This document shows, one piece after another, positions 1-64,000 of a stretch of DNA of 64,000 nucleotides. Positions within the stretch are counted from its first letter, which is position 1. Every line of letters starts with the position of its first letter. The notes beneath the pieces are model-generated. The model was not told where the DNA came from, did not search any database, and was given only the letters and a program-made list of their open reading frames with translations. The position numbers and the translations under genes are program-made. Origin of the DNA: Erysipelotrichaceae bacterium (GTDB lineage Bacteria; Bacillota_I; Bacilli_A; RFN20; CAG-826); NCBI GenBank assembly GCA_012837435.1, contig DURD01000011.1, positions 4,024 to 68,023 on the forward strand, given 5' to 3'.

Positions 1-71
1 TCCATGGGTTCCATTTGTTTTAGTCCACCGAAACGCGAACCCATCCCGGCAGCAAGAATTACTAATTGCAT
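1..71 (-). CDS. 5' end (about 23 codons) of a sugar-phosphate nucleotidyltransferase-like gene that runs off the window
   Basis: Reverse-strand ATG at 69-71 preceded by GAAAGGA. Translates MQLVILAAGMGSRFGGLKQMEPM, the glycine-rich N-terminal signature of NTP-transferase fold enzymes. Absent from the ORF track because it is truncated. Confidence 0.55.
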   Translation of the reverse strand, partial: MQLVILAAGMGSRFGGLKQMEPM

Positions 72-83
72 AGCGTTGTCCTT

Positions 84-1028
84 TCAATTAAAAAATAAAG
101 CGGCGGCGCCAATTTTACCCGAATCATAGCCAAGTTCAGCAGGCACTACTTTTACTTCAGGCGTGCGCTTATATCCATAATTATAATCTTTGAGATACTT
201 ATTTAGTCGGTCGAATAAAAAGTCTCCTGCATTCGCAATGCCGCCAGACAAAACAATGATATTGGGTCTAAAAATATTACAAAAATTCAAAAGGCCTTCG
301 CCTAAATATTTAATATAGTTATCGATAACTTCTAGAGCAACTGGGTCGTTGTTTTTAGCGGCCTCAAAAGGAACCGAACCATCAACCAAATTAATTTTAG
401 GAGCAATTTTCCACATCAATGAATTTTTATTTGCTCGCATCGCTTTTTTGGTTTCCCTAATCAAAGCTGTCGCAGAAGAATAAGCTTCTAGACATCCTCT
501 TCTTCCACAAGAGCATGGTTCTCCGTCTACGACAATTACGGTGTGTCCGAGTTCTCCGCCTTTAGCTTCGTTACCTTCAAATACTTTCCCATCTAAAATA
601 ATTCCACCACCAACACCCGTTCCTAGAGTAAGCATAATAACTGTTTGATAATGCTTGCCCGCACCATACTTGGCTTCTCCTAAAGCAGCGGCATTAGCGT
701 CATTAATTAATTTAATAGGGTAGGTTAATGTTTCGTGCATGATATCGGCGACACGTACATTTTCCCATTTCAAATTGTTAGCGTAATTAACGATACCTAA
801 ATCGGTATCTAGCGAGCCTGGGCTTCCAATTCCAATGCCCACAATTTTGTCTTTTAAATTATGTTTATCAATATATTTTTTAACGACATCCGCTAGTTTG
901 CGAATAGAGTTTTCTCCCGATTCTCCTTTGACAAAAGGCATGGAAAAAACCTCATAGACACTTCCATTAGAATCAACAGCAGCGCCTTTGATTGACGTTC
1001 CTCCGATATCAATGCCGATTGCAATCAT
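84..1028 (-). CDS. glcK: ROK-family glucokinase
   Basis: 314 aa. N-terminal sugar-kinase motif IGIDIGGTSIK and ROK zinc motif CSCGRRGCLEAY. Confidence 0.9.
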   Translation of the reverse strand: MIAIGIDIGGTSIKGAAVDSNGSVYEVFSMPFVKGESGENSIRKLADVVKKYIDKHNLKDKIVGIGIGSPGSLDTDLGIVNYANNLKWENVRVADIMHETLTYPIKLINDANAAALGEAKYGAGKHYQTVIMLTLGTGVGGGIILDGKVFEGNEAKGGELGHTVIVVDGEPCSCGRRGCLEAYSSATALIRETKKAMRANKNSLMWKIAPKINLVDGSVPFEAAKNNDPVALEVIDNYIKYLGEGLLNFCNIFRPNIIVLSGGIANAGDFLFDRLNKYLKDYNYGYKRTPEVKVVPAELGYDSGKIGAAALFFN

Positions 1029-1048
1029 AAATCATTAATCTCCTTTCG

Positions 1049-1297
1049 TTAAAAATCATTTCCGGGATAAAAAACAAAATTATTATCAGTATCGATATAT
1101 CCGACTTCTATGTCTCTAACAATGATATATCCATCTTCGTCCACGTAACCGACCTCTATATTATCACGCGAAATAACACCTTCTGGTGTGATATCTGCAA
1201 ATTTCTTGCGATTGATAAAAATGCCTTCTCGGTCTATGTATCCAACCATTTGTTTTCCCACAAAAACATTTTTACCAAAACATTCGACTATTTGCAT
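1049..1297 (-). CDS. Small hypothetical protein with an internal short repeat
   Basis: 82 aa from the ATG at 1297 (the track start at 1306 is TTG). Three copies of a VGY(I/V)D-x-(D/E/N)-(G/N)-x-(I/V) motif, two of them preceded by IE. Starts 5 nt after the glmU-like stop. No family recognised. Confidence 0.5.
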   Translation of the reverse strand: MQIVECFGKNVFVGKQMVGYIDREGIFINRKKFADITPEGVISRDNIEVGYVDEDGYIIVRDIEVGYIDTDNNFVFYPGNDF

Positions 1298-1302
1298 AAT
1301 TA

Positions 1303-2316
1303 TCAACCATTTTTTTCAACAAATGGTCCAATTTTTTCTGCTGGACCAACTTTAACATTTTCTAATTTTGAAAAACAGACTTCCGCTTCATTGCCAATCT
1401 CCACATTGTTCATGACGACGTTAGGTCCAATAGCACATGCTTCGCCAATTTTTGATTTGCCTAAAATAATCGTATTCGGACGAATGATTGTGTCTTGTCC
1501 AATTTCCACATCTGGGGAAATATTGGTGGAATCGACGTCGTCAATCGATACGCCAGATAGCATTAATCTGTGATTAATTCTTCTACGCATGATTTTTGTC
1601 GCATCCGCTAATTGGATACGGTTGTTTATACTATAAACTTCTTTCATTTCTTCAGCGACAAAAACACCGACATGATAATTGTCCCCAATCAGAATTTGCA
1701 CTAGTTCAGATAAATAAAATAAATGACGACTGTTATCCACTGATAACCTTTCAATATATTTAAACAACAACTCATTATCGACAATGCAAATGCCTGTGTT
1801 TACTTCATTAATCTCATATTCGCTAAAAGTGCAATCACTTTCTTCTCTAATTGACAAGATGCGGTTGCTCTTGTCTTCACGAATAATGCGGCCGTATCCT
1901 TTTGTGTTTTCTAAAACAGCCGAAACCACCGTCATGTCATATCTATTTTTTTGATGGATATGGAAAATAGAACGGAGTGTTTCAGTTTCCACTAACGGAG
2001 TATCACCGTAAATAATTAATGTTTGTCCGGGCTTGCCTTCTAGAAGAGGTTTGGCTTGCAAAACCGCATGCCCTGTTCCTAACAATCTTTTTTGCCAGAC
2101 GACATCAGAATCCTTTTCGACAAGGCTTTTTGTTAATTCACCACCAAATCCTACGACAGTGACAATTTGCTTTGGGTCGAGTAATTTGACAGCGTCAATC
2201 ACATAATTAATGATTGGTTTTCCTAAGATAGGATATGAAACTTTAGAATGTTCTGGATCGCGAGAATTCATTCCTGCGCCCTTACCGGCCGCTAAAATAA
2301 CTACATATTTGTCCAT
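1303..2316 (-). CDS. GlmU-like sugar-1-phosphate uridylyltransferase with a shortened hexapeptide-repeat C-terminus
   Basis: 337 aa. LAAGKGAGM, LLGTGHAV and YGDTPL motifs of the GlmU N-terminal domain, followed by only about 85 aa of left-handed beta-helix repeats. Confidence 0.75.
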   Translation of the reverse strand: MDKYVVILAAGKGAGMNSRDPEHSKVSYPILGKPIINYVIDAVKLLDPKQIVTVVGFGGELTKSLVEKDSDVVWQKRLLGTGHAVLQAKPLLEGKPGQTLIIYGDTPLVETETLRSIFHIHQKNRYDMTVVSAVLENTKGYGRIIREDKSNRILSIREESDCTFSEYEINEVNTGICIVDNELLFKYIERLSVDNSRHLFYLSELVQILIGDNYHVGVFVAEEMKEVYSINNRIQLADATKIMRRRINHRLMLSGVSIDDVDSTNISPDVEIGQDTIIRPNTIILGKSKIGEACAIGPNVVMNNVEIGNEAEVCFSKLENVKVGPAEKIGPFVEKNG

Positions 2317-2329
2317 AAAATCTCCTCCT

Positions 2330-3184
2330 TTATTTTAAAACTCTAGCTAGTTCGACTTGATATTTATCTTCTAACCCTTTAAAGGCTTTTTTCAAAAGTT
2401 TTTTGTCCGTGCTCATGGCAAAAACCGCTGAGCCTGAACCAGTTAGTTGCACTATTTTTAAACCATAACTATGCAAGGTATCAATGATATCTTGAATTTC
2501 AGGAACGACAGAAATAGCGGCGCTTTGGAAGGCGTTAGATATGTTTTCCGCAATCGCATCATCGTCACCATCGGCTAAGGCTTCTACTACTTTGTCGACA
2601 TTGCAAATTGGTAGATTCATCGTATCGATGTATTGGTACATGTCTTTAGTAGCGCATCCTGCCTCTGGTTTAACAATAAGCACGAAATAATTATTCTTGA
2701 CAGTGATTGGAGTAATTATTTCTCCGATTCCCTGACAGCGAGCGGGCACGTTCTTTACGAAGAAAGGAACATCGCTACCGAGTGTTTTGCCAATTTCCAT
2801 CAACTTCTCTTCGTCAGCTCCTAATTTCAAAATTGAATTTATCGCTTTCAAAGTAGTGGCGGCATTAGAAGAACCCCCTCCTAATCCTCCCCGAACAGGA
2901 ATTACCTTGTGAATAAAAATTCCAAATTTTTCTTTAAATCCATAGATTTTTTGCATTTTTTCAATGGCGAGTTTTGCTAAATTGTATTCATAAGAAAGAT
3001 TTGAATAATCATCGACAGTAACCAGATTATCGCGGGCGGTTCGAAGTTTTGAAACGATAAGCGAATCATGAAGAGAGATAGGTAACACAATCATATCTAG
3101 AACATGATACCCGTCTTTGCGCTTTCCAATGATGTTCAAACAGAGATTGATTTTAGCGTAACTACGCAGATGCAACTTCCTCAT
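2330..3184 (-). CDS. ispE: 4-diphosphocytidyl-2-C-methyl-D-erythritol kinase
   Basis: 284 aa. N-terminal AKINLCLNI and GHMP-kinase motif PVRGGLGGGSSNAA. Position downstream of rsmA matches Bacillus. Confidence 0.9.
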   Translation of the reverse strand: MRKLHLRSYAKINLCLNIIGKRKDGYHVLDMIVLPISLHDSLIVSKLRTARDNLVTVDDYSNLSYEYNLAKLAIEKMQKIYGFKEKFGIFIHKVIPVRGGLGGGSSNAATTLKAINSILKLGADEEKLMEIGKTLGSDVPFFVKNVPARCQGIGEIITPITVKNNYFVLIVKPEAGCATKDMYQYIDTMNLPICNVDKVVEALADGDDDAIAENISNAFQSAAISVVPEIQDIIDTLHSYGLKIVQLTGSGSAVFAMSTDKKLLKKAFKGLEDKYQVELARVLK

Positions 3185-3231
3185 ACTATAATAATCTTAC
3201 AACTTTAAAATATATTTTAATAGAATATCTG

Positions 3232-4041
3232 TCACCTATTAAGATAATTATAAATCAAAAGATAAGTGTTTGGCGACAAATCTTCTGGCCGAGATAACGG
3301 ATTGATATTGAATTCATGACACAACATCTCTGCTGTTTCCTTATTTTTAACAATTGACGTTAAATTGTTTTGAATAGTCTTGCGGCGACTGACAAAAATC
3401 TTTTTGCACATTTTATAAATTTCAATCGCCTTTTTTCTATCAACGTCCTCGTTAATTTTAATTCTAAAAACAATGGAATTACATTTTGGCAAGGGGTAGA
3501 AAGAGCCTGGCTTAACTGTCGATATTTTTTCAATATTTCCTAACAAATGAATGAGAATAGATATCGGTCCATATTCCTTTCCTTTAATATCACTAAAACG
3601 ATTAAATGCTTCCGCTTGTACCATAAAAACCATTGTTTGTGCTCGCTCAGCATTTAACAAGATATACTGAATGATTTCGGTAGTGATGTTATAAGGAATA
3701 TTGCCGATTATTTTATCATAAAAAGAAACGTCTTCTCTTCTAATGTCGTTTTCTACAATAGTTAAATTTTCACAGCCTTGATAAACGTTTCTTAAAAAGT
3801 TAGTCATCTTGTTATCGACATCAACAGCATTAATTTTCGCTTTAGTCAAACTTAAAAAATGCGTCAAAGAGCCGAGCCCTGGTCCAATTTCTAGTACCCG
3901 GTCTCCTTCTTTTACTTCTAAAGCTTCTACTATTTTAAAACTGACATTTGAGTCAATCAAAAAGTTTTGCCCGTAATCTTTGCTGGGTTTTATGGAGCAT
4001 CTGCTTATGATGTCTTTGATGTTAGAGCGATTAATTTCCAT
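3232..4041 (-). CDS. rsmA: 16S rRNA (adenine1518/1519-N6)-dimethyltransferase
   Basis: YGQNFL, SAM motif LEIGPGLGSLT, and GNIPYNITT. ATG at 4041 preferred over the TTG at 4056. Confidence 0.92.
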   Translation of the reverse strand: MEINRSNIKDIISRCSIKPSKDYGQNFLIDSNVSFKIVEALEVKEGDRVLEIGPGLGSLTHFLSLTKAKINAVDVDNKMTNFLRNVYQGCENLTIVENDIRREDVSFYDKIIGNIPYNITTEIIQYILLNAERAQTMVFMVQAEAFNRFSDIKGKEYGPISILIHLLGNIEKISTVKPGSFYPLPKCNSIVFRIKINEDVDRKKAIEIYKMCKKIFVSRRKTIQNNLTSIVKNKETAEMLCHEFNINPLSRPEDLSPNTYLLIYNYLNR

Positions 4042-4558
4042 AATATTTTTTAACAATTCTTTCCATCTGTTGTATTTCTATTTTATGATTATTTACTCTT
4101 TTAATTAACTGTTTGTTATTGCATTTTCCTAAATTCAATTGCTCGCAAACATAACTTCTTAATTTTGCATTATTTATCAAGCCTATTTTTTGTAAATCTG
4201 GTAAACCAATATGGGGCGATTTATTAATTTTATCGAGGGCGTATGGCCGTAGTTTGCTTAAAACTTCACCAATTTCGCATTCCGCGATACCCTTTTTCTT
4301 ATCGCGAGAGCATTTAGATATATCAATTTCTACATTAGAAGCGTTCGTTATTATTTTGTTAATATTTTGACGAATTTGCTTACCCGCCTCGTCTGGATCG
4401 GTCATAATAATGACTTTTTTATCTTTTAAATACTCCATTGTTTTCGGACATAACTCAAATCCATTAACTGGAATAATTTCTGATGATATATAATTGGAAA
4501 GATACGCTACATCTTCTTTACCTTCCACCACCAAAATGCCATCTAAAAATAATTTCAT
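4031..4558 (-). CDS. rnmV: Ribonuclease M5 (Toprim domain)
   Basis: 175 aa. Toprim motifs VVEGKEDV and IMTDPDEAG. Lies immediately upstream of rsmA. Confidence 0.88.
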   Translation of the reverse strand: MKLFLDGILVVEGKEDVAYLSNYISSEIIPVNGFELCPKTMEYLKDKKVIIMTDPDEAGKQIRQNINKIITNASNVEIDISKCSRDKKKGIAECEIGEVLSKLRPYALDKINKSPHIGLPDLQKIGLINNAKLRSYVCEQLNLGKCNNKQLIKRVNNHKIEIQQMERIVKKYYGN

Positions 4559-5328
4559 AATTTAAATAAACGACAAGAATTTTTATAAATAATTTCTGCG
4601 AGATGTTTTTTGGACATGCTTCTTAAAACAGCAATTTCGTCAAGTATATAAACGAGATTAGAAGGCTCGTTAATCGTTCCCCGTACTTGCTGGGGCGATA
4701 AATAAGGGGCGTCCGTTTCTATAATCAATTTTTCTAGAGGAACTTCAACCGCGACTTGTTTAGGAGTTTTAGCGTTTTTAAAAGTTACCGGTCCGTCTAA
4801 ACCAATGTATAGTCCTAAATCTATTATTTCTGAAAGCGATTCAACGCTCCCCGAATAGCAATGCATAACGCCTCCGTGCAACGGTTTGTGTTTTTTTAAT
4901 ATTTCCAGAGTGTCAAAAAAGGCACTGCGACTATGGATAGATATCGGAAGTCCTACAAGATTAGCGAATTCAATTTGTTTGATGAAAATTTGTTTTTGCT
5001 TCTCATGGATTGTTTCATCTTTAACATAATGATAGTCTAACCCAATTTCTCCGATGGCCACCACTTTGTCATTTTGATAAAGATTTAAAACATCATCCAG
5101 CGTCTTTTCATCCACGCCCTCGATATTATTGGGATGAACGCCGACAGCGGCATAAATAAAAGGAAAGCGATTTGCGATTTTAATGGCTCTTTCTGAACTC
5201 TTTTTATCCCAACCAACCACAATCATTTTTTCGACGCCCGTTTTCTTGGCGCGATCAACAACTTCTTCCAATTTTTTATATAAAATATCGTCATTCAAAT
5301 GACAATGTGTATCGATTAGTTTCATCAT
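4555..5328 (-). CDS. tatD: TatD/YabD-family metal-dependent DNase/hydrolase
   Basis: 257 aa. DTHCHL N-terminal metal motif and GEIGLDYH. 4-nt overlaps with both neighbours. Confidence 0.9.
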   Translation of the reverse strand: MMKLIDTHCHLNDDILYKKLEEVVDRAKKTGVEKMIVVGWDKKSSERAIKIANRFPFIYAAVGVHPNNIEGVDEKTLDDVLNLYQNDKVVAIGEIGLDYHYVKDETIHEKQKQIFIKQIEFANLVGLPISIHSRSAFFDTLEILKKHKPLHGGVMHCYSGSVESLSEIIDLGLYIGLDGPVTFKNAKTPKQVAVEVPLEKLIIETDAPYLSPQQVRGTINEPSNLVYILDEIAVLRSMSKKHLAEIIYKNSCRLFKL

Positions 5329-6647
5329 TTACCTACACAAAAACGAGAAAATATTTCTTTTGCTAAATCGATTTGATTGGCTTCTCCCAGTATTTCTAAT
5401 ACCGAGGTGTAAGCATCAAATAAAGACGTAGAAATTAAATCAATCGTTAGGTCTTCTTCTGCATCCTGATAAGCTTTAATTAAAGATTCTCTGGCTTTCT
5501 TTAGTAAGCCGATTTGTCTTGTATTATTTAAAGCGGGCGTGGAAAACACTTTCTCATCAATTCCAATTCTTTTTTTAATTTCATCTATCAACGGTTCGAT
5601 GTCGTTATTTAAAGCGGAAATGCACAATTTACCCTTTTTCTTAGCGATATCTGCTTTGTTGTATACGATAATTGGCTGATATTCTTTAACGTAATCCAGT
5701 ATTTTTTGATCCTCGTCACTAATATCTGCACTGCCATCTAAAACCACCACCACGACATCAGCGTCTCTAATAGTTTTTTTGGTTTTTTCAATACCGATTG
5801 TTTCAATTAAATTGTTCGAATCATGGATACCCGCGGTATCAAACAAATGCAAAACTACCCCTCCGATATTAGCCTCTCCCCTAACGACATCGCGAGTTGT
5901 TCCTGCAATATCAGTGACGATAGCTCTATCTTCTCCAAGCAGAGCGTTGAGCAAAGAAGATTTACCGACATTGGGTTTCCCTACGATGGCAACTTTAATA
6001 CCTTCGTTAATTATTTGGGCTTTTTCTCCGTCGTCAATAAGTTCATCAATTCTTTTTATCAACGACTCACAAACTGTCATTACTTTGTTTTTGTTAGCCA
6101 CTTCAATATCTTCATATTCTGGATAATCGATATTAACTTCTATTAAGGAAATGATGTCCGCTAATTGGGTTTTAATGGGTTTTAATAACTCGCTAGTTTT
6201 TCCATCTAGGGACAAAAGGTTTAATCTACTGGCTTCTCTGGTCGTAGAATTTATTACATCGTTAATGGCCTCTGCTTGGACTAAATCTATTTTATTATGC
6301 ATGAACGCACGAGAAGAAAATTCGCCATTTGTAGCCATTCTTGCACCATTTTTTAAACACACCTCAATTATCTGTTTGCAAATTAAAGGCGAACCATGAC
6401 AAATTATTTCAATAGAATCTTCTCCTGTGAACGACTTGGGAGCGCGATACAGCAATAATATAACGTCGTCGATTTTTTCCTCTTCATCAACAATGGATGT
6501 ATAGACAATTGTTCTTTCTTTAATTTCCAAAATGTCTTTTTTACAACATTTATTAACCACTTCAAAAACATCGTCACCAGACAATCTAATGACGGCTAGT
6601 GCTGATTTAATCGGGGCTGTAGCTAAAGCAACAATGGTTTCGAACAT
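5325..6647 (-). CDS. mnmE: tRNA uridine-5-carboxymethylaminomethyl modification GTPase
   Basis: N-terminus MFETIVALATAP, G1 GKPNVGKSSLLNAL, DTAG, NKAD, C-terminal CVGK. The track ORF is extended by 28 codons into jag, so I used the internal ATG at 6647. Confidence 0.93.
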   Translation of the reverse strand: MFETIVALATAPIKSALAVIRLSGDDVFEVVNKCCKKDILEIKERTIVYTSIVDEEEKIDDVILLLYRAPKSFTGEDSIEIICHGSPLICKQIIEVCLKNGARMATNGEFSSRAFMHNKIDLVQAEAINDVINSTTREASRLNLLSLDGKTSELLKPIKTQLADIISLIEVNIDYPEYEDIEVANKNKVMTVCESLIKRIDELIDDGEKAQIINEGIKVAIVGKPNVGKSSLLNALLGEDRAIVTDIAGTTRDVVRGEANIGGVVLHLFDTAGIHDSNNLIETIGIEKTKKTIRDADVVVVVLDGSADISDEDQKILDYVKEYQPIIVYNKADIAKKKGKLCISALNNDIEPLIDEIKKRIGIDEKVFSTPALNNTRQIGLLKKARESLIKAYQDAEEDLTIDLISTSLFDAYTSVLEILGEANQIDLAKEIFSRFCVGK

Positions 6648-6684
6648 ACCTATATTATATAAAAAAACACCTAGAAGGTGCTTT

Positions 6685-7284
6685 CTATTCAACGTAAATG
6701 ATTTGTACTTGTCTTTGTGCGCCTTCACCAATGGATTCGGTGCGAATGTTTGACATGGTGTTTAAAGCGTTGTGAATCGCCCTTCTCTCATCCGCGGGCA
6801 TCGGATCGAAAGTATAAGTTGTTTTGGTTTTTTGAACTTCGCGACCGTATCTTCTCGCCATGCGAATTAAGCGCGTATATTTGTTGTCTTTATAACCGTT
6901 GATATCTAACAATATTCTAAATCTTTTATGGAAACGGTTGCTAACCGCTAATTTAACCAGTTCGTTAAAAGCTTGTAAAGTTTTTCCGTTTCTCCCAATC
7001 AAAATTGGATTGTGTGTCGAATCAATAGTCATTCTCATTACTTGGTCATCCAACCTAGTTCTAACTGTACTTTCGATTTTTAAAGAATCAATAACGCCTA
7101 ATAAATAGTCTTCAGCGAATTTAATCACATCTGGTAAATCATAAACTTCTACAACGATTTTTTTTGTAAAAAGTCCTACTTTTTTATCAGTGATGATATA
7201 AATTAGATCATCGATCGATACTCCTGTTTCGCTCGAAGCCGTTTGAAGAGCTTCTTCGACAGTTTTGCCAGTATAAGTTTTCAT
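6685..7284 (-). CDS. jag: Jag/KhpB RNA-binding protein (Jag_N, KH and R3H domains)
   Basis: 199 aa. KH-like IGRNGKTLQA and R3H-like ADERRAIHNAL. Conserved position downstream of yidC. Confidence 0.88.
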   Translation of the reverse strand: MKTYTGKTVEEALQTASSETGVSIDDLIYIITDKKVGLFTKKIVVEVYDLPDVIKFAEDYLLGVIDSLKIESTVRTRLDDQVMRMTIDSTHNPILIGRNGKTLQAFNELVKLAVSNRFHKRFRILLDINGYKDNKYTRLIRMARRYGREVQKTKTTYTFDPMPADERRAIHNALNTMSNIRTESIGEGAQRQVQIIYVE

Positions 7285-7289
7285 AATAT

Positions 7290-8786
7290 TTAATTGCCTT
7301 TCTTTTTAGATTTGTTTTTGTTTATTTTTTCAACAATCAAAGTTTGCGCTAATGAGAACAAAGCACTAACAAACCAGTAAACACCCATAGCGCTTGGTAA
7401 TGTGAAGCCCATGAAAATAATCATGGCCATCATGACGTAAGTAACCATTTTCATGCTGCTTTGTTGTTGAGTTTGTGCTGGGTTTTTGCCCATTGAAGGA
7501 ATGTTTTTAGCTTTCCTTTTTTGTAACCATTGTGGAAGTAACATAGAAACAACTTGAACGCCTGCCATCATAATAAATAAAATTAACGCCGCAACCGCAC
7601 TACCATTGCTCCAGTTGGATGCTTCGAATAAAACCACGTTGATAGGATCGCTCAAATGTAAGTTAAAAAGTGCGTCGGATGCCAAACTGGCCGAACCTTG
7701 CAAAGCTCCCCATACACTAATAAAAACTGGGAACTGAATAATCATCACGAGTAAAGTGGATAAAGGATTAATTTTGTTCTTTTTGTATAGCCTACTCATT
7801 TCCGCCGCCATTTGTTGTTTTTCATAATTATTGGTGTTGGCATTCGGATATTTATTTTGAATTTTAGCAATTTCTGGCTGTAAGGCTTGCATTTTCGCGT
7901 TGCTCGCGGTTTGTTTCAAAGTCACAATGAGCATCAACGATCTCACAATAAAAGTGATTAACAAAATTGCTAAAAGTTGAGCGACTCCGCCCATAACTCC
8001 AATATCCTTAAATCCTCTGACAAATGTTTCGGTGAGCCATCCAATAGGAAAAACTAATAGTCCTTCGAAAAAGCCTTTTTTCCATGCGTATCCCCAGGTT
8101 TTAGCTTCAATCTCTACTGGAATTTTATCCCCGTCGCGATATTGCGCCCCATTAGCATAACCGTAATACCCGTAATCGTCTGTAGAAATAGCAATACAAG
8201 AACGATAAGAGCCGATTAAAGAATTCATGTTTTTTTGATAGATCTTTATGTAGTCATAAGTGGGCAAATCATCAATAGAAATGTCGTGCGTGGGGTCGGT
8301 AGTCATGGCTTTAATTTTTTGATTTAAGTCATTCCAGTTATCCCATAATTTTTCACCAGAAAATTTTAAATAGCCATAGGTGTCCAGAGCTTCTATAGCA
8401 TCTGCAAAATTAACAGTTGCAAAATCAACATCATCCCCTTTGGCTTTCTTTAGCGCCGTTTCCAAAACGAGTTGATCTATTTTTACATAATATTTGTGGG
8501 AGGGTGTTTTTAAATTAGCGCTGAGAGCTGCGTCATTAGTTTTTCCGAGACCACTAGCGGTAGAAGTAGGAACGTTGACAAGATAATAAATTTTATCATT
8601 GCCAGGGAAAACTTGTTGAGCACCCTCTATTTGGTGGTCGTAATAATCGCTGACGCCATAATCAAAAGCATATAAAAAATGCGCTTTATCTAGTTCCGAA
8701 CAAAAAGATGCCGTACAACTAGGCAAAAGGAGTGCGCCTGCAAGAATTATTAATCCTCCGACAGTTAATTTTATCTTTTTTCTCAT
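7290..8786 (-). CDS. yidC: YidC/Oxa1 membrane insertase, lipoprotein form with a large extracytoplasmic domain
   Basis: 498 aa. Lipobox LLPSC near residue 23. C-terminal insertase core (INPLSTLLVMIIQFPVFI, GVYWFVSALFSLAQ) and a basic tail. Confidence 0.9.
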   Translation of the reverse strand: MRKKIKLTVGGLIILAGALLLPSCTASFCSELDKAHFLYAFDYGVSDYYDHQIEGAQQVFPGNDKIYYLVNVPTSTASGLGKTNDAALSANLKTPSHKYYVKIDQLVLETALKKAKGDDVDFATVNFADAIEALDTYGYLKFSGEKLWDNWNDLNQKIKAMTTDPTHDISIDDLPTYDYIKIYQKNMNSLIGSYRSCIAISTDDYGYYGYANGAQYRDGDKIPVEIEAKTWGYAWKKGFFEGLLVFPIGWLTETFVRGFKDIGVMGGVAQLLAILLITFIVRSLMLIVTLKQTASNAKMQALQPEIAKIQNKYPNANTNNYEKQQMAAEMSRLYKKNKINPLSTLLVMIIQFPVFISVWGALQGSASLASDALFNLHLSDPINVVLFEASNWSNGSAVAALILFIMMAGVQVVSMLLPQWLQKRKAKNIPSMGKNPAQTQQQSSMKMVTYVMMAMIIFMGFTLPSAMGVYWFVSALFSLAQTLIVEKINKNKSKKKGN

Positions 8787-8800
8787 TAAATAAATCCTAA

Positions 8801-9121
8801 CTATAATTTCAATAATTGTGCGAGTGCTTGTTTGTTATCATCGAACGAATAATTTATGAAGCTTGGTTTGGCGATGATAACGATATCAAGCGATTGAGCA
8901 TTGTAATCAATTAACTGATCACAAATGTTTCTAATTTGTCTTTTGATGCGATTGCGAGTCACAGCGTTACCTAGTTTAACTGATACTGAAATACCGACTC
9001 TGGTATATGGCATATCGTTCTCACGACAATGAATGACATACGATTGGTTGCGCTGCGCTTTGCCTTTTTTAATCGTCAAAGCAAAGTCATCAGTTGCTTT
9101 AATACGATTAATTGCCTTCAT
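8801..9121 (-). CDS. rnpA: Ribonuclease P protein component
   Basis: 106-aa basic protein with the RNRIKRQIR (RNR) motif, directly downstream of rpmH. Confidence 0.92.
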   Translation of the reverse strand: MKAINRIKATDDFALTIKKGKAQRNQSYVIHCRENDMPYTRVGISVSVKLGNAVTRNRIKRQIRNICDQLIDYNAQSLDIVIIAKPSFINYSFDDNKQALAQLLKL

Positions 9122-9137
9122 AAACTTTCACAATAAA

Positions 9138-9275
9138 TTAATCCGCGGCTAATCTTGTACGACCTCTAGCGCGGCGGCGAGAAATAATTTTACGACCGCT
9201 TGCACTTTTCATACGAGCGCGGAATCCGGCTTTCCTTTGGTGTCTAATTTTACTTGGTTGATATGTTCTTTTCAT
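9138..9275 (-). CDS. rpmH: 50S ribosomal protein L34
   Basis: Not in the ORF track (45 codons). Reverse translation gives [51 protein letters not shown] lies 7 nt upstream of the ATG. Confidence 0.95.
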
Positions 9276-9388
9276 AGAAGAACCTCCTAATACATAGCGA
9301 GATAAGTTTAACGGCATTTATTTATAAATGTCAATAAAATGTCAATAAAATGCATGTTTTTATTGTTTGTTTTGAGGTTTTATTTTAA

Positions 9389-9511
9389 AAATCCACAAAT
9401 CCACTTTTCCACATCTGGTATAAAAGCAAACAATTTTATCCACAAAAATAAATATGTGGAAAAGTGGAAAACTCCCTATACTTACAAAACCGCGTTTTTT
9501 GTTGTGGAAAA
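9389..9511. promoter_or_regulatory. oriC part 1: DnaA-box cluster between rpmH and dnaA
   Basis: Perfect TTATCCACA at 9436-9444. One-mismatch boxes TTTTCCACA at 9405-9413 and, inverted, at 9455-9463 and 9503-9511. Weaker boxes at 9389-9397 and 9463-9471. Confidence 0.85.
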
Positions 9512-9588
9512 CTTTAAAAATAAAATTTTCACATACTAAAGAAATGTTAATTATTCTATAATAGGTCACACGTAACTAGGTGGATGGA

Positions 9589-10962
9589 ATGAATACTTCA
9601 ATATCGGAAATGGCCAGGGTGTGGCAACAGACATTAAAAATCATCGATAAAAGATTAAACGAAAGACATATATTCGATTCTTTTTTCGCTAACACATATA
9701 TCAACGATGTATCTGGCGATGTAGTTACCATTATAGTTGATTCTCTTACATCGGAAAGGTTGTTATCTTCTAAGTATGTGGAAATAATTAAAGAAGCTTT
9801 AAATGATGTGACTGAACACAATTACAATCTGGTCTTCAAACAGCTAAGTGAAATAAAAAAAGTTAACCTAAAACAGAAAAATAAAAAGGTTGAGGAAAGC
9901 TTGTTTTTCAAAGACGCAAAAATTAATACATCTTTAACTTTCGATTCCTTTGTTGAAGGTAGTTTTAACAAAGAGGCTTGTCGCGCTGCTAAAATGATTT
10001 CAAAAAATCCTGGAAAAGTTTTTAACCCTTTGTTCATTTATTCAAACTCAGGTTTAGGTAAAACTCACCTATTGCACGCTATCGGAAATCAAATTAAAAA
10101 TGTCACGAAACCTGGAGCTAAAGTTTTATATATTGACGCCAATGATTTCGTGGATGAATATGTTAAATTTGTTAAAGGTGAAAAAGAATCAGAATCGATT
10201 AAAGACTTCTTTTCAACTGTAGATGTTTTGCTATTTGATGACGTTCAATTTCTAGAAAATAAGGTTAAGACGGAAGAGATGTTTTTCTATGTCTACCAAA
10301 AAATGGTCAACAGCAACAAACAAATTGTGATAACTTCAGATAGACAGCCGAGTGAATTAAAAGGTTTGGAAGATCGTTTGATCACTAGATTTAGTCAAGG
10401 ACTAACGACTAAAATCAATAGTCCGGATATAGCCACTTGTATAAAAATATTAGAAAAACAAATTGAAAAAGTTGAATTAGATATTAAGAATTTTGATCCG
10501 GCAGTTTTAAATTTCTATGCTGAAAAATTTAGCAGTAATGTTAGAGAACTAGAAGGTTCATTTAATAGGTTAATTTTTTACATCACTCAAATAAAACAAG
10601 TTGATAAAGTTACTTTGGATATTGCCATTGAAGCCGTTCAAAGTATCACTGGAACTAAAAATGCTGCCACGCAATTATCCGAACACAAAATAATTAATAT
10701 TGTTTCCAATTATTACAATCTTACTCCTTCTCAATTAGTCGGCAAGTTAAGAACGGGCCAAATTGTTCTCGCTAGACACATTGCCATGTATTTAATTAGA
10801 CTCAACTTAGATGTATCTTTAACAAAAATAGGAAATACTTTTGGTGGTAGAGATCACACCACTGTGATGAACGGTGTATTGAAAGTGGAAAAAATGTTGA
10901 AAAACAACACCGCTTTGAAAGAAGCGATAGATAACCTACAAAAACGATTAAAAACTAATTAA
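9589..10962 (+). CDS. dnaA: Chromosomal replication initiator protein DnaA
   Basis: Walker A SGLGKTHLLHA, Walker B LLFDDVQF, C-terminal box-binding region GGRDHTTVMNG. ATG at 9589 follows AGGTGG; the GTG at 9580 is an alternative start. Confidence 0.95.
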   Translation: MNTSISEMARVWQQTLKIIDKRLNERHIFDSFFANTYINDVSGDVVTIIVDSLTSERLLSSKYVEIIKEALNDVTEHNYNLVFKQLSEIKKVNLKQKNKKVEESLFFKDAKINTSLTFDSFVEGSFNKEACRAAKMISKNPGKVFNPLFIYSNSGLGKTHLLHAIGNQIKNVTKPGAKVLYIDANDFVDEYVKFVKGEKESESIKDFFSTVDVLLFDDVQFLENKVKTEEMFFYVYQKMVNSNKQIVITSDRQPSELKGLEDRLITRFSQGLTTKINSPDIATCIKILEKQIEKVELDIKNFDPAVLNFYAEKFSSNVRELEGSFNRLIFYITQIKQVDKVTLDIAIEAVQSITGTKNAATQLSEHKIINIVSNYYNLTPSQLVGKLRTGQIVLARHIAMYLIRLNLDVSLTKIGNTFGGRDHTTVMNGVLKVEKMLKNNTALKEAIDNLQKRLKTN

Positions 10963-11031
10963 TTTTATTTAAATTAAAAAATGTTTTTTTAAGATATGAT
11001 ATGTTATAATAAATCGGCTGTTAAAAAATAA

Positions 11032-11110
11032 TTATCCACGTTTTCCACCAGGCTAATAATAATAATTAATAAGATATAAATAATAGTATAAAATAAGATA
11101 AATAAAACGA
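11032..11110. promoter_or_regulatory. oriC part 2: two DnaA boxes, a GC clamp, (TAA)4 trios and an AT-rich unwinding element
   Basis: TTATCCACG at 11032-11040 and TTTTCCACC at 11041-11049, then CAGGC, then TAATAATAATAA at 11054-11065, then about 45 nt of almost pure A/T before the dnaN RBS. Confidence 0.7.
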
Positions 11111-11122
11111 AAGGGATCGGCT

Positions 11123-12244
11123 ATGAGATTTACAATCAAACGTGAAGAACTTCTCAAAGGTTTAAATACCGCTTCTAGAGCTGTTGCTAGTAAAAATGTC
11201 AAATCTGTACTAGAAAATTTTAAATTGAACTTAGACGAAAGAGGTTTGTTTATTACTGGAACAGATGAAAACATCTCTATAAAAACTCAAGTTCCTTATC
11301 GTTTGGGTGACGAATTGATTATCAGAAATTACAAAGAAGGCTCCATTTTGATTAAAGCAAAACTTTTAGTTGAAATTGTGAGAAAAATGGATTCGGAAGA
11401 AATCACTCTAGATGTTGTTGATTCCACTATTGCGACCATCAGCAACAATCGTTCAGAATATCGTTTAAATTGCGTTAACACAGACGAATATCCAGAGCTC
11501 GACCTAGAAGCCACTGGCACACAACTAAGTTTGTCTCGCGCTGATTTTGACGTTTTGGTTTCTCAAACAACATTCGCCGCTTCCTTCAAAGAACAACGTC
11601 CGATACTCACGGCTTTAAACCTTGAAGCTAGAGGTGGTATATTGACCGCTACCGCTACAGATTCTGCTCGTATGGCTCGCAAAACATTAAACATTCCTCT
11701 AGGTATTGAATTTGTCGCTAACATCCCAGCGAAAATGATGGACGAAATCAATCATTTGTTAGAGGGGAAAGATTCAGTGGATATTGCTGTAAGTGATAAA
11801 AAAGCATTATTCACTATGGGAACCACGATTGTTTCTACTAGATTAATCGCGGGTGATTATCCAAATACAAAAAATATAGTTCCCAAAATAACTAATTATT
11901 CTCTGGAAGTTAATGCGAATGATTTAATGAAGGCTATTGATAGAGCTAACATTTTGTCGATTGATAGAGAAAACATCGTGGATTTATCGATGAGTGAAGA
12001 AGGGATTGAAATTTCTGCAAAATCTAGTCAAGTCGGTTCGGCCGTGGAAAAAATTGACGTTTTTAAATACGTGGGTCAAGACTTACACGTTTCTTTCAAT
12101 AGTGGTTTTGTCATTGAGGCGGTAAAGGCTCTCGGAAGTACAGATGTGGTGTTCGCGTTTGTGGGCGAAATGAAGCCTTTTGTTATTGAAAACGCTTCAG
12201 ATGATTCCGTGGTACAAGTTGTCACTCCAGTGCGCACTTATTGA
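11123..12244 (+). CDS. dnaN: DNA polymerase III beta sliding clamp
   Basis: 373 aa. MRFTIKREELLKGL N-terminus, typical length and position. Ends with TGA. Confidence 0.95.
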   Translation: MRFTIKREELLKGLNTASRAVASKNVKSVLENFKLNLDERGLFITGTDENISIKTQVPYRLGDELIIRNYKEGSILIKAKLLVEIVRKMDSEEITLDVVDSTIATISNNRSEYRLNCVNTDEYPELDLEATGTQLSLSRADFDVLVSQTTFAASFKEQRPILTALNLEARGGILTATATDSARMARKTLNIPLGIEFVANIPAKMMDEINHLLEGKDSVDIAVSDKKALFTMGTTIVSTRLIAGDYPNTKNIVPKITNYSLEVNANDLMKAIDRANILSIDRENIVDLSMSEEGIEISAKSSQVGSAVEKIDVFKYVGQDLHVSFNSGFVIEAVKALGSTDVVFAFVGEMKPFVIENASDDSVVQVVTPVRTY

Positions 12245-12277
12245 GTGAAAAAAGCCTATTTTTGAATAATACAAATC

Positions 12278-12304
12278 AAGGGAATATTTTATTCCCTTTT
12301 TTGT
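12278..12304 (+). terminator. Rho-independent terminator after dnaN
   Basis: AAGGGAAT / ATTCCCTT stem with a 5-nt loop, followed by a T-run. Confidence 0.75.
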
Positions 12305-12338
12305 TCGTTTGTTTTATAATGGACGCATAGGAGTTTTT

Positions 12339-12557
12339 GTGGTTGAAAAAAGCATTAAATTGAGAGAAGGGGAAGCCTTTATTACGTTAGGTGTTTTGCT
12401 TAAAATCGCCGGTATCATTAGCACAGGCGGTCAAGCAAAATTTTTTCTCAATGAAAATGTTGTTTTAGTTAATGGAGAGAAAGAAAATCGTCGTGGTCGT
12501 AAACTATATCACGATGATAAAATTCATGTCCTTGGTTTGTCATTTTTAATCGATTGA
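12339..12557 (+). CDS. yaaA: S4-domain RNA-binding protein YaaA
   Basis: ITLGVLLKIAGIISTGGQAKFFL...NRRGRKL pattern resembles Bacillus YaaA. GTG at 12339 lies 5 nt after AGGAG; the track TTG at 12309 is probably an over-extension. Confidence 0.85.
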   Translation: MVEKSIKLREGEAFITLGVLLKIAGIISTGGQAKFFLNENVVLVNGEKENRRGRKLYHDDKIHVLGLSFLID

Positions 12558-12558
12558 C

Positions 12559-15683
<3,125 letters not shown>

Positions 15684-15700
15684 GGAAAGGAGTGATTGTT

Positions 15701-18421
15701 ATGTTACTAGATGAAGAAAATAAAATCTTAGCCGAAAACAACGAGAACGACGAAACTGAGGAAGTAGTTTCTCCCGAAGAAGAACGTGAACTTGAGGCTG
15801 GTATTGTAGCCGGTGTAGTAGAAGTTGATACTGTTCCTCTAGTGAAGGAATCATTCCTTGATTATGCGATGAGCGTCATTGTTTCTCGTGCCATTCCCGA
15901 TGTTAGAGATGGTATGAAACCCGTTCATCGACGCATTATTTATTCCATGTCGGAAACAGGCAATACTCCAGATAAGCCATTCAAGAAGTGTGCACGTATC
16001 GTCGGTGAGGTCATGGGTAAATATCACCCTCACGGTGATTCAGCAATCTATGGGGCCCTAGCGAGACTCGCTCAACCATTTGCCATGCGTTACATGCTCG
16101 TCGAAGGCCATGGTAACTTCGGTAGTGTGGATGGCGATGAACCTGCGGCTTATCGTTATACTGAAGCAAGAATGGCTAAATTGGCCTTAGAAATGGTTCG
16201 TGATATCAATTGTAATGTCGTCGATTTCATGGATAACTATGATGGTGTCGATCGAGAACCTACGGTTTTACCAAGCAGATTTCCTAACCTACTAGTTAAT
16301 GGCTCCAGCGGTATCGCTGTTGGGATGGCCACAAATATCCCCCCACACAATTTAAGAGAAGTAATCGACGGGGTTATTGCCATCGCTCATAATCCAGAAA
16401 TTACTGTTGAAGAATTAATGAAATATGTCAAAGGACCTGATTTTCCAACAGGAGGAATGATTTTAGGCAGAAGCGGTATCCGTGATGCCTACGAAAAAGG
16501 TACTGGCAGCATCGCTATTAGATCTAAATGCCGCATCGAAGATCGTGACCACGGACTTAAGCGCATTATCGTTGATGAAATTCCTTATGGTGTTAATAAA
16601 GCCACGATGATTGAAAACATGGCTAATTTAGTCCGCGATAAAGTCATCGAAGGCATTTCTGATATCCGCGATGAATCCAACAAAGACGGCATTCGCATCG
16701 TTATCGAAGTTAAAAGAGATGTAATCGCTGAAGTTTTATTGAATCAGTTATATAAAATGACCAATCTACAAGTGAGTTTCGGCATCATCAATCTCTCTTT
16801 AGTGGACAACGCTCCACAAGTTTGTTCGTTGCCCACTATGCTCCAACAATATCTCGATTTTCAAGTTAGTGTTGTAGAGAGAAGAACAAAATTCTTGTTA
16901 GAAAAAGACGAAACTCGCGACCACATTGTCACGGGTCTAATTCAATGTCATGATAATATCGATGATATCGTTGATATCATTAAAGCGAGTGCCACTCCAG
17001 AAGAAGCTACGAATAAACTCATGGAAAAATATGGCTTCTCTGAACTGCAAGTCAATGCCATTTTAGCGATGAGTTTACGTCGTTTAACAGGCATCGAAAC
17101 CGATAAACTAATCGCCGAACGCGCCCAGCTTGAAAAAAATATCGCTCAATACAAACACATTCTTTCTTCTAGAGAAAATGAAATTGAAGTAGTTATTAAA
17201 GAATTAGAAGAAATTAAGGAAAAATTTGGAGATGATAGAAGAACAGAAATTTCTAACATCGCTTCAAACATCGATGACGAAGATTTAATTCCAGAAGAAG
17301 ATATCGTCATTACCTTATCAAGAGGAGGCTATGTCAAGCGTTTATCCGTCGATACATTTAGAACACAACATCGAGGGGGACGTGGAGTAAGAGGCACAGC
17401 ATTAAATGAGAACGACGTTGTCGATTTAATGGTGTACGCAAAAACTCATACGGATTTACTGTTCTTCACAGATTTAGGGAAGGTGTACCGCATCCGCGGA
17501 TATGAAATCCCTGAATATCAGAGAACAGGAAAAGGTATCCCAATCATCAATTTGATTAACATTGAAAAAGGTGAAAACGTCCAATCTATCATCTCTGTTG
17601 ATGAATATTTAGACTATCGTTATCTCATGTTTTTTACAAAAAAAGGTCTCGTCAAGAGAACCTCGATTTCTGAATTTAAATCAATCCGTCAGAACGGAAA
17701 AATCGCCATCACTTTAAGAGAAGGCGACAACTTGATTAAAGTCAAAGAAATTCAAAACAAGATGAAAGCTGGCGATACGTTAATCGACAAGAGAAAATAC
17801 TACACGATGGAAAGAGATGAAAATGGCGTAGCTGAATTCACTCTTGTCAAAGAACCAAAACAAGAAGATATCGAAGAGTATTATATGAATACCATCGTTG
17901 GCATTGCCTCAAGCGAAGGTAAGATGGTGAATTTTGCTGTCGAAGACGTGCGCCCAATGGGACGTACTGCTTCAGGTGTTATTGGCATCAGCCTTGACGA
18001 AGGCGCTGAGGCAGTGGGGGTCACAGCGGCGTATGAAGGAGAGCTAATTTTAGTTGTCACTGATAAAGGATACGGCAAGATGACTCACTTCTCAGAATAT
18101 CGTGTGACACAACGCGGCGCTAAAGGAGTTACCACTCTTAAATCCAATAATAAAGTTGGCAAAATTGTCGCGGTTCGCACAGTCTCTTCCGAAGATGATT
18201 TACTGGTCATCACTAATTACGGCATTGTAATCAGAGTTCATCTAGGAGAAATACGTCAATCTTCTCGCAACACTCAAGGTGTTAAAATTTTGAATCTGGA
18301 AGGACGTCAAAAAGTATCTTCTATCGCTGTTGTTCCTTATGAAGACGATAGCGAAGAAACAGTGGAAGAAGATGATGAAACGGAAGGCGTTGTTGAAAAC
18401 AACAACGATGAAGACATCTAA
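15701..18421 (+). CDS. gyrA: DNA gyrase subunit A
   Basis: YAMSVIVSRAIPDVRDGMKPVHRR, AAYRYTEARM catalytic Tyr region, GyrA box QHRGGRG. ATG at 15701 lies 8 nt after GGAAAGGAG. Confidence 0.97.
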   Translation: MLLDEENKILAENNENDETEEVVSPEEERELEAGIVAGVVEVDTVPLVKESFLDYAMSVIVSRAIPDVRDGMKPVHRRIIYSMSETGNTPDKPFKKCARIVGEVMGKYHPHGDSAIYGALARLAQPFAMRYMLVEGHGNFGSVDGDEPAAYRYTEARMAKLALEMVRDINCNVVDFMDNYDGVDREPTVLPSRFPNLLVNGSSGIAVGMATNIPPHNLREVIDGVIAIAHNPEITVEELMKYVKGPDFPTGGMILGRSGIRDAYEKGTGSIAIRSKCRIEDRDHGLKRIIVDEIPYGVNKATMIENMANLVRDKVIEGISDIRDESNKDGIRIVIEVKRDVIAEVLLNQLYKMTNLQVSFGIINLSLVDNAPQVCSLPTMLQQYLDFQVSVVERRTKFLLEKDETRDHIVTGLIQCHDNIDDIVDIIKASATPEEATNKLMEKYGFSELQVNAILAMSLRRLTGIETDKLIAERAQLEKNIAQYKHILSSRENEIEVVIKELEEIKEKFGDDRRTEISNIASNIDDEDLIPEEDIVITLSRGGYVKRLSVDTFRTQHRGGRGVRGTALNENDVVDLMVYAKTHTDLLFFTDLGKVYRIRGYEIPEYQRTGKGIPIINLINIEKGENVQSIISVDEYLDYRYLMFFTKKGLVKRTSISEFKSIRQNGKIAITLREGDNLIKVKEIQNKMKAGDTLIDKRKYYTMERDENGVAEFTLVKEPKQEDIEEYYMNTIVGIASSEGKMVNFAVEDVRPMGRTASGVIGISLDEGAEAVGVTAAYEGELILVVTDKGYGKMTHFSEYRVTQRGAKGVTTLKSNNKVGKIVAVRTVSSEDDLLVITNYGIVIRVHLGEIRQSSRNTQGVKILNLEGRQKVSSIAVVPYEDDSEETVEEDDETEGVVENNNDEDI

Positions 18422-18430
18422 AAACTAATT

Positions 18431-19435
18431 ATGAAAGTGCTCGTTTATTTTCAACCGAATTCAAAACGCGACATCTTTGAGGGCGCTAGAATACGTAATA
18501 CCATTAAAGGTGCTCTTGAAATAGCTGAAACGCGATATACGTCTAACTTGTACGATAGTTATGATGTCGCTCATTTCTTGTCGCCTGACGATGAATTCAA
18601 AATAAACGTCGCTCTTGAAAAAGGTGTTCCCGTGGTGGTTTCTGCTCTATTTGGAGAAAACGATCCAGCGGCACGCTTCTTAAACCATAAAAGTAAGGAT
18701 GGTAAAAGATCAACATTTTTAAAACCAAAAGCCTTAAGAATGATGAATAAGGCCACCTTGGTATTAGCACCATGCGAATCCGCGAAACAATTCCTAATCG
18801 ATAGCGGAGTTACTAAACCCATCGAAGTAGTAGTTCCAGGCATCAATTTAGCGAGGTTCAACTTTTCTAGAACTGACGAAAAAGAACTATTCTACCGCTA
18901 TTTTAGAGAAGACAAAAACAAAAGACTCGTCTTAGCGATTGGAGAATATTCTAACAATATGGAAGGACTAACCGCTTTAATCAACGCTGCGCGTAAAAGA
19001 GAAGATGTTTTGTTTTACTATGTTGGTTCAGAAATTTCTAAATCTATCGTCAACAAAGTATCTAAAATAGCACCTAAAAATTTGCATTTTACCACTATTG
19101 TGCACGACGACATTTATCGCAGCATGTTACTAAACGCTACAGTTTTTATGCTGCCAGGTTATAATCTAGCTGGAGTAACATCCATTGTAGAAGCGATGGC
19201 GGCCAACTGTCAGCTCATTGTCAGAAAATCTGCTATTTTTCCAGATTTTCTTAAAAACGAAAAAACCGCCTACATCGCCGAATTTTCCGAAACGCTAACT
19301 TCGCTGTGTTTAGATTATCTTGATAGCAAAATCGATTCCACAACCGAAGAAGCCTATCAAAAAGTTTCGGAGTACAATTTACAACAATTTGGAAACCAAC
19401 TATTAACGATATATGGGACGTTAATCAATAGATAG
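18431..19435 (+). CDS. GT-B fold glycosyltransferase (GT4-like)
   Basis: 334 aa. C-terminal GT4-like E-x7-E region GVTSIVEAMAANCQLIV. Starts 10 nt after gyrA. Confidence 0.7.
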   Translation: MKVLVYFQPNSKRDIFEGARIRNTIKGALEIAETRYTSNLYDSYDVAHFLSPDDEFKINVALEKGVPVVVSALFGENDPAARFLNHKSKDGKRSTFLKPKALRMMNKATLVLAPCESAKQFLIDSGVTKPIEVVVPGINLARFNFSRTDEKELFYRYFREDKNKRLVLAIGEYSNNMEGLTALINAARKREDVLFYYVGSEISKSIVNKVSKIAPKNLHFTTIVHDDIYRSMLLNATVFMLPGYNLAGVTSIVEAMAANCQLIVRKSAIFPDFLKNEKTAYIAEFSETLTSLCLDYLDSKIDSTTEEAYQKVSEYNLQQFGNQLLTIYGTLINR

Positions 19436-19451
19436 AGAGAGGGAAACTAGT

Positions 19452-20735
19452 ATGTTGGACATTAATCTTATTCGTGAAAACCCTGAGAAAATCAAAGAGG
19501 CATTAAAGAAGAAAGCCTGGGATGTCGATTTTACTGAATTATTGATTTGGGACAAAAGAAAAAAAGAACTGATGCAAGTGGTTGAAGGTAACAAAGCAGA
19601 AATCAATCGCTTGTCTGCGAGTGTACCCGCTATGAAAAAAGCTGGGGAAGATGTAAATAAAATATTTGCCAAAGTAAAAGAAATCGCTAAATCAAGCGAA
19701 AATAGTGAAATCGAATTAAAACAATTAGAAGATAAAGTTTTTAATTTTCTCGCCGATCTTCCTAACATTCCCGATGATGATTTGTTGGGAGGCGGAAAAG
19801 AAAATAATAAGATTATTAAAACTATTGGCAAAAAGCCGGAATTCGCTTTTCCTTTGAAAGATCATGTGGAATTAGCAACTTCATTAGGACTAATCGACTA
19901 TGATAGAGCCGCTAAAGTATCAGGACGAGGAACATGGATTTATACAAATTTAGGAGCACAACTCGAATGGGCTTTAATAAACTATTTTATTACAACCCAT
20001 CTAAAAGACGGCTATGAATTTATCCTACCACCTCATTTATTAAATGAAGAAACAGGCTTTGGCGCGGGTCAATTTCCTAAATTCAAAGAAGACGTTTTTT
20101 GGCTCGAGGGAATGGAACCAAAAAGGTTTCTTCTTCCTACCGCAGAAACCGTACTAGTTAACTTATATCGCAACGAGATTTTAAAAGAGGAAGATTTGCC
20201 TAAAAAACTATTTGCTTATACCCCTTGTTATCGCAGCGAAGTAGGCAGTTATCGCACCGAAGAAAGAGGCATGATTCGCGGCTACCAATTTAATAAAGTA
20301 GAGATAGTCCAATACACCAAACCAGAAGACAGCGACGCCGCTTTTGAAGAATTAGTGGGCAAAGCCGAAGCTCTTGTTACTGGGTTAGGATTGCATTTTC
20401 AAATTAGCAAATTAGCCGCGGGAGATATATCCCATTCAATGGCAAGAACGTATGACGTGGAAGTTTATTTGCCAAGTATGGGCATTTATAAAGAAGTTAG
20501 TTCTGCGAGCAACGCCAGAGATTATCAAGCCAGAAGATCGATGAGCCGCTATAGAGATTCTGCTTCCGGAAAAACTAGATATGTTCATACTTTGAACGCT
20601 TCAGGTTTAGCGACTTCTCGTATTTTCCCCGCTATTCTTGAACAATTTCAACAAGAAGATGGATCGGTTATAATTCCAGAAGTTCTTAGGCCGTGGATGG
20701 GCGGTTTAGAAGTTCTTAAACCCGTTAAAAAATAA
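19452..20735 (+). CDS. serS: Seryl-tRNA synthetase
   Basis: 427 aa. N-terminal coiled-coil arm and class II motifs (CYRSEVGSYRTEERGMIRGYQFNKVE, NASGLATSR). Confidence 0.96.
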   Translation: MLDINLIRENPEKIKEALKKKAWDVDFTELLIWDKRKKELMQVVEGNKAEINRLSASVPAMKKAGEDVNKIFAKVKEIAKSSENSEIELKQLEDKVFNFLADLPNIPDDDLLGGGKENNKIIKTIGKKPEFAFPLKDHVELATSLGLIDYDRAAKVSGRGTWIYTNLGAQLEWALINYFITTHLKDGYEFILPPHLLNEETGFGAGQFPKFKEDVFWLEGMEPKRFLLPTAETVLVNLYRNEILKEEDLPKKLFAYTPCYRSEVGSYRTEERGMIRGYQFNKVEIVQYTKPEDSDAAFEELVGKAEALVTGLGLHFQISKLAAGDISHSMARTYDVEVYLPSMGIYKEVSSASNARDYQARRSMSRYRDSASGKTRYVHTLNASGLATSRIFPAILEQFQQEDGSVIIPEVLRPWMGGLEVLKPVKK

Positions 20736-20756
20736 GCGATTTTCTATTAGATAAAA

Positions 20757-20781
20757 CGTCGATGAAAAGTCGGCGTTTTTT
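20757..20781 (+). terminator. Rho-independent terminator after serS
   Basis: ACGTCGA / TCGGCGT stem (one G-U pair), 7-nt loop, then TTTTTT. Confidence 0.7.
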
Positions 20782-20953
20782 AATTAAAAATAAGAGGAGA
20801 ATGTTTTATAAAAAACGTGAAAAAAAGAGAACATATAATACAAGTATTTTGTTTGAATTATAACTCTATTTAACAACCTACAATTTATAATAAAAAACAA
20901 ACAATTAATACTTTCGGTTTTAAAAAATGACACTTTATAACGAGGGTGTCAAA

Positions 20954-20962
20954 TGTTATAAT
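20954..20962 (+). promoter_or_regulatory. Extended -10 promoter element for the SRP RNA
   Basis: TGtTATAAT ends 6 nt before the first paired base of the predicted RNA helix. Confidence 0.55.
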
Positions 20963-20968
20963 TTGTAT

Positions 20969-21050
20969 GCCATCGCGATGAATGTTTGCGAACCAGGTCA
21001 GGACAGGAATGTAGCAGCCTTAAGTTTTATGTTCATGTGCGGTGGTTTAT
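20969..21050 (+). ncRNA. ffs: Small (4.5S-type) signal recognition particle RNA
   Basis: CCAGGUCAGG-ACA-GGAA-UGU-AGCAGCC at 20993-21019 matches the domain IV core CCAGGUCAGGUCCGGAAGGAAGCAGCC. The stem closing the GGAA tetraloop has compensatory changes (ACA/UGU for UCC/GGA). A 14-bp terminal helix pairs 20969-20982 with 21032-21046. Confidence 0.8.
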
Positions 21051-21055
21051 TAAAT

Positions 21056-21523
21056 ATGAAACGTCAAATTGAATATATGAAAATAGCTTTAGAGGAAGCC
21101 CAATTAGCGGCTCTTGAAGACGAAGTACCTGTTGGTTGCGTTATTGTTTGCGATAATCAAATTATTGCTAGAGCTCATAACCAAAGAGATAAAACCAACA
21201 ATCCTCTCGGACACGCTGAAATGCTAGCGATTAAAAAAGCCAGTGAAGTTATTGGAGATTGGCAACTAGTCAACTGCGAACTATATGTTACTGTTGAGCC
21301 GTGCATTATGTGTGGAGGAGCAATCATTCAATCTAGAATAAGCAAAGTGGTATATGGGACACCCGACATTAAAGGGGGAGCCTTTGGAAGTTCGATTGAC
21401 ATCTTGACCGCTACCAACATTAATCATCGTCCAAAAATAATAAAAGGTGTTCTCGAGCAAGAGTGTTCGCAAATTATCAAAGACTATTTTAAGGAAAAAA
21501 GAAACATAAATTTAAAAAAATAA
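21056..21523 (+). CDS. tadA: tRNA-specific adenosine-34 deaminase
   Basis: 155 aa from the ATG at 21056. Zinc motifs GHAEMLAI and PCIMCGGA. N-terminus MKRQIEYMKIALEEA matches the usual TadA start. The track's 43 extra codons overlie the SRP RNA. Confidence 0.9.
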   Translation: MKRQIEYMKIALEEAQLAALEDEVPVGCVIVCDNQIIARAHNQRDKTNNPLGHAEMLAIKKASEVIGDWQLVNCELYVTVEPCIMCGGAIIQSRISKVVYGTPDIKGGAFGSSIDILTATNINHRPKIIKGVLEQECSQIIKDYFKEKRNINLKK

Positions 21524-21549
21524 ACTTGGTTTGCAAGCCAAGTTTTTTT
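21522..21549 (+). terminator. Rho-independent terminator after tadA
   Basis: 9-bp stem (AACTTGGTT / AGCCAAGTT, one G-U pair), TGCA loop, then T7. Confidence 0.85.
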
Positions 21550-21552
21550 ATT

Positions 21553-24030
21553 ATGTATGTAAACATGCGCAGCAAAAAGAATTCTAACACCGTTCGTTAC
21601 AATCCTTCTCCCAAGGAAGGTCTTTATTTTCCAGAAATTATACAGCGAAATAGGGAAAATTTGGTCAATAAAAATTACAAAGTGATAAGTAAATCAAGTA
21701 TCGAAATTGTTTTATCGAACATTTTTAATCTCTATAATTTGTTACTATGCTCCGTGGCTGCGTTCTTACTTTGTTTTGAAGTGTATTATGGTTTTCTCTT
21801 AGTAGGCATAGCTTTTTTAAATACTTCCATTGGATTATTTGAAGATGTTAGATCTCGTCTTTTTTTAAGAAAAATAAAGTCTCCTACACAATCGACTGTT
21901 GGGGCGATTAGAGAAGGACGAGCGGTTCGAATTGACACAAATAAAGTAGTGCTAGACGATGTTTTAATTTTTGAAAGAAATTCTCAGATATGTGTCGATG
22001 GAATAATAATAGGTGGAAGAATCGGCATCAATGAATCGTCTGCTACTGGTAAAACAATTAATGTGTACAAGGGTGTAGGCGAGAAAGTATATTCGGGTAC
22101 CTGTGTGGTTGATGGCCGAGCCTTTGTACGCGCTGAAAAAGTGGGAGCTTCTTCTTTTATTAATGATGTAAAAATAAAAGCCAATCACATCAAACGTCCG
22201 GTACCAGAAACGCTACATTCTTATCGACAGCTTTTCAGAATTGTTGGCGTTATAGTTGTAATCGTCATCGCATTTGTGCTTTTAAACTTTTATATACAAA
22301 ACAAATTAACTATTGATGAACTTAGAACAAACGGCATTAATTCTCTCGCGGGAAGTTTGATAGGTATAATTCCTAGTGGTTTGTTTTTGTTTTCTTCAAT
22401 TGCTCTTATGTTTGTGGCTAGAAAATTAGCAAAAAACAAAACTAAAATTTTAGATTTATATAACATTGAAAACTTATCAAAAGTTAACACAATCTGTGTT
22501 GATAAAACTGGAACCATTACGGATGGTAGTGTGGTTGTTAAAAGAACGATGATAATAAGTCCCGATGTACGTGAGGAGTACATTGCACAAATGATGTCAA
22601 ATTTGTTAATTGCCACCCATGAACACAATTCGGTAGTGACAGCGCTTAGAAAAATTTACGATTTGCAACTTAGTGCAGGAATAAATGAAGTGTTACCCTT
22701 TGATAATAAAAATAATTATTTTGGCGCTTCTTTTAAAGGCAATAAAACTTTGATATTAGGCGACCCAGAATTTATGCCTCTGAAAAATAAAATAGGGGTA
22801 TTAAACTTATGCGAAGAGCATATAAAAGAAGGGAACCGTGTATTAGTTTTAGGCGAAGGGAATGAACCAATTGTCGACGATAAATTTAACGGAAAATTAA
22901 CGGCATTAGCGATTTTTGTAATTAAAGATTGTGTTAGAGAAGAGGTTTTTGAAACGCTCAGATGGTTTGATGATAGGGGCACCACCGTCAAAGTGATTTC
23001 TGGAGACAACGCTCAATTAGTGAGCACCGTTGCTCAAGAAGTCGGTATTAAGCACGCTACTAAATTTATTTCTCTAGAAAACATGCCTTTGGAGCGAGTA
23101 AAAGAAATCGCCACTAGATACACGATTTTTGGAAACGCAACAGCGGAACAAAAAGAAGCGATTATTTTAGCTCTAAAAGAAGCGGGAAGCACAGTCGCAA
23201 TGATAGGAGACGGAATTAATGATGTCTTAGCTTTAAAACATTCAGATTGTTCGATTGCGATGGCTACTGGCAGCAACGAAGCAAAGAATGTCTCTCAAAT
23301 TATTTTAGAAGGTTCGAGTTTTTCAAAACTACCAGAAATTGTAAATGAAGGAAGACGGGTGCTTAATAACTTAGAAAGAATCACATCCCTATTTGCGGTA
23401 AAATCAATATTTGCATTGTTTTTGACAATTGTTTTTTCTATCTATTCCTTAATTATTAGGGACATTTCTTATCAATATCCATTCGCCGTAAGTCGTCTAT
23501 TTTTATGGGAATTTTTCATAAGTAGTTGCGCGATTTTATTTTTGGTTTTGGAAAAAAGCGATGAACAGACCAATAATTTGCAATTAGGTAATGTTTTTAA
23601 AAAGAATATTCCGTTTGCAGTGACAGCAGCAGGAGTAGTTCTAATATTTTTTATTCTTCAACAGTTGCAAGAAATAAATAGCATTAATTTTGGTATCTAC
23701 AACAAAAATACTACGGTCACGATGAGTGCAATAGCAATAGGTGTTTTATCGATAATTCATCTATACAAGATTTGCATTCCGCTGACTAAGTACCGTCGAA
23801 TTGTTGTTTGCTCTTTCGCTGGTGTTAACTTTTTAGTGTTAGGCATTTCGGCTTTAGTTACTTATATTACCAACAAAACAGAACCCTTTTTACAAATGCC
23901 ATATTTAGATATGAGCGGCCCTTCCTATTTTATTACGTTTTTTATCACCGCCTTAGCGGCGTCTATTTATTTGTTTGTTGATAATTTACTGGGCATAAAG
24001 AAAGGAGAGTTTAGACAAGACGAAAACTAG
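21553..24030 (+). CDS. Divergent P-type (HAD-IC) cation-translocating ATPase
   Basis: Phosphorylation site CVDKTGTITDG, ISGDN, hinge GDGINDVLALK, multiple TM helices. The track start at 21526 lies inside the tadA terminator; the ATG at 21553 or 21565 is more likely. Confidence 0.85.
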   Translation: MYVNMRSKKNSNTVRYNPSPKEGLYFPEIIQRNRENLVNKNYKVISKSSIEIVLSNIFNLYNLLLCSVAAFLLCFEVYYGFLLVGIAFLNTSIGLFEDVRSRLFLRKIKSPTQSTVGAIREGRAVRIDTNKVVLDDVLIFERNSQICVDGIIIGGRIGINESSATGKTINVYKGVGEKVYSGTCVVDGRAFVRAEKVGASSFINDVKIKANHIKRPVPETLHSYRQLFRIVGVIVVIVIAFVLLNFYIQNKLTIDELRTNGINSLAGSLIGIIPSGLFLFSSIALMFVARKLAKNKTKILDLYNIENLSKVNTICVDKTGTITDGSVVVKRTMIISPDVREEYIAQMMSNLLIATHEHNSVVTALRKIYDLQLSAGINEVLPFDNKNNYFGASFKGNKTLILGDPEFMPLKNKIGVLNLCEEHIKEGNRVLVLGEGNEPIVDDKFNGKLTALAIFVIKDCVREEVFETLRWFDDRGTTVKVISGDNAQLVSTVAQEVGIKHATKFISLENMPLERVKEIATRYTIFGNATAEQKEAIILALKEAGSTVAMIGDGINDVLALKHSDCSIAMATGSNEAKNVSQIILEGSSFSKLPEIVNEGRRVLNNLERITSLFAVKSIFALFLTIVFSIYSLIIRDISYQYPFAVSRLFLWEFFISSCAILFLVLEKSDEQTNNLQLGNVFKKNIPFAVTAAGVVLIFFILQQLQEINSINFGIYNKNTTVTMSAIAIGVLSIIHLYKICIPLTKYRRIVVCSFAGVNFLVLGISALVTYITNKTEPFLQMPYLDMSGPSYFITFFITALAASIYLFVDNLLGIKKGEFRQDEN

Positions 24031-24216
24031 TCTTCTTGTCTGAGAGGCGGTAGATAATTTTTAATAGAGTAGATAAACAAAAAAAGTTGAGGAAAAAGAA
24101 AATGCCCATTTCAGCTAGAAACTATTGTAAAATTAACTGGTGGGATTCTTTTATGCCAAACATTATTAACAATGATTTTTTGACATAAAGACAAATAAAG
24201 AGGTTTATAAATCGAA

Positions 24217-24777
24217 GTGAAAACAGAATATCGTTTCGCAGAAGCGTTAAAATCTATGATGTCAGAATTGCCACTTGAAGACATATCGGTGGCCGCTTTA
24301 GCACGTCGTTGTAAAGTAAATAGACAAACTTTTTATTATCATTTTCACAATATATATGACCTATTAGCGCTTGTTTATCTAAACGAAACTATTCCTGGAA
24401 TTGATAAGGCAAAAAATTCTGAAGAGATGGTCACCGCAATATATCAATATTACGTCAACAATAAAAGATTTGTCGATAGCACCATCAGTTCCGCTGGGAA
24501 AGACCTATTTAAAGAATTTATCTATAACAACTGTTACCGTTCATTCATGAGATTTATCAACAACATTTTTGAAAGTAAAAAAATTACCACCAACGACAAA
24601 AAGAACATTGTGAGATATCGAGCATTTGCATATTCCAGCAGTATTGTTTATTATTTTTCTACCCGTAGAAATACAAATTTAAATAGCATTCTCGCATGCT
24701 TTTGTTTTGAAAATGATGAAAATATGCGACAGGAAATAAAAGATTTACTCGATTATAGATGGAGGAGAAAAACATGA
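24217..24777 (+). CDS. TetR/AcrR-family regulator (DhaS-like)
   Basis: 186 aa. N-terminal HTH with ISVAALARRCKVNRQTFYYHFHNIYDLL. GTG start. ATGA overlap with the next gene. Confidence 0.8.
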   Translation: MKTEYRFAEALKSMMSELPLEDISVAALARRCKVNRQTFYYHFHNIYDLLALVYLNETIPGIDKAKNSEEMVTAIYQYYVNNKRFVDSTISSAGKDLFKEFIYNNCYRSFMRFINNIFESKKITTNDKKNIVRYRAFAYSSSIVYYFSTRRNTNLNSILACFCFENDENMRQEIKDLLDYRWRRKT

Positions 24778-25946
24778 TTGATTTTGATTTTATTAGTCCG
24801 ACAAAAATCTATTTTGGGCACAACAAAGAACAATTAATCGGCCAAATTTGCCGTAGTTACGGTTATAAAAAAGTGTTTATTGTCATCGGACAAGGTTCTG
24901 CCATAAGAACCGGATTACTAAATGAAGTCGTCGATTCCTTAAACGAAGCAAGCGTTCAACACTTTTTATTAGAAGGAGTACGTGCTAATCCAACGATTGA
25001 TTTGTGTTATAGAGGAATAGAAGAAGCGCGTGTTTTTATGCCTGATCTCATTCTTGCGATTGGAGGTGGGTCGGTTATTGATACCGCTAAACATATCGCT
25101 GCTGGCTATTTTTACGACGGAGATTCTTTTGATTTTCATTTATACAAAGCCACACCAGAAAAGGCTTTGCCCGTCGGTGTCATTTTAACAATCGCGGCAG
25201 CGGGAAGTGAACTGTCTAATTCGTGTGTAATTCAGGATGACGAAAAACAAATAAAGAGGGGATTTGGCAGCGATTTACTTAGACCAGTATTCGTTATTGA
25301 AAATCCAAAACTTACGTATGGAGTTCCAAAAATGCAAACGGCCTATGGCGTCGTCGATATCATGATGCACACCATCGAAAGATATTTCAATCCCTCTTCT
25401 GAAAACGAACCTGCTGATGGTTTTGCGGAAGCACTACTTAAATCGGTAATAAAAGCGGCATATACCATTGTTGACAATCCACTAGATTACGAATCTAGAG
25501 CAGTAATAATGCTCCTATCCTCGCTTTCTCATAACAATTTAACTAGCATTGGTAAAACCAACACATTGTACGTCCATCAACTAGAACACGCAATTTCTGG
25601 CGTTTACCCAGAGGTGGCACACGGCGCGGGATTAGCGGTTCTTTTTCCAGCGTGGGCAAAATATTACGTGAATTGTATCACAGATAAATTTGATCGATTA
25701 GCGAGAAACGTTTTTAATTGTCGCAATAAAAACAAATTAGAAAATGCTAAAGCTGGCATTGCGGAATTAGAAAAATTGTTTGCAGCATTAGGACTACCTA
25801 AAACTTTCAAGGATTTAAATATTGAAGAACCTGATATTGATAGAATGGTTGAATTGGTAACTGAAAACGGTACAAAAGTTATTGATTGCCCTAATAAACC
25901 AATGGACGAAGAAGTAGTTAGAACAATTTTTAACAACTGTCGATAG
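24774..25946 (+). CDS. Iron-containing (group III) alcohol dehydrogenase
   Basis: GGGSVIDTAK nucleotide motif and metal-binding His cluster (HQLEHAISG...VAHGAGL). ATG at 24774 follows GGAGGAG. Confidence 0.88.
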   Translation: MIDFDFISPTKIYFGHNKEQLIGQICRSYGYKKVFIVIGQGSAIRTGLLNEVVDSLNEASVQHFLLEGVRANPTIDLCYRGIEEARVFMPDLILAIGGGSVIDTAKHIAAGYFYDGDSFDFHLYKATPEKALPVGVILTIAAAGSELSNSCVIQDDEKQIKRGFGSDLLRPVFVIENPKLTYGVPKMQTAYGVVDIMMHTIERYFNPSSENEPADGFAEALLKSVIKAAYTIVDNPLDYESRAVIMLLSSLSHNNLTSIGKTNTLYVHQLEHAISGVYPEVAHGAGLAVLFPAWAKYYVNCITDKFDRLARNVFNCRNKNKLENAKAGIAELEKLFAALGLPKTFKDLNIEEPDIDRMVELVTENGTKVIDCPNKPMDEEVVRTIFNNCR

Positions 25947-25957
25947 GAGTAACTAAT

Positions 25958-27106
25958 ATGAAAAAAGAAGATATAAGTGGATTTATAGTTTATTTAGTCA
26001 TTATTATTTTAGCGGTAGTGTTTGGTGTTACAGTTTTACAGCAACACGTCTATGAAAGCACGTTAACAGGATTCTATTATATCCTTTATATTATCGGCTC
26101 AGTTGCTATAGGAACTATTTTTAACGGTATTTTATTCGAAGTGGCTCATGTTGTAGGCGCCAAGATAGGTAAATATGACATCATTAGCGTTAATATTCTC
26201 GGACTTTGCTTCTACAAAGAAGAAGGCAAGATAAAAGTGCGCTTCAAGTCATATGACGGATTAACCGGGGAAACCAAAATTATTCCAAAAGAAGGAATGA
26301 TTGAGAAAGCCAACCCATACCCATATTTATTGTTCGGTTCATTGTTCTACGCTATCGAAGCAGCGATTGTCATGGTTATTTTCTCTATTTTTAGAGTTTC
26401 TGAAAACCTTGCGCTAAGAGATGTAGCTTATGCAGTTCTTATTATTGGCGCGATTGGACTGGTAATTTTATTCTATAATATTTTGCCTTTCCGCATTGAT
26501 TCTATTACTGATGGCTATCGTATAACTATGGTTAGTAACCCCAAAAACAGAGCGGCTTTTAACGAACTATTGAAAGTCGATTATTTGATTAAACAAGGAC
26601 ACACCGACATTGAAGTTAGAATATTTGACGAAATCACGAACTTCACCGCGGATTTAAATTTAAATAAAGTTTATGCTTTATTAGATAAGAGATCTTACAA
26701 AGAAGCGGAAGAAATTTTAGATAAAATTATTGACGCGAAAGAAGAAATCGATGAAAAAGTATATATCCGCGCTAGAGCACAAAAAATTTATATCAGCATC
26801 ATCAACAAAGATTTGTCGGAAGCGCGTGAATACTATGACAAAGAAGTACCAGTTAGCGAGAGAAGAGAAATTTCAAACGATGTTTCCATGGCGTCTATTC
26901 GCGCTTATTTATTAATGTCTGGTTTGTTAGACAAGTCTAGAAGCGAATGTTTAATCGCTTTAAATAAAGTTTACAAAGCTTTTAAAAGAACGCCTAAAAA
27001 CAGACAATCTACCGAAGTAATGCTATTTAATGAAGCGTTACAAAAGGTAATCGACGCTCACCCAGATTGGGAACTAGAGGGCTATAGATTAAAGATAACT
27101 AATTAA
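25958..27106 (+). CDS. Polytopic membrane protein, site-2-protease-like core plus a C-terminal helical (TPR-like) domain
   Basis: 382 aa with about 5 TM helices. FEVAH (26135-26149) sits where M50 enzymes carry HExxH. NILPFRIDSITDG (26477-26515) resembles the NxxPxxxLDG motif. The C-terminal 190 aa are helical and charged. Confidence 0.5.
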   Translation: MKKEDISGFIVYLVIIILAVVFGVTVLQQHVYESTLTGFYYILYIIGSVAIGTIFNGILFEVAHVVGAKIGKYDIISVNILGLCFYKEEGKIKVRFKSYDGLTGETKIIPKEGMIEKANPYPYLLFGSLFYAIEAAIVMVIFSIFRVSENLALRDVAYAVLIIGAIGLVILFYNILPFRIDSITDGYRITMVSNPKNRAAFNELLKVDYLIKQGHTDIEVRIFDEITNFTADLNLNKVYALLDKRSYKEAEEILDKIIDAKEEIDEKVYIRARAQKIYISIINKDLSEAREYYDKEVPVSERREISNDVSMASIRAYLLMSGLLDKSRSECLIALNKVYKAFKRTPKNRQSTEVMLFNEALQKVIDAHPDWELEGYRLKITN

Positions 27107-27126
27107 TTTTTATATGTTTTTCAAAT

Positions 27127-27167
27127 AAAAATTGGCTGCCACGAATAGTCACGACAGCCAATTTTTT
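27127..27167. terminator. Bidirectional terminator between convergent genes
   Basis: ATTGGCTG (27131-27138) pairs with CAGCCAAT (27155-27162), flanked by an A-run upstream and a T-run downstream. Confidence 0.8.
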
Positions 27168-27179
27168 ATTACTAAATTG

Positions 27180-28502
27180 CTATTTTCCAGAAACTTTAAT
27201 CTTTTTAATGAGAACTGATTGAGTGGAAACGCCACTTGGTGACAACACCACATCGTTACCAACTTCTAGAACATCCTCAAAGATTTCTAATAAATTACCA
27301 GAAACAGTAATTAAATCTAGCGGACGACCCCTCTTGCCATCTTCAATTAAGAAACCAGTGGATTGCAAAGAAAAGTTACCACTCTGTGGATTTAAGCCAG
27401 AATGTAAACCAGAAACATCGGTAATATAGACACCGTTACCAACTTTTTCAAACAACTCTTCGAGTGACTTTTTACCAGGTTTTAAATATAAGAAAGTAGA
27501 AGAAACCTCTTTTTTGCCACCGCCATAGCCATTGCCCGTTGTTTCAACTCCAGCTTTCGCGGCAGTTGTTAAGTTGTGTAGATAAGTCTGTAAGACACCA
27601 TTTTTAATAATGGGCTTATTATAAGTAGCAACACCCTCATCATCAAACCAACGAGCGAAAACGTTCTTTTGTTGTGGCCGGTCTTCAATAGTAACTTTTT
27701 TCGAAGCAACTTTTTGACCTACTTTACCAATGAATAGAGAAGATTGTTTTTGAACTTCTTCAGCGCTGGCGTGAGTGACATACGCTCTTAGCAAAGAAGC
27801 GACAACATCTGGATTTAAAACCGCTCTATATTTGTTAGAATCACAGGCTTCTCCACCCAATTGATCAACCGCTTTATTGACAATTTTTTTAGCGAGATCT
27901 TCCGGATTAAAAGAAGCAAAATCATTACCGAAATAAAAATCATAACCAGATTTTACTTGTGTGCCTTCTTTAGCGACGCAGTGTGCTATGGCGTAAAAAT
28001 AATTGCTTTTTTGTTTTAAATTTAAACCATTAGAATTGACGATATTAACTTTTTCAGTTACTTGATGGTACATTGTACTAGCAACTTCCATAACTCTCGG
28101 ATCGCCTTCTTTGACCGCTTTTTCTAAAGCTCTTAACTTAGCCATTTTTTCTTCGATTGTTATTTTTTCTAGTTCGTTGTTAAAAGTGTTAACTTTTTTA
28201 TATTTTTCAGAACCTTTAAAAATGAAAACTGGATCATCGTTTTCGATAACACGAGCGTTATTAACAACTTCGTTAACTAAATAAGTAGCTTTTTTAGAGT
28301 TCCAAACATCGCAGGAAGCCGAACCACATTTTCCGTTCAAAATGCCTCTAGCTATAATGGAATGGCCATTATTATCAGAATAATTATCAACTTCACCATG
28401 GAATAAGGAGATTGATAAAGTGCGAGTTTCAGAAACGTATAATTCGACTTGTTCGAGTCCTTTTTCTTTTGCTAATGCAAAAAACTTATCATATTTTCCC
28501 AT
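27180..28502 (-). CDS. pmbA: PmbA/TldE metalloprotease-complex subunit
   Basis: 440 aa TldD/PmbA-fold protein without HExxxH. Its start overlaps the tldD stop (TAATG). Confidence 0.85.
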   Translation of the reverse strand: MGKYDKFFALAKEKGLEQVELYVSETRTLSISLFHGEVDNYSDNNGHSIIARGILNGKCGSASCDVWNSKKATYLVNEVVNNARVIENDDPVFIFKGSEKYKKVNTFNNELEKITIEEKMAKLRALEKAVKEGDPRVMEVASTMYHQVTEKVNIVNSNGLNLKQKSNYFYAIAHCVAKEGTQVKSGYDFYFGNDFASFNPEDLAKKIVNKAVDQLGGEACDSNKYRAVLNPDVVASLLRAYVTHASAEEVQKQSSLFIGKVGQKVASKKVTIEDRPQQKNVFARWFDDEGVATYNKPIIKNGVLQTYLHNLTTAAKAGVETTGNGYGGGKKEVSSTFLYLKPGKKSLEELFEKVGNGVYITDVSGLHSGLNPQSGNFSLQSTGFLIEDGKRGRPLDLITVSGNLLEIFEDVLEVGNDVVLSPSGVSTQSVLIKKIKVSGK

Positions 28503-29908
28503 TATTTTAATTCTCCTCCGCGACCACCGACAGTGACTTCGCTAATTCTCAGTGTTGGTTGACCAACGTTGGTTCTGATTGAACCAGAAGAAGCACCACA
28601 CATACCTTGAGCTAATTTTAAATCGTTAGCGACCATGTCGATTTTCTTCAAAATTTCAGAACCTTTTCCAATTAATGTTGCGCCTTTAACTGGTTCGCAA
28701 ACCTTACCATCTCTAATGATGTAAGCTTCGCTACAACCGAAGTTGAATTCACCAGTGGTGGGATCGACTGAACCACCACCAAAACTAACAGCATACAAAC
28801 CTAATTTTGTAGCGCCAATGACTTCTTCTGGCGTATGCTTGCCGTTACAGATGTAGGTATTGGACATACGAGAAGTAGGAATGTAGCGATAATTTTGTCT
28901 GCGACAAGCGCCGTTTCCATTTCTACCCATACGACGACCATTTAAGTCATCGATCATATAATCATTTAATTTACCATTTTTAATGAGTAATCTCTTCGTA
29001 CCTAAATTGCCTTCGTCGTCGATGTCAATTGAACCCCAGTGAGACGGAAGAGTGCTATCATCAACAGCGCTGACAACAGAAGAAGCAATCACATCTCCAA
29101 TTTTATTTGCCGAGAAACAAGACAAACCTTTAGCGATGGAACTGGATTCTAATGGGTGGCCACAAGCTTCGTGGAATAAAACACCGCCCCAACCATTACC
29201 AACAACCACTGGCATTTTGCCACTCGGACACTCATCAGCGGTCAACATTAACAAAGCGTTTTCAGCAGCCTTTCTGGCGGTTTTTCTAGGATTAACTTTT
29301 TCTGTTTTAAAATATTCGATACCTTGTTGAGCGCCAGGACCCTCAAATCCCGTTTCAAAGCCATTTTGATCGGCAGCAATAACTTGATATAACAATCTAC
29401 CAAATTCAGTATCGCGCTTGAACCATTTGCCTTTTGAATTAAAAACTGCGACAAAACGGTGAGTATCCCCAAAAACCCCAATGGTTCTTACAATACGGGG
29501 ATCGTTCATAGATTGAATCTCATCGATACCCTCGCGCACTAAAGCGATTTTTTCCTCTACGGGGACATCGTTATAGCTACGAAGAATGGGATTGCGATTT
29601 TTACTTTTTATCTTTTCCAATTTCTCTACGGTAATCAATCTTTCTCCATTAAATGATTTGTTTAATGAATTAGCTAATGCAAACAATCCTTTTTTTGATA
29701 AATCGTTTGTGTAACCATAAACGCATTGATTTTCTTTTAATAAACGTAAACCAACGCCACACATCGAATTTGAGCTAGAAGTTTCAACTTTGCCGTTTTC
29801 TATTACCACTGTATGAGAAGAACTATCTTCATAGAAGATTTCTGCATAATCAGCACCAGTAGAAAGAGCTTCGTTTAGAACATTAATAGCTAGCTTTTTA
29901 CTAATCAT
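28502..29908 (-). CDS. tldD: TldD metalloprotease
   Basis: 468 aa. Zinc motif HEACGHPLE and a Gly-rich C-terminal region. Confidence 0.9.
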   Translation of the reverse strand: MISKKLAINVLNEALSTGADYAEIFYEDSSSHTVVIENGKVETSSSNSMCGVGLRLLKENQCVYGYTNDLSKKGLFALANSLNKSFNGERLITVEKLEKIKSKNRNPILRSYNDVPVEEKIALVREGIDEIQSMNDPRIVRTIGVFGDTHRFVAVFNSKGKWFKRDTEFGRLLYQVIAADQNGFETGFEGPGAQQGIEYFKTEKVNPRKTARKAAENALLMLTADECPSGKMPVVVGNGWGGVLFHEACGHPLESSSIAKGLSCFSANKIGDVIASSVVSAVDDSTLPSHWGSIDIDDEGNLGTKRLLIKNGKLNDYMIDDLNGRRMGRNGNGACRRQNYRYIPTSRMSNTYICNGKHTPEEVIGATKLGLYAVSFGGGSVDPTTGEFNFGCSEAYIIRDGKVCEPVKGATLIGKGSEILKKIDMVANDLKLAQGMCGASSGSIRTNVGQPTLRISEVTVGGRGGELK

Positions 29909-30131
29909 ATTTTACCTCCTATATTAAAAAATACGATAACGGGGGTATTTTACCATAATTCCCATAGAATTATGAATAAAAACCGCCTATACTAGGAAAA
30001 TTTAAACAAAATTTACATTTAAAACTCAAGAATGAAATAAATAAAATAGGTTAAAAATTATTGAAAAAAATTATACAAAATTGAAATATAAAATTAGGTT
30101 TTATTATTTTCTAAAATAAAGTAGAATCAAT

Positions 30132-31214
30132 ATGATGGAAAAGATTAGAATTAACATGTTATCACAAGCGACATCAGTCGACGGACAAGGAGTGGGGTCA
30201 GCTTATGTCGAACAAGTAGCATTAGTAAAAGAAAACGACGATGTTTTCGAAGTCGAAGTTAATAGCAAAAGAGGCAACTTTGACATTTATCATATGCACA
30301 CTTTTAATCCGCAATATGTTATGCGCTTAAACAAAAGGCATATCAACGTTACATATGTTCATTGTTTGCCTGATACATTTGATGGCTCTTTAAAGATGCC
30401 TAAACCGATATTTAGACTATTTAAAAAGTATGTAAAACATGCCTATCTTAAAGCCGATGAAGCCGTAGTGGTAAATCCAATATTTATTGAGCCATTGGTA
30501 AGGTTGGGTTTAAAAAGAGAAAACATTACCTATATTCCTAATTTTGTAGATCACGAAAAATTTCATGAATTATCTTTGGAAGAAAGAAATGTTTTAAGAG
30601 ACAAATACAATATTCCACACGATAAATTTGTCGTTATGGGATGCGGTCAAGTTCAAACTAGAAAAGGTGTTAAAGACTATGTTGAATGTGCTAAACGCAA
30701 CCCTGATATGGTCTTTGTTTGGGCGGGAGGATTTTCTTTTGGAGCGATTACTGATGGGTATAAAGAATTAAAAGCTATCATGGATAAACCTCCAAAAAAC
30801 GTCAAATTCATAGGCATTGTTCCAAGAAAAGAAATGAATGGAATTTTTAACATGAGCGATGTGTTGTTTATGCCTTCTTTCGACGAACTATTCCCTATGT
30901 CAATTTTAGAAGCCGTTAATTCTAGAAAGCCGGTTTTACTAAGAGATTTAGAACTATATAAGGACATTTTGTTTTACGATAAAGACACGTACGCTAAGGC
31001 GTCTGATGTCGAAGGATTTTGCAAACAACTCAGTAAACTTGCTAGCGACAAAGAATATTATGAACACTACCAAAAAGGTAGCGAAATTATCAAAAACTTT
31101 TATAGCAAGGAGCACGTGAAAAATCTCTGGAGAGAATATTATTTAAGAATCTATGACAAGTGGGCTCCTGTAAAAAAACTTAAGTCTTGGAAAAAAAGAA
31201 ATAAAAAAGCCTAA
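30132..31214 (+). CDS. GT4-family glycosyltransferase, possible glycolipid synthase
   Basis: 360 aa. N-terminal RINMLSQATSVDGQGVGSAY is typical of CpoA-like GT4 enzymes. C-terminal E-x7-E region FPMSILEAVNSRKPVL. Confidence 0.75.
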   Translation: MMEKIRINMLSQATSVDGQGVGSAYVEQVALVKENDDVFEVEVNSKRGNFDIYHMHTFNPQYVMRLNKRHINVTYVHCLPDTFDGSLKMPKPIFRLFKKYVKHAYLKADEAVVVNPIFIEPLVRLGLKRENITYIPNFVDHEKFHELSLEERNVLRDKYNIPHDKFVVMGCGQVQTRKGVKDYVECAKRNPDMVFVWAGGFSFGAITDGYKELKAIMDKPPKNVKFIGIVPRKEMNGIFNMSDVLFMPSFDELFPMSILEAVNSRKPVLLRDLELYKDILFYDKDTYAKASDVEGFCKQLSKLASDKEYYEHYQKGSEIIKNFYSKEHVKNLWREYYLRIYDKWAPVKKLKSWKKRNKKA

Positions 31215-31279
31215 TTGATAGGCTTACTAGGATGTGATAAATGAAAAAGAAAGGCCAATTTACCGTTCCGTTTTTTAAG

Positions 31280-32017
31280 TTATTCTCCGCCGCATTCATT
31301 GTGGTCATCGCGTTCGATGCCCATACCTCTGCGAATAGCGGAAACCAAGATGTAATAAACAGGAATTACTAAAAACACCACCCACATAGGATGCCACAAC
31401 CCAGCCTCCAATCCTGGGTGTACCATACATACAAAAAAGAATACAAAGGCAGCAAGCATTGGCATATTGAAGTGATGAGGATTCCTTTTATCGATAGCCC
31501 TTATCACAGAACAAATAATCTCAGGGATAAAAAATACTATCCATCCGTTGTACCACATGCCTGCTAATGAACCTAATAAAATAAAGGCGATTGTGGCCAA
31601 TATGAACAACGCTCCTTCGATAATGTCGGTAACAATCCCTAATCTGGTTTTCTTTTTAGTAACAACCGTTCCGTCTTCTTTCACAAAACAGACGCCTTTT
31701 TTGTTGACCACTACCGATTGGCCTTCGTCGTCTTGAAAAGCAATGCCTTTGCCGCTGATGACAACTTTGTCTTTTTTATTTTTGACTTGTTCTTCGACGA
31801 TGGTTTCAATGTCTTCATCTGTGGCCAGTAGTTCATCTAAAGACACATCATATAGTTTAGCTAGACATATTAAATTGTCGGTATCTGGAGAAGCCTCGGC
31901 CCTTTCCCATTTACTTACCGCTTGTCTTGATATGCCTAGTTTGGAGGCTAATTCTTCTTGAGAATAACCATGTTTTTTTCTTAATTTGACTAACTTGTCT
32001 GCAATCTCAATCGTCAT
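31280..32017 (-). CDS. Membrane-anchored XRE-family HTH regulator
   Basis: HTH KHGYSQEELASKLGISRQAVSKWERAEASP at the N-terminus and 3-4 TM helices in the C-terminal 110 aa. ATG at 32017 follows AGAGAGGA. Confidence 0.8.
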   Translation of the reverse strand: MTIEIADKLVKLRKKHGYSQEELASKLGISRQAVSKWERAEASPDTDNLICLAKLYDVSLDELLATDEDIETIVEEQVKNKKDKVVISGKGIAFQDDEGQSVVVNKKGVCFVKEDGTVVTKKKTRLGIVTDIIEGALFILATIAFILLGSLAGMWYNGWIVFFIPEIICSVIRAIDKRNPHHFNMPMLAAFVFFFVCMVHPGLEAGLWHPMWVVFLVIPVYYILVSAIRRGMGIERDDHNECGGE

Positions 32018-32117
32018 ATCTATGTCCTCTCTTTCTGACATAAATAATTTAACTTTTATTTCTCGGTTGCGCCACCAACTCTGGTTAGAATTTACGCAAC
32101 TACCAGTTGCAACACGA

Positions 32118-33068
32118 TTAATTCTTTGCTAAAAACTCACCTATTAAGGCATCATACCGCATTTCATCACTCAATCTTACTCGCGAATGAGCGGCGTTTT
32201 CAAACACAACCCTTTGTTTGTTTTTAGAGCCGCATTTATCAAACAAAAGATCGTTTTGTTCAGGAAGGCAATAAACGTCTTTTTCTCCCCAAATAAAAAT
32301 GACTGGGGTAGTTAAATAAGACACATATTTGATAGGGCTAGCATCTTTAATACGACAACCAGTCAAAAAGAAAAACCAAATCCAAATTTGATAAAAAACC
32401 GGAAACAAAGCATGACCGTGTTCGATATAATGGCTTTTATATATATCTTTATAAGAGACAAAGTTACTGTCAAAAACGACTCCTTTTAGATAATTTTCTT
32501 TAAATTTAGACGCTGCAATACTAGCGACACATGATCCGACACAAATACCGTGTAAATAAAGGGACTTTTGATTTAATTCCTCGTGGAGGTAAACCATCCA
32601 AAGAATGACATCGTCGGCTTCTTTAATTCCACACGTGCTATACGTTCCTTCGCTTAATCCGTGCGCTCTTTGATCGATAACTAAAACATTAACCCCATTA
32701 TCTTTATACGGTTTAGCGTAATAATAAGAATACACTAACGTCTCCCTTCTTCCGGGAAGAATAATGACGGTTTTATCAAAACCATAATCGAACAACTGAC
32801 CCACTAATTTGAGGCCGTCTTTTGATTTGATCTCTAATTCTTTGATATATGAAGCTTGAGTTTTTGCCCAATCAACGCCCCTTTGCCACATCATCTCTAA
32901 TTCTTCAGTTCCTGGTTCTGAGCATTGTTCTCGACTCCAACCATCAGGTTTTTCTCTTTGCAAAGTCTTTTTATAGACGATACGCGCCACCAAAAAGGTA
33001 AAACTAAAATAAAAAACCAAACCCAAAACTAATAAAATTATTAAGATAGTAATGATAATTTCAGGCAT
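32118..33068 (-). CDS. N-terminally anchored alpha/beta hydrolase with a G-x-C-x-G elbow
   Basis: 316 aa. One N-terminal TM helix. Nucleophile elbow reads GICVG (32535-32549). C-terminal AAHSR. Confidence 0.7.
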   Translation of the reverse strand: MPEIIITILIILLVLGLVFYFSFTFLVARIVYKKTLQREKPDGWSREQCSEPGTEELEMMWQRGVDWAKTQASYIKELEIKSKDGLKLVGQLFDYGFDKTVIILPGRRETLVYSYYYAKPYKDNGVNVLVIDQRAHGLSEGTYSTCGIKEADDVILWMVYLHEELNQKSLYLHGICVGSCVASIAASKFKENYLKGVVFDSNFVSYKDIYKSHYIEHGHALFPVFYQIWIWFFFLTGCRIKDASPIKYVSYLTTPVIFIWGEKDVYCLPEQNDLLFDKCGSKNKQRVVFENAAHSRVRLSDEMRYDALIGEFLAKN

Positions 33069-33079
33069 ACACGTCCCCG

Positions 33080-34021
33080 CTATTTTCTAAGCAAGTCATC
33101 TAATATTGCTTTTTCCTTAACGCAATTTATAGATATTTGTTCATCTCCTGCATAAAAAGTCGCCACTAATCCAGGACCGACATTGCAGCCAGTCGATTGA
33201 CCAACGGGGACAACTATTAAATGTTGAGGGTTGAATGTTTGTTCAATTATTTTTTTCATTTCCAAAGCTTGTTTTTCTCTTCCAGAATAAGTGATAACAA
33301 ACACCTTATTTCGATAATCTCCGATGGTTCTTTGAATGTATTTTGGAAATATTTTCAGCAGCTGATTGTATCCACGTGCCTTGCCAATTACAGTCGATTG
33401 ACCAGTTTCATTACACAGCTCTGCAATCGGTTTAATTCCAATCATGTTGCCCATAAAAGCGACACCCCTAGAGATTCTCCCTTTCCTAGCTAGAAAGAAC
33501 AAATCATCTAATGTCCCACATTGATGGATTCTTTTTCTAAAGTGTTTTAAATAATTGACCGTTTCATCAAAAGACATTCCTTTTTCACGACATAAAGAAG
33601 CCTCGATGGCCATTAGTGATATCGCCGCGCCATATCTTAACGAATCAATAACTTCTATTTTGACAGACGGATATTTTTCCATCACTTCTTTTGAAGCGAC
33701 AGTATAGGCACTGTAGCCACCACTCATTGTAGAAGAAATGGTAATGACAATAACGTTCCTTCCTTTTTTTGCCAAAATGGACAAACGTTCATCCATTGTT
33801 TGAGGAGAGGATATAGAGCTATAAAAATTGTTTTTCTTAACACTCATTAAAGAAAAGAATTCGTCAGAACTCATTGTTTCCCAATATAAATCAGCATCCC
33901 TTTCTTCTCCGCTTGGCCAAACAATCTTAGACATCGGTGTTTCTTCAATGTCGTATTTCTTAATAATTTCTCTTGTAAAGTCACCACCGATGTCAGTCAT
34001 AATAGCGAAATTTTCTTTCAT
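33080..34021 (-). CDS. DegV-family fatty-acid-binding protein
   Basis: IMTDIGGDF N-terminus, ITISSTMSGGY, IDSLRYG. ATG at 34021 gives the usual DegV length; the track start at 34072 overlaps the upstream gene. Confidence 0.85.
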   Translation of the reverse strand: MKENFAIMTDIGGDFTREIIKKYDIEETPMSKIVWPSGEERDADLYWETMSSDEFFSLMSVKKNNFYSSISSPQTMDERLSILAKKGRNVIVITISSTMSGGYSAYTVASKEVMEKYPSVKIEVIDSLRYGAAISLMAIEASLCREKGMSFDETVNYLKHFRKRIHQCGTLDDLFFLARKGRISRGVAFMGNMIGIKPIAELCNETGQSTVIGKARGYNQLLKIFPKYIQRTIGDYRNKVFVITYSGREKQALEMKKIIEQTFNPQHLIVVPVGQSTGCNVGPGLVATFYAGDEQISINCVKEKAILDDLLRK

Positions 34022-34026
34022 AATGT

Positions 34027-35097
34027 TCAGTCCTTCTTCTTTCTCTTTCTCTTTCCATTTTTTATTTTCCAAGCTATGTATGCAAGGGGAAAATTAATTA
34101 AAAAAGATATTAGTAAACAAATAGCGTATGCGATAGGGGCATACCAATGAAGCAAAGAAAAAAAGACGGCAAATAGGCCGAATATTAAAACAGTTTTGAT
34201 AGAAGCGTATATGCCTTCGATTAGAATGCGCCTTCCCATTTTTCTAGTGGGCCAAAGAAACGAAGTTACGCCCATCAACAAGTAAAAATAGAAAACATAT
34301 GAAACGAATAAAAATAAGTAATTGAAAAGCCCAGTCCTATCGAAATTTATGTTTAAAAAAACCATTAAAAAAATGCTTGATAATCCACAAATTAATGGAG
34401 CAACAGCAATCGACCAAATCATTCTTTGGATTTTAAATGTATCGAGCCCTGGCCTAAAGTGAGAAGAAGCATTATCGTCTATATAGATGGTTTTGATGGG
34501 CACTTCTTCAATTTTTATTCTTTTGATTTGCAAGTTGCAAACAACATTCATTTCATAATCGTAACTGTTGCCCTGCAAAGGAATTAAATTGAAGATGTCT
34601 CTTATAGGAAAGCCTCTTAAACCACATTGGTCGTCTTGAATATATTCTTTGGTTAACATTGTTCGAAACAGTCTAGACATAAAATTCCCGTTCCTACTTC
34701 TTCTCGGCATGTCTTCTTTAAAATTACGACAACCAAAAACTACGTTATCTGTTTCGTATAGTTTGTCGCTAACTTTTAGAACATCTTCAACCGCATGTTG
34801 ACCGTCGTCGTCACAAGTAATGACATAGATATGATTTTCTTTATATAGGTTAATATAAGATAAGCCGAATCTCAAAGCGGCCCCCTTGCCACGATTCACT
34901 TCGTGTTTCAAAACTACCGCATACTCTTCTGCTTCTTTAAATATTTTTTGATGTTCAATAGAAGAACCATCATCAACAACAACGATATCAAAATTTTCAT
35001 TTTTTAGATTAATTAATAATCTTATTAATTGTTCGTCTGGTTGATAAGACGGAATTAATATAAAAGTATCATTTCTAGAGTGATTGTTATTCCCCAT
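34027..35097 (-). CDS. GT2-family glycosyltransferase with a C-terminal multi-TM domain
   Basis: ILIPSYQP, VVDDGSS, CDDDGQH (DxD) motifs. About 4 TM helices in the last 130 aa. Confidence 0.8.
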   Translation of the reverse strand: MGNNNHSRNDTFILIPSYQPDEQLIRLLINLKNENFDIVVVDDGSSIEHQKIFKEAEEYAVVLKHEVNRGKGAALRFGLSYINLYKENHIYVITCDDDGQHAVEDVLKVSDKLYETDNVVFGCRNFKEDMPRRSRNGNFMSRLFRTMLTKEYIQDDQCGLRGFPIRDIFNLIPLQGNSYDYEMNVVCNLQIKRIKIEEVPIKTIYIDDNASSHFRPGLDTFKIQRMIWSIAVAPLICGLSSIFLMVFLNINFDRTGLFNYLFLFVSYVFYFYLLMGVTSFLWPTRKMGRRILIEGIYASIKTVLIFGLFAVFFSLLHWYAPIAYAICLLISFLINFPLAYIAWKIKNGKRKRKKKD

Positions 35098-35139
35098 GCG
35101 TCTTATTATAAAAGAGAAACTATATTTTTTTAAATATGT

Positions 35140-35168
35140 TTGCTAACTTTGATTAATTTTGCTACTAT
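35140..35168 (+). promoter_or_regulatory. Sigma-A-type promoter upstream of rpmE
   Basis: TTGCTA, 17-nt spacer, TACTAT. Confidence 0.5.
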
Positions 35169-35226
35169 TTATGGGCAATCTTTCTTTGAACACATTTATC
35201 AGTTCAAGGCGGAAGGAGATTAAACT

Positions 35227-35442
35227 ATGAAAAAAGATATTCATCCACAGTACAATCGCTGTGTCATAACATGTATCTCTTGTGGAAACGAATTTGAAGC
35301 GGGTTCAACCCTAAAGGAAATCAAGGTTGATACATGCTCAAATTGCCATCCGTTTTATACAGGCAAACAAAGATTTGTTCAAGCCGACGGTCGTGTCGAT
35401 CGCTTTAATCGTAAGTACGGTATTGATAACGAAGACAAATAG
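35227..35442 (+). CDS. rpmE: 50S ribosomal protein L31 (zinc-binding type A)
   Basis: 71 aa. MKKDIHPQY and CxxC pairs CISCGNEF and [21 protein letters not shown]. Confidence 0.95.
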
Positions 35443-35460
35443 ACTAAAACAAATGTTTGA

Positions 35461-35486
35461 AAAACTCCCTTTAGGGGGTTTTTTAT
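35461..35486 (+). terminator. Rho-independent terminator after rpmE
   Basis: AAAACTCCC / GGGGGTTTT hairpin followed by a T-run. Confidence 0.75.
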
Positions 35487-35515
35487 TCCCCTAAAAAAAT
35501 ATACAATAATTAGGT

Positions 35516-36469
35516 ATGAAAAAAAGAAAAATTACTGCGTTAATCGTATTATTTGGTGTCATCGTTCTATGGGGCATTGCTCCAGTGGTATCGAAGGCAC
35601 TTTTTAACGATGAAAATCCAGCTTATTCACCAGGTGCGCTCGTCGGGCTCCGTGGTCTTTTTTCCGTGATTGCCATGGCTATTATCATCAACAAAGGCTT
35701 TAAGAAAATTGATAGAACGTATTTAATCGCTCTTCCTGCTGGACTCATTCTAGCCGCTGCCTACATCTTCCAATTCGTGGGTTTGAAATATACGGTTCCT
35801 TCAAAAAACACTTTTTTAGAAAACGTTTCTTGTCTGATTATTCCGCTTTTCATGTTCATTTTTACCAAAGAAAAACCAACGTGGGCCAACATCATATCAT
35901 CAATTGTTTGTGTTATCGGTTCCGTATTTTTAATTGGTAAAGGTTTCGATCTATTAAATTTCTTTGACGAAGGAACTCTTCTTGGAGATGGTTTTTCCGT
36001 TGTCGGGGGAATATTTTTCGGTTTAGACGTTGTTTTTACCAAGGTATTTTGTAAGGACAAAGATCCTTTGATTTATGTTTTCTTACAACTTTGTGTTCTG
36101 ACCGTTGTTTCTTTTGCTTATTCCTTTATTTTTGAAGGCTTGGTTTTCCATAATTTTTATCTCTCGCTAAAGATTACTGATTTGCTATTAGCGATGTTTT
36201 TGGGTGTAATTTGTACCGCGGTTTCCTGGGTAGCTAGAGCATGGGCTATTCGTTATGTCAGCGCGGTCACAGCTTCAGTGATGGTGCCGCTTTCCGCGAT
36301 AGTGGCCACCACCCTTTCTATCGCTTTCGGTATGGAAGAATTTAATTACAATTTGTTAATCGGAGGTGCTATCGTTTTAATTTCCGTCAGCGTTTCAGCA
36401 ATTTTCGATTATTATAAAGATAAAGAAAAACTCAAAAAAGAAAATCTAGAGGAGGCTCATTTGCCATGA
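35516..36469 (+). CDS. EamA/DMT-family transporter
   Basis: 317 aa, about 10 TM helices in two EamA-like halves. ATGA overlap with metG. Confidence 0.8.
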   Translation: MKKRKITALIVLFGVIVLWGIAPVVSKALFNDENPAYSPGALVGLRGLFSVIAMAIIINKGFKKIDRTYLIALPAGLILAAAYIFQFVGLKYTVPSKNTFLENVSCLIIPLFMFIFTKEKPTWANIISSIVCVIGSVFLIGKGFDLLNFFDEGTLLGDGFSVVGGIFFGLDVVFTKVFCKDKDPLIYVFLQLCVLTVVSFAYSFIFEGLVFHNFYLSLKITDLLLAMFLGVICTAVSWVARAWAIRYVSAVTASVMVPLSAIVATTLSIAFGMEEFNYNLLIGGAIVLISVSVSAIFDYYKDKEKLKKENLEEAHLP

Positions 36470-38055
36470 AAAAAAGATTCTATATCACTACACCCATCTA
36501 TTATCCCAGTGCAAAACTACATATCGGTCATGCCTACTGCACAGTTTTAACCGATATTTTTGCCCGCTATAAGCGCCTGAGAGGCTTTGAATGTTATTTT
36601 CTCACTGGCTCTGATGAACACGGGCAAAAGATACAAAAGAACGCTGAAGAAGCAGGGGTTACTCCCCAAGAATTTGTCGATGATATTGTCAAAGGTTTTC
36701 ATGAACTCTGGGATTTACTATATATCTCTAACAACGACTTTATTCGCACTACTGAAGAAAGGCATGTCAAAGTGGTGCAAGATGTTTTTACAAAACTATA
36801 TGAAAACGGCGATATCTATTTGAGTAAATATAAAGGTTGGTACTGTGTACCTTGCGAAGCTTTTTGGACCGACACACAAGTAGGCCCTGATCATATCTGC
36901 CCTGACTGTGGCAGAACAGTACAAGTCGCTGAAGAAGAGACTTACTTTTTTAGGACCAGCAAATACATCGATCGACTATTAAAACTCTATGAGGATAATT
37001 CAAAGTTTATTACCCCCGAAAGTAGAAAAAACGAAATGATTAACACTTTCATTAAGCCGGGATTAGAGGACTTATGTGTCTCTAGAACTTCTTTCTCTTG
37101 GGGGGTGCCGATTAAGGAAAATCCTAAGCATGTCGTCTATGTTTGGCTCGACGCTTTAATCAACTATATCAGTGCTTTAGGATACGGCACGAAAAACGAT
37201 GAGCTATTTAAGAAATTTTGGGAAGATCCAGAATGTGAAGTCATTCATATTTTAGGCGCAGATATTACGAGATTTCACGCGATTTACTGGCCGATGTTTC
37301 TGATGAGTTTAGGCATTAGATGTCCCGATAGAGAATTTATTCATGGCTTGCTCATGATGAAAGATTCTAAGATGTCTAAATCCAAAGGTAATGTCGTCGA
37401 TCCCTATCCTCTCGTGGAACGATATGGCGTTGATGCTTTGAGATATTATCTCGCAAGAGAAGTGTCCTTTGGAAAAGACGGCAATTTTTCACCAGAACAA
37501 TTCGTCGAAAGAATCAACGTTGATTTAGCGAACGCATTAGGCAATTTGTTAAATAGAACAGTCTCCATGGTAAATAAGTATTATGAGGGTGTCATTCCTC
37601 CTTATGAAGGCGCAATAAACGACGTCGATAGCGAAATAGAAAACCTAACAAAACTAACGATTTCACAGTACGAAAAATTGATGGACGATTTAAAAATTAC
37701 CGAGGCGATTGTCGCGGTTAATGACTTAGTGAATAGAGCGAATAAATATATCGATGAAACGGAACCTTGGAACTTAGTAAAAGATGTAGAAAAGAAAGCT
37801 CATCTCGCTTCAGTCATGGTCCATTTGACCCACAGCATCTATGTGGCCGGCATGCTCTTAAAACCCGTCCTTGTCACGGCTTCTGATAAATTGTTCGATC
37901 AACTAGGAATTACAGGCGATTTATTAAATTATGAGAGCGTTTATAAATACGGTAGAACCGCGGGGTTACACGTGACAAAAAAAGACCAGTTATTCCCTCG
38001 TCTTGATTACGAAACGGAAGTAGAAAACATTCAAACGATGATGAATAATAAATAA
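36466..38055 (+). CDS. metG: Methionyl-tRNA synthetase (short form)
   Basis: HIGH variant LHIGHAY, KMSKS, and zinc knuckle CVPCE...CPDCG. Confidence 0.95.
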   Translation: MKKRFYITTPIYYPSAKLHIGHAYCTVLTDIFARYKRLRGFECYFLTGSDEHGQKIQKNAEEAGVTPQEFVDDIVKGFHELWDLLYISNNDFIRTTEERHVKVVQDVFTKLYENGDIYLSKYKGWYCVPCEAFWTDTQVGPDHICPDCGRTVQVAEEETYFFRTSKYIDRLLKLYEDNSKFITPESRKNEMINTFIKPGLEDLCVSRTSFSWGVPIKENPKHVVYVWLDALINYISALGYGTKNDELFKKFWEDPECEVIHILGADITRFHAIYWPMFLMSLGIRCPDREFIHGLLMMKDSKMSKSKGNVVDPYPLVERYGVDALRYYLAREVSFGKDGNFSPEQFVERINVDLANALGNLLNRTVSMVNKYYEGVIPPYEGAINDVDSEIENLTKLTISQYEKLMDDLKITEAIVAVNDLVNRANKYIDETEPWNLVKDVEKKAHLASVMVHLTHSIYVAGMLLKPVLVTASDKLFDQLGITGDLLNYESVYKYGRTAGLHVTKKDQLFPRLDYETEVENIQTMMNNK

Positions 38056-38064
38056 AAACAAAAA

Positions 38065-38098
38065 CCACGCCTATATTGATATACGGTGTGGCTCTTTT
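38065..38098 (+). terminator. Rho-independent terminator after metG
   Basis: CCACGCC / GGTGTGG 7-bp stem (one G-U pair), then CTCTTTT. Confidence 0.65.
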
Positions 38099-38122
38099 GT
38101 TAAATATGCCTATAATAAACTC

Positions 38123-39460
38123 ATGAAAATTGTTCGCGGAAAAGCCATTGATTTATCTAGTGAAGGCAAAGGTGTTGTTAAAAACGGTAAAGACATCATT
38201 TTTGTCGACGGTTTGTTTCCAAACGAAGAGGCGGATATTCAAATACTTTATCAAAGAGCAGGCGTCTATTTTGGCAAAGTGAAAAAGTTATACAAATTAT
38301 CAGAAGATAGAATCCAACCAAGGTGTAAAATATGTACTTCGTGTGGAGGATGTCAATATCAACAACTGGACTATCAAGCCCAGTTAAAATACAAAACCAA
38401 AAGAGTTAAAGAAGCCCTAGTTCGTATTGCCAAAGTCAACGCTGATGTCCAGCCTTGTATCGGTATGGATAATCCTTACAACTATCGAAACAAAATACAA
38501 GTCCCTTTTGCCAAAGATAGGAGGGGCGTGGTTAGGTTTGGATTTTATAAAGAGAACACTCATATCATCGTTCCAATAAAGCAATGTGTCATCGAAGATA
38601 AGAGAGCGGCGCCTATTTTATGGGACATTAAACTGTTGTTAGAAAAGATGAATATTCCGGTTTATAACGAAGATAGTGGAAAGGGAATATTGAGATACGT
38701 CCTAATCAGAACCAGCTATCATTACGATGAACTAATGGTGGTTTTGGTGACCACGTCCCTTAATTTTCCCGGTCAACGAAACTTTATAAATTCATTGGTA
38801 AAAAAACATCCGGAAATTACTACCGTTGTGGGGAACGTTAATTCCAGAAAAACCAATGTAGTTTTAGGGAGTAGAGAAAAAGTGCTATACGGACCAGGAC
38901 ATATTAAAGAAGATATCCTAGGTTTAACTTTCGAAATCAGTGCTTCTAGCTTTTTTCAAATCAATCCTATCCAAGTAGAAAAACTTTATAATGCCGTTCT
39001 TAATTTGATCGATGTCTCTAAAAATGAGACGGTTTTAGATGCTTATTCCGGTGTAGGAACGATCGGTTTAATTGTCGCGAAAAACGCTCGAAAAGTTATA
39101 TCAGTGGAAGTAAATAAAAGCGCGCATAAAAACGCTGTTGAAAACGCTAAAAGAAACAAGATCGAAAACATTGAATTTATTTGTGATGATGCGGGAGAGT
39201 ACATTGCTAAATGCGATGAGCAAATTGATGTAGTAATTATGGATCCCCCTCGAAGTGGTAGCGATGAAAAATTTTTATCCGCTTTAATAAGAAAAAGAAT
39301 TGGCAAAATCGTGTATGTGTCGTGCGACCCTGAAACCTTAGCAAGAGACATAAAATATTTATCAGATTACTACGATGTCAAATATGTGCAACCCATTGAT
39401 ATGTTCCCCATGACCGCTCATGTGGAAACTGTGGTTGGGCTGTGTCTTTGCAATGATTGA
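38123..39460 (+). CDS. 23S rRNA (uracil-5-)-methyltransferase, RumA/RlmD family
   Basis: N-terminal TRAM domain, Fe-S cysteine cluster CKICTSCGGCQYQ, SAM motif LDAYSGVGTIG, DPPRSG. Confidence 0.9.
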   Translation: MKIVRGKAIDLSSEGKGVVKNGKDIIFVDGLFPNEEADIQILYQRAGVYFGKVKKLYKLSEDRIQPRCKICTSCGGCQYQQLDYQAQLKYKTKRVKEALVRIAKVNADVQPCIGMDNPYNYRNKIQVPFAKDRRGVVRFGFYKENTHIIVPIKQCVIEDKRAAPILWDIKLLLEKMNIPVYNEDSGKGILRYVLIRTSYHYDELMVVLVTTSLNFPGQRNFINSLVKKHPEITTVVGNVNSRKTNVVLGSREKVLYGPGHIKEDILGLTFEISASSFFQINPIQVEKLYNAVLNLIDVSKNETVLDAYSGVGTIGLIVAKNARKVISVEVNKSAHKNAVENAKRNKIENIEFICDDAGEYIAKCDEQIDVVIMDPPRSGSDEKFLSALIRKRIGKIVYVSCDPETLARDIKYLSDYYDVKYVQPIDMFPMTAHVETVVGLCLCND

Positions 39461-39727
39461 TTCTTATTGCGTTCTTATTGCGCTTTTTAAACAAAACAAC
39501 AATTTAATATTTGGAAAATAAATTTGATAATTAATTCTCTCGAAGCTTTTAGAAAAAACAGCGATTTAAATGTTTTTTGCATATTTTTTTGCATATTTTT
39601 AAATTAACTATTCAAGTTATTTAAGGATCGTTTTTTGTCAAAACAGGCTGTAAGGACACTATCTTTTTTGAAAAGCGGTAAGTAGAATATTGATATTGAT
39701 TAACTTATTTTATTCAAGAAAAGCACT

Positions 39728-40414
39728 ATGAAAAGAAGTGATATCAACAATGCCCTAAAAGAACTAGAAGAGATGTGTAAACGTTATAATTTTGCCTTGC
39801 CTCCTTTTTGCTCATTCACTCCTGAAGATTGGAAAGTTAAAGGCCATGAGTACGACGAAGTTAGAGAATGTATGCTAGGTTGGGATATTACTGACTTCGG
39901 TTCAAACGACTTTAATCACATAGGTTTATCTCTCGTTACGCTTAGAAACGGCAATAAATTGATGAGCGACAAATACCCTAAAGTTTACGCCGAAAAAATT
40001 ATGTGTTTAAAAGAAGGGCAACATTGTCCAAATCATTTCCACTGGTACAAAACTGAAGATATTATCAATCGTGGTGGTGGTAATCTTCTCATCAGAGTTT
40101 ATAATTCGCTCCAAAATGAAGAAATCGATTATGAAAACGAAGTAAAAATTCTCAGTGACGGCAGATGCTATTTTGTTCCTGCTGGAACGTGGGTCAAGTT
40201 AACTCCAGGCGAGTCCATGCATATCTATCAAGGTCTTTATCACGAATTTGTTCCAGAAGAAGGTACAGGATCTGTTCTAATTGGTGAAGTAAGCCAGTGT
40301 AACGATGACAACAACGATAATCATTTCAACCCTCCTGTCGGTCGTTTCCCAGTTATTGAGGAAGACGAAAAACCATACCGTTTGCTTTGCAACGAATATC
40401 CCAAGGCTAAATAA
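39728..40414 (+). CDS. D-lyxose/D-mannose ketol-isomerase (cupin)
   Basis: 228 aa. WDITDFG, cupin metal motif CPNHFHWYKTEDIINRGGG. Resembles the YdaE-type lyxose isomerase family. Confidence 0.75.
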   Translation: MKRSDINNALKELEEMCKRYNFALPPFCSFTPEDWKVKGHEYDEVRECMLGWDITDFGSNDFNHIGLSLVTLRNGNKLMSDKYPKVYAEKIMCLKEGQHCPNHFHWYKTEDIINRGGGNLLIRVYNSLQNEEIDYENEVKILSDGRCYFVPAGTWVKLTPGESMHIYQGLYHEFVPEEGTGSVLIGEVSQCNDDNNDNHFNPPVGRFPVIEEDEKPYRLLCNEYPKAK

Positions 40415-40416
40415 CT

Positions 40417-41409
40417 ATGAAAAAAATAACTTTTGCGGGCAATTTGATTGTTGATTCAGTTAAAAAGATGGAAATTTATCCATCTCTGGGTATGCTTTCA
40501 AAGATAGAAAGTGAAAATTTTTGCGTTGGTGGAGTTTGCAACGTTTCTATTGATTTGAAAATCCTTGATCCAAAATTGAAAATTGAAGTTTTAGGGAGGA
40601 TTGGTAAAGACGACAAAGGAAGGTTTGTTGTTGATAAATTTAAATCATTAAACATCGATACGAAAAAGATTATTATTGACGAAAAAACATTGACTTCGTA
40701 CACAGATGTTATGACTGATAAAAATGGCGCTAGAACATTCTTTCAATATGGTGGTGCGAACGACAATTTTTCCCCTAAGGATGTTGACGTTGAAAATCTT
40801 GATACAGACATCTTCCATTTAGACTATTTATTGCTTTTACCATTATTTGATCAGGAAGATGATGAGTATGGAACAAAAGCTGCAAGATTGTTTGGAAAGT
40901 TACAAGAAAAAGGCATTAAAACCTCTTTTGATGTTGTTAGCGATAGTGGTGACAGGTATCAAAAAATAGTCATACCTTCTTTGAAATACACTAATTACGT
41001 TACCATAAACGAAGTTGAAATTAGCAAAATTACCAATTTTAAAGTCAGAGACGACAAAGGAAAAATCATTATTGAAAACATCAAACGTGCTATTGAACGT
41101 TTGTTTGAATTTGGAGTTAAAGATGTTGTAACCATTCATTGTCCTGAAGTTGCCGTCATGAAAAAGAAAGATTGTGGTTTTACTGTTGTACCAAGTTTTT
41201 CGATACAAAAAGAAATGATTGTTTCTTCTGTTGGTGCGGGCGATGCATTTTTATCTGGCGTTTTATATGGATTGATTAACAACTTAAGCGACGAAGAAAC
41301 GCTAAAAATTGCTCATGCTTGTGCAGCGAACAATCTTTTTGCTATTGATTCCATTAGCGGCGCCAAGCCGATTGAATATATCAGACAATATGTCGAAGAA
41401 AAGAGCTAG
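40417..41409 (+). CDS. PfkB-family carbohydrate kinase
   Basis: 330 aa. C-terminal ribokinase-family motif VGAGDAFLSG. Confidence 0.85.
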   Translation: MKKITFAGNLIVDSVKKMEIYPSLGMLSKIESENFCVGGVCNVSIDLKILDPKLKIEVLGRIGKDDKGRFVVDKFKSLNIDTKKIIIDEKTLTSYTDVMTDKNGARTFFQYGGANDNFSPKDVDVENLDTDIFHLDYLLLLPLFDQEDDEYGTKAARLFGKLQEKGIKTSFDVVSDSGDRYQKIVIPSLKYTNYVTINEVEISKITNFKVRDDKGKIIIENIKRAIERLFEFGVKDVVTIHCPEVAVMKKKDCGFTVVPSFSIQKEMIVSSVGAGDAFLSGVLYGLINNLSDEETLKIAHACAANNLFAIDSISGAKPIEYIRQYVEEKS

Positions 41410-41411
41410 AT

Positions 41412-42260
41412 ATGTTGGTTAACATGAGTGAAATTTTAAAATACGCTGAGGAGCATAAATGTGCGGTTGGAATGTTTAATGCTACCGGATTCGATTCTAT
41501 ACAAGCCATTATTTCCGCGGCCGAAGAACTGAATGTTCCAGTAATTTTAGCGCACGCTGAGGTTCACAATATTTTTAATGATATTTCAATTGTCGCTCCT
41601 TCGATGATCGCGGCAGCTAAAAACGCTAAAGTCCCAGTCTGTGTGCACTTAGACCATGGCGTTTCGATGAATATAATCGACAGAGCAATTGATTTAGGAT
41701 TTACATCCGTGATGGTGGACGCATCCGATAAATCATTTGATGAAAACGTTGATATGACTAGAAAAGTGGTTAAAAAAGCCCATGCTAAAAATATTTCTGT
41801 TGAGGCTGAACTAGGTAGGATGCCAACAAACGAGGACGGCAGCATCGTTTTTGATAGACCGGAAAATTTTTATACTAACCCAGATGAGGCCGCTATCTTT
41901 GTTAAAAAAACAGGAGTGGACGCTTTAGCTATTGCATTTGGAACGACACATGGCTTTTACAAATCCACACCTAAATTAGATTTCAATGTTATTAAAAACT
42001 GCCGTGAAAAGCTCGATAAACTACCGCTCGTTATGCATGGTGGTAGTGGCGTTTCTGAAGAAGACTATCGTCAAGCTATAAAAGCGGGAATTAGAAAAAT
42101 AAATTATTATTCGTATATGTCTAGAGCAGGATATCTGAAAGCAAAAGAAGTCATCGAGTCTAATACAACGATGTATCTGCACGATGTCAATTATGCCGCG
42201 ATGAAGGCAATGAAAGAAAACGTTTTGACGGCCATGAAAATCATGTATAAAAGTGTATAG
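41412..42260 (+). CDS. Class II ketose-bisphosphate aldolase (FBA/tagatose-bisphosphate aldolase family)
   Basis: 282 aa. CAVGMFN, VHLDHG, MHGGSG motifs. Confidence 0.88.
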   Translation: MLVNMSEILKYAEEHKCAVGMFNATGFDSIQAIISAAEELNVPVILAHAEVHNIFNDISIVAPSMIAAAKNAKVPVCVHLDHGVSMNIIDRAIDLGFTSVMVDASDKSFDENVDMTRKVVKKAHAKNISVEAELGRMPTNEDGSIVFDRPENFYTNPDEAAIFVKKTGVDALAIAFGTTHGFYKSTPKLDFNVIKNCREKLDKLPLVMHGGSGVSEEDYRQAIKAGIRKINYYSYMSRAGYLKAKEVIESNTTMYLHDVNYAAMKAMKENVLTAMKIMYKSV

Positions 42261-42277
42261 AAGGTAGGTGGAAAAAT

Positions 42278-43171
42278 ATGATGAATAATATTAATCAGCA
42301 CATTTCGTTAACTAGATCGACTATCAATTGTGGTAAAGGTGATGGTTGCAAAATAATTACTATTGATAATGGGATATTGTCCATTGTTTTGGACGAATCA
42401 CACGGTCTTGATATTTATTCTCTCCGTTATGAAGGCAAATTGATATCGCTTTTAACATCGAATGGAATGGTAAAAGATTCGCCATTTTTAACGCAATTCC
42501 CTGGCGGAATGCTGTATACCTGTGGACTAGATGCGATTGGTTCTGTAGAAGGACATCGTCAACACGGAAACTTTCATATGACTCCCGCGGAAATCGTTCG
42601 TATTGACCACCAAGAAAACGAACTGACAATAGTTGCTAATATCAACATCACTGGTCTATTTAGTCCAATTGTTACCGTCGAAAGAACAATCAATATTAAA
42701 TATTTAGCGAACGATTTTAGTTTGGTTGATTTAGTCATTAATAAATCAGACGCTGACCAAGATATAGTGATGCTTTATCACTTCAATATGGGCTACCCAT
42801 TTATTGATGGCGATACACAACTACAAATTGGTTCCACAAAGATTAAAGGTGTTAACTCTTTTGCGGAAGCCCGAAAAGATAAGTGTCTTTTTTTAACAAA
42901 CGAATATGAGGAAGAGGAAGAAGTTTTTTATCACTACGACGCAAACGACGTCATCAAAGTAACTTCCAATTCTCAAAACTTGGTTTTTTCTCTGAAATAT
43001 GACAAAAACATTTTCCCAATTTTAACAGAATGGAAATGCCTTGTTAAAAACAACGTCGCTCTTGGTATCGAACCATCAATGAGTGAAATGGGTAAGAATT
43101 TAAGATATCGGTCTTTAAAGAAAAACGAAGTTCTTATGAATAGGTTTGAGCTGAAGATTGACAAAAAGTAA
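42278..43171 (+). CDS. DUF4432-like / aldose-1-epimerase-fold protein
   Basis: 297 aa all-beta protein with GLDIYSLRYEG and TCGLDAIG segments. This family commonly accompanies lyxose isomerase, kinase and aldolase genes. Confidence 0.55.
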   Translation: MMNNINQHISLTRSTINCGKGDGCKIITIDNGILSIVLDESHGLDIYSLRYEGKLISLLTSNGMVKDSPFLTQFPGGMLYTCGLDAIGSVEGHRQHGNFHMTPAEIVRIDHQENELTIVANINITGLFSPIVTVERTINIKYLANDFSLVDLVINKSDADQDIVMLYHFNMGYPFIDGDTQLQIGSTKIKGVNSFAEARKDKCLFLTNEYEEEEEVFYHYDANDVIKVTSNSQNLVFSLKYDKNIFPILTEWKCLVKNNVALGIEPSMSEMGKNLRYRSLKKNEVLMNRFELKIDKK

Positions 43172-43181
43172 TGCCTATTTC

Positions 43182-44243
43182 CTAGATCGTTTTAACAGAA
43201 TCTCTGCAAATTAATTTAACTGGAATTAATAGTGTAGTGATGTTCTGATTACCGTTTTGGATAACATCGAGCAACATCTTTGCCGCTTCATGACCAATCT
43301 TGAAAAAATTTTGTTCGACAGTAGTAATGGAATAAGCGTTTCTTGAACTATAAACAGCATTATCAAATCCAGTAACAGATATCTCGGGTATTTTTTGGTT
43401 ATATGATCTTAATTTTGTTAAAACATGCAGGGCAATAATGTCGTTTGCACAGACAATCGCTGTGGGTATTGAATCGTTTTTTAGTAGTTTTTCTACGCCA
43501 TCATAGATAGCCTTGGGATTATCGGATATCGATTCTGGAGTTCTTGAAAGAGTTATGAGATTGTCTCTATCAGTTTTTATACCATGTTCGTTTAATGCTT
43601 GCACAAAACCATAGTATCTTTCTTTGAGAACTGAGATACCGAAAGAAGAGATGTATGCAATGTTTCGATGGCCACACGATATTAAATACTGGGTCATTTT
43701 ATACATGCCTAATTCAGAATTTGATTTGACGACGTTGCAGTTTCTAACTGGCGAACGATCAAGAAATACGATGGGATAATTACTATTAACAAGTTTAGCG
43801 AAATAATCAGCATCTTTTGTTTGCTCAGATGGAAAAATAATGATGCCATCTGCACCGTCATTAATTACTTTTTCACAAACATCTTTTTCCGATAGTCCAT
43901 TAGAGATGTATGTGTTTGTTTTGATATTAGCACTTGAAATCGAATCATTGATACCCTCAACAATTTTAATGATTTCGGCGTTTGCGTTGATAATTACGAT
44001 AGCAACGACAATATTCTTCTTCGCGCTATATGTCGGGGCACCGTTATAAAACGTTCCCTTGCCTGCCACCTTATAAATAATCCCTCTTTTTACGAGTACG
44101 TCTAAAGCGTTTCTGATAGTTACCCTCGACACTTTATAGATATCAGTTAGCTCTTTTTCCGTAGGAATTTTACTATTTGGCGCATATTTTCCGGAATTGA
44201 ATTGTGAAATTAAATCGTTAACTATTTTTTTGTATTTTATCAT
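43182..44243 (-). CDS. AraR-type regulator (GntR winged-helix N-terminus plus LacI/PBP1 sugar-binding domain)
   Basis: N-terminal IPTEKELTDIYKVSRVTIRNALDVLV. The C-terminal 270 aa have the periplasmic-binding-protein type I pattern. Confidence 0.85.
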   Translation of the reverse strand: MIKYKKIVNDLISQFNSGKYAPNSKIPTEKELTDIYKVSRVTIRNALDVLVKRGIIYKVAGKGTFYNGAPTYSAKKNIVVAIVIINANAEIIKIVEGINDSISSANIKTNTYISNGLSEKDVCEKVINDGADGIIIFPSEQTKDADYFAKLVNSNYPIVFLDRSPVRNCNVVKSNSELGMYKMTQYLISCGHRNIAYISSFGISVLKERYYGFVQALNEHGIKTDRDNLITLSRTPESISDNPKAIYDGVEKLLKNDSIPTAIVCANDIIALHVLTKLRSYNQKIPEISVTGFDNAVYSSRNAYSITTVEQNFFKIGHEAAKMLLDVIQNGNQNITTLLIPVKLICRDSVKTI

Positions 44244-44279
44244 AACTTTTTCTTACCTAGAACGCTAGAAATCTAGCAT

Positions 44280-44387
44280 TGTATTAATTTCATAATAAAT
44301 TATACCAAAAAAATGGCAACAATAAGTCAAAATGTATTAAATTTTTTTTAAAAACTAATACAACTTTATAAAAAACTAATACAACTT
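44280..44387. promoter_or_regulatory. Candidate operator array in the divergent regulator/ABC-operon intergenic region
   Basis: TGTATTA at 44280 and 44333, and its complement TAATACA at 44356 and 44377. The 44333-44362 pair forms an inverted repeat. The 17-nt direct repeat AAAAACTAATACAACTT lies at 44350-44366 and 44371-44387 (21-bp period). Confidence 0.5.
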
Positions 44388-44448
44388 GCTTTAAATCAGC
44401 GGCAATTTGTTTTGTTTGGAAACTACTTTATTTTATAATGTTGGTAGC

Positions 44449-45366
44449 GTGATACAGAAAAAGGCTAATAAGTTTTTTAAGCGAACTTGGAACCAACGAT
44501 TTTTTTACATTTCGTCGTTCCCAGCTTTTGTTTGTTTGCTCTTGTTTTGCTATATCCCGATGGTAGGTGTTGTCATAGCCTTTAAGGACTTTTCTTTTAG
44601 AGATGGTATTTTTAACAGCGCTTGGGTTGGCTTTGAACATTTTAGAGCATTGTTTCAAGATCCAGAATTTTGGAGAGCAATCAGAAACACCATCGCTATC
44701 AATGTTCTGAAAATCATTTTTTGTTTCCCCTTCCCTATTATTTTTGCTATTTGTCTCAGCGAAATGAAAATCAAATGGGTTGCTAAAGTGAGTCAAACTC
44801 TTTCTTATCTACCTCACTTTATTCCATGGGTTATCGTTGCCGCTATTTTTACGAATATGTTAACTTCAAATGGTCTGGTTAACAATATACTCAACGGTTT
44901 TGGGATTGAGTCAATAAGTTGGCTGGAAAAATCTTGGTTTTTCTGGCCCTTGATGGTTATCACCGGCATTTGGAAAGAAATGGGCTGGAACGCCATTATA
45001 TACATGGCCGCACTTTCTAGCGTTAACCCTGAACTATACGAAGCTGCCGATACCGATGGGGCAAGCCGTTGGCAAAAAGTTAAATATGTAACAATTCCTG
45101 CTATCTTGCCGACCATCAAAATTACTTTTTTAATCACGCTTGCTGGTTTGTTTAATGCTGGCTTTGATCAAATCTATCTATTCCAAAATGGTTTAGTTAT
45201 GGATGTTGCTGAAGTTTTGGATACGTTCATTTATCGTTATGGCTTAAGCAAAATGATGTATTCATATTCTACTGCAGCAGGACTTTTCCAATCACTAGTT
45301 AACTTTACGATTCTAATCGCGGCCAATAAGATTTGTAAAAAAATGACAGGAAGCGGCATCTACTAG
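44449..45366 (+). CDS. ABC sugar transporter permease, LplB/YteP type
   Basis: About 6 TM helices and an EAA-loop region (YEAADTDGASRWQK). GTG at 44449 gives the usual N-terminal length; the track TTG at 44407 lies upstream of a TATAAT at 44434-44439. Confidence 0.85.
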   Translation: MIQKKANKFFKRTWNQRFFYISSFPAFVCLLLFCYIPMVGVVIAFKDFSFRDGIFNSAWVGFEHFRALFQDPEFWRAIRNTIAINVLKIIFCFPFPIIFAICLSEMKIKWVAKVSQTLSYLPHFIPWVIVAAIFTNMLTSNGLVNNILNGFGIESISWLEKSWFFWPLMVITGIWKEMGWNAIIYMAALSSVNPELYEAADTDGASRWQKVKYVTIPAILPTIKITFLITLAGLFNAGFDQIYLFQNGLVMDVAEVLDTFIYRYGLSKMMYSYSTAAGLFQSLVNFTILIAANKICKKMTGSGIY

Positions 45367-45374
45367 GAAATTAT

Positions 45375-46289
45375 ATGAAATTAAGAGAAGACATTAGAAA
45401 ATGGAGAAGAAAAAACACTATTGGTGAACGTATTTTTGACGTTTTCAATTTCTTCTTTCTCTTATTAATCGCTTTCGTCTCTCTCTTTCCATTCTGGCAA
45501 ATTTTAGCCCAGTCATTCAATGAACCATTAGATGCTATGAGAGGCGGAATATATTTCTTCCCCCGCGTTTGGGACACAGTGGCTTATGAAACTGTTTTCA
45601 AAAACGAAGCCATAGTAAATGCTTTATTAATTTCAATTCTTAGAACGGTGATAGGGACAATTGTTTCTATTACTGTCACTTCTTTATTAGCGTATGCTTT
45701 GTCAAAGCCATTCTTCAAATCGCGCAAAGTTTTATCTGTTTTTTGCTTAATTACGATGTTTTTCTCTGGCGGGATGATTCCGACATACATCACCATTTCA
45801 GAATTGGGGCTTATCGATAACTTCATGGTTTTCATTTTGCCTTCCGCTGTTAGTGTCATGAACATGATTATTTTAAAAACATTTTTTGAAAATATTCCTC
45901 CTGCATTTGAGGAAGCGGCACGTGTTGAAGGTGCTTCTTGGTTTAGAACGTTCTTCACAGTGGTTGTTCCTTTAGCCGCTCCTGCTATTGCCACTGTCGC
46001 ACTTTTCTTTGCGGTGGGGCAATGGTCAGCGTGGTTTGATGCTTACATCTATATTTTGGATGCCGATTATCTAACACCGTTGCAAACTCTCCTGATGAGG
46101 ATTATTAATCAAAATACCATCAGCGGGAGCGATATCACTGGTTCCAACACTGGCGGTACGATTACCGTCACTCCAGAAGCCATTAAAAACGCCACAATTA
46201 TTATTTCCACGATACCAATCTTCCTTATCACACCATTTGTACAGAAGTACTTTGTTAGAGGAATTATGATTGGTGGAGTTAAAGAGTAA
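45375..46289 (+). CDS. ABC sugar transporter permease, LplC/YtcP type
   Basis: 304 aa, 6 TM helices, EAA-loop EEAARVEGASWFRTF. Confidence 0.88.
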   Translation: MKLREDIRKWRRKNTIGERIFDVFNFFFLLLIAFVSLFPFWQILAQSFNEPLDAMRGGIYFFPRVWDTVAYETVFKNEAIVNALLISILRTVIGTIVSITVTSLLAYALSKPFFKSRKVLSVFCLITMFFSGGMIPTYITISELGLIDNFMVFILPSAVSVMNMIILKTFFENIPPAFEEAARVEGASWFRTFFTVVVPLAAPAIATVALFFAVGQWSAWFDAYIYILDADYLTPLQTLLMRIINQNTISGSDITGSNTGGTITVTPEAIKNATIIISTIPIFLITPFVQKYFVRGIMIGGVKE

Positions 46290-46300
46290 AGGAGATTTTT

Positions 46301-47917
46301 ATGAAAAAAAGAAAAATTATTTCCATCCTACCTGTATTACTATTCGTCTGTTGCTCTTTTTTAACGTCATGTAAACCAGAGACTCCAAACGACGACAACC
46401 TTTCTGAGTATGTGAGAACACAAAAAGAGAAGTGGTATATTGGTCCAAATAGAAAATTGTCATGGTACATCGGCATCAGTTGGTGGCCATACACAAATAG
46501 TTGGACGAGTTATCCTGTTCTCAATGAAGTGACTCAAATTACTGGTGTCACGCCAAAGACATCCATTGCCCAAGACGGAGATAATACTTCTTTAAAACTC
46601 CGTATGGCAAATGATAAATTACCAGATTTAATTACTATCGGCATCGATGACCCTTTAATTGAAATACTTATCGAAGAAGATTACGTCTATTCATATGATG
46701 AATTGATTGATCGATATTCAGAAGATTACGTGAATATGGAGACGTTCAAGTCGTGGTGCAGCGAAGACTTCTGGAAATGTACAGCGTGGCATACCGACAA
46801 TGAAAAACATGATGGAAAAATTTATGGCTTAAATTCCTTCTATTATCCACGAGTGGAAGACATTGGCCAATTCACGTTCAACGTGAGAGAAGATATTTAT
46901 GAAGCTATTGGTAAGCCAGATATGTCCACGGAAGAAGGCTTTTACAATGGGCTTAAGGCAGTCAAAGCAGCTTATCCTGATATGAAACCTTTAAGCTTGC
47001 CTGAATCCTGGTATTACTGGATTTTTGAAGAAGCTTTTGGCGTGAAGCCTTATTACGTAACAGAAGAGGGAGTTAAAATGAGAGTGAAAAATCCTGAATT
47101 TAAAAACGCTCTTCTCTATCTCCGCAAATTATATGCTGAAGGTCTTTTAGATCGTGACGTCTTCGTCAATTCTGATAAAACAAGCGAATTAGCGTCAGGC
47201 AAAATCTTCTGTTATCCAGTGACTTACTGGGATTTAGATAGTATCAATGCTGTTTTAGGCGATGGACATCGCTTTGTGGCCATCGAGCCACTAAGAGGCA
47301 ATGCAATTGGTGACGACGTTAGGTTCCAAGGTACTTCGAGAAGGGGTTGGACCACAACATTAATTTCTAAGAAATGCTCTGACCCAGAGGCCGCAATTAA
47401 GTTTGCTCAATACATGTTTTCTGAAGATGGCAATTTATTAGTCTGCTATGGTCATGAAAACGAACATTACAATTTAGTGGGTACTGATCAAATTGAAAGA
47501 ACGCCGGAAGTCATCGCTCAGAGAGATGCAAATTTGACCAAGTTTGAAAACGAGACAGGCATCTTCACTCAGAGACTATTTAATTACCCATACTACTTTG
47601 AGGTGCCTTCCACTAATCCCTACAAGGTAAATAATGTGGAAAAAGCATCGAGGTATGTTTACGACAATACTGTCTTTACTTATAAGATGACGCCTTCCTC
47701 TAAGACTAGACTGGGCGATATCTCATCTAAAGTTTGGGCAAAATACAATATTTTATTTCCGCAGATGGTAGTGGCAGAAACCGAACAGGCAGCTAGGGAT
47801 GCCCTAACATCTGCCATTACGGAAATGGAAAGAATTGGTTTAAGCAGTTTAGAAGATTATTGGACATCTCAATACAACAAAAACATTTTAGAATTTGGAG
47901 ACCCATTTGGGAAATAG
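46301..47917 (+). CDS. Large extracellular solute-binding lipoprotein (LplA type)
   Basis: 538 aa. Signal peptide with lipobox FLTSC. Size and context are typical of oligosaccharide-binding SBPs. Confidence 0.85.
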   Translation: MKKRKIISILPVLLFVCCSFLTSCKPETPNDDNLSEYVRTQKEKWYIGPNRKLSWYIGISWWPYTNSWTSYPVLNEVTQITGVTPKTSIAQDGDNTSLKLRMANDKLPDLITIGIDDPLIEILIEEDYVYSYDELIDRYSEDYVNMETFKSWCSEDFWKCTAWHTDNEKHDGKIYGLNSFYYPRVEDIGQFTFNVREDIYEAIGKPDMSTEEGFYNGLKAVKAAYPDMKPLSLPESWYYWIFEEAFGVKPYYVTEEGVKMRVKNPEFKNALLYLRKLYAEGLLDRDVFVNSDKTSELASGKIFCYPVTYWDLDSINAVLGDGHRFVAIEPLRGNAIGDDVRFQGTSRRGWTTTLISKKCSDPEAAIKFAQYMFSEDGNLLVCYGHENEHYNLVGTDQIERTPEVIAQRDANLTKFENETGIFTQRLFNYPYYFEVPSTNPYKVNNVEKASRYVYDNTVFTYKMTPSSKTRLGDISSKVWAKYNILFPQMVVAETEQAARDALTSAITEMERIGLSSLEDYWTSQYNKNILEFGDPFGK

Positions 47918-47921
47918 AGAT

Positions 47922-49412
47922 ATGAAAAAACGAATAGCCTTATCAATAACTGCATTTTTAGCTTTCGCATCCTTATCTCATACGCTTTTACACAGCAATT
48001 ATCAACCAGTTTCCGCGGCGGGTGGTACAGCATATGCTTCATATGGCACACCAACAATTGATGCTGATAAAGATGACCGTTACGATTTTTCATCTGTTAT
48101 TTCTTTGGGGGCTGAAAGTACAGCGAGATGCGACGTTTATGCTCTTTGGGATTACGATCATGTTTATGTATTTTCAAATATTTGGGACAAAACGCTTTCT
48201 CATATAGATAATGATGTTTTTGATGTCACTCCTTGGTATTCTGACTCGCTTGAAATATTTATTGACCGCACTTCATCGCGCTCCTCTAACACAAACATGC
48301 CATATGGCAACGTACAACTGAGAGTCGACCTTGACAATCGCCTCTCTGGGATGTGCAATGGTGTGATCTGGGCTGGTAAGGAAAACAATATCGAGTCACA
48401 AGTCGTCACTTCCGCTGCAAAGATATGGGACGACGGGACAGGATATTCTATTGAAATCAAAATTCCTCTCTCTATTGAATACAATGGCGTAACATACGCT
48501 CCGACTTTAAATCGTGGTGATGATGCCGCTGATAATCGAGGATCTGTCGGTTATGATTTAATGCTTAATAATGCTATTGACTCATCGACTAGACAAGATA
48601 CATATACATGGTCAGCTGGCGTCGGTGCTCCTGCTGGTTGGAATACACTCCGCTTCATGGATGAAGTGCCAGAAGAATTAAGAACGGCGAATATCGAAAA
48701 AGTTTTCATTCCTGCCAATTCAAACATTGCCGCGGGCGCTTACGCCTTTTCTGATACCGTCTGCGCCTTTGATAAATTCCTTTTTTACGCTCTCGATAAC
48801 AATATGGAAACCTATTCCCAGGGCTTATCAAAATTCTGGTCTTTAACTATCGATTATAGGTTTGAAGTCGAAATAGAGAAAATAGTAGTTAGAACTCACG
48901 CAGATGTTTACCCCACTAATTTCAAAGTCGAATACTACAATTCAAAATATTCTGAATGGGAAACTGTTTGGGATGTTGAAAACAATCCAGGCGTCGTGAT
49001 GACGTTAAATATCGAGGATCAAATTGGTCAATATTTTATCGATGGACCAACAATTACCACACGTTTTGTTAGATTTGTTCCTCACACCAATGTTTCTAAC
49101 GCGCAGATATCTTATTCTTATGCTCTTTATGAATTGCAAACATTTACTCCCGATAGAATTCAAACTGTGACAAGAGCGGCTACTCTAGATAGTCCAATTG
49201 ACGGCACAATTCCAGAGCCTCAAGGAACAGTAATAAACAACACACCAAGCGACGAAATAGTGGATGCTCCATATTCACCAAAAACTGTTTCATTACTCAG
49301 TAAAACAGACACGATTATGGGCTGGACTATTTTAGGCTTATCGATATCAGGACTAGGCATAGTCTTAGGTATCTGCTTATTTAAACATAAAAAAAGAAAG
49401 GAGATTAAGTAA
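47922..49412 (+). CDS. Surface protein: signal peptide, CBM9-like domain, discoidin (F5/8 type C) domain, C-terminal TM anchor
   Basis: YGTPTIDADKDD...CDVYALWDYDHVYVF...DSLEIFID is CBM9-like. IEKIVVRTHADVYPTNFKVEYYN...FVRFVPH is discoidin-like. Ends WTILGLSISGLGIVLGICLFKHKKRKEIK. Confidence 0.75.
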   Translation: MKKRIALSITAFLAFASLSHTLLHSNYQPVSAAGGTAYASYGTPTIDADKDDRYDFSSVISLGAESTARCDVYALWDYDHVYVFSNIWDKTLSHIDNDVFDVTPWYSDSLEIFIDRTSSRSSNTNMPYGNVQLRVDLDNRLSGMCNGVIWAGKENNIESQVVTSAAKIWDDGTGYSIEIKIPLSIEYNGVTYAPTLNRGDDAADNRGSVGYDLMLNNAIDSSTRQDTYTWSAGVGAPAGWNTLRFMDEVPEELRTANIEKVFIPANSNIAAGAYAFSDTVCAFDKFLFYALDNNMETYSQGLSKFWSLTIDYRFEVEIEKIVVRTHADVYPTNFKVEYYNSKYSEWETVWDVENNPGVVMTLNIEDQIGQYFIDGPTITTRFVRFVPHTNVSNAQISYSYALYELQTFTPDRIQTVTRAATLDSPIDGTIPEPQGTVINNTPSDEIVDAPYSPKTVSLLSKTDTIMGWTILGLSISGLGIVLGICLFKHKKRKEIK

Positions 49413-52384
49413 TGAAAAAATCTAAATTTTTTATGTTTTTCCTATCAACGGTAGCAATATCTGCCGCTTCGATGAAAGCCATTATCGCCAATCCAGTGCA
49501 AGCTGCTGGCGACTATTGGATTAAAATCACTCCCAACTCGAAGTACATTTGCACTATTGATGGGGAAGGTAATGTGGGTGAGTTCACTTACAACGCCGGT
49601 AATAACTGTAACGGATTGTCCTTGCTTGTTGACTTAGGCATGAAGGCAGACGGTGTTACCCCAGAAGAAGCACAAAACTACACCATTTCAAAATTGCAAA
49701 TTGCCAATCTTGTAAACTCCACAAAGGTTGACGTATCAACTTCATTAGATGGCGAACAATACCATGATTTGTTCAGCTCTACTGAATTTGGCGAATTCAA
49801 AGTTTATGAATTTGAAGCCACCGAAATGAGATTTGTCAAACTAACTCCCACTGGAGCTTGGCAAACGTTCTGGGGAGCTGAATACCCAGTTGCGTTCTAT
49901 GGTCATGTGACTGGTGAAGAGCCAGAAGAGCCACCCGCCGCCACTAACGACTATATTAAAATCGGTCCTAATACCAAAAAGATTTATACAGTCGATGGAG
50001 AGGGCAATGAGGAAGCCTTTGCCTTTAACACTGGTAACAATGTCAACGGCAAAACTTTAATGATTGACCTCGGTAAGAAAGCTGACGGTACTGATGATGA
50101 AAATCAAAAATACATTTTAGCAGGCATTCAAGTGGCAGCTGTTCAAAACGTTACAAAAATTATCGCAGAAGTTTCTCTTGATAACGAAAACTGGACAAAA
50201 GTTTTCGAAACAACAGAATTTGCTGAATTTAAGACATATAACTTCGACGAAGTTGAAGCTCGTTATGTCAAGATGGTTTTCGAAGGTGCTTGGGCAACGC
50301 TTTGGGGTGCCGAATATGGCGTCGCGATGTATGGAAGAGTTGCTTCAGACGATGAACCAGTTGAAGAAAATAATTGGTTAAAGATTGCTCCTGGCACAAA
50401 GAAAATTTATACAATTGATAGCGAAGGCACAGAAGCCGCATTCGTATTTAATGCTGGTAATAATGGCAACGGCCTCATTCTTATGATTGACCTCGGTACA
50501 AATTACGATGGTACTCCTTCTGAAGACCAATGCTACATTTTAAGTGGTGTTCAAATTGCAAACTTAGTTAATGCCACTAAAGTTGTTATAGAAGTTTCCG
50601 TTGACGGCACTAAATACACAAAAGTTGCCGAATCAACAGAATTCGCTGCTTTTAAGGTTTATAATTTTGGCGAAATTAATGTTCGTTACGTTAGAATTAC
50701 TACTGAAGGCCAATGGCAAACGTTCTGGGGTGAAGAGTATGCCGTTGCAGTTTACGGTAGAGTCGGACAATTAGAAACAAGCGATGATCCAGAAGGCATC
50801 TTGTTTGCTAATGCAAGTTCCGAATTACAATACGCACTAGTTAAAGGCGATTCCATCGCTCTTGGTGCTTCTAAGAGAAACCCATCTGCTGCTGGCGATA
50901 TTGTCTACTCGATTACGGAAAATCAAAATGTCGCAACGATTTCCACTGAAGGTATTATCACAGTTAATTCTGTTGGTGACGGCCGAACAGTATACGTTGC
51001 CAAAGCGAGTGTTCCCAATCCCAGTGGTGGCGACTACGAAGCGACTTATTCATTTGTGGTCCTTAGTGAAGAACTAACTAGAATGAATAAAATTTATTAC
51101 AATCCAGATCAATATCGTTACGACTTATTAGATTTAATTGATATTTCATTAGTTAGAGCGTCGTTAAGCACTAAATTTACACATTCTATTGATGGTATTT
51201 CTTATCAAGAAGCCGACGCTAACAAACTTCTGGAAAATCCTGTCCGCGCTGCTTACGTTAAAGTTGAAGAAGGCGACGCAGTGATTTACGGCGTCGATAA
51301 GGCGGGCCAAGCCGTTGTGGTAAACATTACAACAGAAGACATCGATGGTTTCTTCCCAGAAAATCCATTGACAAACGCGATCGATGGAAACTTTTCTACT
51401 CCAGCAGTTACTCCAAAAAATAATCTTGTTGGTCAAGGCGAAGTTAAAGGTAGTGTGACGCTTGAATTAGATGCAGTTTATTCCATTACTGCTATCAGGA
51501 TGTTCTCGTTCTGGAATACAGTTAATTCTGGTTTCTTCTCCTATTCATTAGACGGCGTGAATTTCTCCGCTGATGAACCTTTCACAACTAAATATTGCAA
51601 ATATGGTGTTGAAGCAGAATTTATGGTTTTATTCGCTCCATTCGATGATGTTGAAGCTAGATTTGTTAGATTCAATATTACAGGTTGGACCACTAACGAA
51701 GATTCTATCGGCATCCGTGAATTTAACGTTTATGGAGAAAAGAACACCGGAACAGTGGCCATTACTTGGAATACAGAAGACTCCGATTCTGTTACAGGCA
51801 TGCCTACAAATGATGCGCAAGCACCTTACGGCACATTAATCAACGAACCAGAAACAGCTCCAACTAGAGAAGGCTATGTTTTCAGAGGTTGGTTTTTAGA
51901 TGATGGTTTTAGGACCGCTGCTACGTTCCCAGTTGTGGCGTTAGAAAATGTTTCATTATATGCGAAATGGGAAGCAGTCCCCACACATATTTTAACAATT
52001 AACGTTACTGGTGAAGGGTCCGTTACTGGTGCACAAACAGGTGCATACGCTGAAGGCACAGAGATTACAATTACTGTTACCGCAAGTAGTGGTTGGCATC
52101 TCGTCTCCGTTAAAGTGAACGACCAAACTGTCACATTGACTAATAACTCTTATCAATTAGTAATTTCTGGCAACACATCGATTGAAGTGTTGTTTGGAAA
52201 GGATCAAACAACTCAATCAAGCAGTTCTTCAAAAATTACCTCTCAACCAACAAGTACAAGCTCTCAAGCAGAACGACCAGCGAAATCTGGCTGTTTGGGT
52301 TCTGTTACTAGTTCTATTGCGCTTGTTAGCGTTCTTGGCTTAGTTTTAACAACGCTTGCATTGAGCAAAAAGAAAGAAGACTAA
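49412..52384 (+). CDS. 990-aa multi-domain surface protein (3 tandem CBM-like modules, Big_2-like, discoidin-like, 2 Listeria-Bacteroides/InlB-B-type repeats, Ser-rich stalk, TM anchor)
   Basis: Signal peptide ending VQA-AG. GYVFRGWFLDDGF...LYAKWE matches the Listeria-Bacteroides repeat. Stalk QTTQSSSSSKITSQPTSTSS. C-terminal helix IALVSVLGLVLTTLAL followed by SKKKED. Confidence 0.75.
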   Translation: MKKSKFFMFFLSTVAISAASMKAIIANPVQAAGDYWIKITPNSKYICTIDGEGNVGEFTYNAGNNCNGLSLLVDLGMKADGVTPEEAQNYTISKLQIANLVNSTKVDVSTSLDGEQYHDLFSSTEFGEFKVYEFEATEMRFVKLTPTGAWQTFWGAEYPVAFYGHVTGEEPEEPPAATNDYIKIGPNTKKIYTVDGEGNEEAFAFNTGNNVNGKTLMIDLGKKADGTDDENQKYILAGIQVAAVQNVTKIIAEVSLDNENWTKVFETTEFAEFKTYNFDEVEARYVKMVFEGAWATLWGAEYGVAMYGRVASDDEPVEENNWLKIAPGTKKIYTIDSEGTEAAFVFNAGNNGNGLILMIDLGTNYDGTPSEDQCYILSGVQIANLVNATKVVIEVSVDGTKYTKVAESTEFAAFKVYNFGEINVRYVRITTEGQWQTFWGEEYAVAVYGRVGQLETSDDPEGILFANASSELQYALVKGDSIALGASKRNPSAAGDIVYSITENQNVATISTEGIITVNSVGDGRTVYVAKASVPNPSGGDYEATYSFVVLSEELTRMNKIYYNPDQYRYDLLDLIDISLVRASLSTKFTHSIDGISYQEADANKLLENPVRAAYVKVEEGDAVIYGVDKAGQAVVVNITTEDIDGFFPENPLTNAIDGNFSTPAVTPKNNLVGQGEVKGSVTLELDAVYSITAIRMFSFWNTVNSGFFSYSLDGVNFSADEPFTTKYCKYGVEAEFMVLFAPFDDVEARFVRFNITGWTTNEDSIGIREFNVYGEKNTGTVAITWNTEDSDSVTGMPTNDAQAPYGTLINEPETAPTREGYVFRGWFLDDGFRTAATFPVVALENVSLYAKWEAVPTHILTINVTGEGSVTGAQTGAYAEGTEITITVTASSGWHLVSVKVNDQTVTLTNNSYQLVISGNTSIEVLFGKDQTTQSSSSSKITSQPTSTSSQAERPAKSGCLGSVTSSIALVSVLGLVLTTLALSKKKED
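49511..50765 (+). repeat. Three tandem, diverged 140-146-codon coding repeats
   Basis: Units start at 49511 (DYWIKITPN), 49949 (DYIKIGPN) and 50369 (NNWLKIAPG). Each ends with W-x-(T/W)-(F/L)-WG-(A/E)-EY-x-VA-x-YG-(H/R)-V. Confidence 0.9.
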
Positions 52385-52387
52385 TAC

Positions 52388-54079
52388 ATGAAAAGCAAAA
52401 GAAATTCCCTATTTCTTGTTGCATTGACAACAATGGCAATTGGGCTTTGTATTCCAAGGCCCAATGCCGTTGGGGTATCGGCTGCAAGTAACGAAAAAAC
52501 AAGAAGAACATATCAATATAAAGAAGGAGACTATTTTTACTACGATTTCCTAGGTTTCTTCAACCTCACAAATGTCGAAAGTAGTGGTAACGTTGAAGTT
52601 TCACTAGACGGCGTTTCTTTTGAAGCACCTTTATATCCTTGCCTAACTAGATATGTGAGAAGCACTCAAACATGTAGAGTCTACGCTGATGCGACTGATA
52701 CCGCGAAAATTGAAAGAGCTGTTTGTAGTGCTTCGTGCTGGGAAAACAGAGAAGTGGAAAAAATCTACGACGGTGTTAAAAAAGAAAATTATATGAATCC
52801 AACGATGTCTGAATGGACGTTGGACTTTGAATTTGATGATTATTATGAACTTAATGGCTTTTGTTGGCATGTTTACCAAGTGAATGCCCCAAAAGGCAAT
52901 ATATCTTATTCCCTAAATGGCTCTTCATTTACCAAATGGGTTGACTTTAAATTTGATAAAAAGATTGTTGACCCGACAATTGGAGACGAAGACTATTTAA
53001 TGACAGAATATTCTCCTGCTAGGTGCAAATTTGTAAGAGTTAATGTTACCGGTAGTGCATTTGATAACATTTTCAGCGCGACTAGAGAAGTTATTTTTTA
53101 TGGAAAAAAATATGAAGCTGAAAACGTCGATCCACTAAGCATTACAATTAATGAAAAATTACCTAATGGTGCAATTAACACCCCAGAGACTGCTTACTAT
53201 CCAGGAGACAAATTTCAACTGACTGCTTCTCTAGGAGACAACAATTCCCTTTCTAAGGTCGAGTGGGAAAGCTTAAATCCTATTAATATTAGAGTCGATG
53301 AATTTGGTTCTGTGGAAATTATTAGAGGGGGCATTGACGATATTTATAAGATTCGTGCTTTTACCATCGCACCAAATGGTACGGTTTATGAAGACATCAC
53401 GGATGTCTATATTAGGCGCATATTACCAATTTCAGGCTTGTCCGAATTAAGTTGGTATGGTGTTTCTAATTTCTATGGACCAGCCGCTTATGCTTTCGAT
53501 GGTGTTATTGGTGTATTCGGTAACTGGATGCAGCCTGTCGATGGTGTTAATAATTTCCAAATTATTTGTGATTTTAAACAACCGATTCCAATTGGCAAGA
53601 TTAATATTTATATCGGTGTTAATAGTCCGAGATCTATTAATGTCATTGGCTATTTGAACGGCGTTCCGACGCTGGTGGCTTCATTTGACATCATTCTCTC
53701 AAATAAAATACTTACTGTTCCAACTACTGGGACATTTGACAAACTAGTGTTTGATATCACAAACAACGATACCGCTTCTACAATATACGAAATTGAAATA
53801 TTCAACGACGAATCTTTTGACATAGAAAGTTTCGTGGTTGAAGAACCTACCGAGAATAGAGGGCCAAAAGCATCGGGAAACTATGACCCAACTGTTCCTA
53901 GTTATGACCCAACCGACCCCTCTGTTTATGACGATAGATTCAATCATGAGTCTTCGATATCTGAACCAATATTCAAATATTCAAAAGTAAACGTTACTTT
54001 AATTGTGGCCGCTCCAGTCGCGGGTATAGCAATTATCTTAGTTGTCTTGTTAGTTATTAAAGGAAGGAAAAAAATATGA
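52388..54079 (+). CDS. 563-aa surface protein with two discoidin-like domains, a Big_2-like domain and a C-terminal TM anchor
   Basis: Signal peptide. CKFVRVNVTG...REVIFYGK and STIYEIEIFN are discoidin domain ends. Terminal VTLIVAAPVAGIAIILVVLLVIKGRKKI. Confidence 0.7.
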   Translation: MKSKRNSLFLVALTTMAIGLCIPRPNAVGVSAASNEKTRRTYQYKEGDYFYYDFLGFFNLTNVESSGNVEVSLDGVSFEAPLYPCLTRYVRSTQTCRVYADATDTAKIERAVCSASCWENREVEKIYDGVKKENYMNPTMSEWTLDFEFDDYYELNGFCWHVYQVNAPKGNISYSLNGSSFTKWVDFKFDKKIVDPTIGDEDYLMTEYSPARCKFVRVNVTGSAFDNIFSATREVIFYGKKYEAENVDPLSITINEKLPNGAINTPETAYYPGDKFQLTASLGDNNSLSKVEWESLNPINIRVDEFGSVEIIRGGIDDIYKIRAFTIAPNGTVYEDITDVYIRRILPISGLSELSWYGVSNFYGPAAYAFDGVIGVFGNWMQPVDGVNNFQIICDFKQPIPIGKINIYIGVNSPRSINVIGYLNGVPTLVASFDIILSNKILTVPTTGTFDKLVFDITNNDTASTIYEIEIFNDESFDIESFVVEEPTENRGPKASGNYDPTVPSYDPTDPSVYDDRFNHESSISEPIFKYSKVNVTLIVAAPVAGIAIILVVLLVIKGRKKI

Positions 54080-56247
54080 AAAAATTAGCAAAAATATTAT
54101 GCTCTATTGGCTTAGCAGTAATTCCTACTGTTCTGTCTTCTTGTGGCACCAGCGTTCCGTCAAACTTTAGAAAAAAAGAAGTTAACATGGAAGTGAGCCA
54201 GGAATTTTCTCTTGCCGAATATAATGAAAATCCTGCTTTAAAGAACTACCCAATCCTTGTTGGGGGAATGGCGCACGGCAAAGAATTTATTAATGCCTTC
54301 CACGATTTAGAACTAGGAAACATGGTTTGGATTCCAAAAAAGGGCTATGCTCTTGGCAATACTGATTGGCAAAAAGAAAACTACGGCACTGATGCCGAAG
54401 CGGCCGCGGCGAAAGGTATGTATTACATGGCTTCTCACGCTCGTGGCCTCGGTACAGAATTTAAAAAGGGTGGTTATGGTTCTGGCGGCGATACTCACGT
54501 CCCTACTCCTTCAAAACCTGAAGAAATTCAAAAAGTAATCAGTGCTGGCGAAGATAAAGATGGCAATAACTTATTCTTTGGCTGGCATGCTGAAGAATTA
54601 GACGGCGACTTTGTCCAAAACGGCAGACTAGCCTTCGGTGCTAGAATACCTGATGTTTACGATTTCACAGACGAAGCTGGCGCGCGTGTATGCTATGAAA
54701 AAGAATTAAAACGCATTAATCAAGTGGCTTATGATATGGGTGGCGATCTCATCTCTAACCAGCTTGTTACCCATCAATTAAACGGCTTTAGGGCCGGTAA
54801 CGATATCATCATCGATGAATTCTTGGAGCACGGACCAAATATTGAACTGAAACTCGGCTATTTACGAGGTGGCCGTAATATGTTTGGCACTAACTTTGGT
54901 ATTTGGGTATCTCCATGGTATTTAGGTCAAGTGCCAGCGGCGGATACTAAACTATTCCCTAATAGTTATGCTAGCTTAACTGGCGGCCATAAGACGGCTT
55001 CCTACCGTCACTGTATCTATGAAGCTTACGTTTCTGGCGCAAAGATTATTACTAATCAAGAAACAGAACCATTAATTGCTAGAGATGTAATCAATGGTGG
55101 ATACCGAGAAGTTTTATGGGGTAAAGAACTTAAAAACTTCTGGTCCTATGTTAAAAACCATGCCTACGACGATGTGGTTGGTTGTAACGAAACGGCAATC
55201 ATGGTCGACAGAGATAACGGCTGGGAAGTCGGCAGACTTTGGGGCGGTTGGTATCTTGAAGATTCAAACTGGGGGAAGCTCGCACAAACAACCGCTAATA
55301 AGATGCTTTCTAATTATCTCAACGTCTTCTCTCCTGGTTACGGAAGAACAATTCAACAAATTTCTACTAGAACAGACTTATATCCTGGCTATTTTGCTCA
55401 ATCTCCCCTAGGTGCCTACGACGTCATCGCTACTGATATTGCTCCTGAAAGATTAGCAAAATACAAAAACGTGATTGTCCTTGGTGATATTAAGATGAAT
55501 GATATACTCAACCAAACACTTAAATCATTCGTTAGTGGTGGTGGGAATCTAATGATTAGCGCTTATCAAAGCATGTCCCATGGCGGGTTCTATGAAGATC
55601 CAGAATTCTATGGGTTCATATTCCAAGATTTTGACGGTTGGAATTATTCTGATCGCGTGGTTTTTTCTAACACAATTAAGAAAGTTCCTTCATCTGAAGA
55701 TAAATCGCTCTCTTATGTAAAAGATACTTACACATCTAATCAATTCGTTTCTGTGATTGGTGTGCAAAGTACCGCTGAAGCTCTAGCGACCGAAAGTGGT
55801 AAGAATATGCCAATTTTTGTGAAAAACAATTATGGAAAAGGAAAAGTATTCTTAGCCCTAACTGAATGGTGTTTAGACCAAGGGAATAACATGCTAGATT
55901 TCTATGCTGATGCAATCAGATCAATTATTCTCAATTCTAATCCAACCATTTTTGTCAGCCAAGCAAAGACCGACGGCACTAATAACTTCTCATATCAAAC
56001 TTCAATTAGAACCGCTCCTGATGGCAAGAAACAATTATTAATCTTGGTCTCCTCATATGACATAAATGATGGAAAGGTGACCGTTCAATTTGATCCATAC
56101 ATGGATGTTGACGTGGATGATATCCATATTGAAGTTTGTGGTGGCGAAGGTTATGACACTTTCACATCAAATATAGATAACGGATTATCTTTAACACTCA
56201 GTGTTAAAGCAGAGGACTTGGCTTTAATAGTCGTTGATAATATTTAA
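54076..56247 (+). CDS. 723-aa lipoprotein of unrecognised family
   Basis: Lipobox VLSSCGT and ATGA overlap with the upstream gene. I recognised no catalytic motif. The segment YKNVIVLGDIKMND...FVSGGGNLMIS vaguely recalls the GATase-like trimerisation domain of GH42 enzymes. Confidence 0.6.
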   Translation: MKKLAKILCSIGLAVIPTVLSSCGTSVPSNFRKKEVNMEVSQEFSLAEYNENPALKNYPILVGGMAHGKEFINAFHDLELGNMVWIPKKGYALGNTDWQKENYGTDAEAAAAKGMYYMASHARGLGTEFKKGGYGSGGDTHVPTPSKPEEIQKVISAGEDKDGNNLFFGWHAEELDGDFVQNGRLAFGARIPDVYDFTDEAGARVCYEKELKRINQVAYDMGGDLISNQLVTHQLNGFRAGNDIIIDEFLEHGPNIELKLGYLRGGRNMFGTNFGIWVSPWYLGQVPAADTKLFPNSYASLTGGHKTASYRHCIYEAYVSGAKIITNQETEPLIARDVINGGYREVLWGKELKNFWSYVKNHAYDDVVGCNETAIMVDRDNGWEVGRLWGGWYLEDSNWGKLAQTTANKMLSNYLNVFSPGYGRTIQQISTRTDLYPGYFAQSPLGAYDVIATDIAPERLAKYKNVIVLGDIKMNDILNQTLKSFVSGGGNLMISAYQSMSHGGFYEDPEFYGFIFQDFDGWNYSDRVVFSNTIKKVPSSEDKSLSYVKDTYTSNQFVSVIGVQSTAEALATESGKNMPIFVKNNYGKGKVFLALTEWCLDQGNNMLDFYADAIRSIILNSNPTIFVSQAKTDGTNNFSYQTSIRTAPDGKKQLLILVSSYDINDGKVTVQFDPYMDVDVDDIHIEVCGGEGYDTFTSNIDNGLSLTLSVKAEDLALIVVDNI

Positions 56248-58397
56248 TGAGACAAATTATTAATTTTAATCTCGATTGGAAATATTCTAATCAAAACCAT
56301 CAAAACTTTCAGAATCCAACATTTGATGATTCTTGCTTTGATGATGTTTATTTACCTCACACTAATAAAGAACTGCCTTTGCACTATTTTAGCGATACAG
56401 AATTTTGTTTCATTTCTAATTACCGTAAGAAGGTAGTTATAAAAAAAGAAGTTGGGAAGACGTATCATTTAGTTTTTGAAGGCATTTCTAATTACGCTGA
56501 ACTTTACGTCAATGGAAAATTTGTTAATAGTCACAAATGCGCTTATACAAATTTTGAATGCGATATTACAGCGTTTATTGTCGATGGAAAAAATGTCATC
56601 GCAGTTTTGGTCGACAGCAATGAAAGGCCTGATGTACCACCATTTGGGGGAGTGGTTGATTACCTTTGTTATGGTGGTATTTATCGTGACGTTAATCTAA
56701 TTGTTACTTCGAACGATTACATCAAAGACGTCTATGCTTTCTCTACTGATGTTGTTGATAAAGATTTACACGTTGAAATTTCTTTAACTGGCAGAGACCA
56801 GGAAGTCGAAGTGAAGATTGAAAAAGATGGTCGTACATACGGGAAGCAGAAAGCTATTTCAAACAATGGAAAAGCGAAAATTGTCTTTTCTGAGCTTCAT
56901 GTTGAATTATGGGATGTCGACAATCCTACTTTGTATGACATCATTGTCAGAACAAATGGTGATCAAAAGAGTATCAAATATGGATTCCGTTCCGCTAAAT
57001 TCACAAACGATGGCTTCTATTTAAATGGCAAAAGGTTACAACTAATGGGTTTAAACCGTCATCAATCCTTTCCATATGTTGGTTATGCCATGCCGAGAAA
57101 TGCCCAATATGAAGATGCTGACATCTTAAAATATGAACTCGGGGTTAATATTGTGAGAAGTTCACATTACCCTCCTTCAAAACATTTTATAGACCGCTGC
57201 GACGAAATAGGTTTGCTAGTATTTGAAGAGATTCCTGGTTGGAACCACATTGGCGATGAAGCGTGGAAAGATCAATCATTAAAAAATGTCCACGATATGA
57301 TTATGAGAGACCGCAACCACCCTTCTGTTATCTTATGGGGTGTACGCATTAATGAATCTGACGATGATCACGATTTTTATACGAAAACTAACGCGCTCGC
57401 CCGCTCCTTGGATTATCGTCAAACCGCCGGAGTTAGATGGAAGCCACACAGTGAATTCCTAGAAGACGTTTTTGCTATTAATGATTTTGTTCCTCTATAT
57501 GAAGAACCTCCACTAAGGGAACCAAGAATGGAAACTGGTTTAGACCACGATGTCCCTTATTTAGTCACAGAATATATGGGACATATGTTCCCAACTAAAA
57601 TAAACGATCAAGAAGCGAGATTAGTAAGGCATGCCGAAAGACATGCTCAGATACAGAATTTTGCACACAGCATTAAAAATATATCTGGTGCGATTGGTTG
57701 GTGTGCATTTGATTATAACACGCATCGCCACTTCGGCACGAATGATAAAATCTGTTATCACGGCGTGATGGATATCTTTAGAAATCCAAAATATGCCTCT
57801 TACGTCTATTTATCACAAAAAAATCCTCAAGAGGGGGTGGTTTTTGAACCAGCAACTATTTGGGCCTTTGGTGAAAAAGACATTGGTGGTGTCCTACCGC
57901 TTTTCGTCTACACGAATGTCGATAAGTTAACCATGGTTTTCGAAGGGAGAGACCCCATTGACTATTATCCTGATAAAGCGAATTATCCTTATCTTCCTCA
58001 TCCACCTATTATTATCAAAGAAATGCCTGAAGTTTGGGGTTCTACTTGGAAAGATGTTGTTTTCTATGGCTACATTAACAACAAATTAGTAGCCACAAGA
58101 GCCTACTCTTCTAATCCAATTCCATCGAGGCTTTCTTTACAAATTAAAACCAAACAACCTAGATTGTTCGATTCGATTAGAATCAAAGTTTCCGCTCTCG
58201 ATGAAAGAGACAACGTTATGAAGTTCTATAGCGAGCCGATTAAAATAAACGTCAATGGTGCAAGATTAGTTGGGCCTAGTACCGTTTCTTTAAGCGGCGG
58301 TATGTATTCCATTTGGGTAATTGCTGAACAAAAACACATTTCCGTGAGCGTTGAATCAGAAAGATTATCATTACAGACTGTTGAGATTGATTTATGA
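56247..58397 (+). CDS. Glycoside hydrolase family 2 enzyme (beta-galactosidase/beta-mannosidase type), cytoplasmic
   Basis: FNLDWKY start, sugar-binding domain YGGIYRDVNL, TIM-barrel motifs NIVRSSHYPP and ILWGVRINES. No signal peptide. Confidence 0.85.
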   Translation: MRQIINFNLDWKYSNQNHQNFQNPTFDDSCFDDVYLPHTNKELPLHYFSDTEFCFISNYRKKVVIKKEVGKTYHLVFEGISNYAELYVNGKFVNSHKCAYTNFECDITAFIVDGKNVIAVLVDSNERPDVPPFGGVVDYLCYGGIYRDVNLIVTSNDYIKDVYAFSTDVVDKDLHVEISLTGRDQEVEVKIEKDGRTYGKQKAISNNGKAKIVFSELHVELWDVDNPTLYDIIVRTNGDQKSIKYGFRSAKFTNDGFYLNGKRLQLMGLNRHQSFPYVGYAMPRNAQYEDADILKYELGVNIVRSSHYPPSKHFIDRCDEIGLLVFEEIPGWNHIGDEAWKDQSLKNVHDMIMRDRNHPSVILWGVRINESDDDHDFYTKTNALARSLDYRQTAGVRWKPHSEFLEDVFAINDFVPLYEEPPLREPRMETGLDHDVPYLVTEYMGHMFPTKINDQEARLVRHAERHAQIQNFAHSIKNISGAIGWCAFDYNTHRHFGTNDKICYHGVMDIFRNPKYASYVYLSQKNPQEGVVFEPATIWAFGEKDIGGVLPLFVYTNVDKLTMVFEGRDPIDYYPDKANYPYLPHPPIIIKEMPEVWGSTWKDVVFYGYINNKLVATRAYSSNPIPSRLSLQIKTKQPRLFDSIRIKVSALDERDNVMKFYSEPIKINVNGARLVGPSTVSLSGGMYSIWVIAEQKHISVSVESERLSLQTVEIDL

Positions 58398-60244
58398 AAA
58401 TAATTAACGTATTTAAAACACATTTCGATATTGGTTTTACTGATTTATCAGAAAACGTTATCAAAGAATATTCGTCCACTATGTTAAAGGATGTTTTGGA
58501 TTTTTGTGAAAAAACTTCATCCTATCCAAAAGGCAAAAGACATGTTTGGACAATGTCCGCTTGGCCATTAGAGCAGAGTTTAAATCGCTGTACACCAGAA
58601 TTGCTCTCAAGAGCGGAAAAATTAATCCATAATCAGCAACTCGTGTTGCATGCTTTGCCTTTCACCAGTCATACAGAATCCATGTCTGTTAACGATATGG
58701 AACATTTGTTTGATTGTGCAAAAAGAATTTGTTCTAAATACAATTTATCTTTCCCGATGTCCGCTAAAACTACTGATGTTCCTGGTCATACAATTGCTCT
58801 AGTCAAATATTTAGCTAAAAACGGTGTCAGATTTCTTCACATGGGTTGTAATCCAGCCTCTATTTATCCTGATGTACCAATGTTATTTTGGTGGGAAGAC
58901 AGAGAGGGAAACCGCGTTCTAGTGTTTTATAATAAGACATACGGCTCTACGCTCTTACCTCCAAAGGATTGGAAATATCCTGTTTGGTTATCATTGCAAC
59001 AAACAAACGATAACGTTGGTCCTCAACCATGGTCCCAAATAGAACAAAACGAAAAAGAAATCAAAAAAGCTTATCCTGGAGCAGAAGTGTTGTTCGGTTC
59101 ATTAGATGACTTTTATTGCGAAATAATAAAATGCGATTTATCGTCACTTCCAGTAATTAAGAAAGATTTAGGCGACACATGGATTCATGGTGTGGCGACC
59201 TATCCTAAAGAAGTGGGCCTCATTAGAAGAGCGAGAAATGTTGCCGCTAAAGCCACATTCTCTGAAAAAGATACATTAGATTTTTATGAAAATTCTCTTT
59301 TGTTCTCTGAGCATACTTGGGGTATGGATATTAAGACGCATTTAACTTGGAAGCGTTCATATCCAAAAGAGTTGTTCCTAAAAGAACGCTCCTCGCCACG
59401 TTATCAATTGGTTGAAAAAAGTTGGGATGAACAACGCGAAAGAGCAATGAATTGCGTTAATATTGCTCGAAAATATGGTTCTTTAGAAACAAAATTTGTT
59501 CCAATTAATAATCAAAATATCAAAGTTACTATCAAAAATGGAAAGCCTTTCATCGCTTATGCAAAAACTAATAGAGAAATAATTATTGACTATCAATATG
59601 GCATTGTTTCAACAGAAGAAATTTATGATTTTGAAAAAAAATACCTAACCCGTTTATATGAATGGGCGATTGCAGACTTTGGTAGGCAAAGTTATGGCGA
59701 AGTTGATAAGAAAAAATACGGTATCAAGCTTAAAAAATATTACTCAGATCATAATTATTCAGTTTTTGAATACGGAGTTTCAAAGGAGAGTTATACTTTA
59801 TATGGAAACTGCCATTCACTAATCATTAAAATTGGTGTGGATGCTGAAGATAGAATCCAGATTATCGTCAAACTGAATCAGAAAGAAGCAACACCGTATG
59901 TTGAATATGGAGACTTACTATTTCACACCAACTGTCAAGGCAAAGAATTTATAGTTAAAAAATTAGATTATGAGCTCAATGTTATGGAGGACATCAATAA
60001 AAACGCTAACAATATTTTGTATTGTGTCAGCGATAAGGTTGCCATTGACGACATTTCTATTAATCCTATTGATTCGCCTCTTGTTTCTTTTGGAAGCGGA
60101 GCAATTTATAAGTTTAATGGTGGAGTAGCTAAAAAAAGAAAACCAATATTTGTGTTCAATCTTTTCAATAATATGTGGGGCACAAATTTTCCACAATGGA
60201 TTGAAGGAGATTTATCCTACGAATACATTATTAAAATCAAATAA
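58394..60244 (+). CDS. GH38 N-terminal-domain-like protein (DUF5054-like), cytoplasmic
   Basis: VFKTHFDIGFTDL at the N-terminus matches the metal-binding strand I associate with DUF5054/GH38-like proteins. 616 aa, no signal peptide. Confidence 0.5.
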   Translation: MKIINVFKTHFDIGFTDLSENVIKEYSSTMLKDVLDFCEKTSSYPKGKRHVWTMSAWPLEQSLNRCTPELLSRAEKLIHNQQLVLHALPFTSHTESMSVNDMEHLFDCAKRICSKYNLSFPMSAKTTDVPGHTIALVKYLAKNGVRFLHMGCNPASIYPDVPMLFWWEDREGNRVLVFYNKTYGSTLLPPKDWKYPVWLSLQQTNDNVGPQPWSQIEQNEKEIKKAYPGAEVLFGSLDDFYCEIIKCDLSSLPVIKKDLGDTWIHGVATYPKEVGLIRRARNVAAKATFSEKDTLDFYENSLLFSEHTWGMDIKTHLTWKRSYPKELFLKERSSPRYQLVEKSWDEQRERAMNCVNIARKYGSLETKFVPINNQNIKVTIKNGKPFIAYAKTNREIIIDYQYGIVSTEEIYDFEKKYLTRLYEWAIADFGRQSYGEVDKKKYGIKLKKYYSDHNYSVFEYGVSKESYTLYGNCHSLIIKIGVDAEDRIQIIVKLNQKEATPYVEYGDLLFHTNCQGKEFIVKKLDYELNVMEDINKNANNILYCVSDKVAIDDISINPIDSPLVSFGSGAIYKFNGGVAKKRKPIFVFNLFNNMWGTNFPQWIEGDLSYEYIIKIK

Positions 60245-60256
60245 AGGAGAACAGTC

Positions 60257-61531
60257 ATGAAAGAAAATAATCATCCATATGTTTCTTTACAACATATTTC
60301 AAAAGTATATCCAAACGGAATAAAAGCTGTTCATGATTTTAGTTTAGAAGTGCAAAAACACGATTTTTTAGTGCTCGTTGGACCATCTGGGTGTGGTAAA
60401 TCAACTGTTTTAAGAATGATTGCTGGCTTAGAAGAAATTACTTCTGGTGATCTATATATTGATGGTGTTCATTCTAACGACCGCACACCAAAGGAAAGAG
60501 ACGTTGCAATGGTTTTCCAAAGTTACGCTTTGTATCCACATTTAAGTGTCTTTGACAACATATCTTTTGGTCTAAAGATTAGGCGGACTCCCAAAAACGA
60601 AATTAAAGAAAGAGTAACTGCGGCCGCTAAGATATTACAATTAGAAGATTATTTAAAGCGCAAGCCAAAAGAATTGTCTGGTGGTCAGAGACAAAGAGTA
60701 GCACTTGGCAGAGCCATTGTCAGAAATGCAAAAGTCTTTTTGATGGACGAACCCCTGTCAAATTTGGACGCTAAACTGCGTGGGCAAATGCGCAGTGAAA
60801 TTATCAAAATTCACGAACAATTAAACGCTACAACGATTTATGTTACTCACGATCAAACCGAAGCAATGACCATGGCGACTAGAATCGTCGTCATGAAAGA
60901 TGGATATATTCAACAAATCGGTACTCCAATAGAGATTTATACTAATCCATCGAATTTGTTTGTAGCGGGCTTTATTGGAGCTCCCGCTATGAATTTTATT
61001 GACTGCGTTTATAATGAAAATAAAAGTAAATTAATTTTGAATGAAAAGGTTTCTGTAAAAATTTCTAAGGAACAAAAAGAACAAATTAACAAGTTTTACG
61101 AAAATGAAATAATCAATCTTAAACTCCAACTTCAAAAGTTAAAAGATAACCCACCTGTGATAACTAGAGTCAATAAAAAGAACGCCAAATTATTAGCGAA
61201 TCATGAAAAAGAAATTACTGATTTAGAAATTAAATTATCAGCGATTGAAAACATTAAAAATGCCGAACGCAAATTCGTCTATGGTATTAGGCCGGAAGAT
61301 ATAGCAATTTGTGAACAGGACAAAAAATCACCCCCTTCTTTTGAAATTGTTGTGACAGTCGCGGAATTGCTTGGTAATGAGTATTATGTTCATACCGACT
61401 TTAATGACAAAGATATTATTGCTAAGGTACCAGCTAATGTAGTAATTAGATCTGGCGATGTGCTTGAAGTCTATTTGAGAACAGAAAAAGCCCATTTATT
61501 TGACCCTGTTACCACAAAGAGAATATTCTAG
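60257..61531 (+). CDS. Sugar ABC transporter ATP-binding protein (MsmK/UgpC/MalK type) with an inserted coiled-coil
   Basis: Walker [11 protein letters not shown]-loop, signature LSGGQRQRV, Walker [14 protein letters not shown]-loop. 424 aa, versus the roughly 370 aa I recall as usual for this family. Confidence 0.92.
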
Positions 61532-61555
61532 TCAAACTTAATGAGTTTAATAGCG

Positions 61556-62209
61556 CTATTTTAGAGATAGCAATGCTTTGATATCGTTAACTAACAGGTT
61601 AGACAATAACTCATAACCGTTATCATTTGGATGAAGTCCATCAGCGAAGTATTTGGATTCTTCTATCGGAGGAACGCCAAATTCTTTTGTATAATCAGCA
61701 ACGTATAAATCGTATTTATTCGCTGCTTTTTTAATAATTTCAGTGTAGTCAGCTAGTGTTCCAACGACGCCTTGCTTATATATTTTTCCGTCTCCATCAA
61801 TTGAGTCTTGATTGTAACGGGGAAGAGGCAAAATAACGATGATGTTTTTGTTGCCGTAAGTTTTAGAAAGGTTATCAAAAAGATAATTGACCGCTCCATT
61901 AAATGTAAAAGGAGTAGTATCATTTTCTTTGCCGAGTGGCGCCGCTCCTTGACCAAAATCGTTGGTGCCACCCATGATGACTACCAAATCTGCTTTCTTG
62001 TCCATGACTTCAAAACGCATATTAAAGTCATAATTAAGCAGAGCGTTACCAGGAAAGGCAAATTCTTGTCTAGCTATTCTAGTACCGCCCACTCCATAGT
62101 TCTTAAATTCGGCACCAAGTTTTTTAGCGGTTAATGTAACAAAATTTTTGCTAGGGGAGGACGCCATGTATCCTTCGGTTATTGAATCACCAAGAAAAAG
62201 TATTTTCAT
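61556..62209 (-). CDS. SGNH/GDSL-family esterase
   Basis: Block I FLGDSITEG, block III GGTNDFG, block V DGLHPN. ATG at 62209 follows GAGGGA; the track's upstream 30 codons are probably spurious. Confidence 0.85.
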   Translation of the reverse strand: MKILFLGDSITEGYMASSPSKNFVTLTAKKLGAEFKNYGVGGTRIARQEFAFPGNALLNYDFNMRFEVMDKKADLVVIMGGTNDFGQGAAPLGKENDTTPFTFNGAVNYLFDNLSKTYGNKNIIVILPLPRYNQDSIDGDGKIYKQGVVGTLADYTEIIKKAANKYDLYVADYTKEFGVPPIEESKYFADGLHPNDNGYELLSNLLVNDIKALLSLK

Positions 62210-62655
62210 ATATTGTTCCCTCGTCATGATTGTTATATAGATATTATCACTAACCACTGTTAAAAACATAAGGCAAAACAAAAAAACATTGAGAAGCAAA
62301 TAAAATAGTTAATTCTATATAATTTTATTGAAAAATTTTAATCCTAAAATTGAAAATAACCCTTGCGATAGATATAGATAAGACGAAAGATTTTTAGCTT
62401 TTCATATGTAATTGAAACCTTAGTGGTTGGTTTATCACTTGTCATTTTATTTTACAAAAAATTATTCACGCTAGTTAATGTTCTCACAGAAATTGCTGAG
62501 GCTTGATAGATTTTGAACAAAAACAAAGTTAACTTCACGGATTTTTAAAGAAAAAGAAATATTGCCACTCATAAAATAGAGTGGTGTAATAATTACAAAC
62601 AAATGCAATATTTTGATGAAAAAAACAGCAGTTCTGTTCAAAGGAGATTATTTTT

Positions 62656-64000
62656 ATGAAAAAACGCACTTTGTTATTACCCTTGTCGATACTATCTATT
62701 TTGGCAATCACAAGTTGTAATTCTTTTAGTTCATCAATCAATACATCTAGCGTTGATAAATCTAGCATTTCTAGCAAATCTAGTAGCTCCGACAGATCTA
62801 AACCCCCTAGTGAGTCTAGCAATAATGTGGGAAGCTCTGATAATCAAGGAAACGGGAATGAAACAAGCGGTCCTTCTTTTGAAACTATCGATACTCCAAA
62901 TGCTCCTGAAGACTCTAATGAGGGGGCTTTCTCTTTGTCGTCGAGCGATGGAGAATTTACTGAAGAAGAGGGTTTGTATAGGATTACTAAGTCTGGGACT
63001 TACGTTGCTTCGGGTAGATTAGAAGAAGGACAAATACTAATTGAGGCGGGAAAGAATGATGAAGTAGTCCTCGAACTTAAAGGGGCTACTATTTCCTGCT
63101 CCACGGATTCTCCGATTAAAGCAGTTAAAGCTGACAAAGTGGAAATTTCTGCAAAGAAGAACACGGTGAATTATGTTAAGGATTTAAGAAATGTTAAAAC
63201 CGTTGATGACTCATCTCTAGGAGAAGGGGCTATTAATGCCAAATGCGATTTAAAACTTAAAGGCACGGGCTCTTTAGTGGTAATTGGCAATTACAATAAT
63301 GGAGTACATACGACCAAAGATTTAGATATACAAAAAGAAACTTTGCATGTTACCGCGGTTGATAATGCCTTTAAAGGAAAAGATGGAATTAGTATGATTT
63401 CTGGAAATGTCACCGCGATTAGTAAAAATGGCAATGGACTGAAGACCGACAATAGCGATATATCTTCAAAAGGCAATCAAAAAGGAAACGTCGTCATTTC
63501 TGGTGGACAGCTAGTGGTGGATTCTCTTTATGATGGAATTGATGCGGCTCACGACATAACTATCAACCAAGAAAATGAAGATTCTATCGATACCGTAGTG
63601 AGCATAGTTACAGGAACAAATTCCTCCTATGGCTCAAATTATAGTTCCGTTGATACTTCCGCTAAAGGATTAAAAGCCGATAACCAAATTTTAATTGACG
63701 AAGGCGAAATTGCTATTAAAGCGAGCGATGACGGGGTACACGCAAACTATGGCGACACCTTGGAAAACGGCAATGTTGGAATAGGAAATATCACTATTAA
63801 TGGAGGAACCATCGATGTTTTTAGCGGAGATGATGGGGTGCACGCAGATGGAACCCTTGCTATCAATGGTGGGGATATCACTGTCGATAACTCAGTAGAG
63901 GGAATCGAAGCCACCCACATCTCAATTAGTGGGGGAAACACCCGTGTGTATGGAGTTGACGATGGAGTGAATGCTGCTTCTAAAAATGGAGAATATCCCA
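62656..64000 (+). CDS. Cthe_2159-type carbohydrate-binding beta-helix lipoprotein (3' end outside the window)
   Basis: Not in the ORF track because there is no stop in the window. AAGGAG lies 9 nt upstream. MKKRTLLLPLSILSILAITSCNS lipobox, Ser-rich linker, then ITKSGTYVASGRLEEGQILIEAGKNDEVVLELKGATISCSTDSPIKAVKADKVEIS and repeated beta-helix rungs. Confidence 0.75.
   Translation, partial: MKKRTLLLPLSILSILAITSCNSFSSSINTSSVDKSSISSKSSSSDRSKPPSESSNNVGSSDNQGNGNETSGPSFETIDTPNAPEDSNEGAFSLSSSDGEFTEEEGLYRITKSGTYVASGRLEEGQILIEAGKNDEVVLELKGATISCSTDSPIKAVKADKVEISAKKNTVNYVKDLRNVKTVDDSSLGEGAINAKCDLKLKGTGSLVVIGNYNNGVHTTKDLDIQKETLHVTAVDNAFKGKDGISMISGNVTAISKNGNGLKTDNSDISSKGNQKGNVVISGGQLVVDSLYDGIDAAHDITINQENEDSIDTVVSIVTGTNSSYGSNYSSVDTSAKGLKADNQILIDEGEIAIKASDDGVHANYGDTLENGNVGIGNITINGGTIDVFSGDDGVHADGTLAINGGDITVDNSVEGIEATHISISGGNTRVYGVDDGVNAASKNGEYP

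Follow-up and report, generated by a model that had tools for sequence, protein, structure and literature searches.

The window examined here (the whole stretch of DNA that was analysed, 64,000 nucleotides in length) carries a region from position 39728 to the window edge in which every gene had a carbohydrate-related Pfam match or fold, as had been claimed for nearly all genes beyond 39.7 kb. The left border of the region is sharp, since it is preceded by genes for MetRS (36466-38055) and a RumA-type methyltransferase (38123-39460). The open reading frames of the original prediction were found at their positions, its junctions were exact (TAATG at 49410-49414 and 56245-56249, ATGA at 54076-54079 and 58394-58397), and its assignments of signal peptides, lipoboxes and C-terminal membrane anchors hold. 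Its single 24-kb island, however, was divided into three transcription units on the basis of gene spacing, synteny in relatives and the distribution of the 7-mer TGTATTA. The first is a four-gene monosaccharide operon (39728-43171). In the second (43182-61531), the gene of an AraR-type regulator is divergent from an operon of 12 genes, whose products include an ABC importer, three tethered and non-catalytic CBM proteins, a lipoprotein designated LipoX, a GH2 protein and a DUF5054 protein. The third, which runs from 61556 to the end of the window, carries the genes of an SGNH esterase and of a Cthe_2159 lipoprotein.

The genes of the upstream operon all lie on the forward strand. The first encodes a cupin-type D-lyxose/D-mannose isomerase of 228 aa (39728..40414), and the predicted presence of an isomerase family acting on mannose agrees with the match to PF07385 Lyx_isomer (315 bits, E 2e-94). 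The protein scored 260.8 bits against NCBIfam LyManIsomGneg, under the 350-bit equivalog cut-off, and it belongs to a common cupin family with the D-lyxose isomerase of E. coli O157:H7 (PDB 3KMH/3MPB, E 8e-62). It is followed by a PfkB-family sugar kinase of 330 aa (40417..41409; PF00294, E 1.7e-30), a class II ketose-(bis)phosphate aldolase of 282 aa (41412..42260; PF01116, E 2.9e-86), and an aldose-1-epimerase-like DUF4432 protein of 297 aa (42278..43171; PF14486, E 6e-39). No NCBIfam equivalog came near its cut-off for the kinase, the top match being ribokinase (70.9 vs 299.65 bits). The aldolase was above the cut-off of the TIGR00167 ketose-bisphosphate aldolase subfamily (235.2 vs 215.6 bits) and below every FBA and tagatose-bisphosphate equivalog cut-off in NCBIfam. 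The DUF4432 protein, which matched PDB 3TY1 ("hypothetical aldose 1-epimerase", E 9.6e-10), is a probable mutarotase. A free sugar of lyxo or manno configuration would be processed by this operon through mutarotase, isomerase, kinase and aldolase steps. Rhamnose/fucose-type systems have these four enzyme roles as well; the kinase and aldolase here are assigned to family level only. Four matching roles are also described for sulfo-EMP pathways (PMC10665668), but the Pfam combination of the upstream operon is unlike both sulfo-EMP sets. The operon did not adjoin the downstream cassette in L026 and L027, two orthologous loci that extend past the regulator, and the TGTATTA repeats of the regulator/transporter intergenic region were not found upstream of it. 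We regard it as a separate operon that adjoins the cassette in this genome and is no part of it.

The regulator gene (43182..44243, reverse strand) encodes a 353-aa protein of AraR architecture, with a GntR HTH (PF00392) and a LacI-type sugar-binding domain (PF13377/PF00532/PF13407). It is divergent from the transporter operon, a position kept by its orthologues in L025/L026 and L027, and in four other genomes more distant orthologues (44-50% identity) are divergent from GH2 genes of the LacZ type. A 7-mer count revealed a candidate operator with four TGTATTA cores (44280..44387), two of which fall within a 15-nt sequence, AAACTAATACAACTT, that is directly repeated without mismatch at 44352-44366 and 44373-44387 (21-bp period). 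The window as a whole contains the 7-mer 16 times, both strands counted, so that the four within approximately 105 bp compare with an expectation of 0.05 for the 205 bp between the two genes (Poisson P ~3e-7). Repeats of TTGTATT/ATGTATT are likewise seen between the orthologous genes of L026 and L027. The AraR-type repressor would bind the TGTATTA repeats and so control the 12-gene operon.

The co-directional string with tiny gaps or overlaps was found as predicted, comprising 12 forward-strand genes (44449-61531) spaced by -4 to +12 bp, and from this spacing alone we infer that they form one co-transcribed, inducible operon. The first gene, which starts with GTG in a reading frame that opens at 44407, encodes a MalF/UgpA-like permease (44449..45366; PF00528, E 8.7e-19) with weak NCBIfam permease matches. 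The second permease (45375..46289) is MalG/UgpE-like, with GlcU/UgpE/MalG-type NCBIfam matches, five hydrophobic segments, and a PF00528 score (23.5 bits) slightly below the cut-off. Next is a large lipoprotein SBP of 538 aa (46301..47917; lipobox LTSC), which has counterparts at the same position, with approximately 65-70% identity, in L001, L025 and L027. Its earlier designation as LplA-type was not upheld, as the sole match was to SBP_bac_1 (24.2 bits vs a 26-bit cut-off), with none in NCBIfam. The last operon gene (60257..61531) encodes an MsmK/UgpC/MalK-type ATPase of 424 aa (PF00005, OB_MalK, TOBE_2) that scored 471 bits against the NCBIfam UgpC subfamily, over the cut-off; it was not in the syntenic stretches retrieved for L001 and L025.

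Three tethered CBM proteins of 496, 990 and 563 aa (2,049 aa, against a predicted total of about 2,050) are encoded downstream of the SBP. All three begin with a signal sequence and carry, at the C-terminus, a single hydrophobic segment with a Lys/Arg tail behind it, and the LPXTG motif was not found in any of them. CBM_A (47922..49412) has CBM9-like and F5/8-type-C regions (PF06452, E 5e-16; PF00754, E 7e-5), a weak match to the CBM9 of Thermotoga Xyn10A (PDB 1I82, E 3e-7), and its TM at residues 464-489. CBM_B (49412..52384; PF00754, Flg_new, Flg_new_2) consists of three tandem 145-aa F5/8-type-C-like modules, mutually 49-51% identical, a fourth F5/8C domain weakly matching a C. perfringens CBM32 (PDB 2J1A, E 7e-4), and two Listeria-Bacteroides repeats, with four stretches matching PF00754 (E 1e-24) and a TM at 959-987. 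CBM_C (52388..54079) is F5/8-type-C-like, with a sub-threshold PF00754 score of 20.8 bits, an alignment of residues 34-269 to CBM_B 552-816 (E 2e-8), and a TM at 532-563. Since F5/8-type-C and Listeria-Bacteroides repeat domains are found also in adhesins and surface proteins, and domain searches detected no catalytic domain in the three proteins, these could be adhesins for host mucus or plant particles, with no part in nutrient capture and associated with a galactoside transporter operon by location only. We consider this very unlikely, as their genes are embedded in the operon between those of the SBP and LipoX (junctions of 4 bp, -1 bp and 3 bp), and their position is kept in all syntenic loci.

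LipoX (54076..56247) is a lipoprotein of 723 aa with the lipobox LSSC, described in the original prediction as an orphan. That description no longer applies, as Foldseek analysis of its structure model (pLDDT 89, pTM 0.91) matched GH42, GH164 and GH35 (E ~1e-19, TMq 0.5-0.55, 10-12% identity). The closest folds were GH42 beta-galactosidases/alpha-L-arabinopyranosidases (5E9A, 5XB7, 3TTS) and the GH164 beta-mannosidase Bs164 (6T5O), with which LipoX has in common a TIM barrel, a GH42M-type alpha/beta domain and a beta-sandwich. Profile comparison also placed domains 2-3 with GH42-type proteins (hhalign 97%; PDB profile E 2e-4), while the barrel matched no Pfam or NCBIfam family, Glyco_hydro_42 included. 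Only 29 homologues were found among the 5.8e9 proteins searched, making this a rare unclassified family; in a Saccharofermentanales genome (L003) the gene also adjoins that of a large F5/8C protein. LipoX is a surface lipoprotein, in contrast with the GH42 enzymes characterised, all of which are cytoplasmic to our knowledge. Given its glycosidase fold, the cell surface is probably not enzyme-free.

In a hand alignment to a GH42 sequence, however, Val278 apparently occupies the nucleophile position and Glu173 stands in place of the Asn in the "NE" motif, and positions 277 and 328, mostly Asp and Glu in the wider superfamily, are Trp and Gln in the LipoX clade. LipoX may therefore not be a hydrolase. 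If it were a binding lipoprotein derived from a glycosidase but catalytically dead, the locus would lack a surface enzyme, as the remaining surface apparatus consists of binding modules alone, and it would scavenge oligosaccharides released by other community members. This reading seems to us rather unlikely, although it is the strongest of the alternatives considered. The barrel register came from the hand alignment only, hhalign and global alignment having given no confirmation, and in that same alignment E174 falls on the GH42 acid/base position. Many polar residues at predicted C-terminal barrel-strand ends vary little or not at all across the range from Clostridia to Armatimonadota (H67, R123, D139, E173, E174, D176, E248, E251, D290, H305, Q328 and E/D331), and a relocated nucleophile or substrate-assisted catalysis would give an identical pattern.

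The two glycosidase-type proteins that follow are leaderless, as predicted, with neither a signal peptide nor a hydrophobic segment. The GH2 protein (56247..58397, 716 aa) has four GH2 Pfam domains above cut-off, the NE acid/base at 369-370 (INES) and TEYMGH at 441. Its nearest solved relative is the dimeric GH2 beta-galactosidase of Paracoccus sp. 32d (PDB 5EUV/5LDR, E 1.2e-176 over residues 32-687), which is of similar size (732 aa), and its top NCBIfam matches are GalA, LacZ-type and exo-beta-1,4-galactosidases. As no beta-mannosidase was among its best 60 solved-structure matches, the earlier leaning toward beta-mannosidase is not favoured; the protein is closest to beta-galactosidases, and a beta-galactosidase-like specificity is predicted. 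The DUF5054 protein (58394..60244, 616 aa; PF16477, E 4e-10) was correctly called GH38-like at the level of fold. Its model (pLDDT 95) matched GH38 alpha-mannosidases by Foldseek (E 1e-22 to 1e-16, TMq 0.6-0.69), including Bifidobacterium longum Man38A-C (7UFR/7UFS/7UFT) and a Streptococcus pyogenes enzyme (2WYH) along most of its length (TMq 0.65-0.69). As in those systems, it is cytoplasmic and encoded beside an ABC importer, but identity is only ~10%, the matched GH38 chains are 830-1,180 residues long, and there was no match to PF01074 at E <= 0.01. All of 50 homologues share H10, D12, D128 and H132, and the N-terminal H-x-D and the D-x-x-G-H motifs resemble the GH38 metal site and nucleophile motifs. 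No mention of DUF5054 was found in the literature searched.

The SGNH/GDSL esterase gene (61556..62209, reverse strand) is convergent to the operon and encodes 217 aa from an ATG with a GAGGGA ribosome-binding site. The predicted SGNH esterase is thus present (PF13472, E 3e-25), and it lacks a signal peptide. In L001 an SGNH gene whose product is 36% identical comes after the DUF5054 gene. A 446-bp gap separates the esterase gene from that of a Cthe_2159-type lipoprotein (62656..64000, forward strand; lipobox ITSC; PF14262, E 4e-63), which is cut by the window edge and is 639 aa at full length, as seen in L022.

The proposed sequence of surface capture, import and cytoplasmic breakdown fits the topology of the exported tethered CBM proteins, the lipoprotein SBP and the two leaderless glycosidase-type proteins. 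The CBM proteins would hold a glycan at the membrane, LipoX would cut it or pass fragments on, and the ABC system would take up oligosaccharides, from which the cytoplasmic GH2 would remove beta-galactosyl ends and DUF5054 a second sugar; the neighbouring esterase may strip acetyl groups. Mainly because of the GH2 similarity and the partners of the regulator orthologues, the substrate is most likely a beta-galactoside-bearing glycan (plant galactan, arabinogalactan, pectic side chains or a host glycan), with mannan less likely. Since every characterised GH38 known to us is an alpha-mannosidase or close variant, a mannosyl component is conceivable. The original prediction went further, reading the whole 24 kb as a single island for a substrate of mannoside or N-glycan type, broken down after capture and import by a GH2 beta-mannosidase and a GH38-like alpha-mannosidase, with mannose passing to the isomerase, kinase and aldolase. 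The physically adjoining isomerase gene, the GH38 fold of DUF5054 with the Man38 enzymes among its best matches, the match of LipoX to the GH164 beta-mannosidase, which is as good as that to GH42, and the SGNH esterase all agree with it. The GH2 and regulator evidence and the separateness of the isomerase operon do not, DUF5054 genes in other genomes adjoin GH35/42, GH20, DUF4838 and GH112 lacto-N-biose phosphorylase genes, not mannan genes, and no Pfam match in the locus was found for the N-glycan/mannan marker families GH18 and GH85 (endo-glycosidases), GH20, GH125, GH130, GH26 or GH5. This substrate is therefore weakly supported, and we judge the single-island reading unlikely, slightly more so than a dead LipoX. 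The best explanation overall, which we hold to be reasonably probable, is that the core at 43182-61531 is a Gram-positive PUL, likeliest for a beta-galactoside-bearing glycan, in an uncultured gut bacterium of the Clostridia type.

Synteny in related uncultured Clostridia is limited to this middle unit, in which the order regulator, Perm1, Perm2, SBP, CBM_A, CBM_B, CBM_C, LipoX, GH2, DUF5054 is conserved at 37-70% identity in L001, L025/L026 and L027, and in part in L002. The cluster is real and largely an ordinary sugar-harvesting locus, its main interest being two uncharacterised enzyme-like proteins, LipoX and DUF5054, one of them very rare. The "unusual architecture" ascribed to it is modestly fair with regard to the three separate non-catalytic CBM proteins and the two unclassified GH-like proteins; otherwise it is that of a Gram-positive PUL. 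As in the gpPULs defined in Roseburia / Eubacterium rectale (PMC5320581), genes for glycosidase, ABC importer and regulator occur together, the polymer would be bound by CBMs, and oligosaccharide breakdown would be intracellular. The locus is a variant of these systems in that its CBMs are three separate non-catalytic proteins rather than being appended to enzymes, the surface proteins are held by lipid anchors or C-terminal TM helices, no LPXTG having been seen, and the sole candidate surface enzyme, LipoX, lies outside the described families.

ORF calling reproduced the gene map of the original prediction, which had read the DNA from 39728 to the right edge of the window as a single island for glycan capture and utilisation. 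Its co-directional string comprises 12 genes running from a GTG start at 44449 to 61531 with a spacing of -4 to +12 bp, and all four of the junction strings given for it (TAATG and ATGA) are exact in the sequence. The left border of the glycan region is sharp, with a methionyl-tRNA synthetase gene (36466-38055) and a RumA-type methyltransferase gene (38123-39460) preceding the first gene at 39728. Downstream of 61531 are a leaderless SGNH esterase, present as predicted and convergent to the operon, and, after a gap of 446 bp, a Cthe_2159-type lipoprotein gene cut by the window edge (together 61556-64000). Searches of PDB and NCBIfam gave no informative relative of the esterase. On the DNA running past the right edge (L022) the Cthe_2159 protein has a full length of 639 aa. 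Within L022:12400-21275 it is followed by a LytTR two-component pair, consisting of a response regulator and a histidine kinase on the other strand, then by two unknown ORFs and a GH3 protein of 1,014 aa, so that carbohydrate genes extend past the window. The window is chromosomal and lies near the origin, with yidC-jag-mnmE on the minus strand and dnaA-dnaN-recF-gyrB-gyrA on the plus strand (9.6-18.4 kb). The origin neighbourhood spans 5325-18421, including dnaA at 9580-10962 and a change in the sign of GC skew at approximately 8-10 kb, and is some 30 kb from the glycan locus. Between them, a 382-aa ORF at 25958-27106, flanked by an iron-type alcohol dehydrogenase gene and a TldD/PmbA pair, has no Pfam match. 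A promoter and terminator scan gave counts at or near shuffled expectation and was uninformative.

The operon encodes, in order, two ABC permeases (Perm1 and Perm2), a 538-aa lipoprotein solute-binding protein (SBP), the three proteins CBM_A (47922-49412), CBM_B (49412-52384) and CBM_C (52388-54079), a 723-aa lipoprotein designated LipoX (54076-56247), a GH2 enzyme (56247-58397), a DUF5054 protein (58394-60244) and an MsmK/UgpC-type ATPase (60257-61531). The predicted termini agree with those described originally: lipoboxes are present in the SBP (LTSC), LipoX (LSSC) and the last gene of the region (ITSC), the GH2 and DUF5054 proteins are without a leader, and each CBM protein is tethered by a signal sequence and a single C-terminal hydrophobic segment with a Lys/Arg tail, LPXTG being absent from all three. 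The locus is real, and the mechanism proposed for it, namely capture at the surface, import and cytoplasmic breakdown, is supported. The SBP had been assigned to the LplA type; it scored 24.2 bits against SBP_bac_1 (cut-off 26) and gave no DUF3502 or NCBIfam hit, a faint DUF3502 hit being found only in the SBP of a distant locus (L033). CBM_A contains a CBM9-like and an F5/8C domain, the former resembling Thermotoga CBM9 in a match too weak to name a ligand. CBM_B consists of three tandem 145-aa F5/8C-like modules (49-51% identical), a fourth F5/8C domain whose resemblance to Clostridium perfringens CBM32 is likewise too weak for a ligand to be named, and two Listeria-Bacteroides repeats. CBM_C, also F5/8C-like, is related to residues 552-816 of CBM_B. 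In the ATPase (424 aa), some 60 residues between OB_MalK and TOBE_2 (approximately 280-340) are rich in Lys, Glu, Leu and Asn and look like a coiled coil.

Which of these genes belong together was judged from relatives' loci. The order regulator-Perm1-Perm2-SBP-CBM_A-CBM_B-CBM_C-LipoX-GH2-DUF5054 recurs in three uncultured genomes (L001, L025/L026 and L027), with identities of 37-70%, and in part in a fourth locus (L002), and in L003 a large F5/8C protein is followed by LipoX. The ATPase gene is missing from the stretches retrieved for L001 and L025. The four-gene isomerase operon at 39728-43171 was not found beyond the regulator in the two orthologous loci that reach that far (L026 and L027), where a CRISPR-Cas9 locus or MBOAT/AlgX genes occur instead. 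The regulator itself (43182-44243) has the AraR architecture, a GntR HTH joined to a LacI-type sugar-binding domain, and its divergent position is conserved among the orthologous loci. Four of the 16 TGTATTA cores in the window fall within the 205-bp regulator/Perm1 intergenic region (expected 0.05, P ~3e-7), two of them inside a direct repeat (15 nt, exact, 21-bp period), and the core also recurs in the orthologous intergenic regions. No TGTATTA core is present upstream of 39728 or of 62656. We infer that the repeats are a candidate operator of the AraR-type regulator, governing the divergent pair only. The view of the region as a single island is therefore not well supported, since the isomerase operon is missing from the orthologous loci and is without TGTATTA.

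Some further features of these loci were observed. In the closest ENA relative, a type II-A CRISPR-Cas system (Cas9, Cas1, Cas2, Csn2) at L026:17772-21071 occupies the place of the isomerase operon. A protein of about 363 aa is encoded beside LipoX or GH2 in three relatives (L025:14345-15439, L002:12191-13279 and L003:7416-8507; copies 41-49% identical); it has no Pfam or NCBIfam match and no homologue in the window. The downstream neighbours in L025 are a GH109-like oxidoreductase, a weak GH28 and a glucuronoyl-esterase-like gene.

The isomerase operon encodes a cupin D-lyxose/D-mannose isomerase (PF07385, 315.3 bits against a cut-off of 20.8, profile positions 1-222 of 222; PDB 3KMH, E 8e-62; 260.8 bits against the NCBIfam equivalog, below its cut-off of 350), a PfkB kinase (Pfam PF00294) to which NCBIfam gives no specificity, a class II ketose-bisphosphate-type aldolase (PF01116 and NCBIfam) and a DUF4432 protein (PF14486) related to an aldose-1-epimerase structure. 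With a predicted mutarotase, isomerase, kinase and aldolase, the operon encodes a complete route of its own from a free aldose to DHAP and an aldehyde, following the same logic as the rhamnose and fucose pathways. The same four roles are found in sulfoquinovose pathways, whose published sulfo-EMP sets are PF16161/PF02952/PF00365/PF01116 or PF01263/PF07221/PF00294/PF01791 (PMC10665668). A sulfoquinovose (sulfo-EMP2) reading was rejected, as the set here, PF14486/PF07385/PF00294/PF01116, is unlike both, and no sulfoquinovosidase, sulfolactaldehyde (SLA) enzyme, exporter or other sulfo-specific gene is present. A blastn search in distant mode for the E. coli context of lyxose isomerase gave no match, and literature searches returned nothing useful on Z5688 and no relevant paper on DUF4432. 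Upstream of the operon, 39573-39600 holds a tandem direct repeat in which two copies of TTTTTGCATATTTTT overlap by a few bases. It has no relation to TGTATTA and may be a separate regulatory site.

The substrate had been proposed to be a mannoside or N-glycan, in part because GH2 includes beta-mannosidases. The GH2 protein passed four Pfam cut-offs (including PF02837, 60.1 bits; PF00703, 29.3 bits; PF02836, 94.2 bits) and contains INES (368-371) and TEYMGH (441-446), which we take to be the GH2 catalytic motifs bearing the acid/base Glu of the N-E pair and the nucleophile Glu. Its closest structure is the dimeric beta-galactosidase from Paracoccus (5EUV/5LDR, E 1.2e-176). The top 60 PDB sequences comprise beta-galactosidases, beta-glucuronidases and beta-galacturonidases, none being named a beta-mannosidase, and all NCBIfam hits are to beta-galactosidase or beta-glucuronidase models, the best of them beta-galactosidase models. 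Orthologues of the regulator (44-50% identity) lie opposite LacZ-type GH2 genes in four further genomes; ABC permeases are present in both of the operons facing them in L033 and L034, and an SBP gene in L033. The LacZ-type GH2 of L028, L033 and L034 is accompanied by proteins without a Pfam hit, some of roughly 990 aa (in L028, 1,446 aa) and some of roughly 706 aa, which by tblastn are not homologues of LipoX or DUF5054.

The 616-aa DUF5054 protein, described originally as GH38-like, proved to be so by fold only, as judged from its predicted structure. Its model (pLDDT 95) matched 40 GH38 chains by Foldseek (E 1e-22 to 1e-16, TMq 0.6-0.69, about 10% identity), but the GH38N family PF01074 was not hit at E <= 0.01, DUF5054 being the only match; many of its homologues do have a precomputed PF01074 hit. 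Searches of the PDB with the single sequence gave nothing meaningful, and with a profile, nothing. H10, D12, D128 and H132 are invariant and lie within THFD and TDVPGH motifs that, compared at motif level, resemble the HxD metal-site and DxxGH nucleophile motifs of GH38. The family has more than 4,000 hits, and no paper mentioning it was found in the library searched. In other genomes DUF5054 genes adjoin GH35/42, GH20, DUF4838, GH112 lacto-N-biose phosphorylase and GH127, with one in an unrelated setting. Because of the GH38 fold a mannosyl component of the substrate is possible. The mannoside or N-glycan substrate as such is not well supported, given the beta-galactosidase-like GH2 and the regulator orthologues facing LacZ-type GH2 genes, and a glycan bearing beta-galactosides is more likely than mannan or high-mannose N-glycan. 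It may come from plants (galactan, arabinogalactan or pectic side chains) or from the host. GH2 is probably an exo-glycosidase, and LipoX is a candidate for an endo-acting enzyme.

The nature of LipoX is the most interesting point of the locus. It belongs to no Pfam or NCBIfam family, its sole match being Glyco_hydro_42M at 19.5 bits, below the cut-off of 25.8, with no hit to PF02449, the GH42 catalytic barrel; only 29 homologues were found among 5.8 billion proteins, and a literature search found no paper on such a family. An AlphaFold model built from these homologues (pLDDT 89, pTM 0.91) matched GH42, the GH164 beta-mannosidase Bs164 and a GH35 transglycosylase over its full length by Foldseek (E ~1e-19, TMq 0.5-0.55, 10-12% identity), matches that give it the three-domain GH42 architecture of barrel, GH42M domain and beta-sandwich. 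hhalign with GH42 gave 97% probability over domains 2-3. A single-sequence search of the PDB yielded nothing meaningful, and a profile search recovered a GH42-type domain 2 only, as for 6T5O (Bs164, E 0.052). By sequence LipoX is not a member of GH42 or GH164, and the modelled likeness to Bs164 is at fold level only. Among 1.84 billion representatives the profile found about 13 full-length close clusters and a wider superfamily of 1,412 clusters aligned from mid-barrel onward; ten remote members gave only weak GH42M, DUF4350 and export tags in a Pfam scan, and no barrel family. The close homologues are from uncultured Christensenellaceae, Saccharofermentanales and other Clostridia, and the more distant ones from Armatimonadota, Hydrogenedentota, Victivallales and others. 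Outside the Clostridia, no recurrent gene partner or substrate clue was seen among 58 neighbours, which included three GHL10, two DUF4855 and two sulfatase genes.

LipoX was aligned by hand, guided by the strands of the model, to a GH42 protein encoded at L013:1733-3703. This placed GWHAEE of LipoX on GWQTDNE, ISN on ITHN, DIIIDE on DFVSWD, RG...NFGIWV on RG...NFWVME, SGAKI on SGANT, and AIMVD, the first strand of domain 2, on AILDD. In this alignment the invariant E174 falls on the GH42 acid/base Glu, E173 on the Asn of the motif, and, in a barrel register confirmed by neither hhalign nor global alignment, V278 on the strand-7 nucleophile Glu; hhalign, including its global mode, aligned domains 2-3 or nothing, and BLOSUM62 Needleman-Wunsch gave an implausible register. 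The wider superfamily has mostly Gly at position 173, Asp at 277 and Glu at 328, where the LipoX clade has Glu, Trp and Gln, respectively. Across phyla, many polar residues predicted to lie at strand ends are invariant, which argues that the site is functional. With the register unconfirmed, LipoX may be a hydrolase whose machinery is unusual, or it may be a binding protein.

A joint reading, offered tentatively and as rather unlikely to hold in full, is that LipoX would found a new GH-like family of GH42/GH164 descent with a rebuilt active site, forming with the three CBM proteins a surface glycan-processing unit, and that DUF5054 would be a second new family. The rebuilt site may have Glu-Glu in place of Asn-Glu, have lost the strand-7 nucleophile and carry Gln for Glu at 328; catalysis would be substrate-assisted on a 2-acetamido sugar, or would use a relocated nucleophile. 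The unit would be specific to a few uncultured Clostridia, and DUF5054 would combine the GH38 fold with a non-mannosidase specificity. LipoX has 29 close homologues yet is linked to about 1,400 unannotated representative clusters, making it, with DUF5054 as the second, a target for enzyme discovery; an activity assigned to either would annotate many metagenomic genes. Uncultured Clostridia of the Christensenellales type are common in the gut and their glycan foraging is poorly described.

The cassette shows one way in which a Firmicute, lacking an outer membrane, can assemble a Sus-like apparatus for capture, from separate membrane-tethered binding proteins and a glycosidase-fold lipoprotein beside an ABC importer. 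It does not match the Sus-like PULs of Bacteroidota, none of the genes between 39728 and 64000 having a SusC/SusD Pfam family. A Gram-positive PUL (gpPUL) has been defined as having at least one enzyme that degrades polysaccharide, a system for carbohydrate transport and a regulator of transcription (PMC5320581), and the core of the locus contains all three (GH2; the permeases, SBP and ATPase; and the regulator). It differs from the gpPULs of Roseburia and E. rectale in that its binding modules are distributed over three proteins that stand alone, TM helices and lipid anchors provide the tethering, and neither the candidate surface enzyme nor one of the cytoplasmic enzymes belongs to a described family. 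In its general logic it follows known Gram-positive PULs, and it overturns no current ideas.
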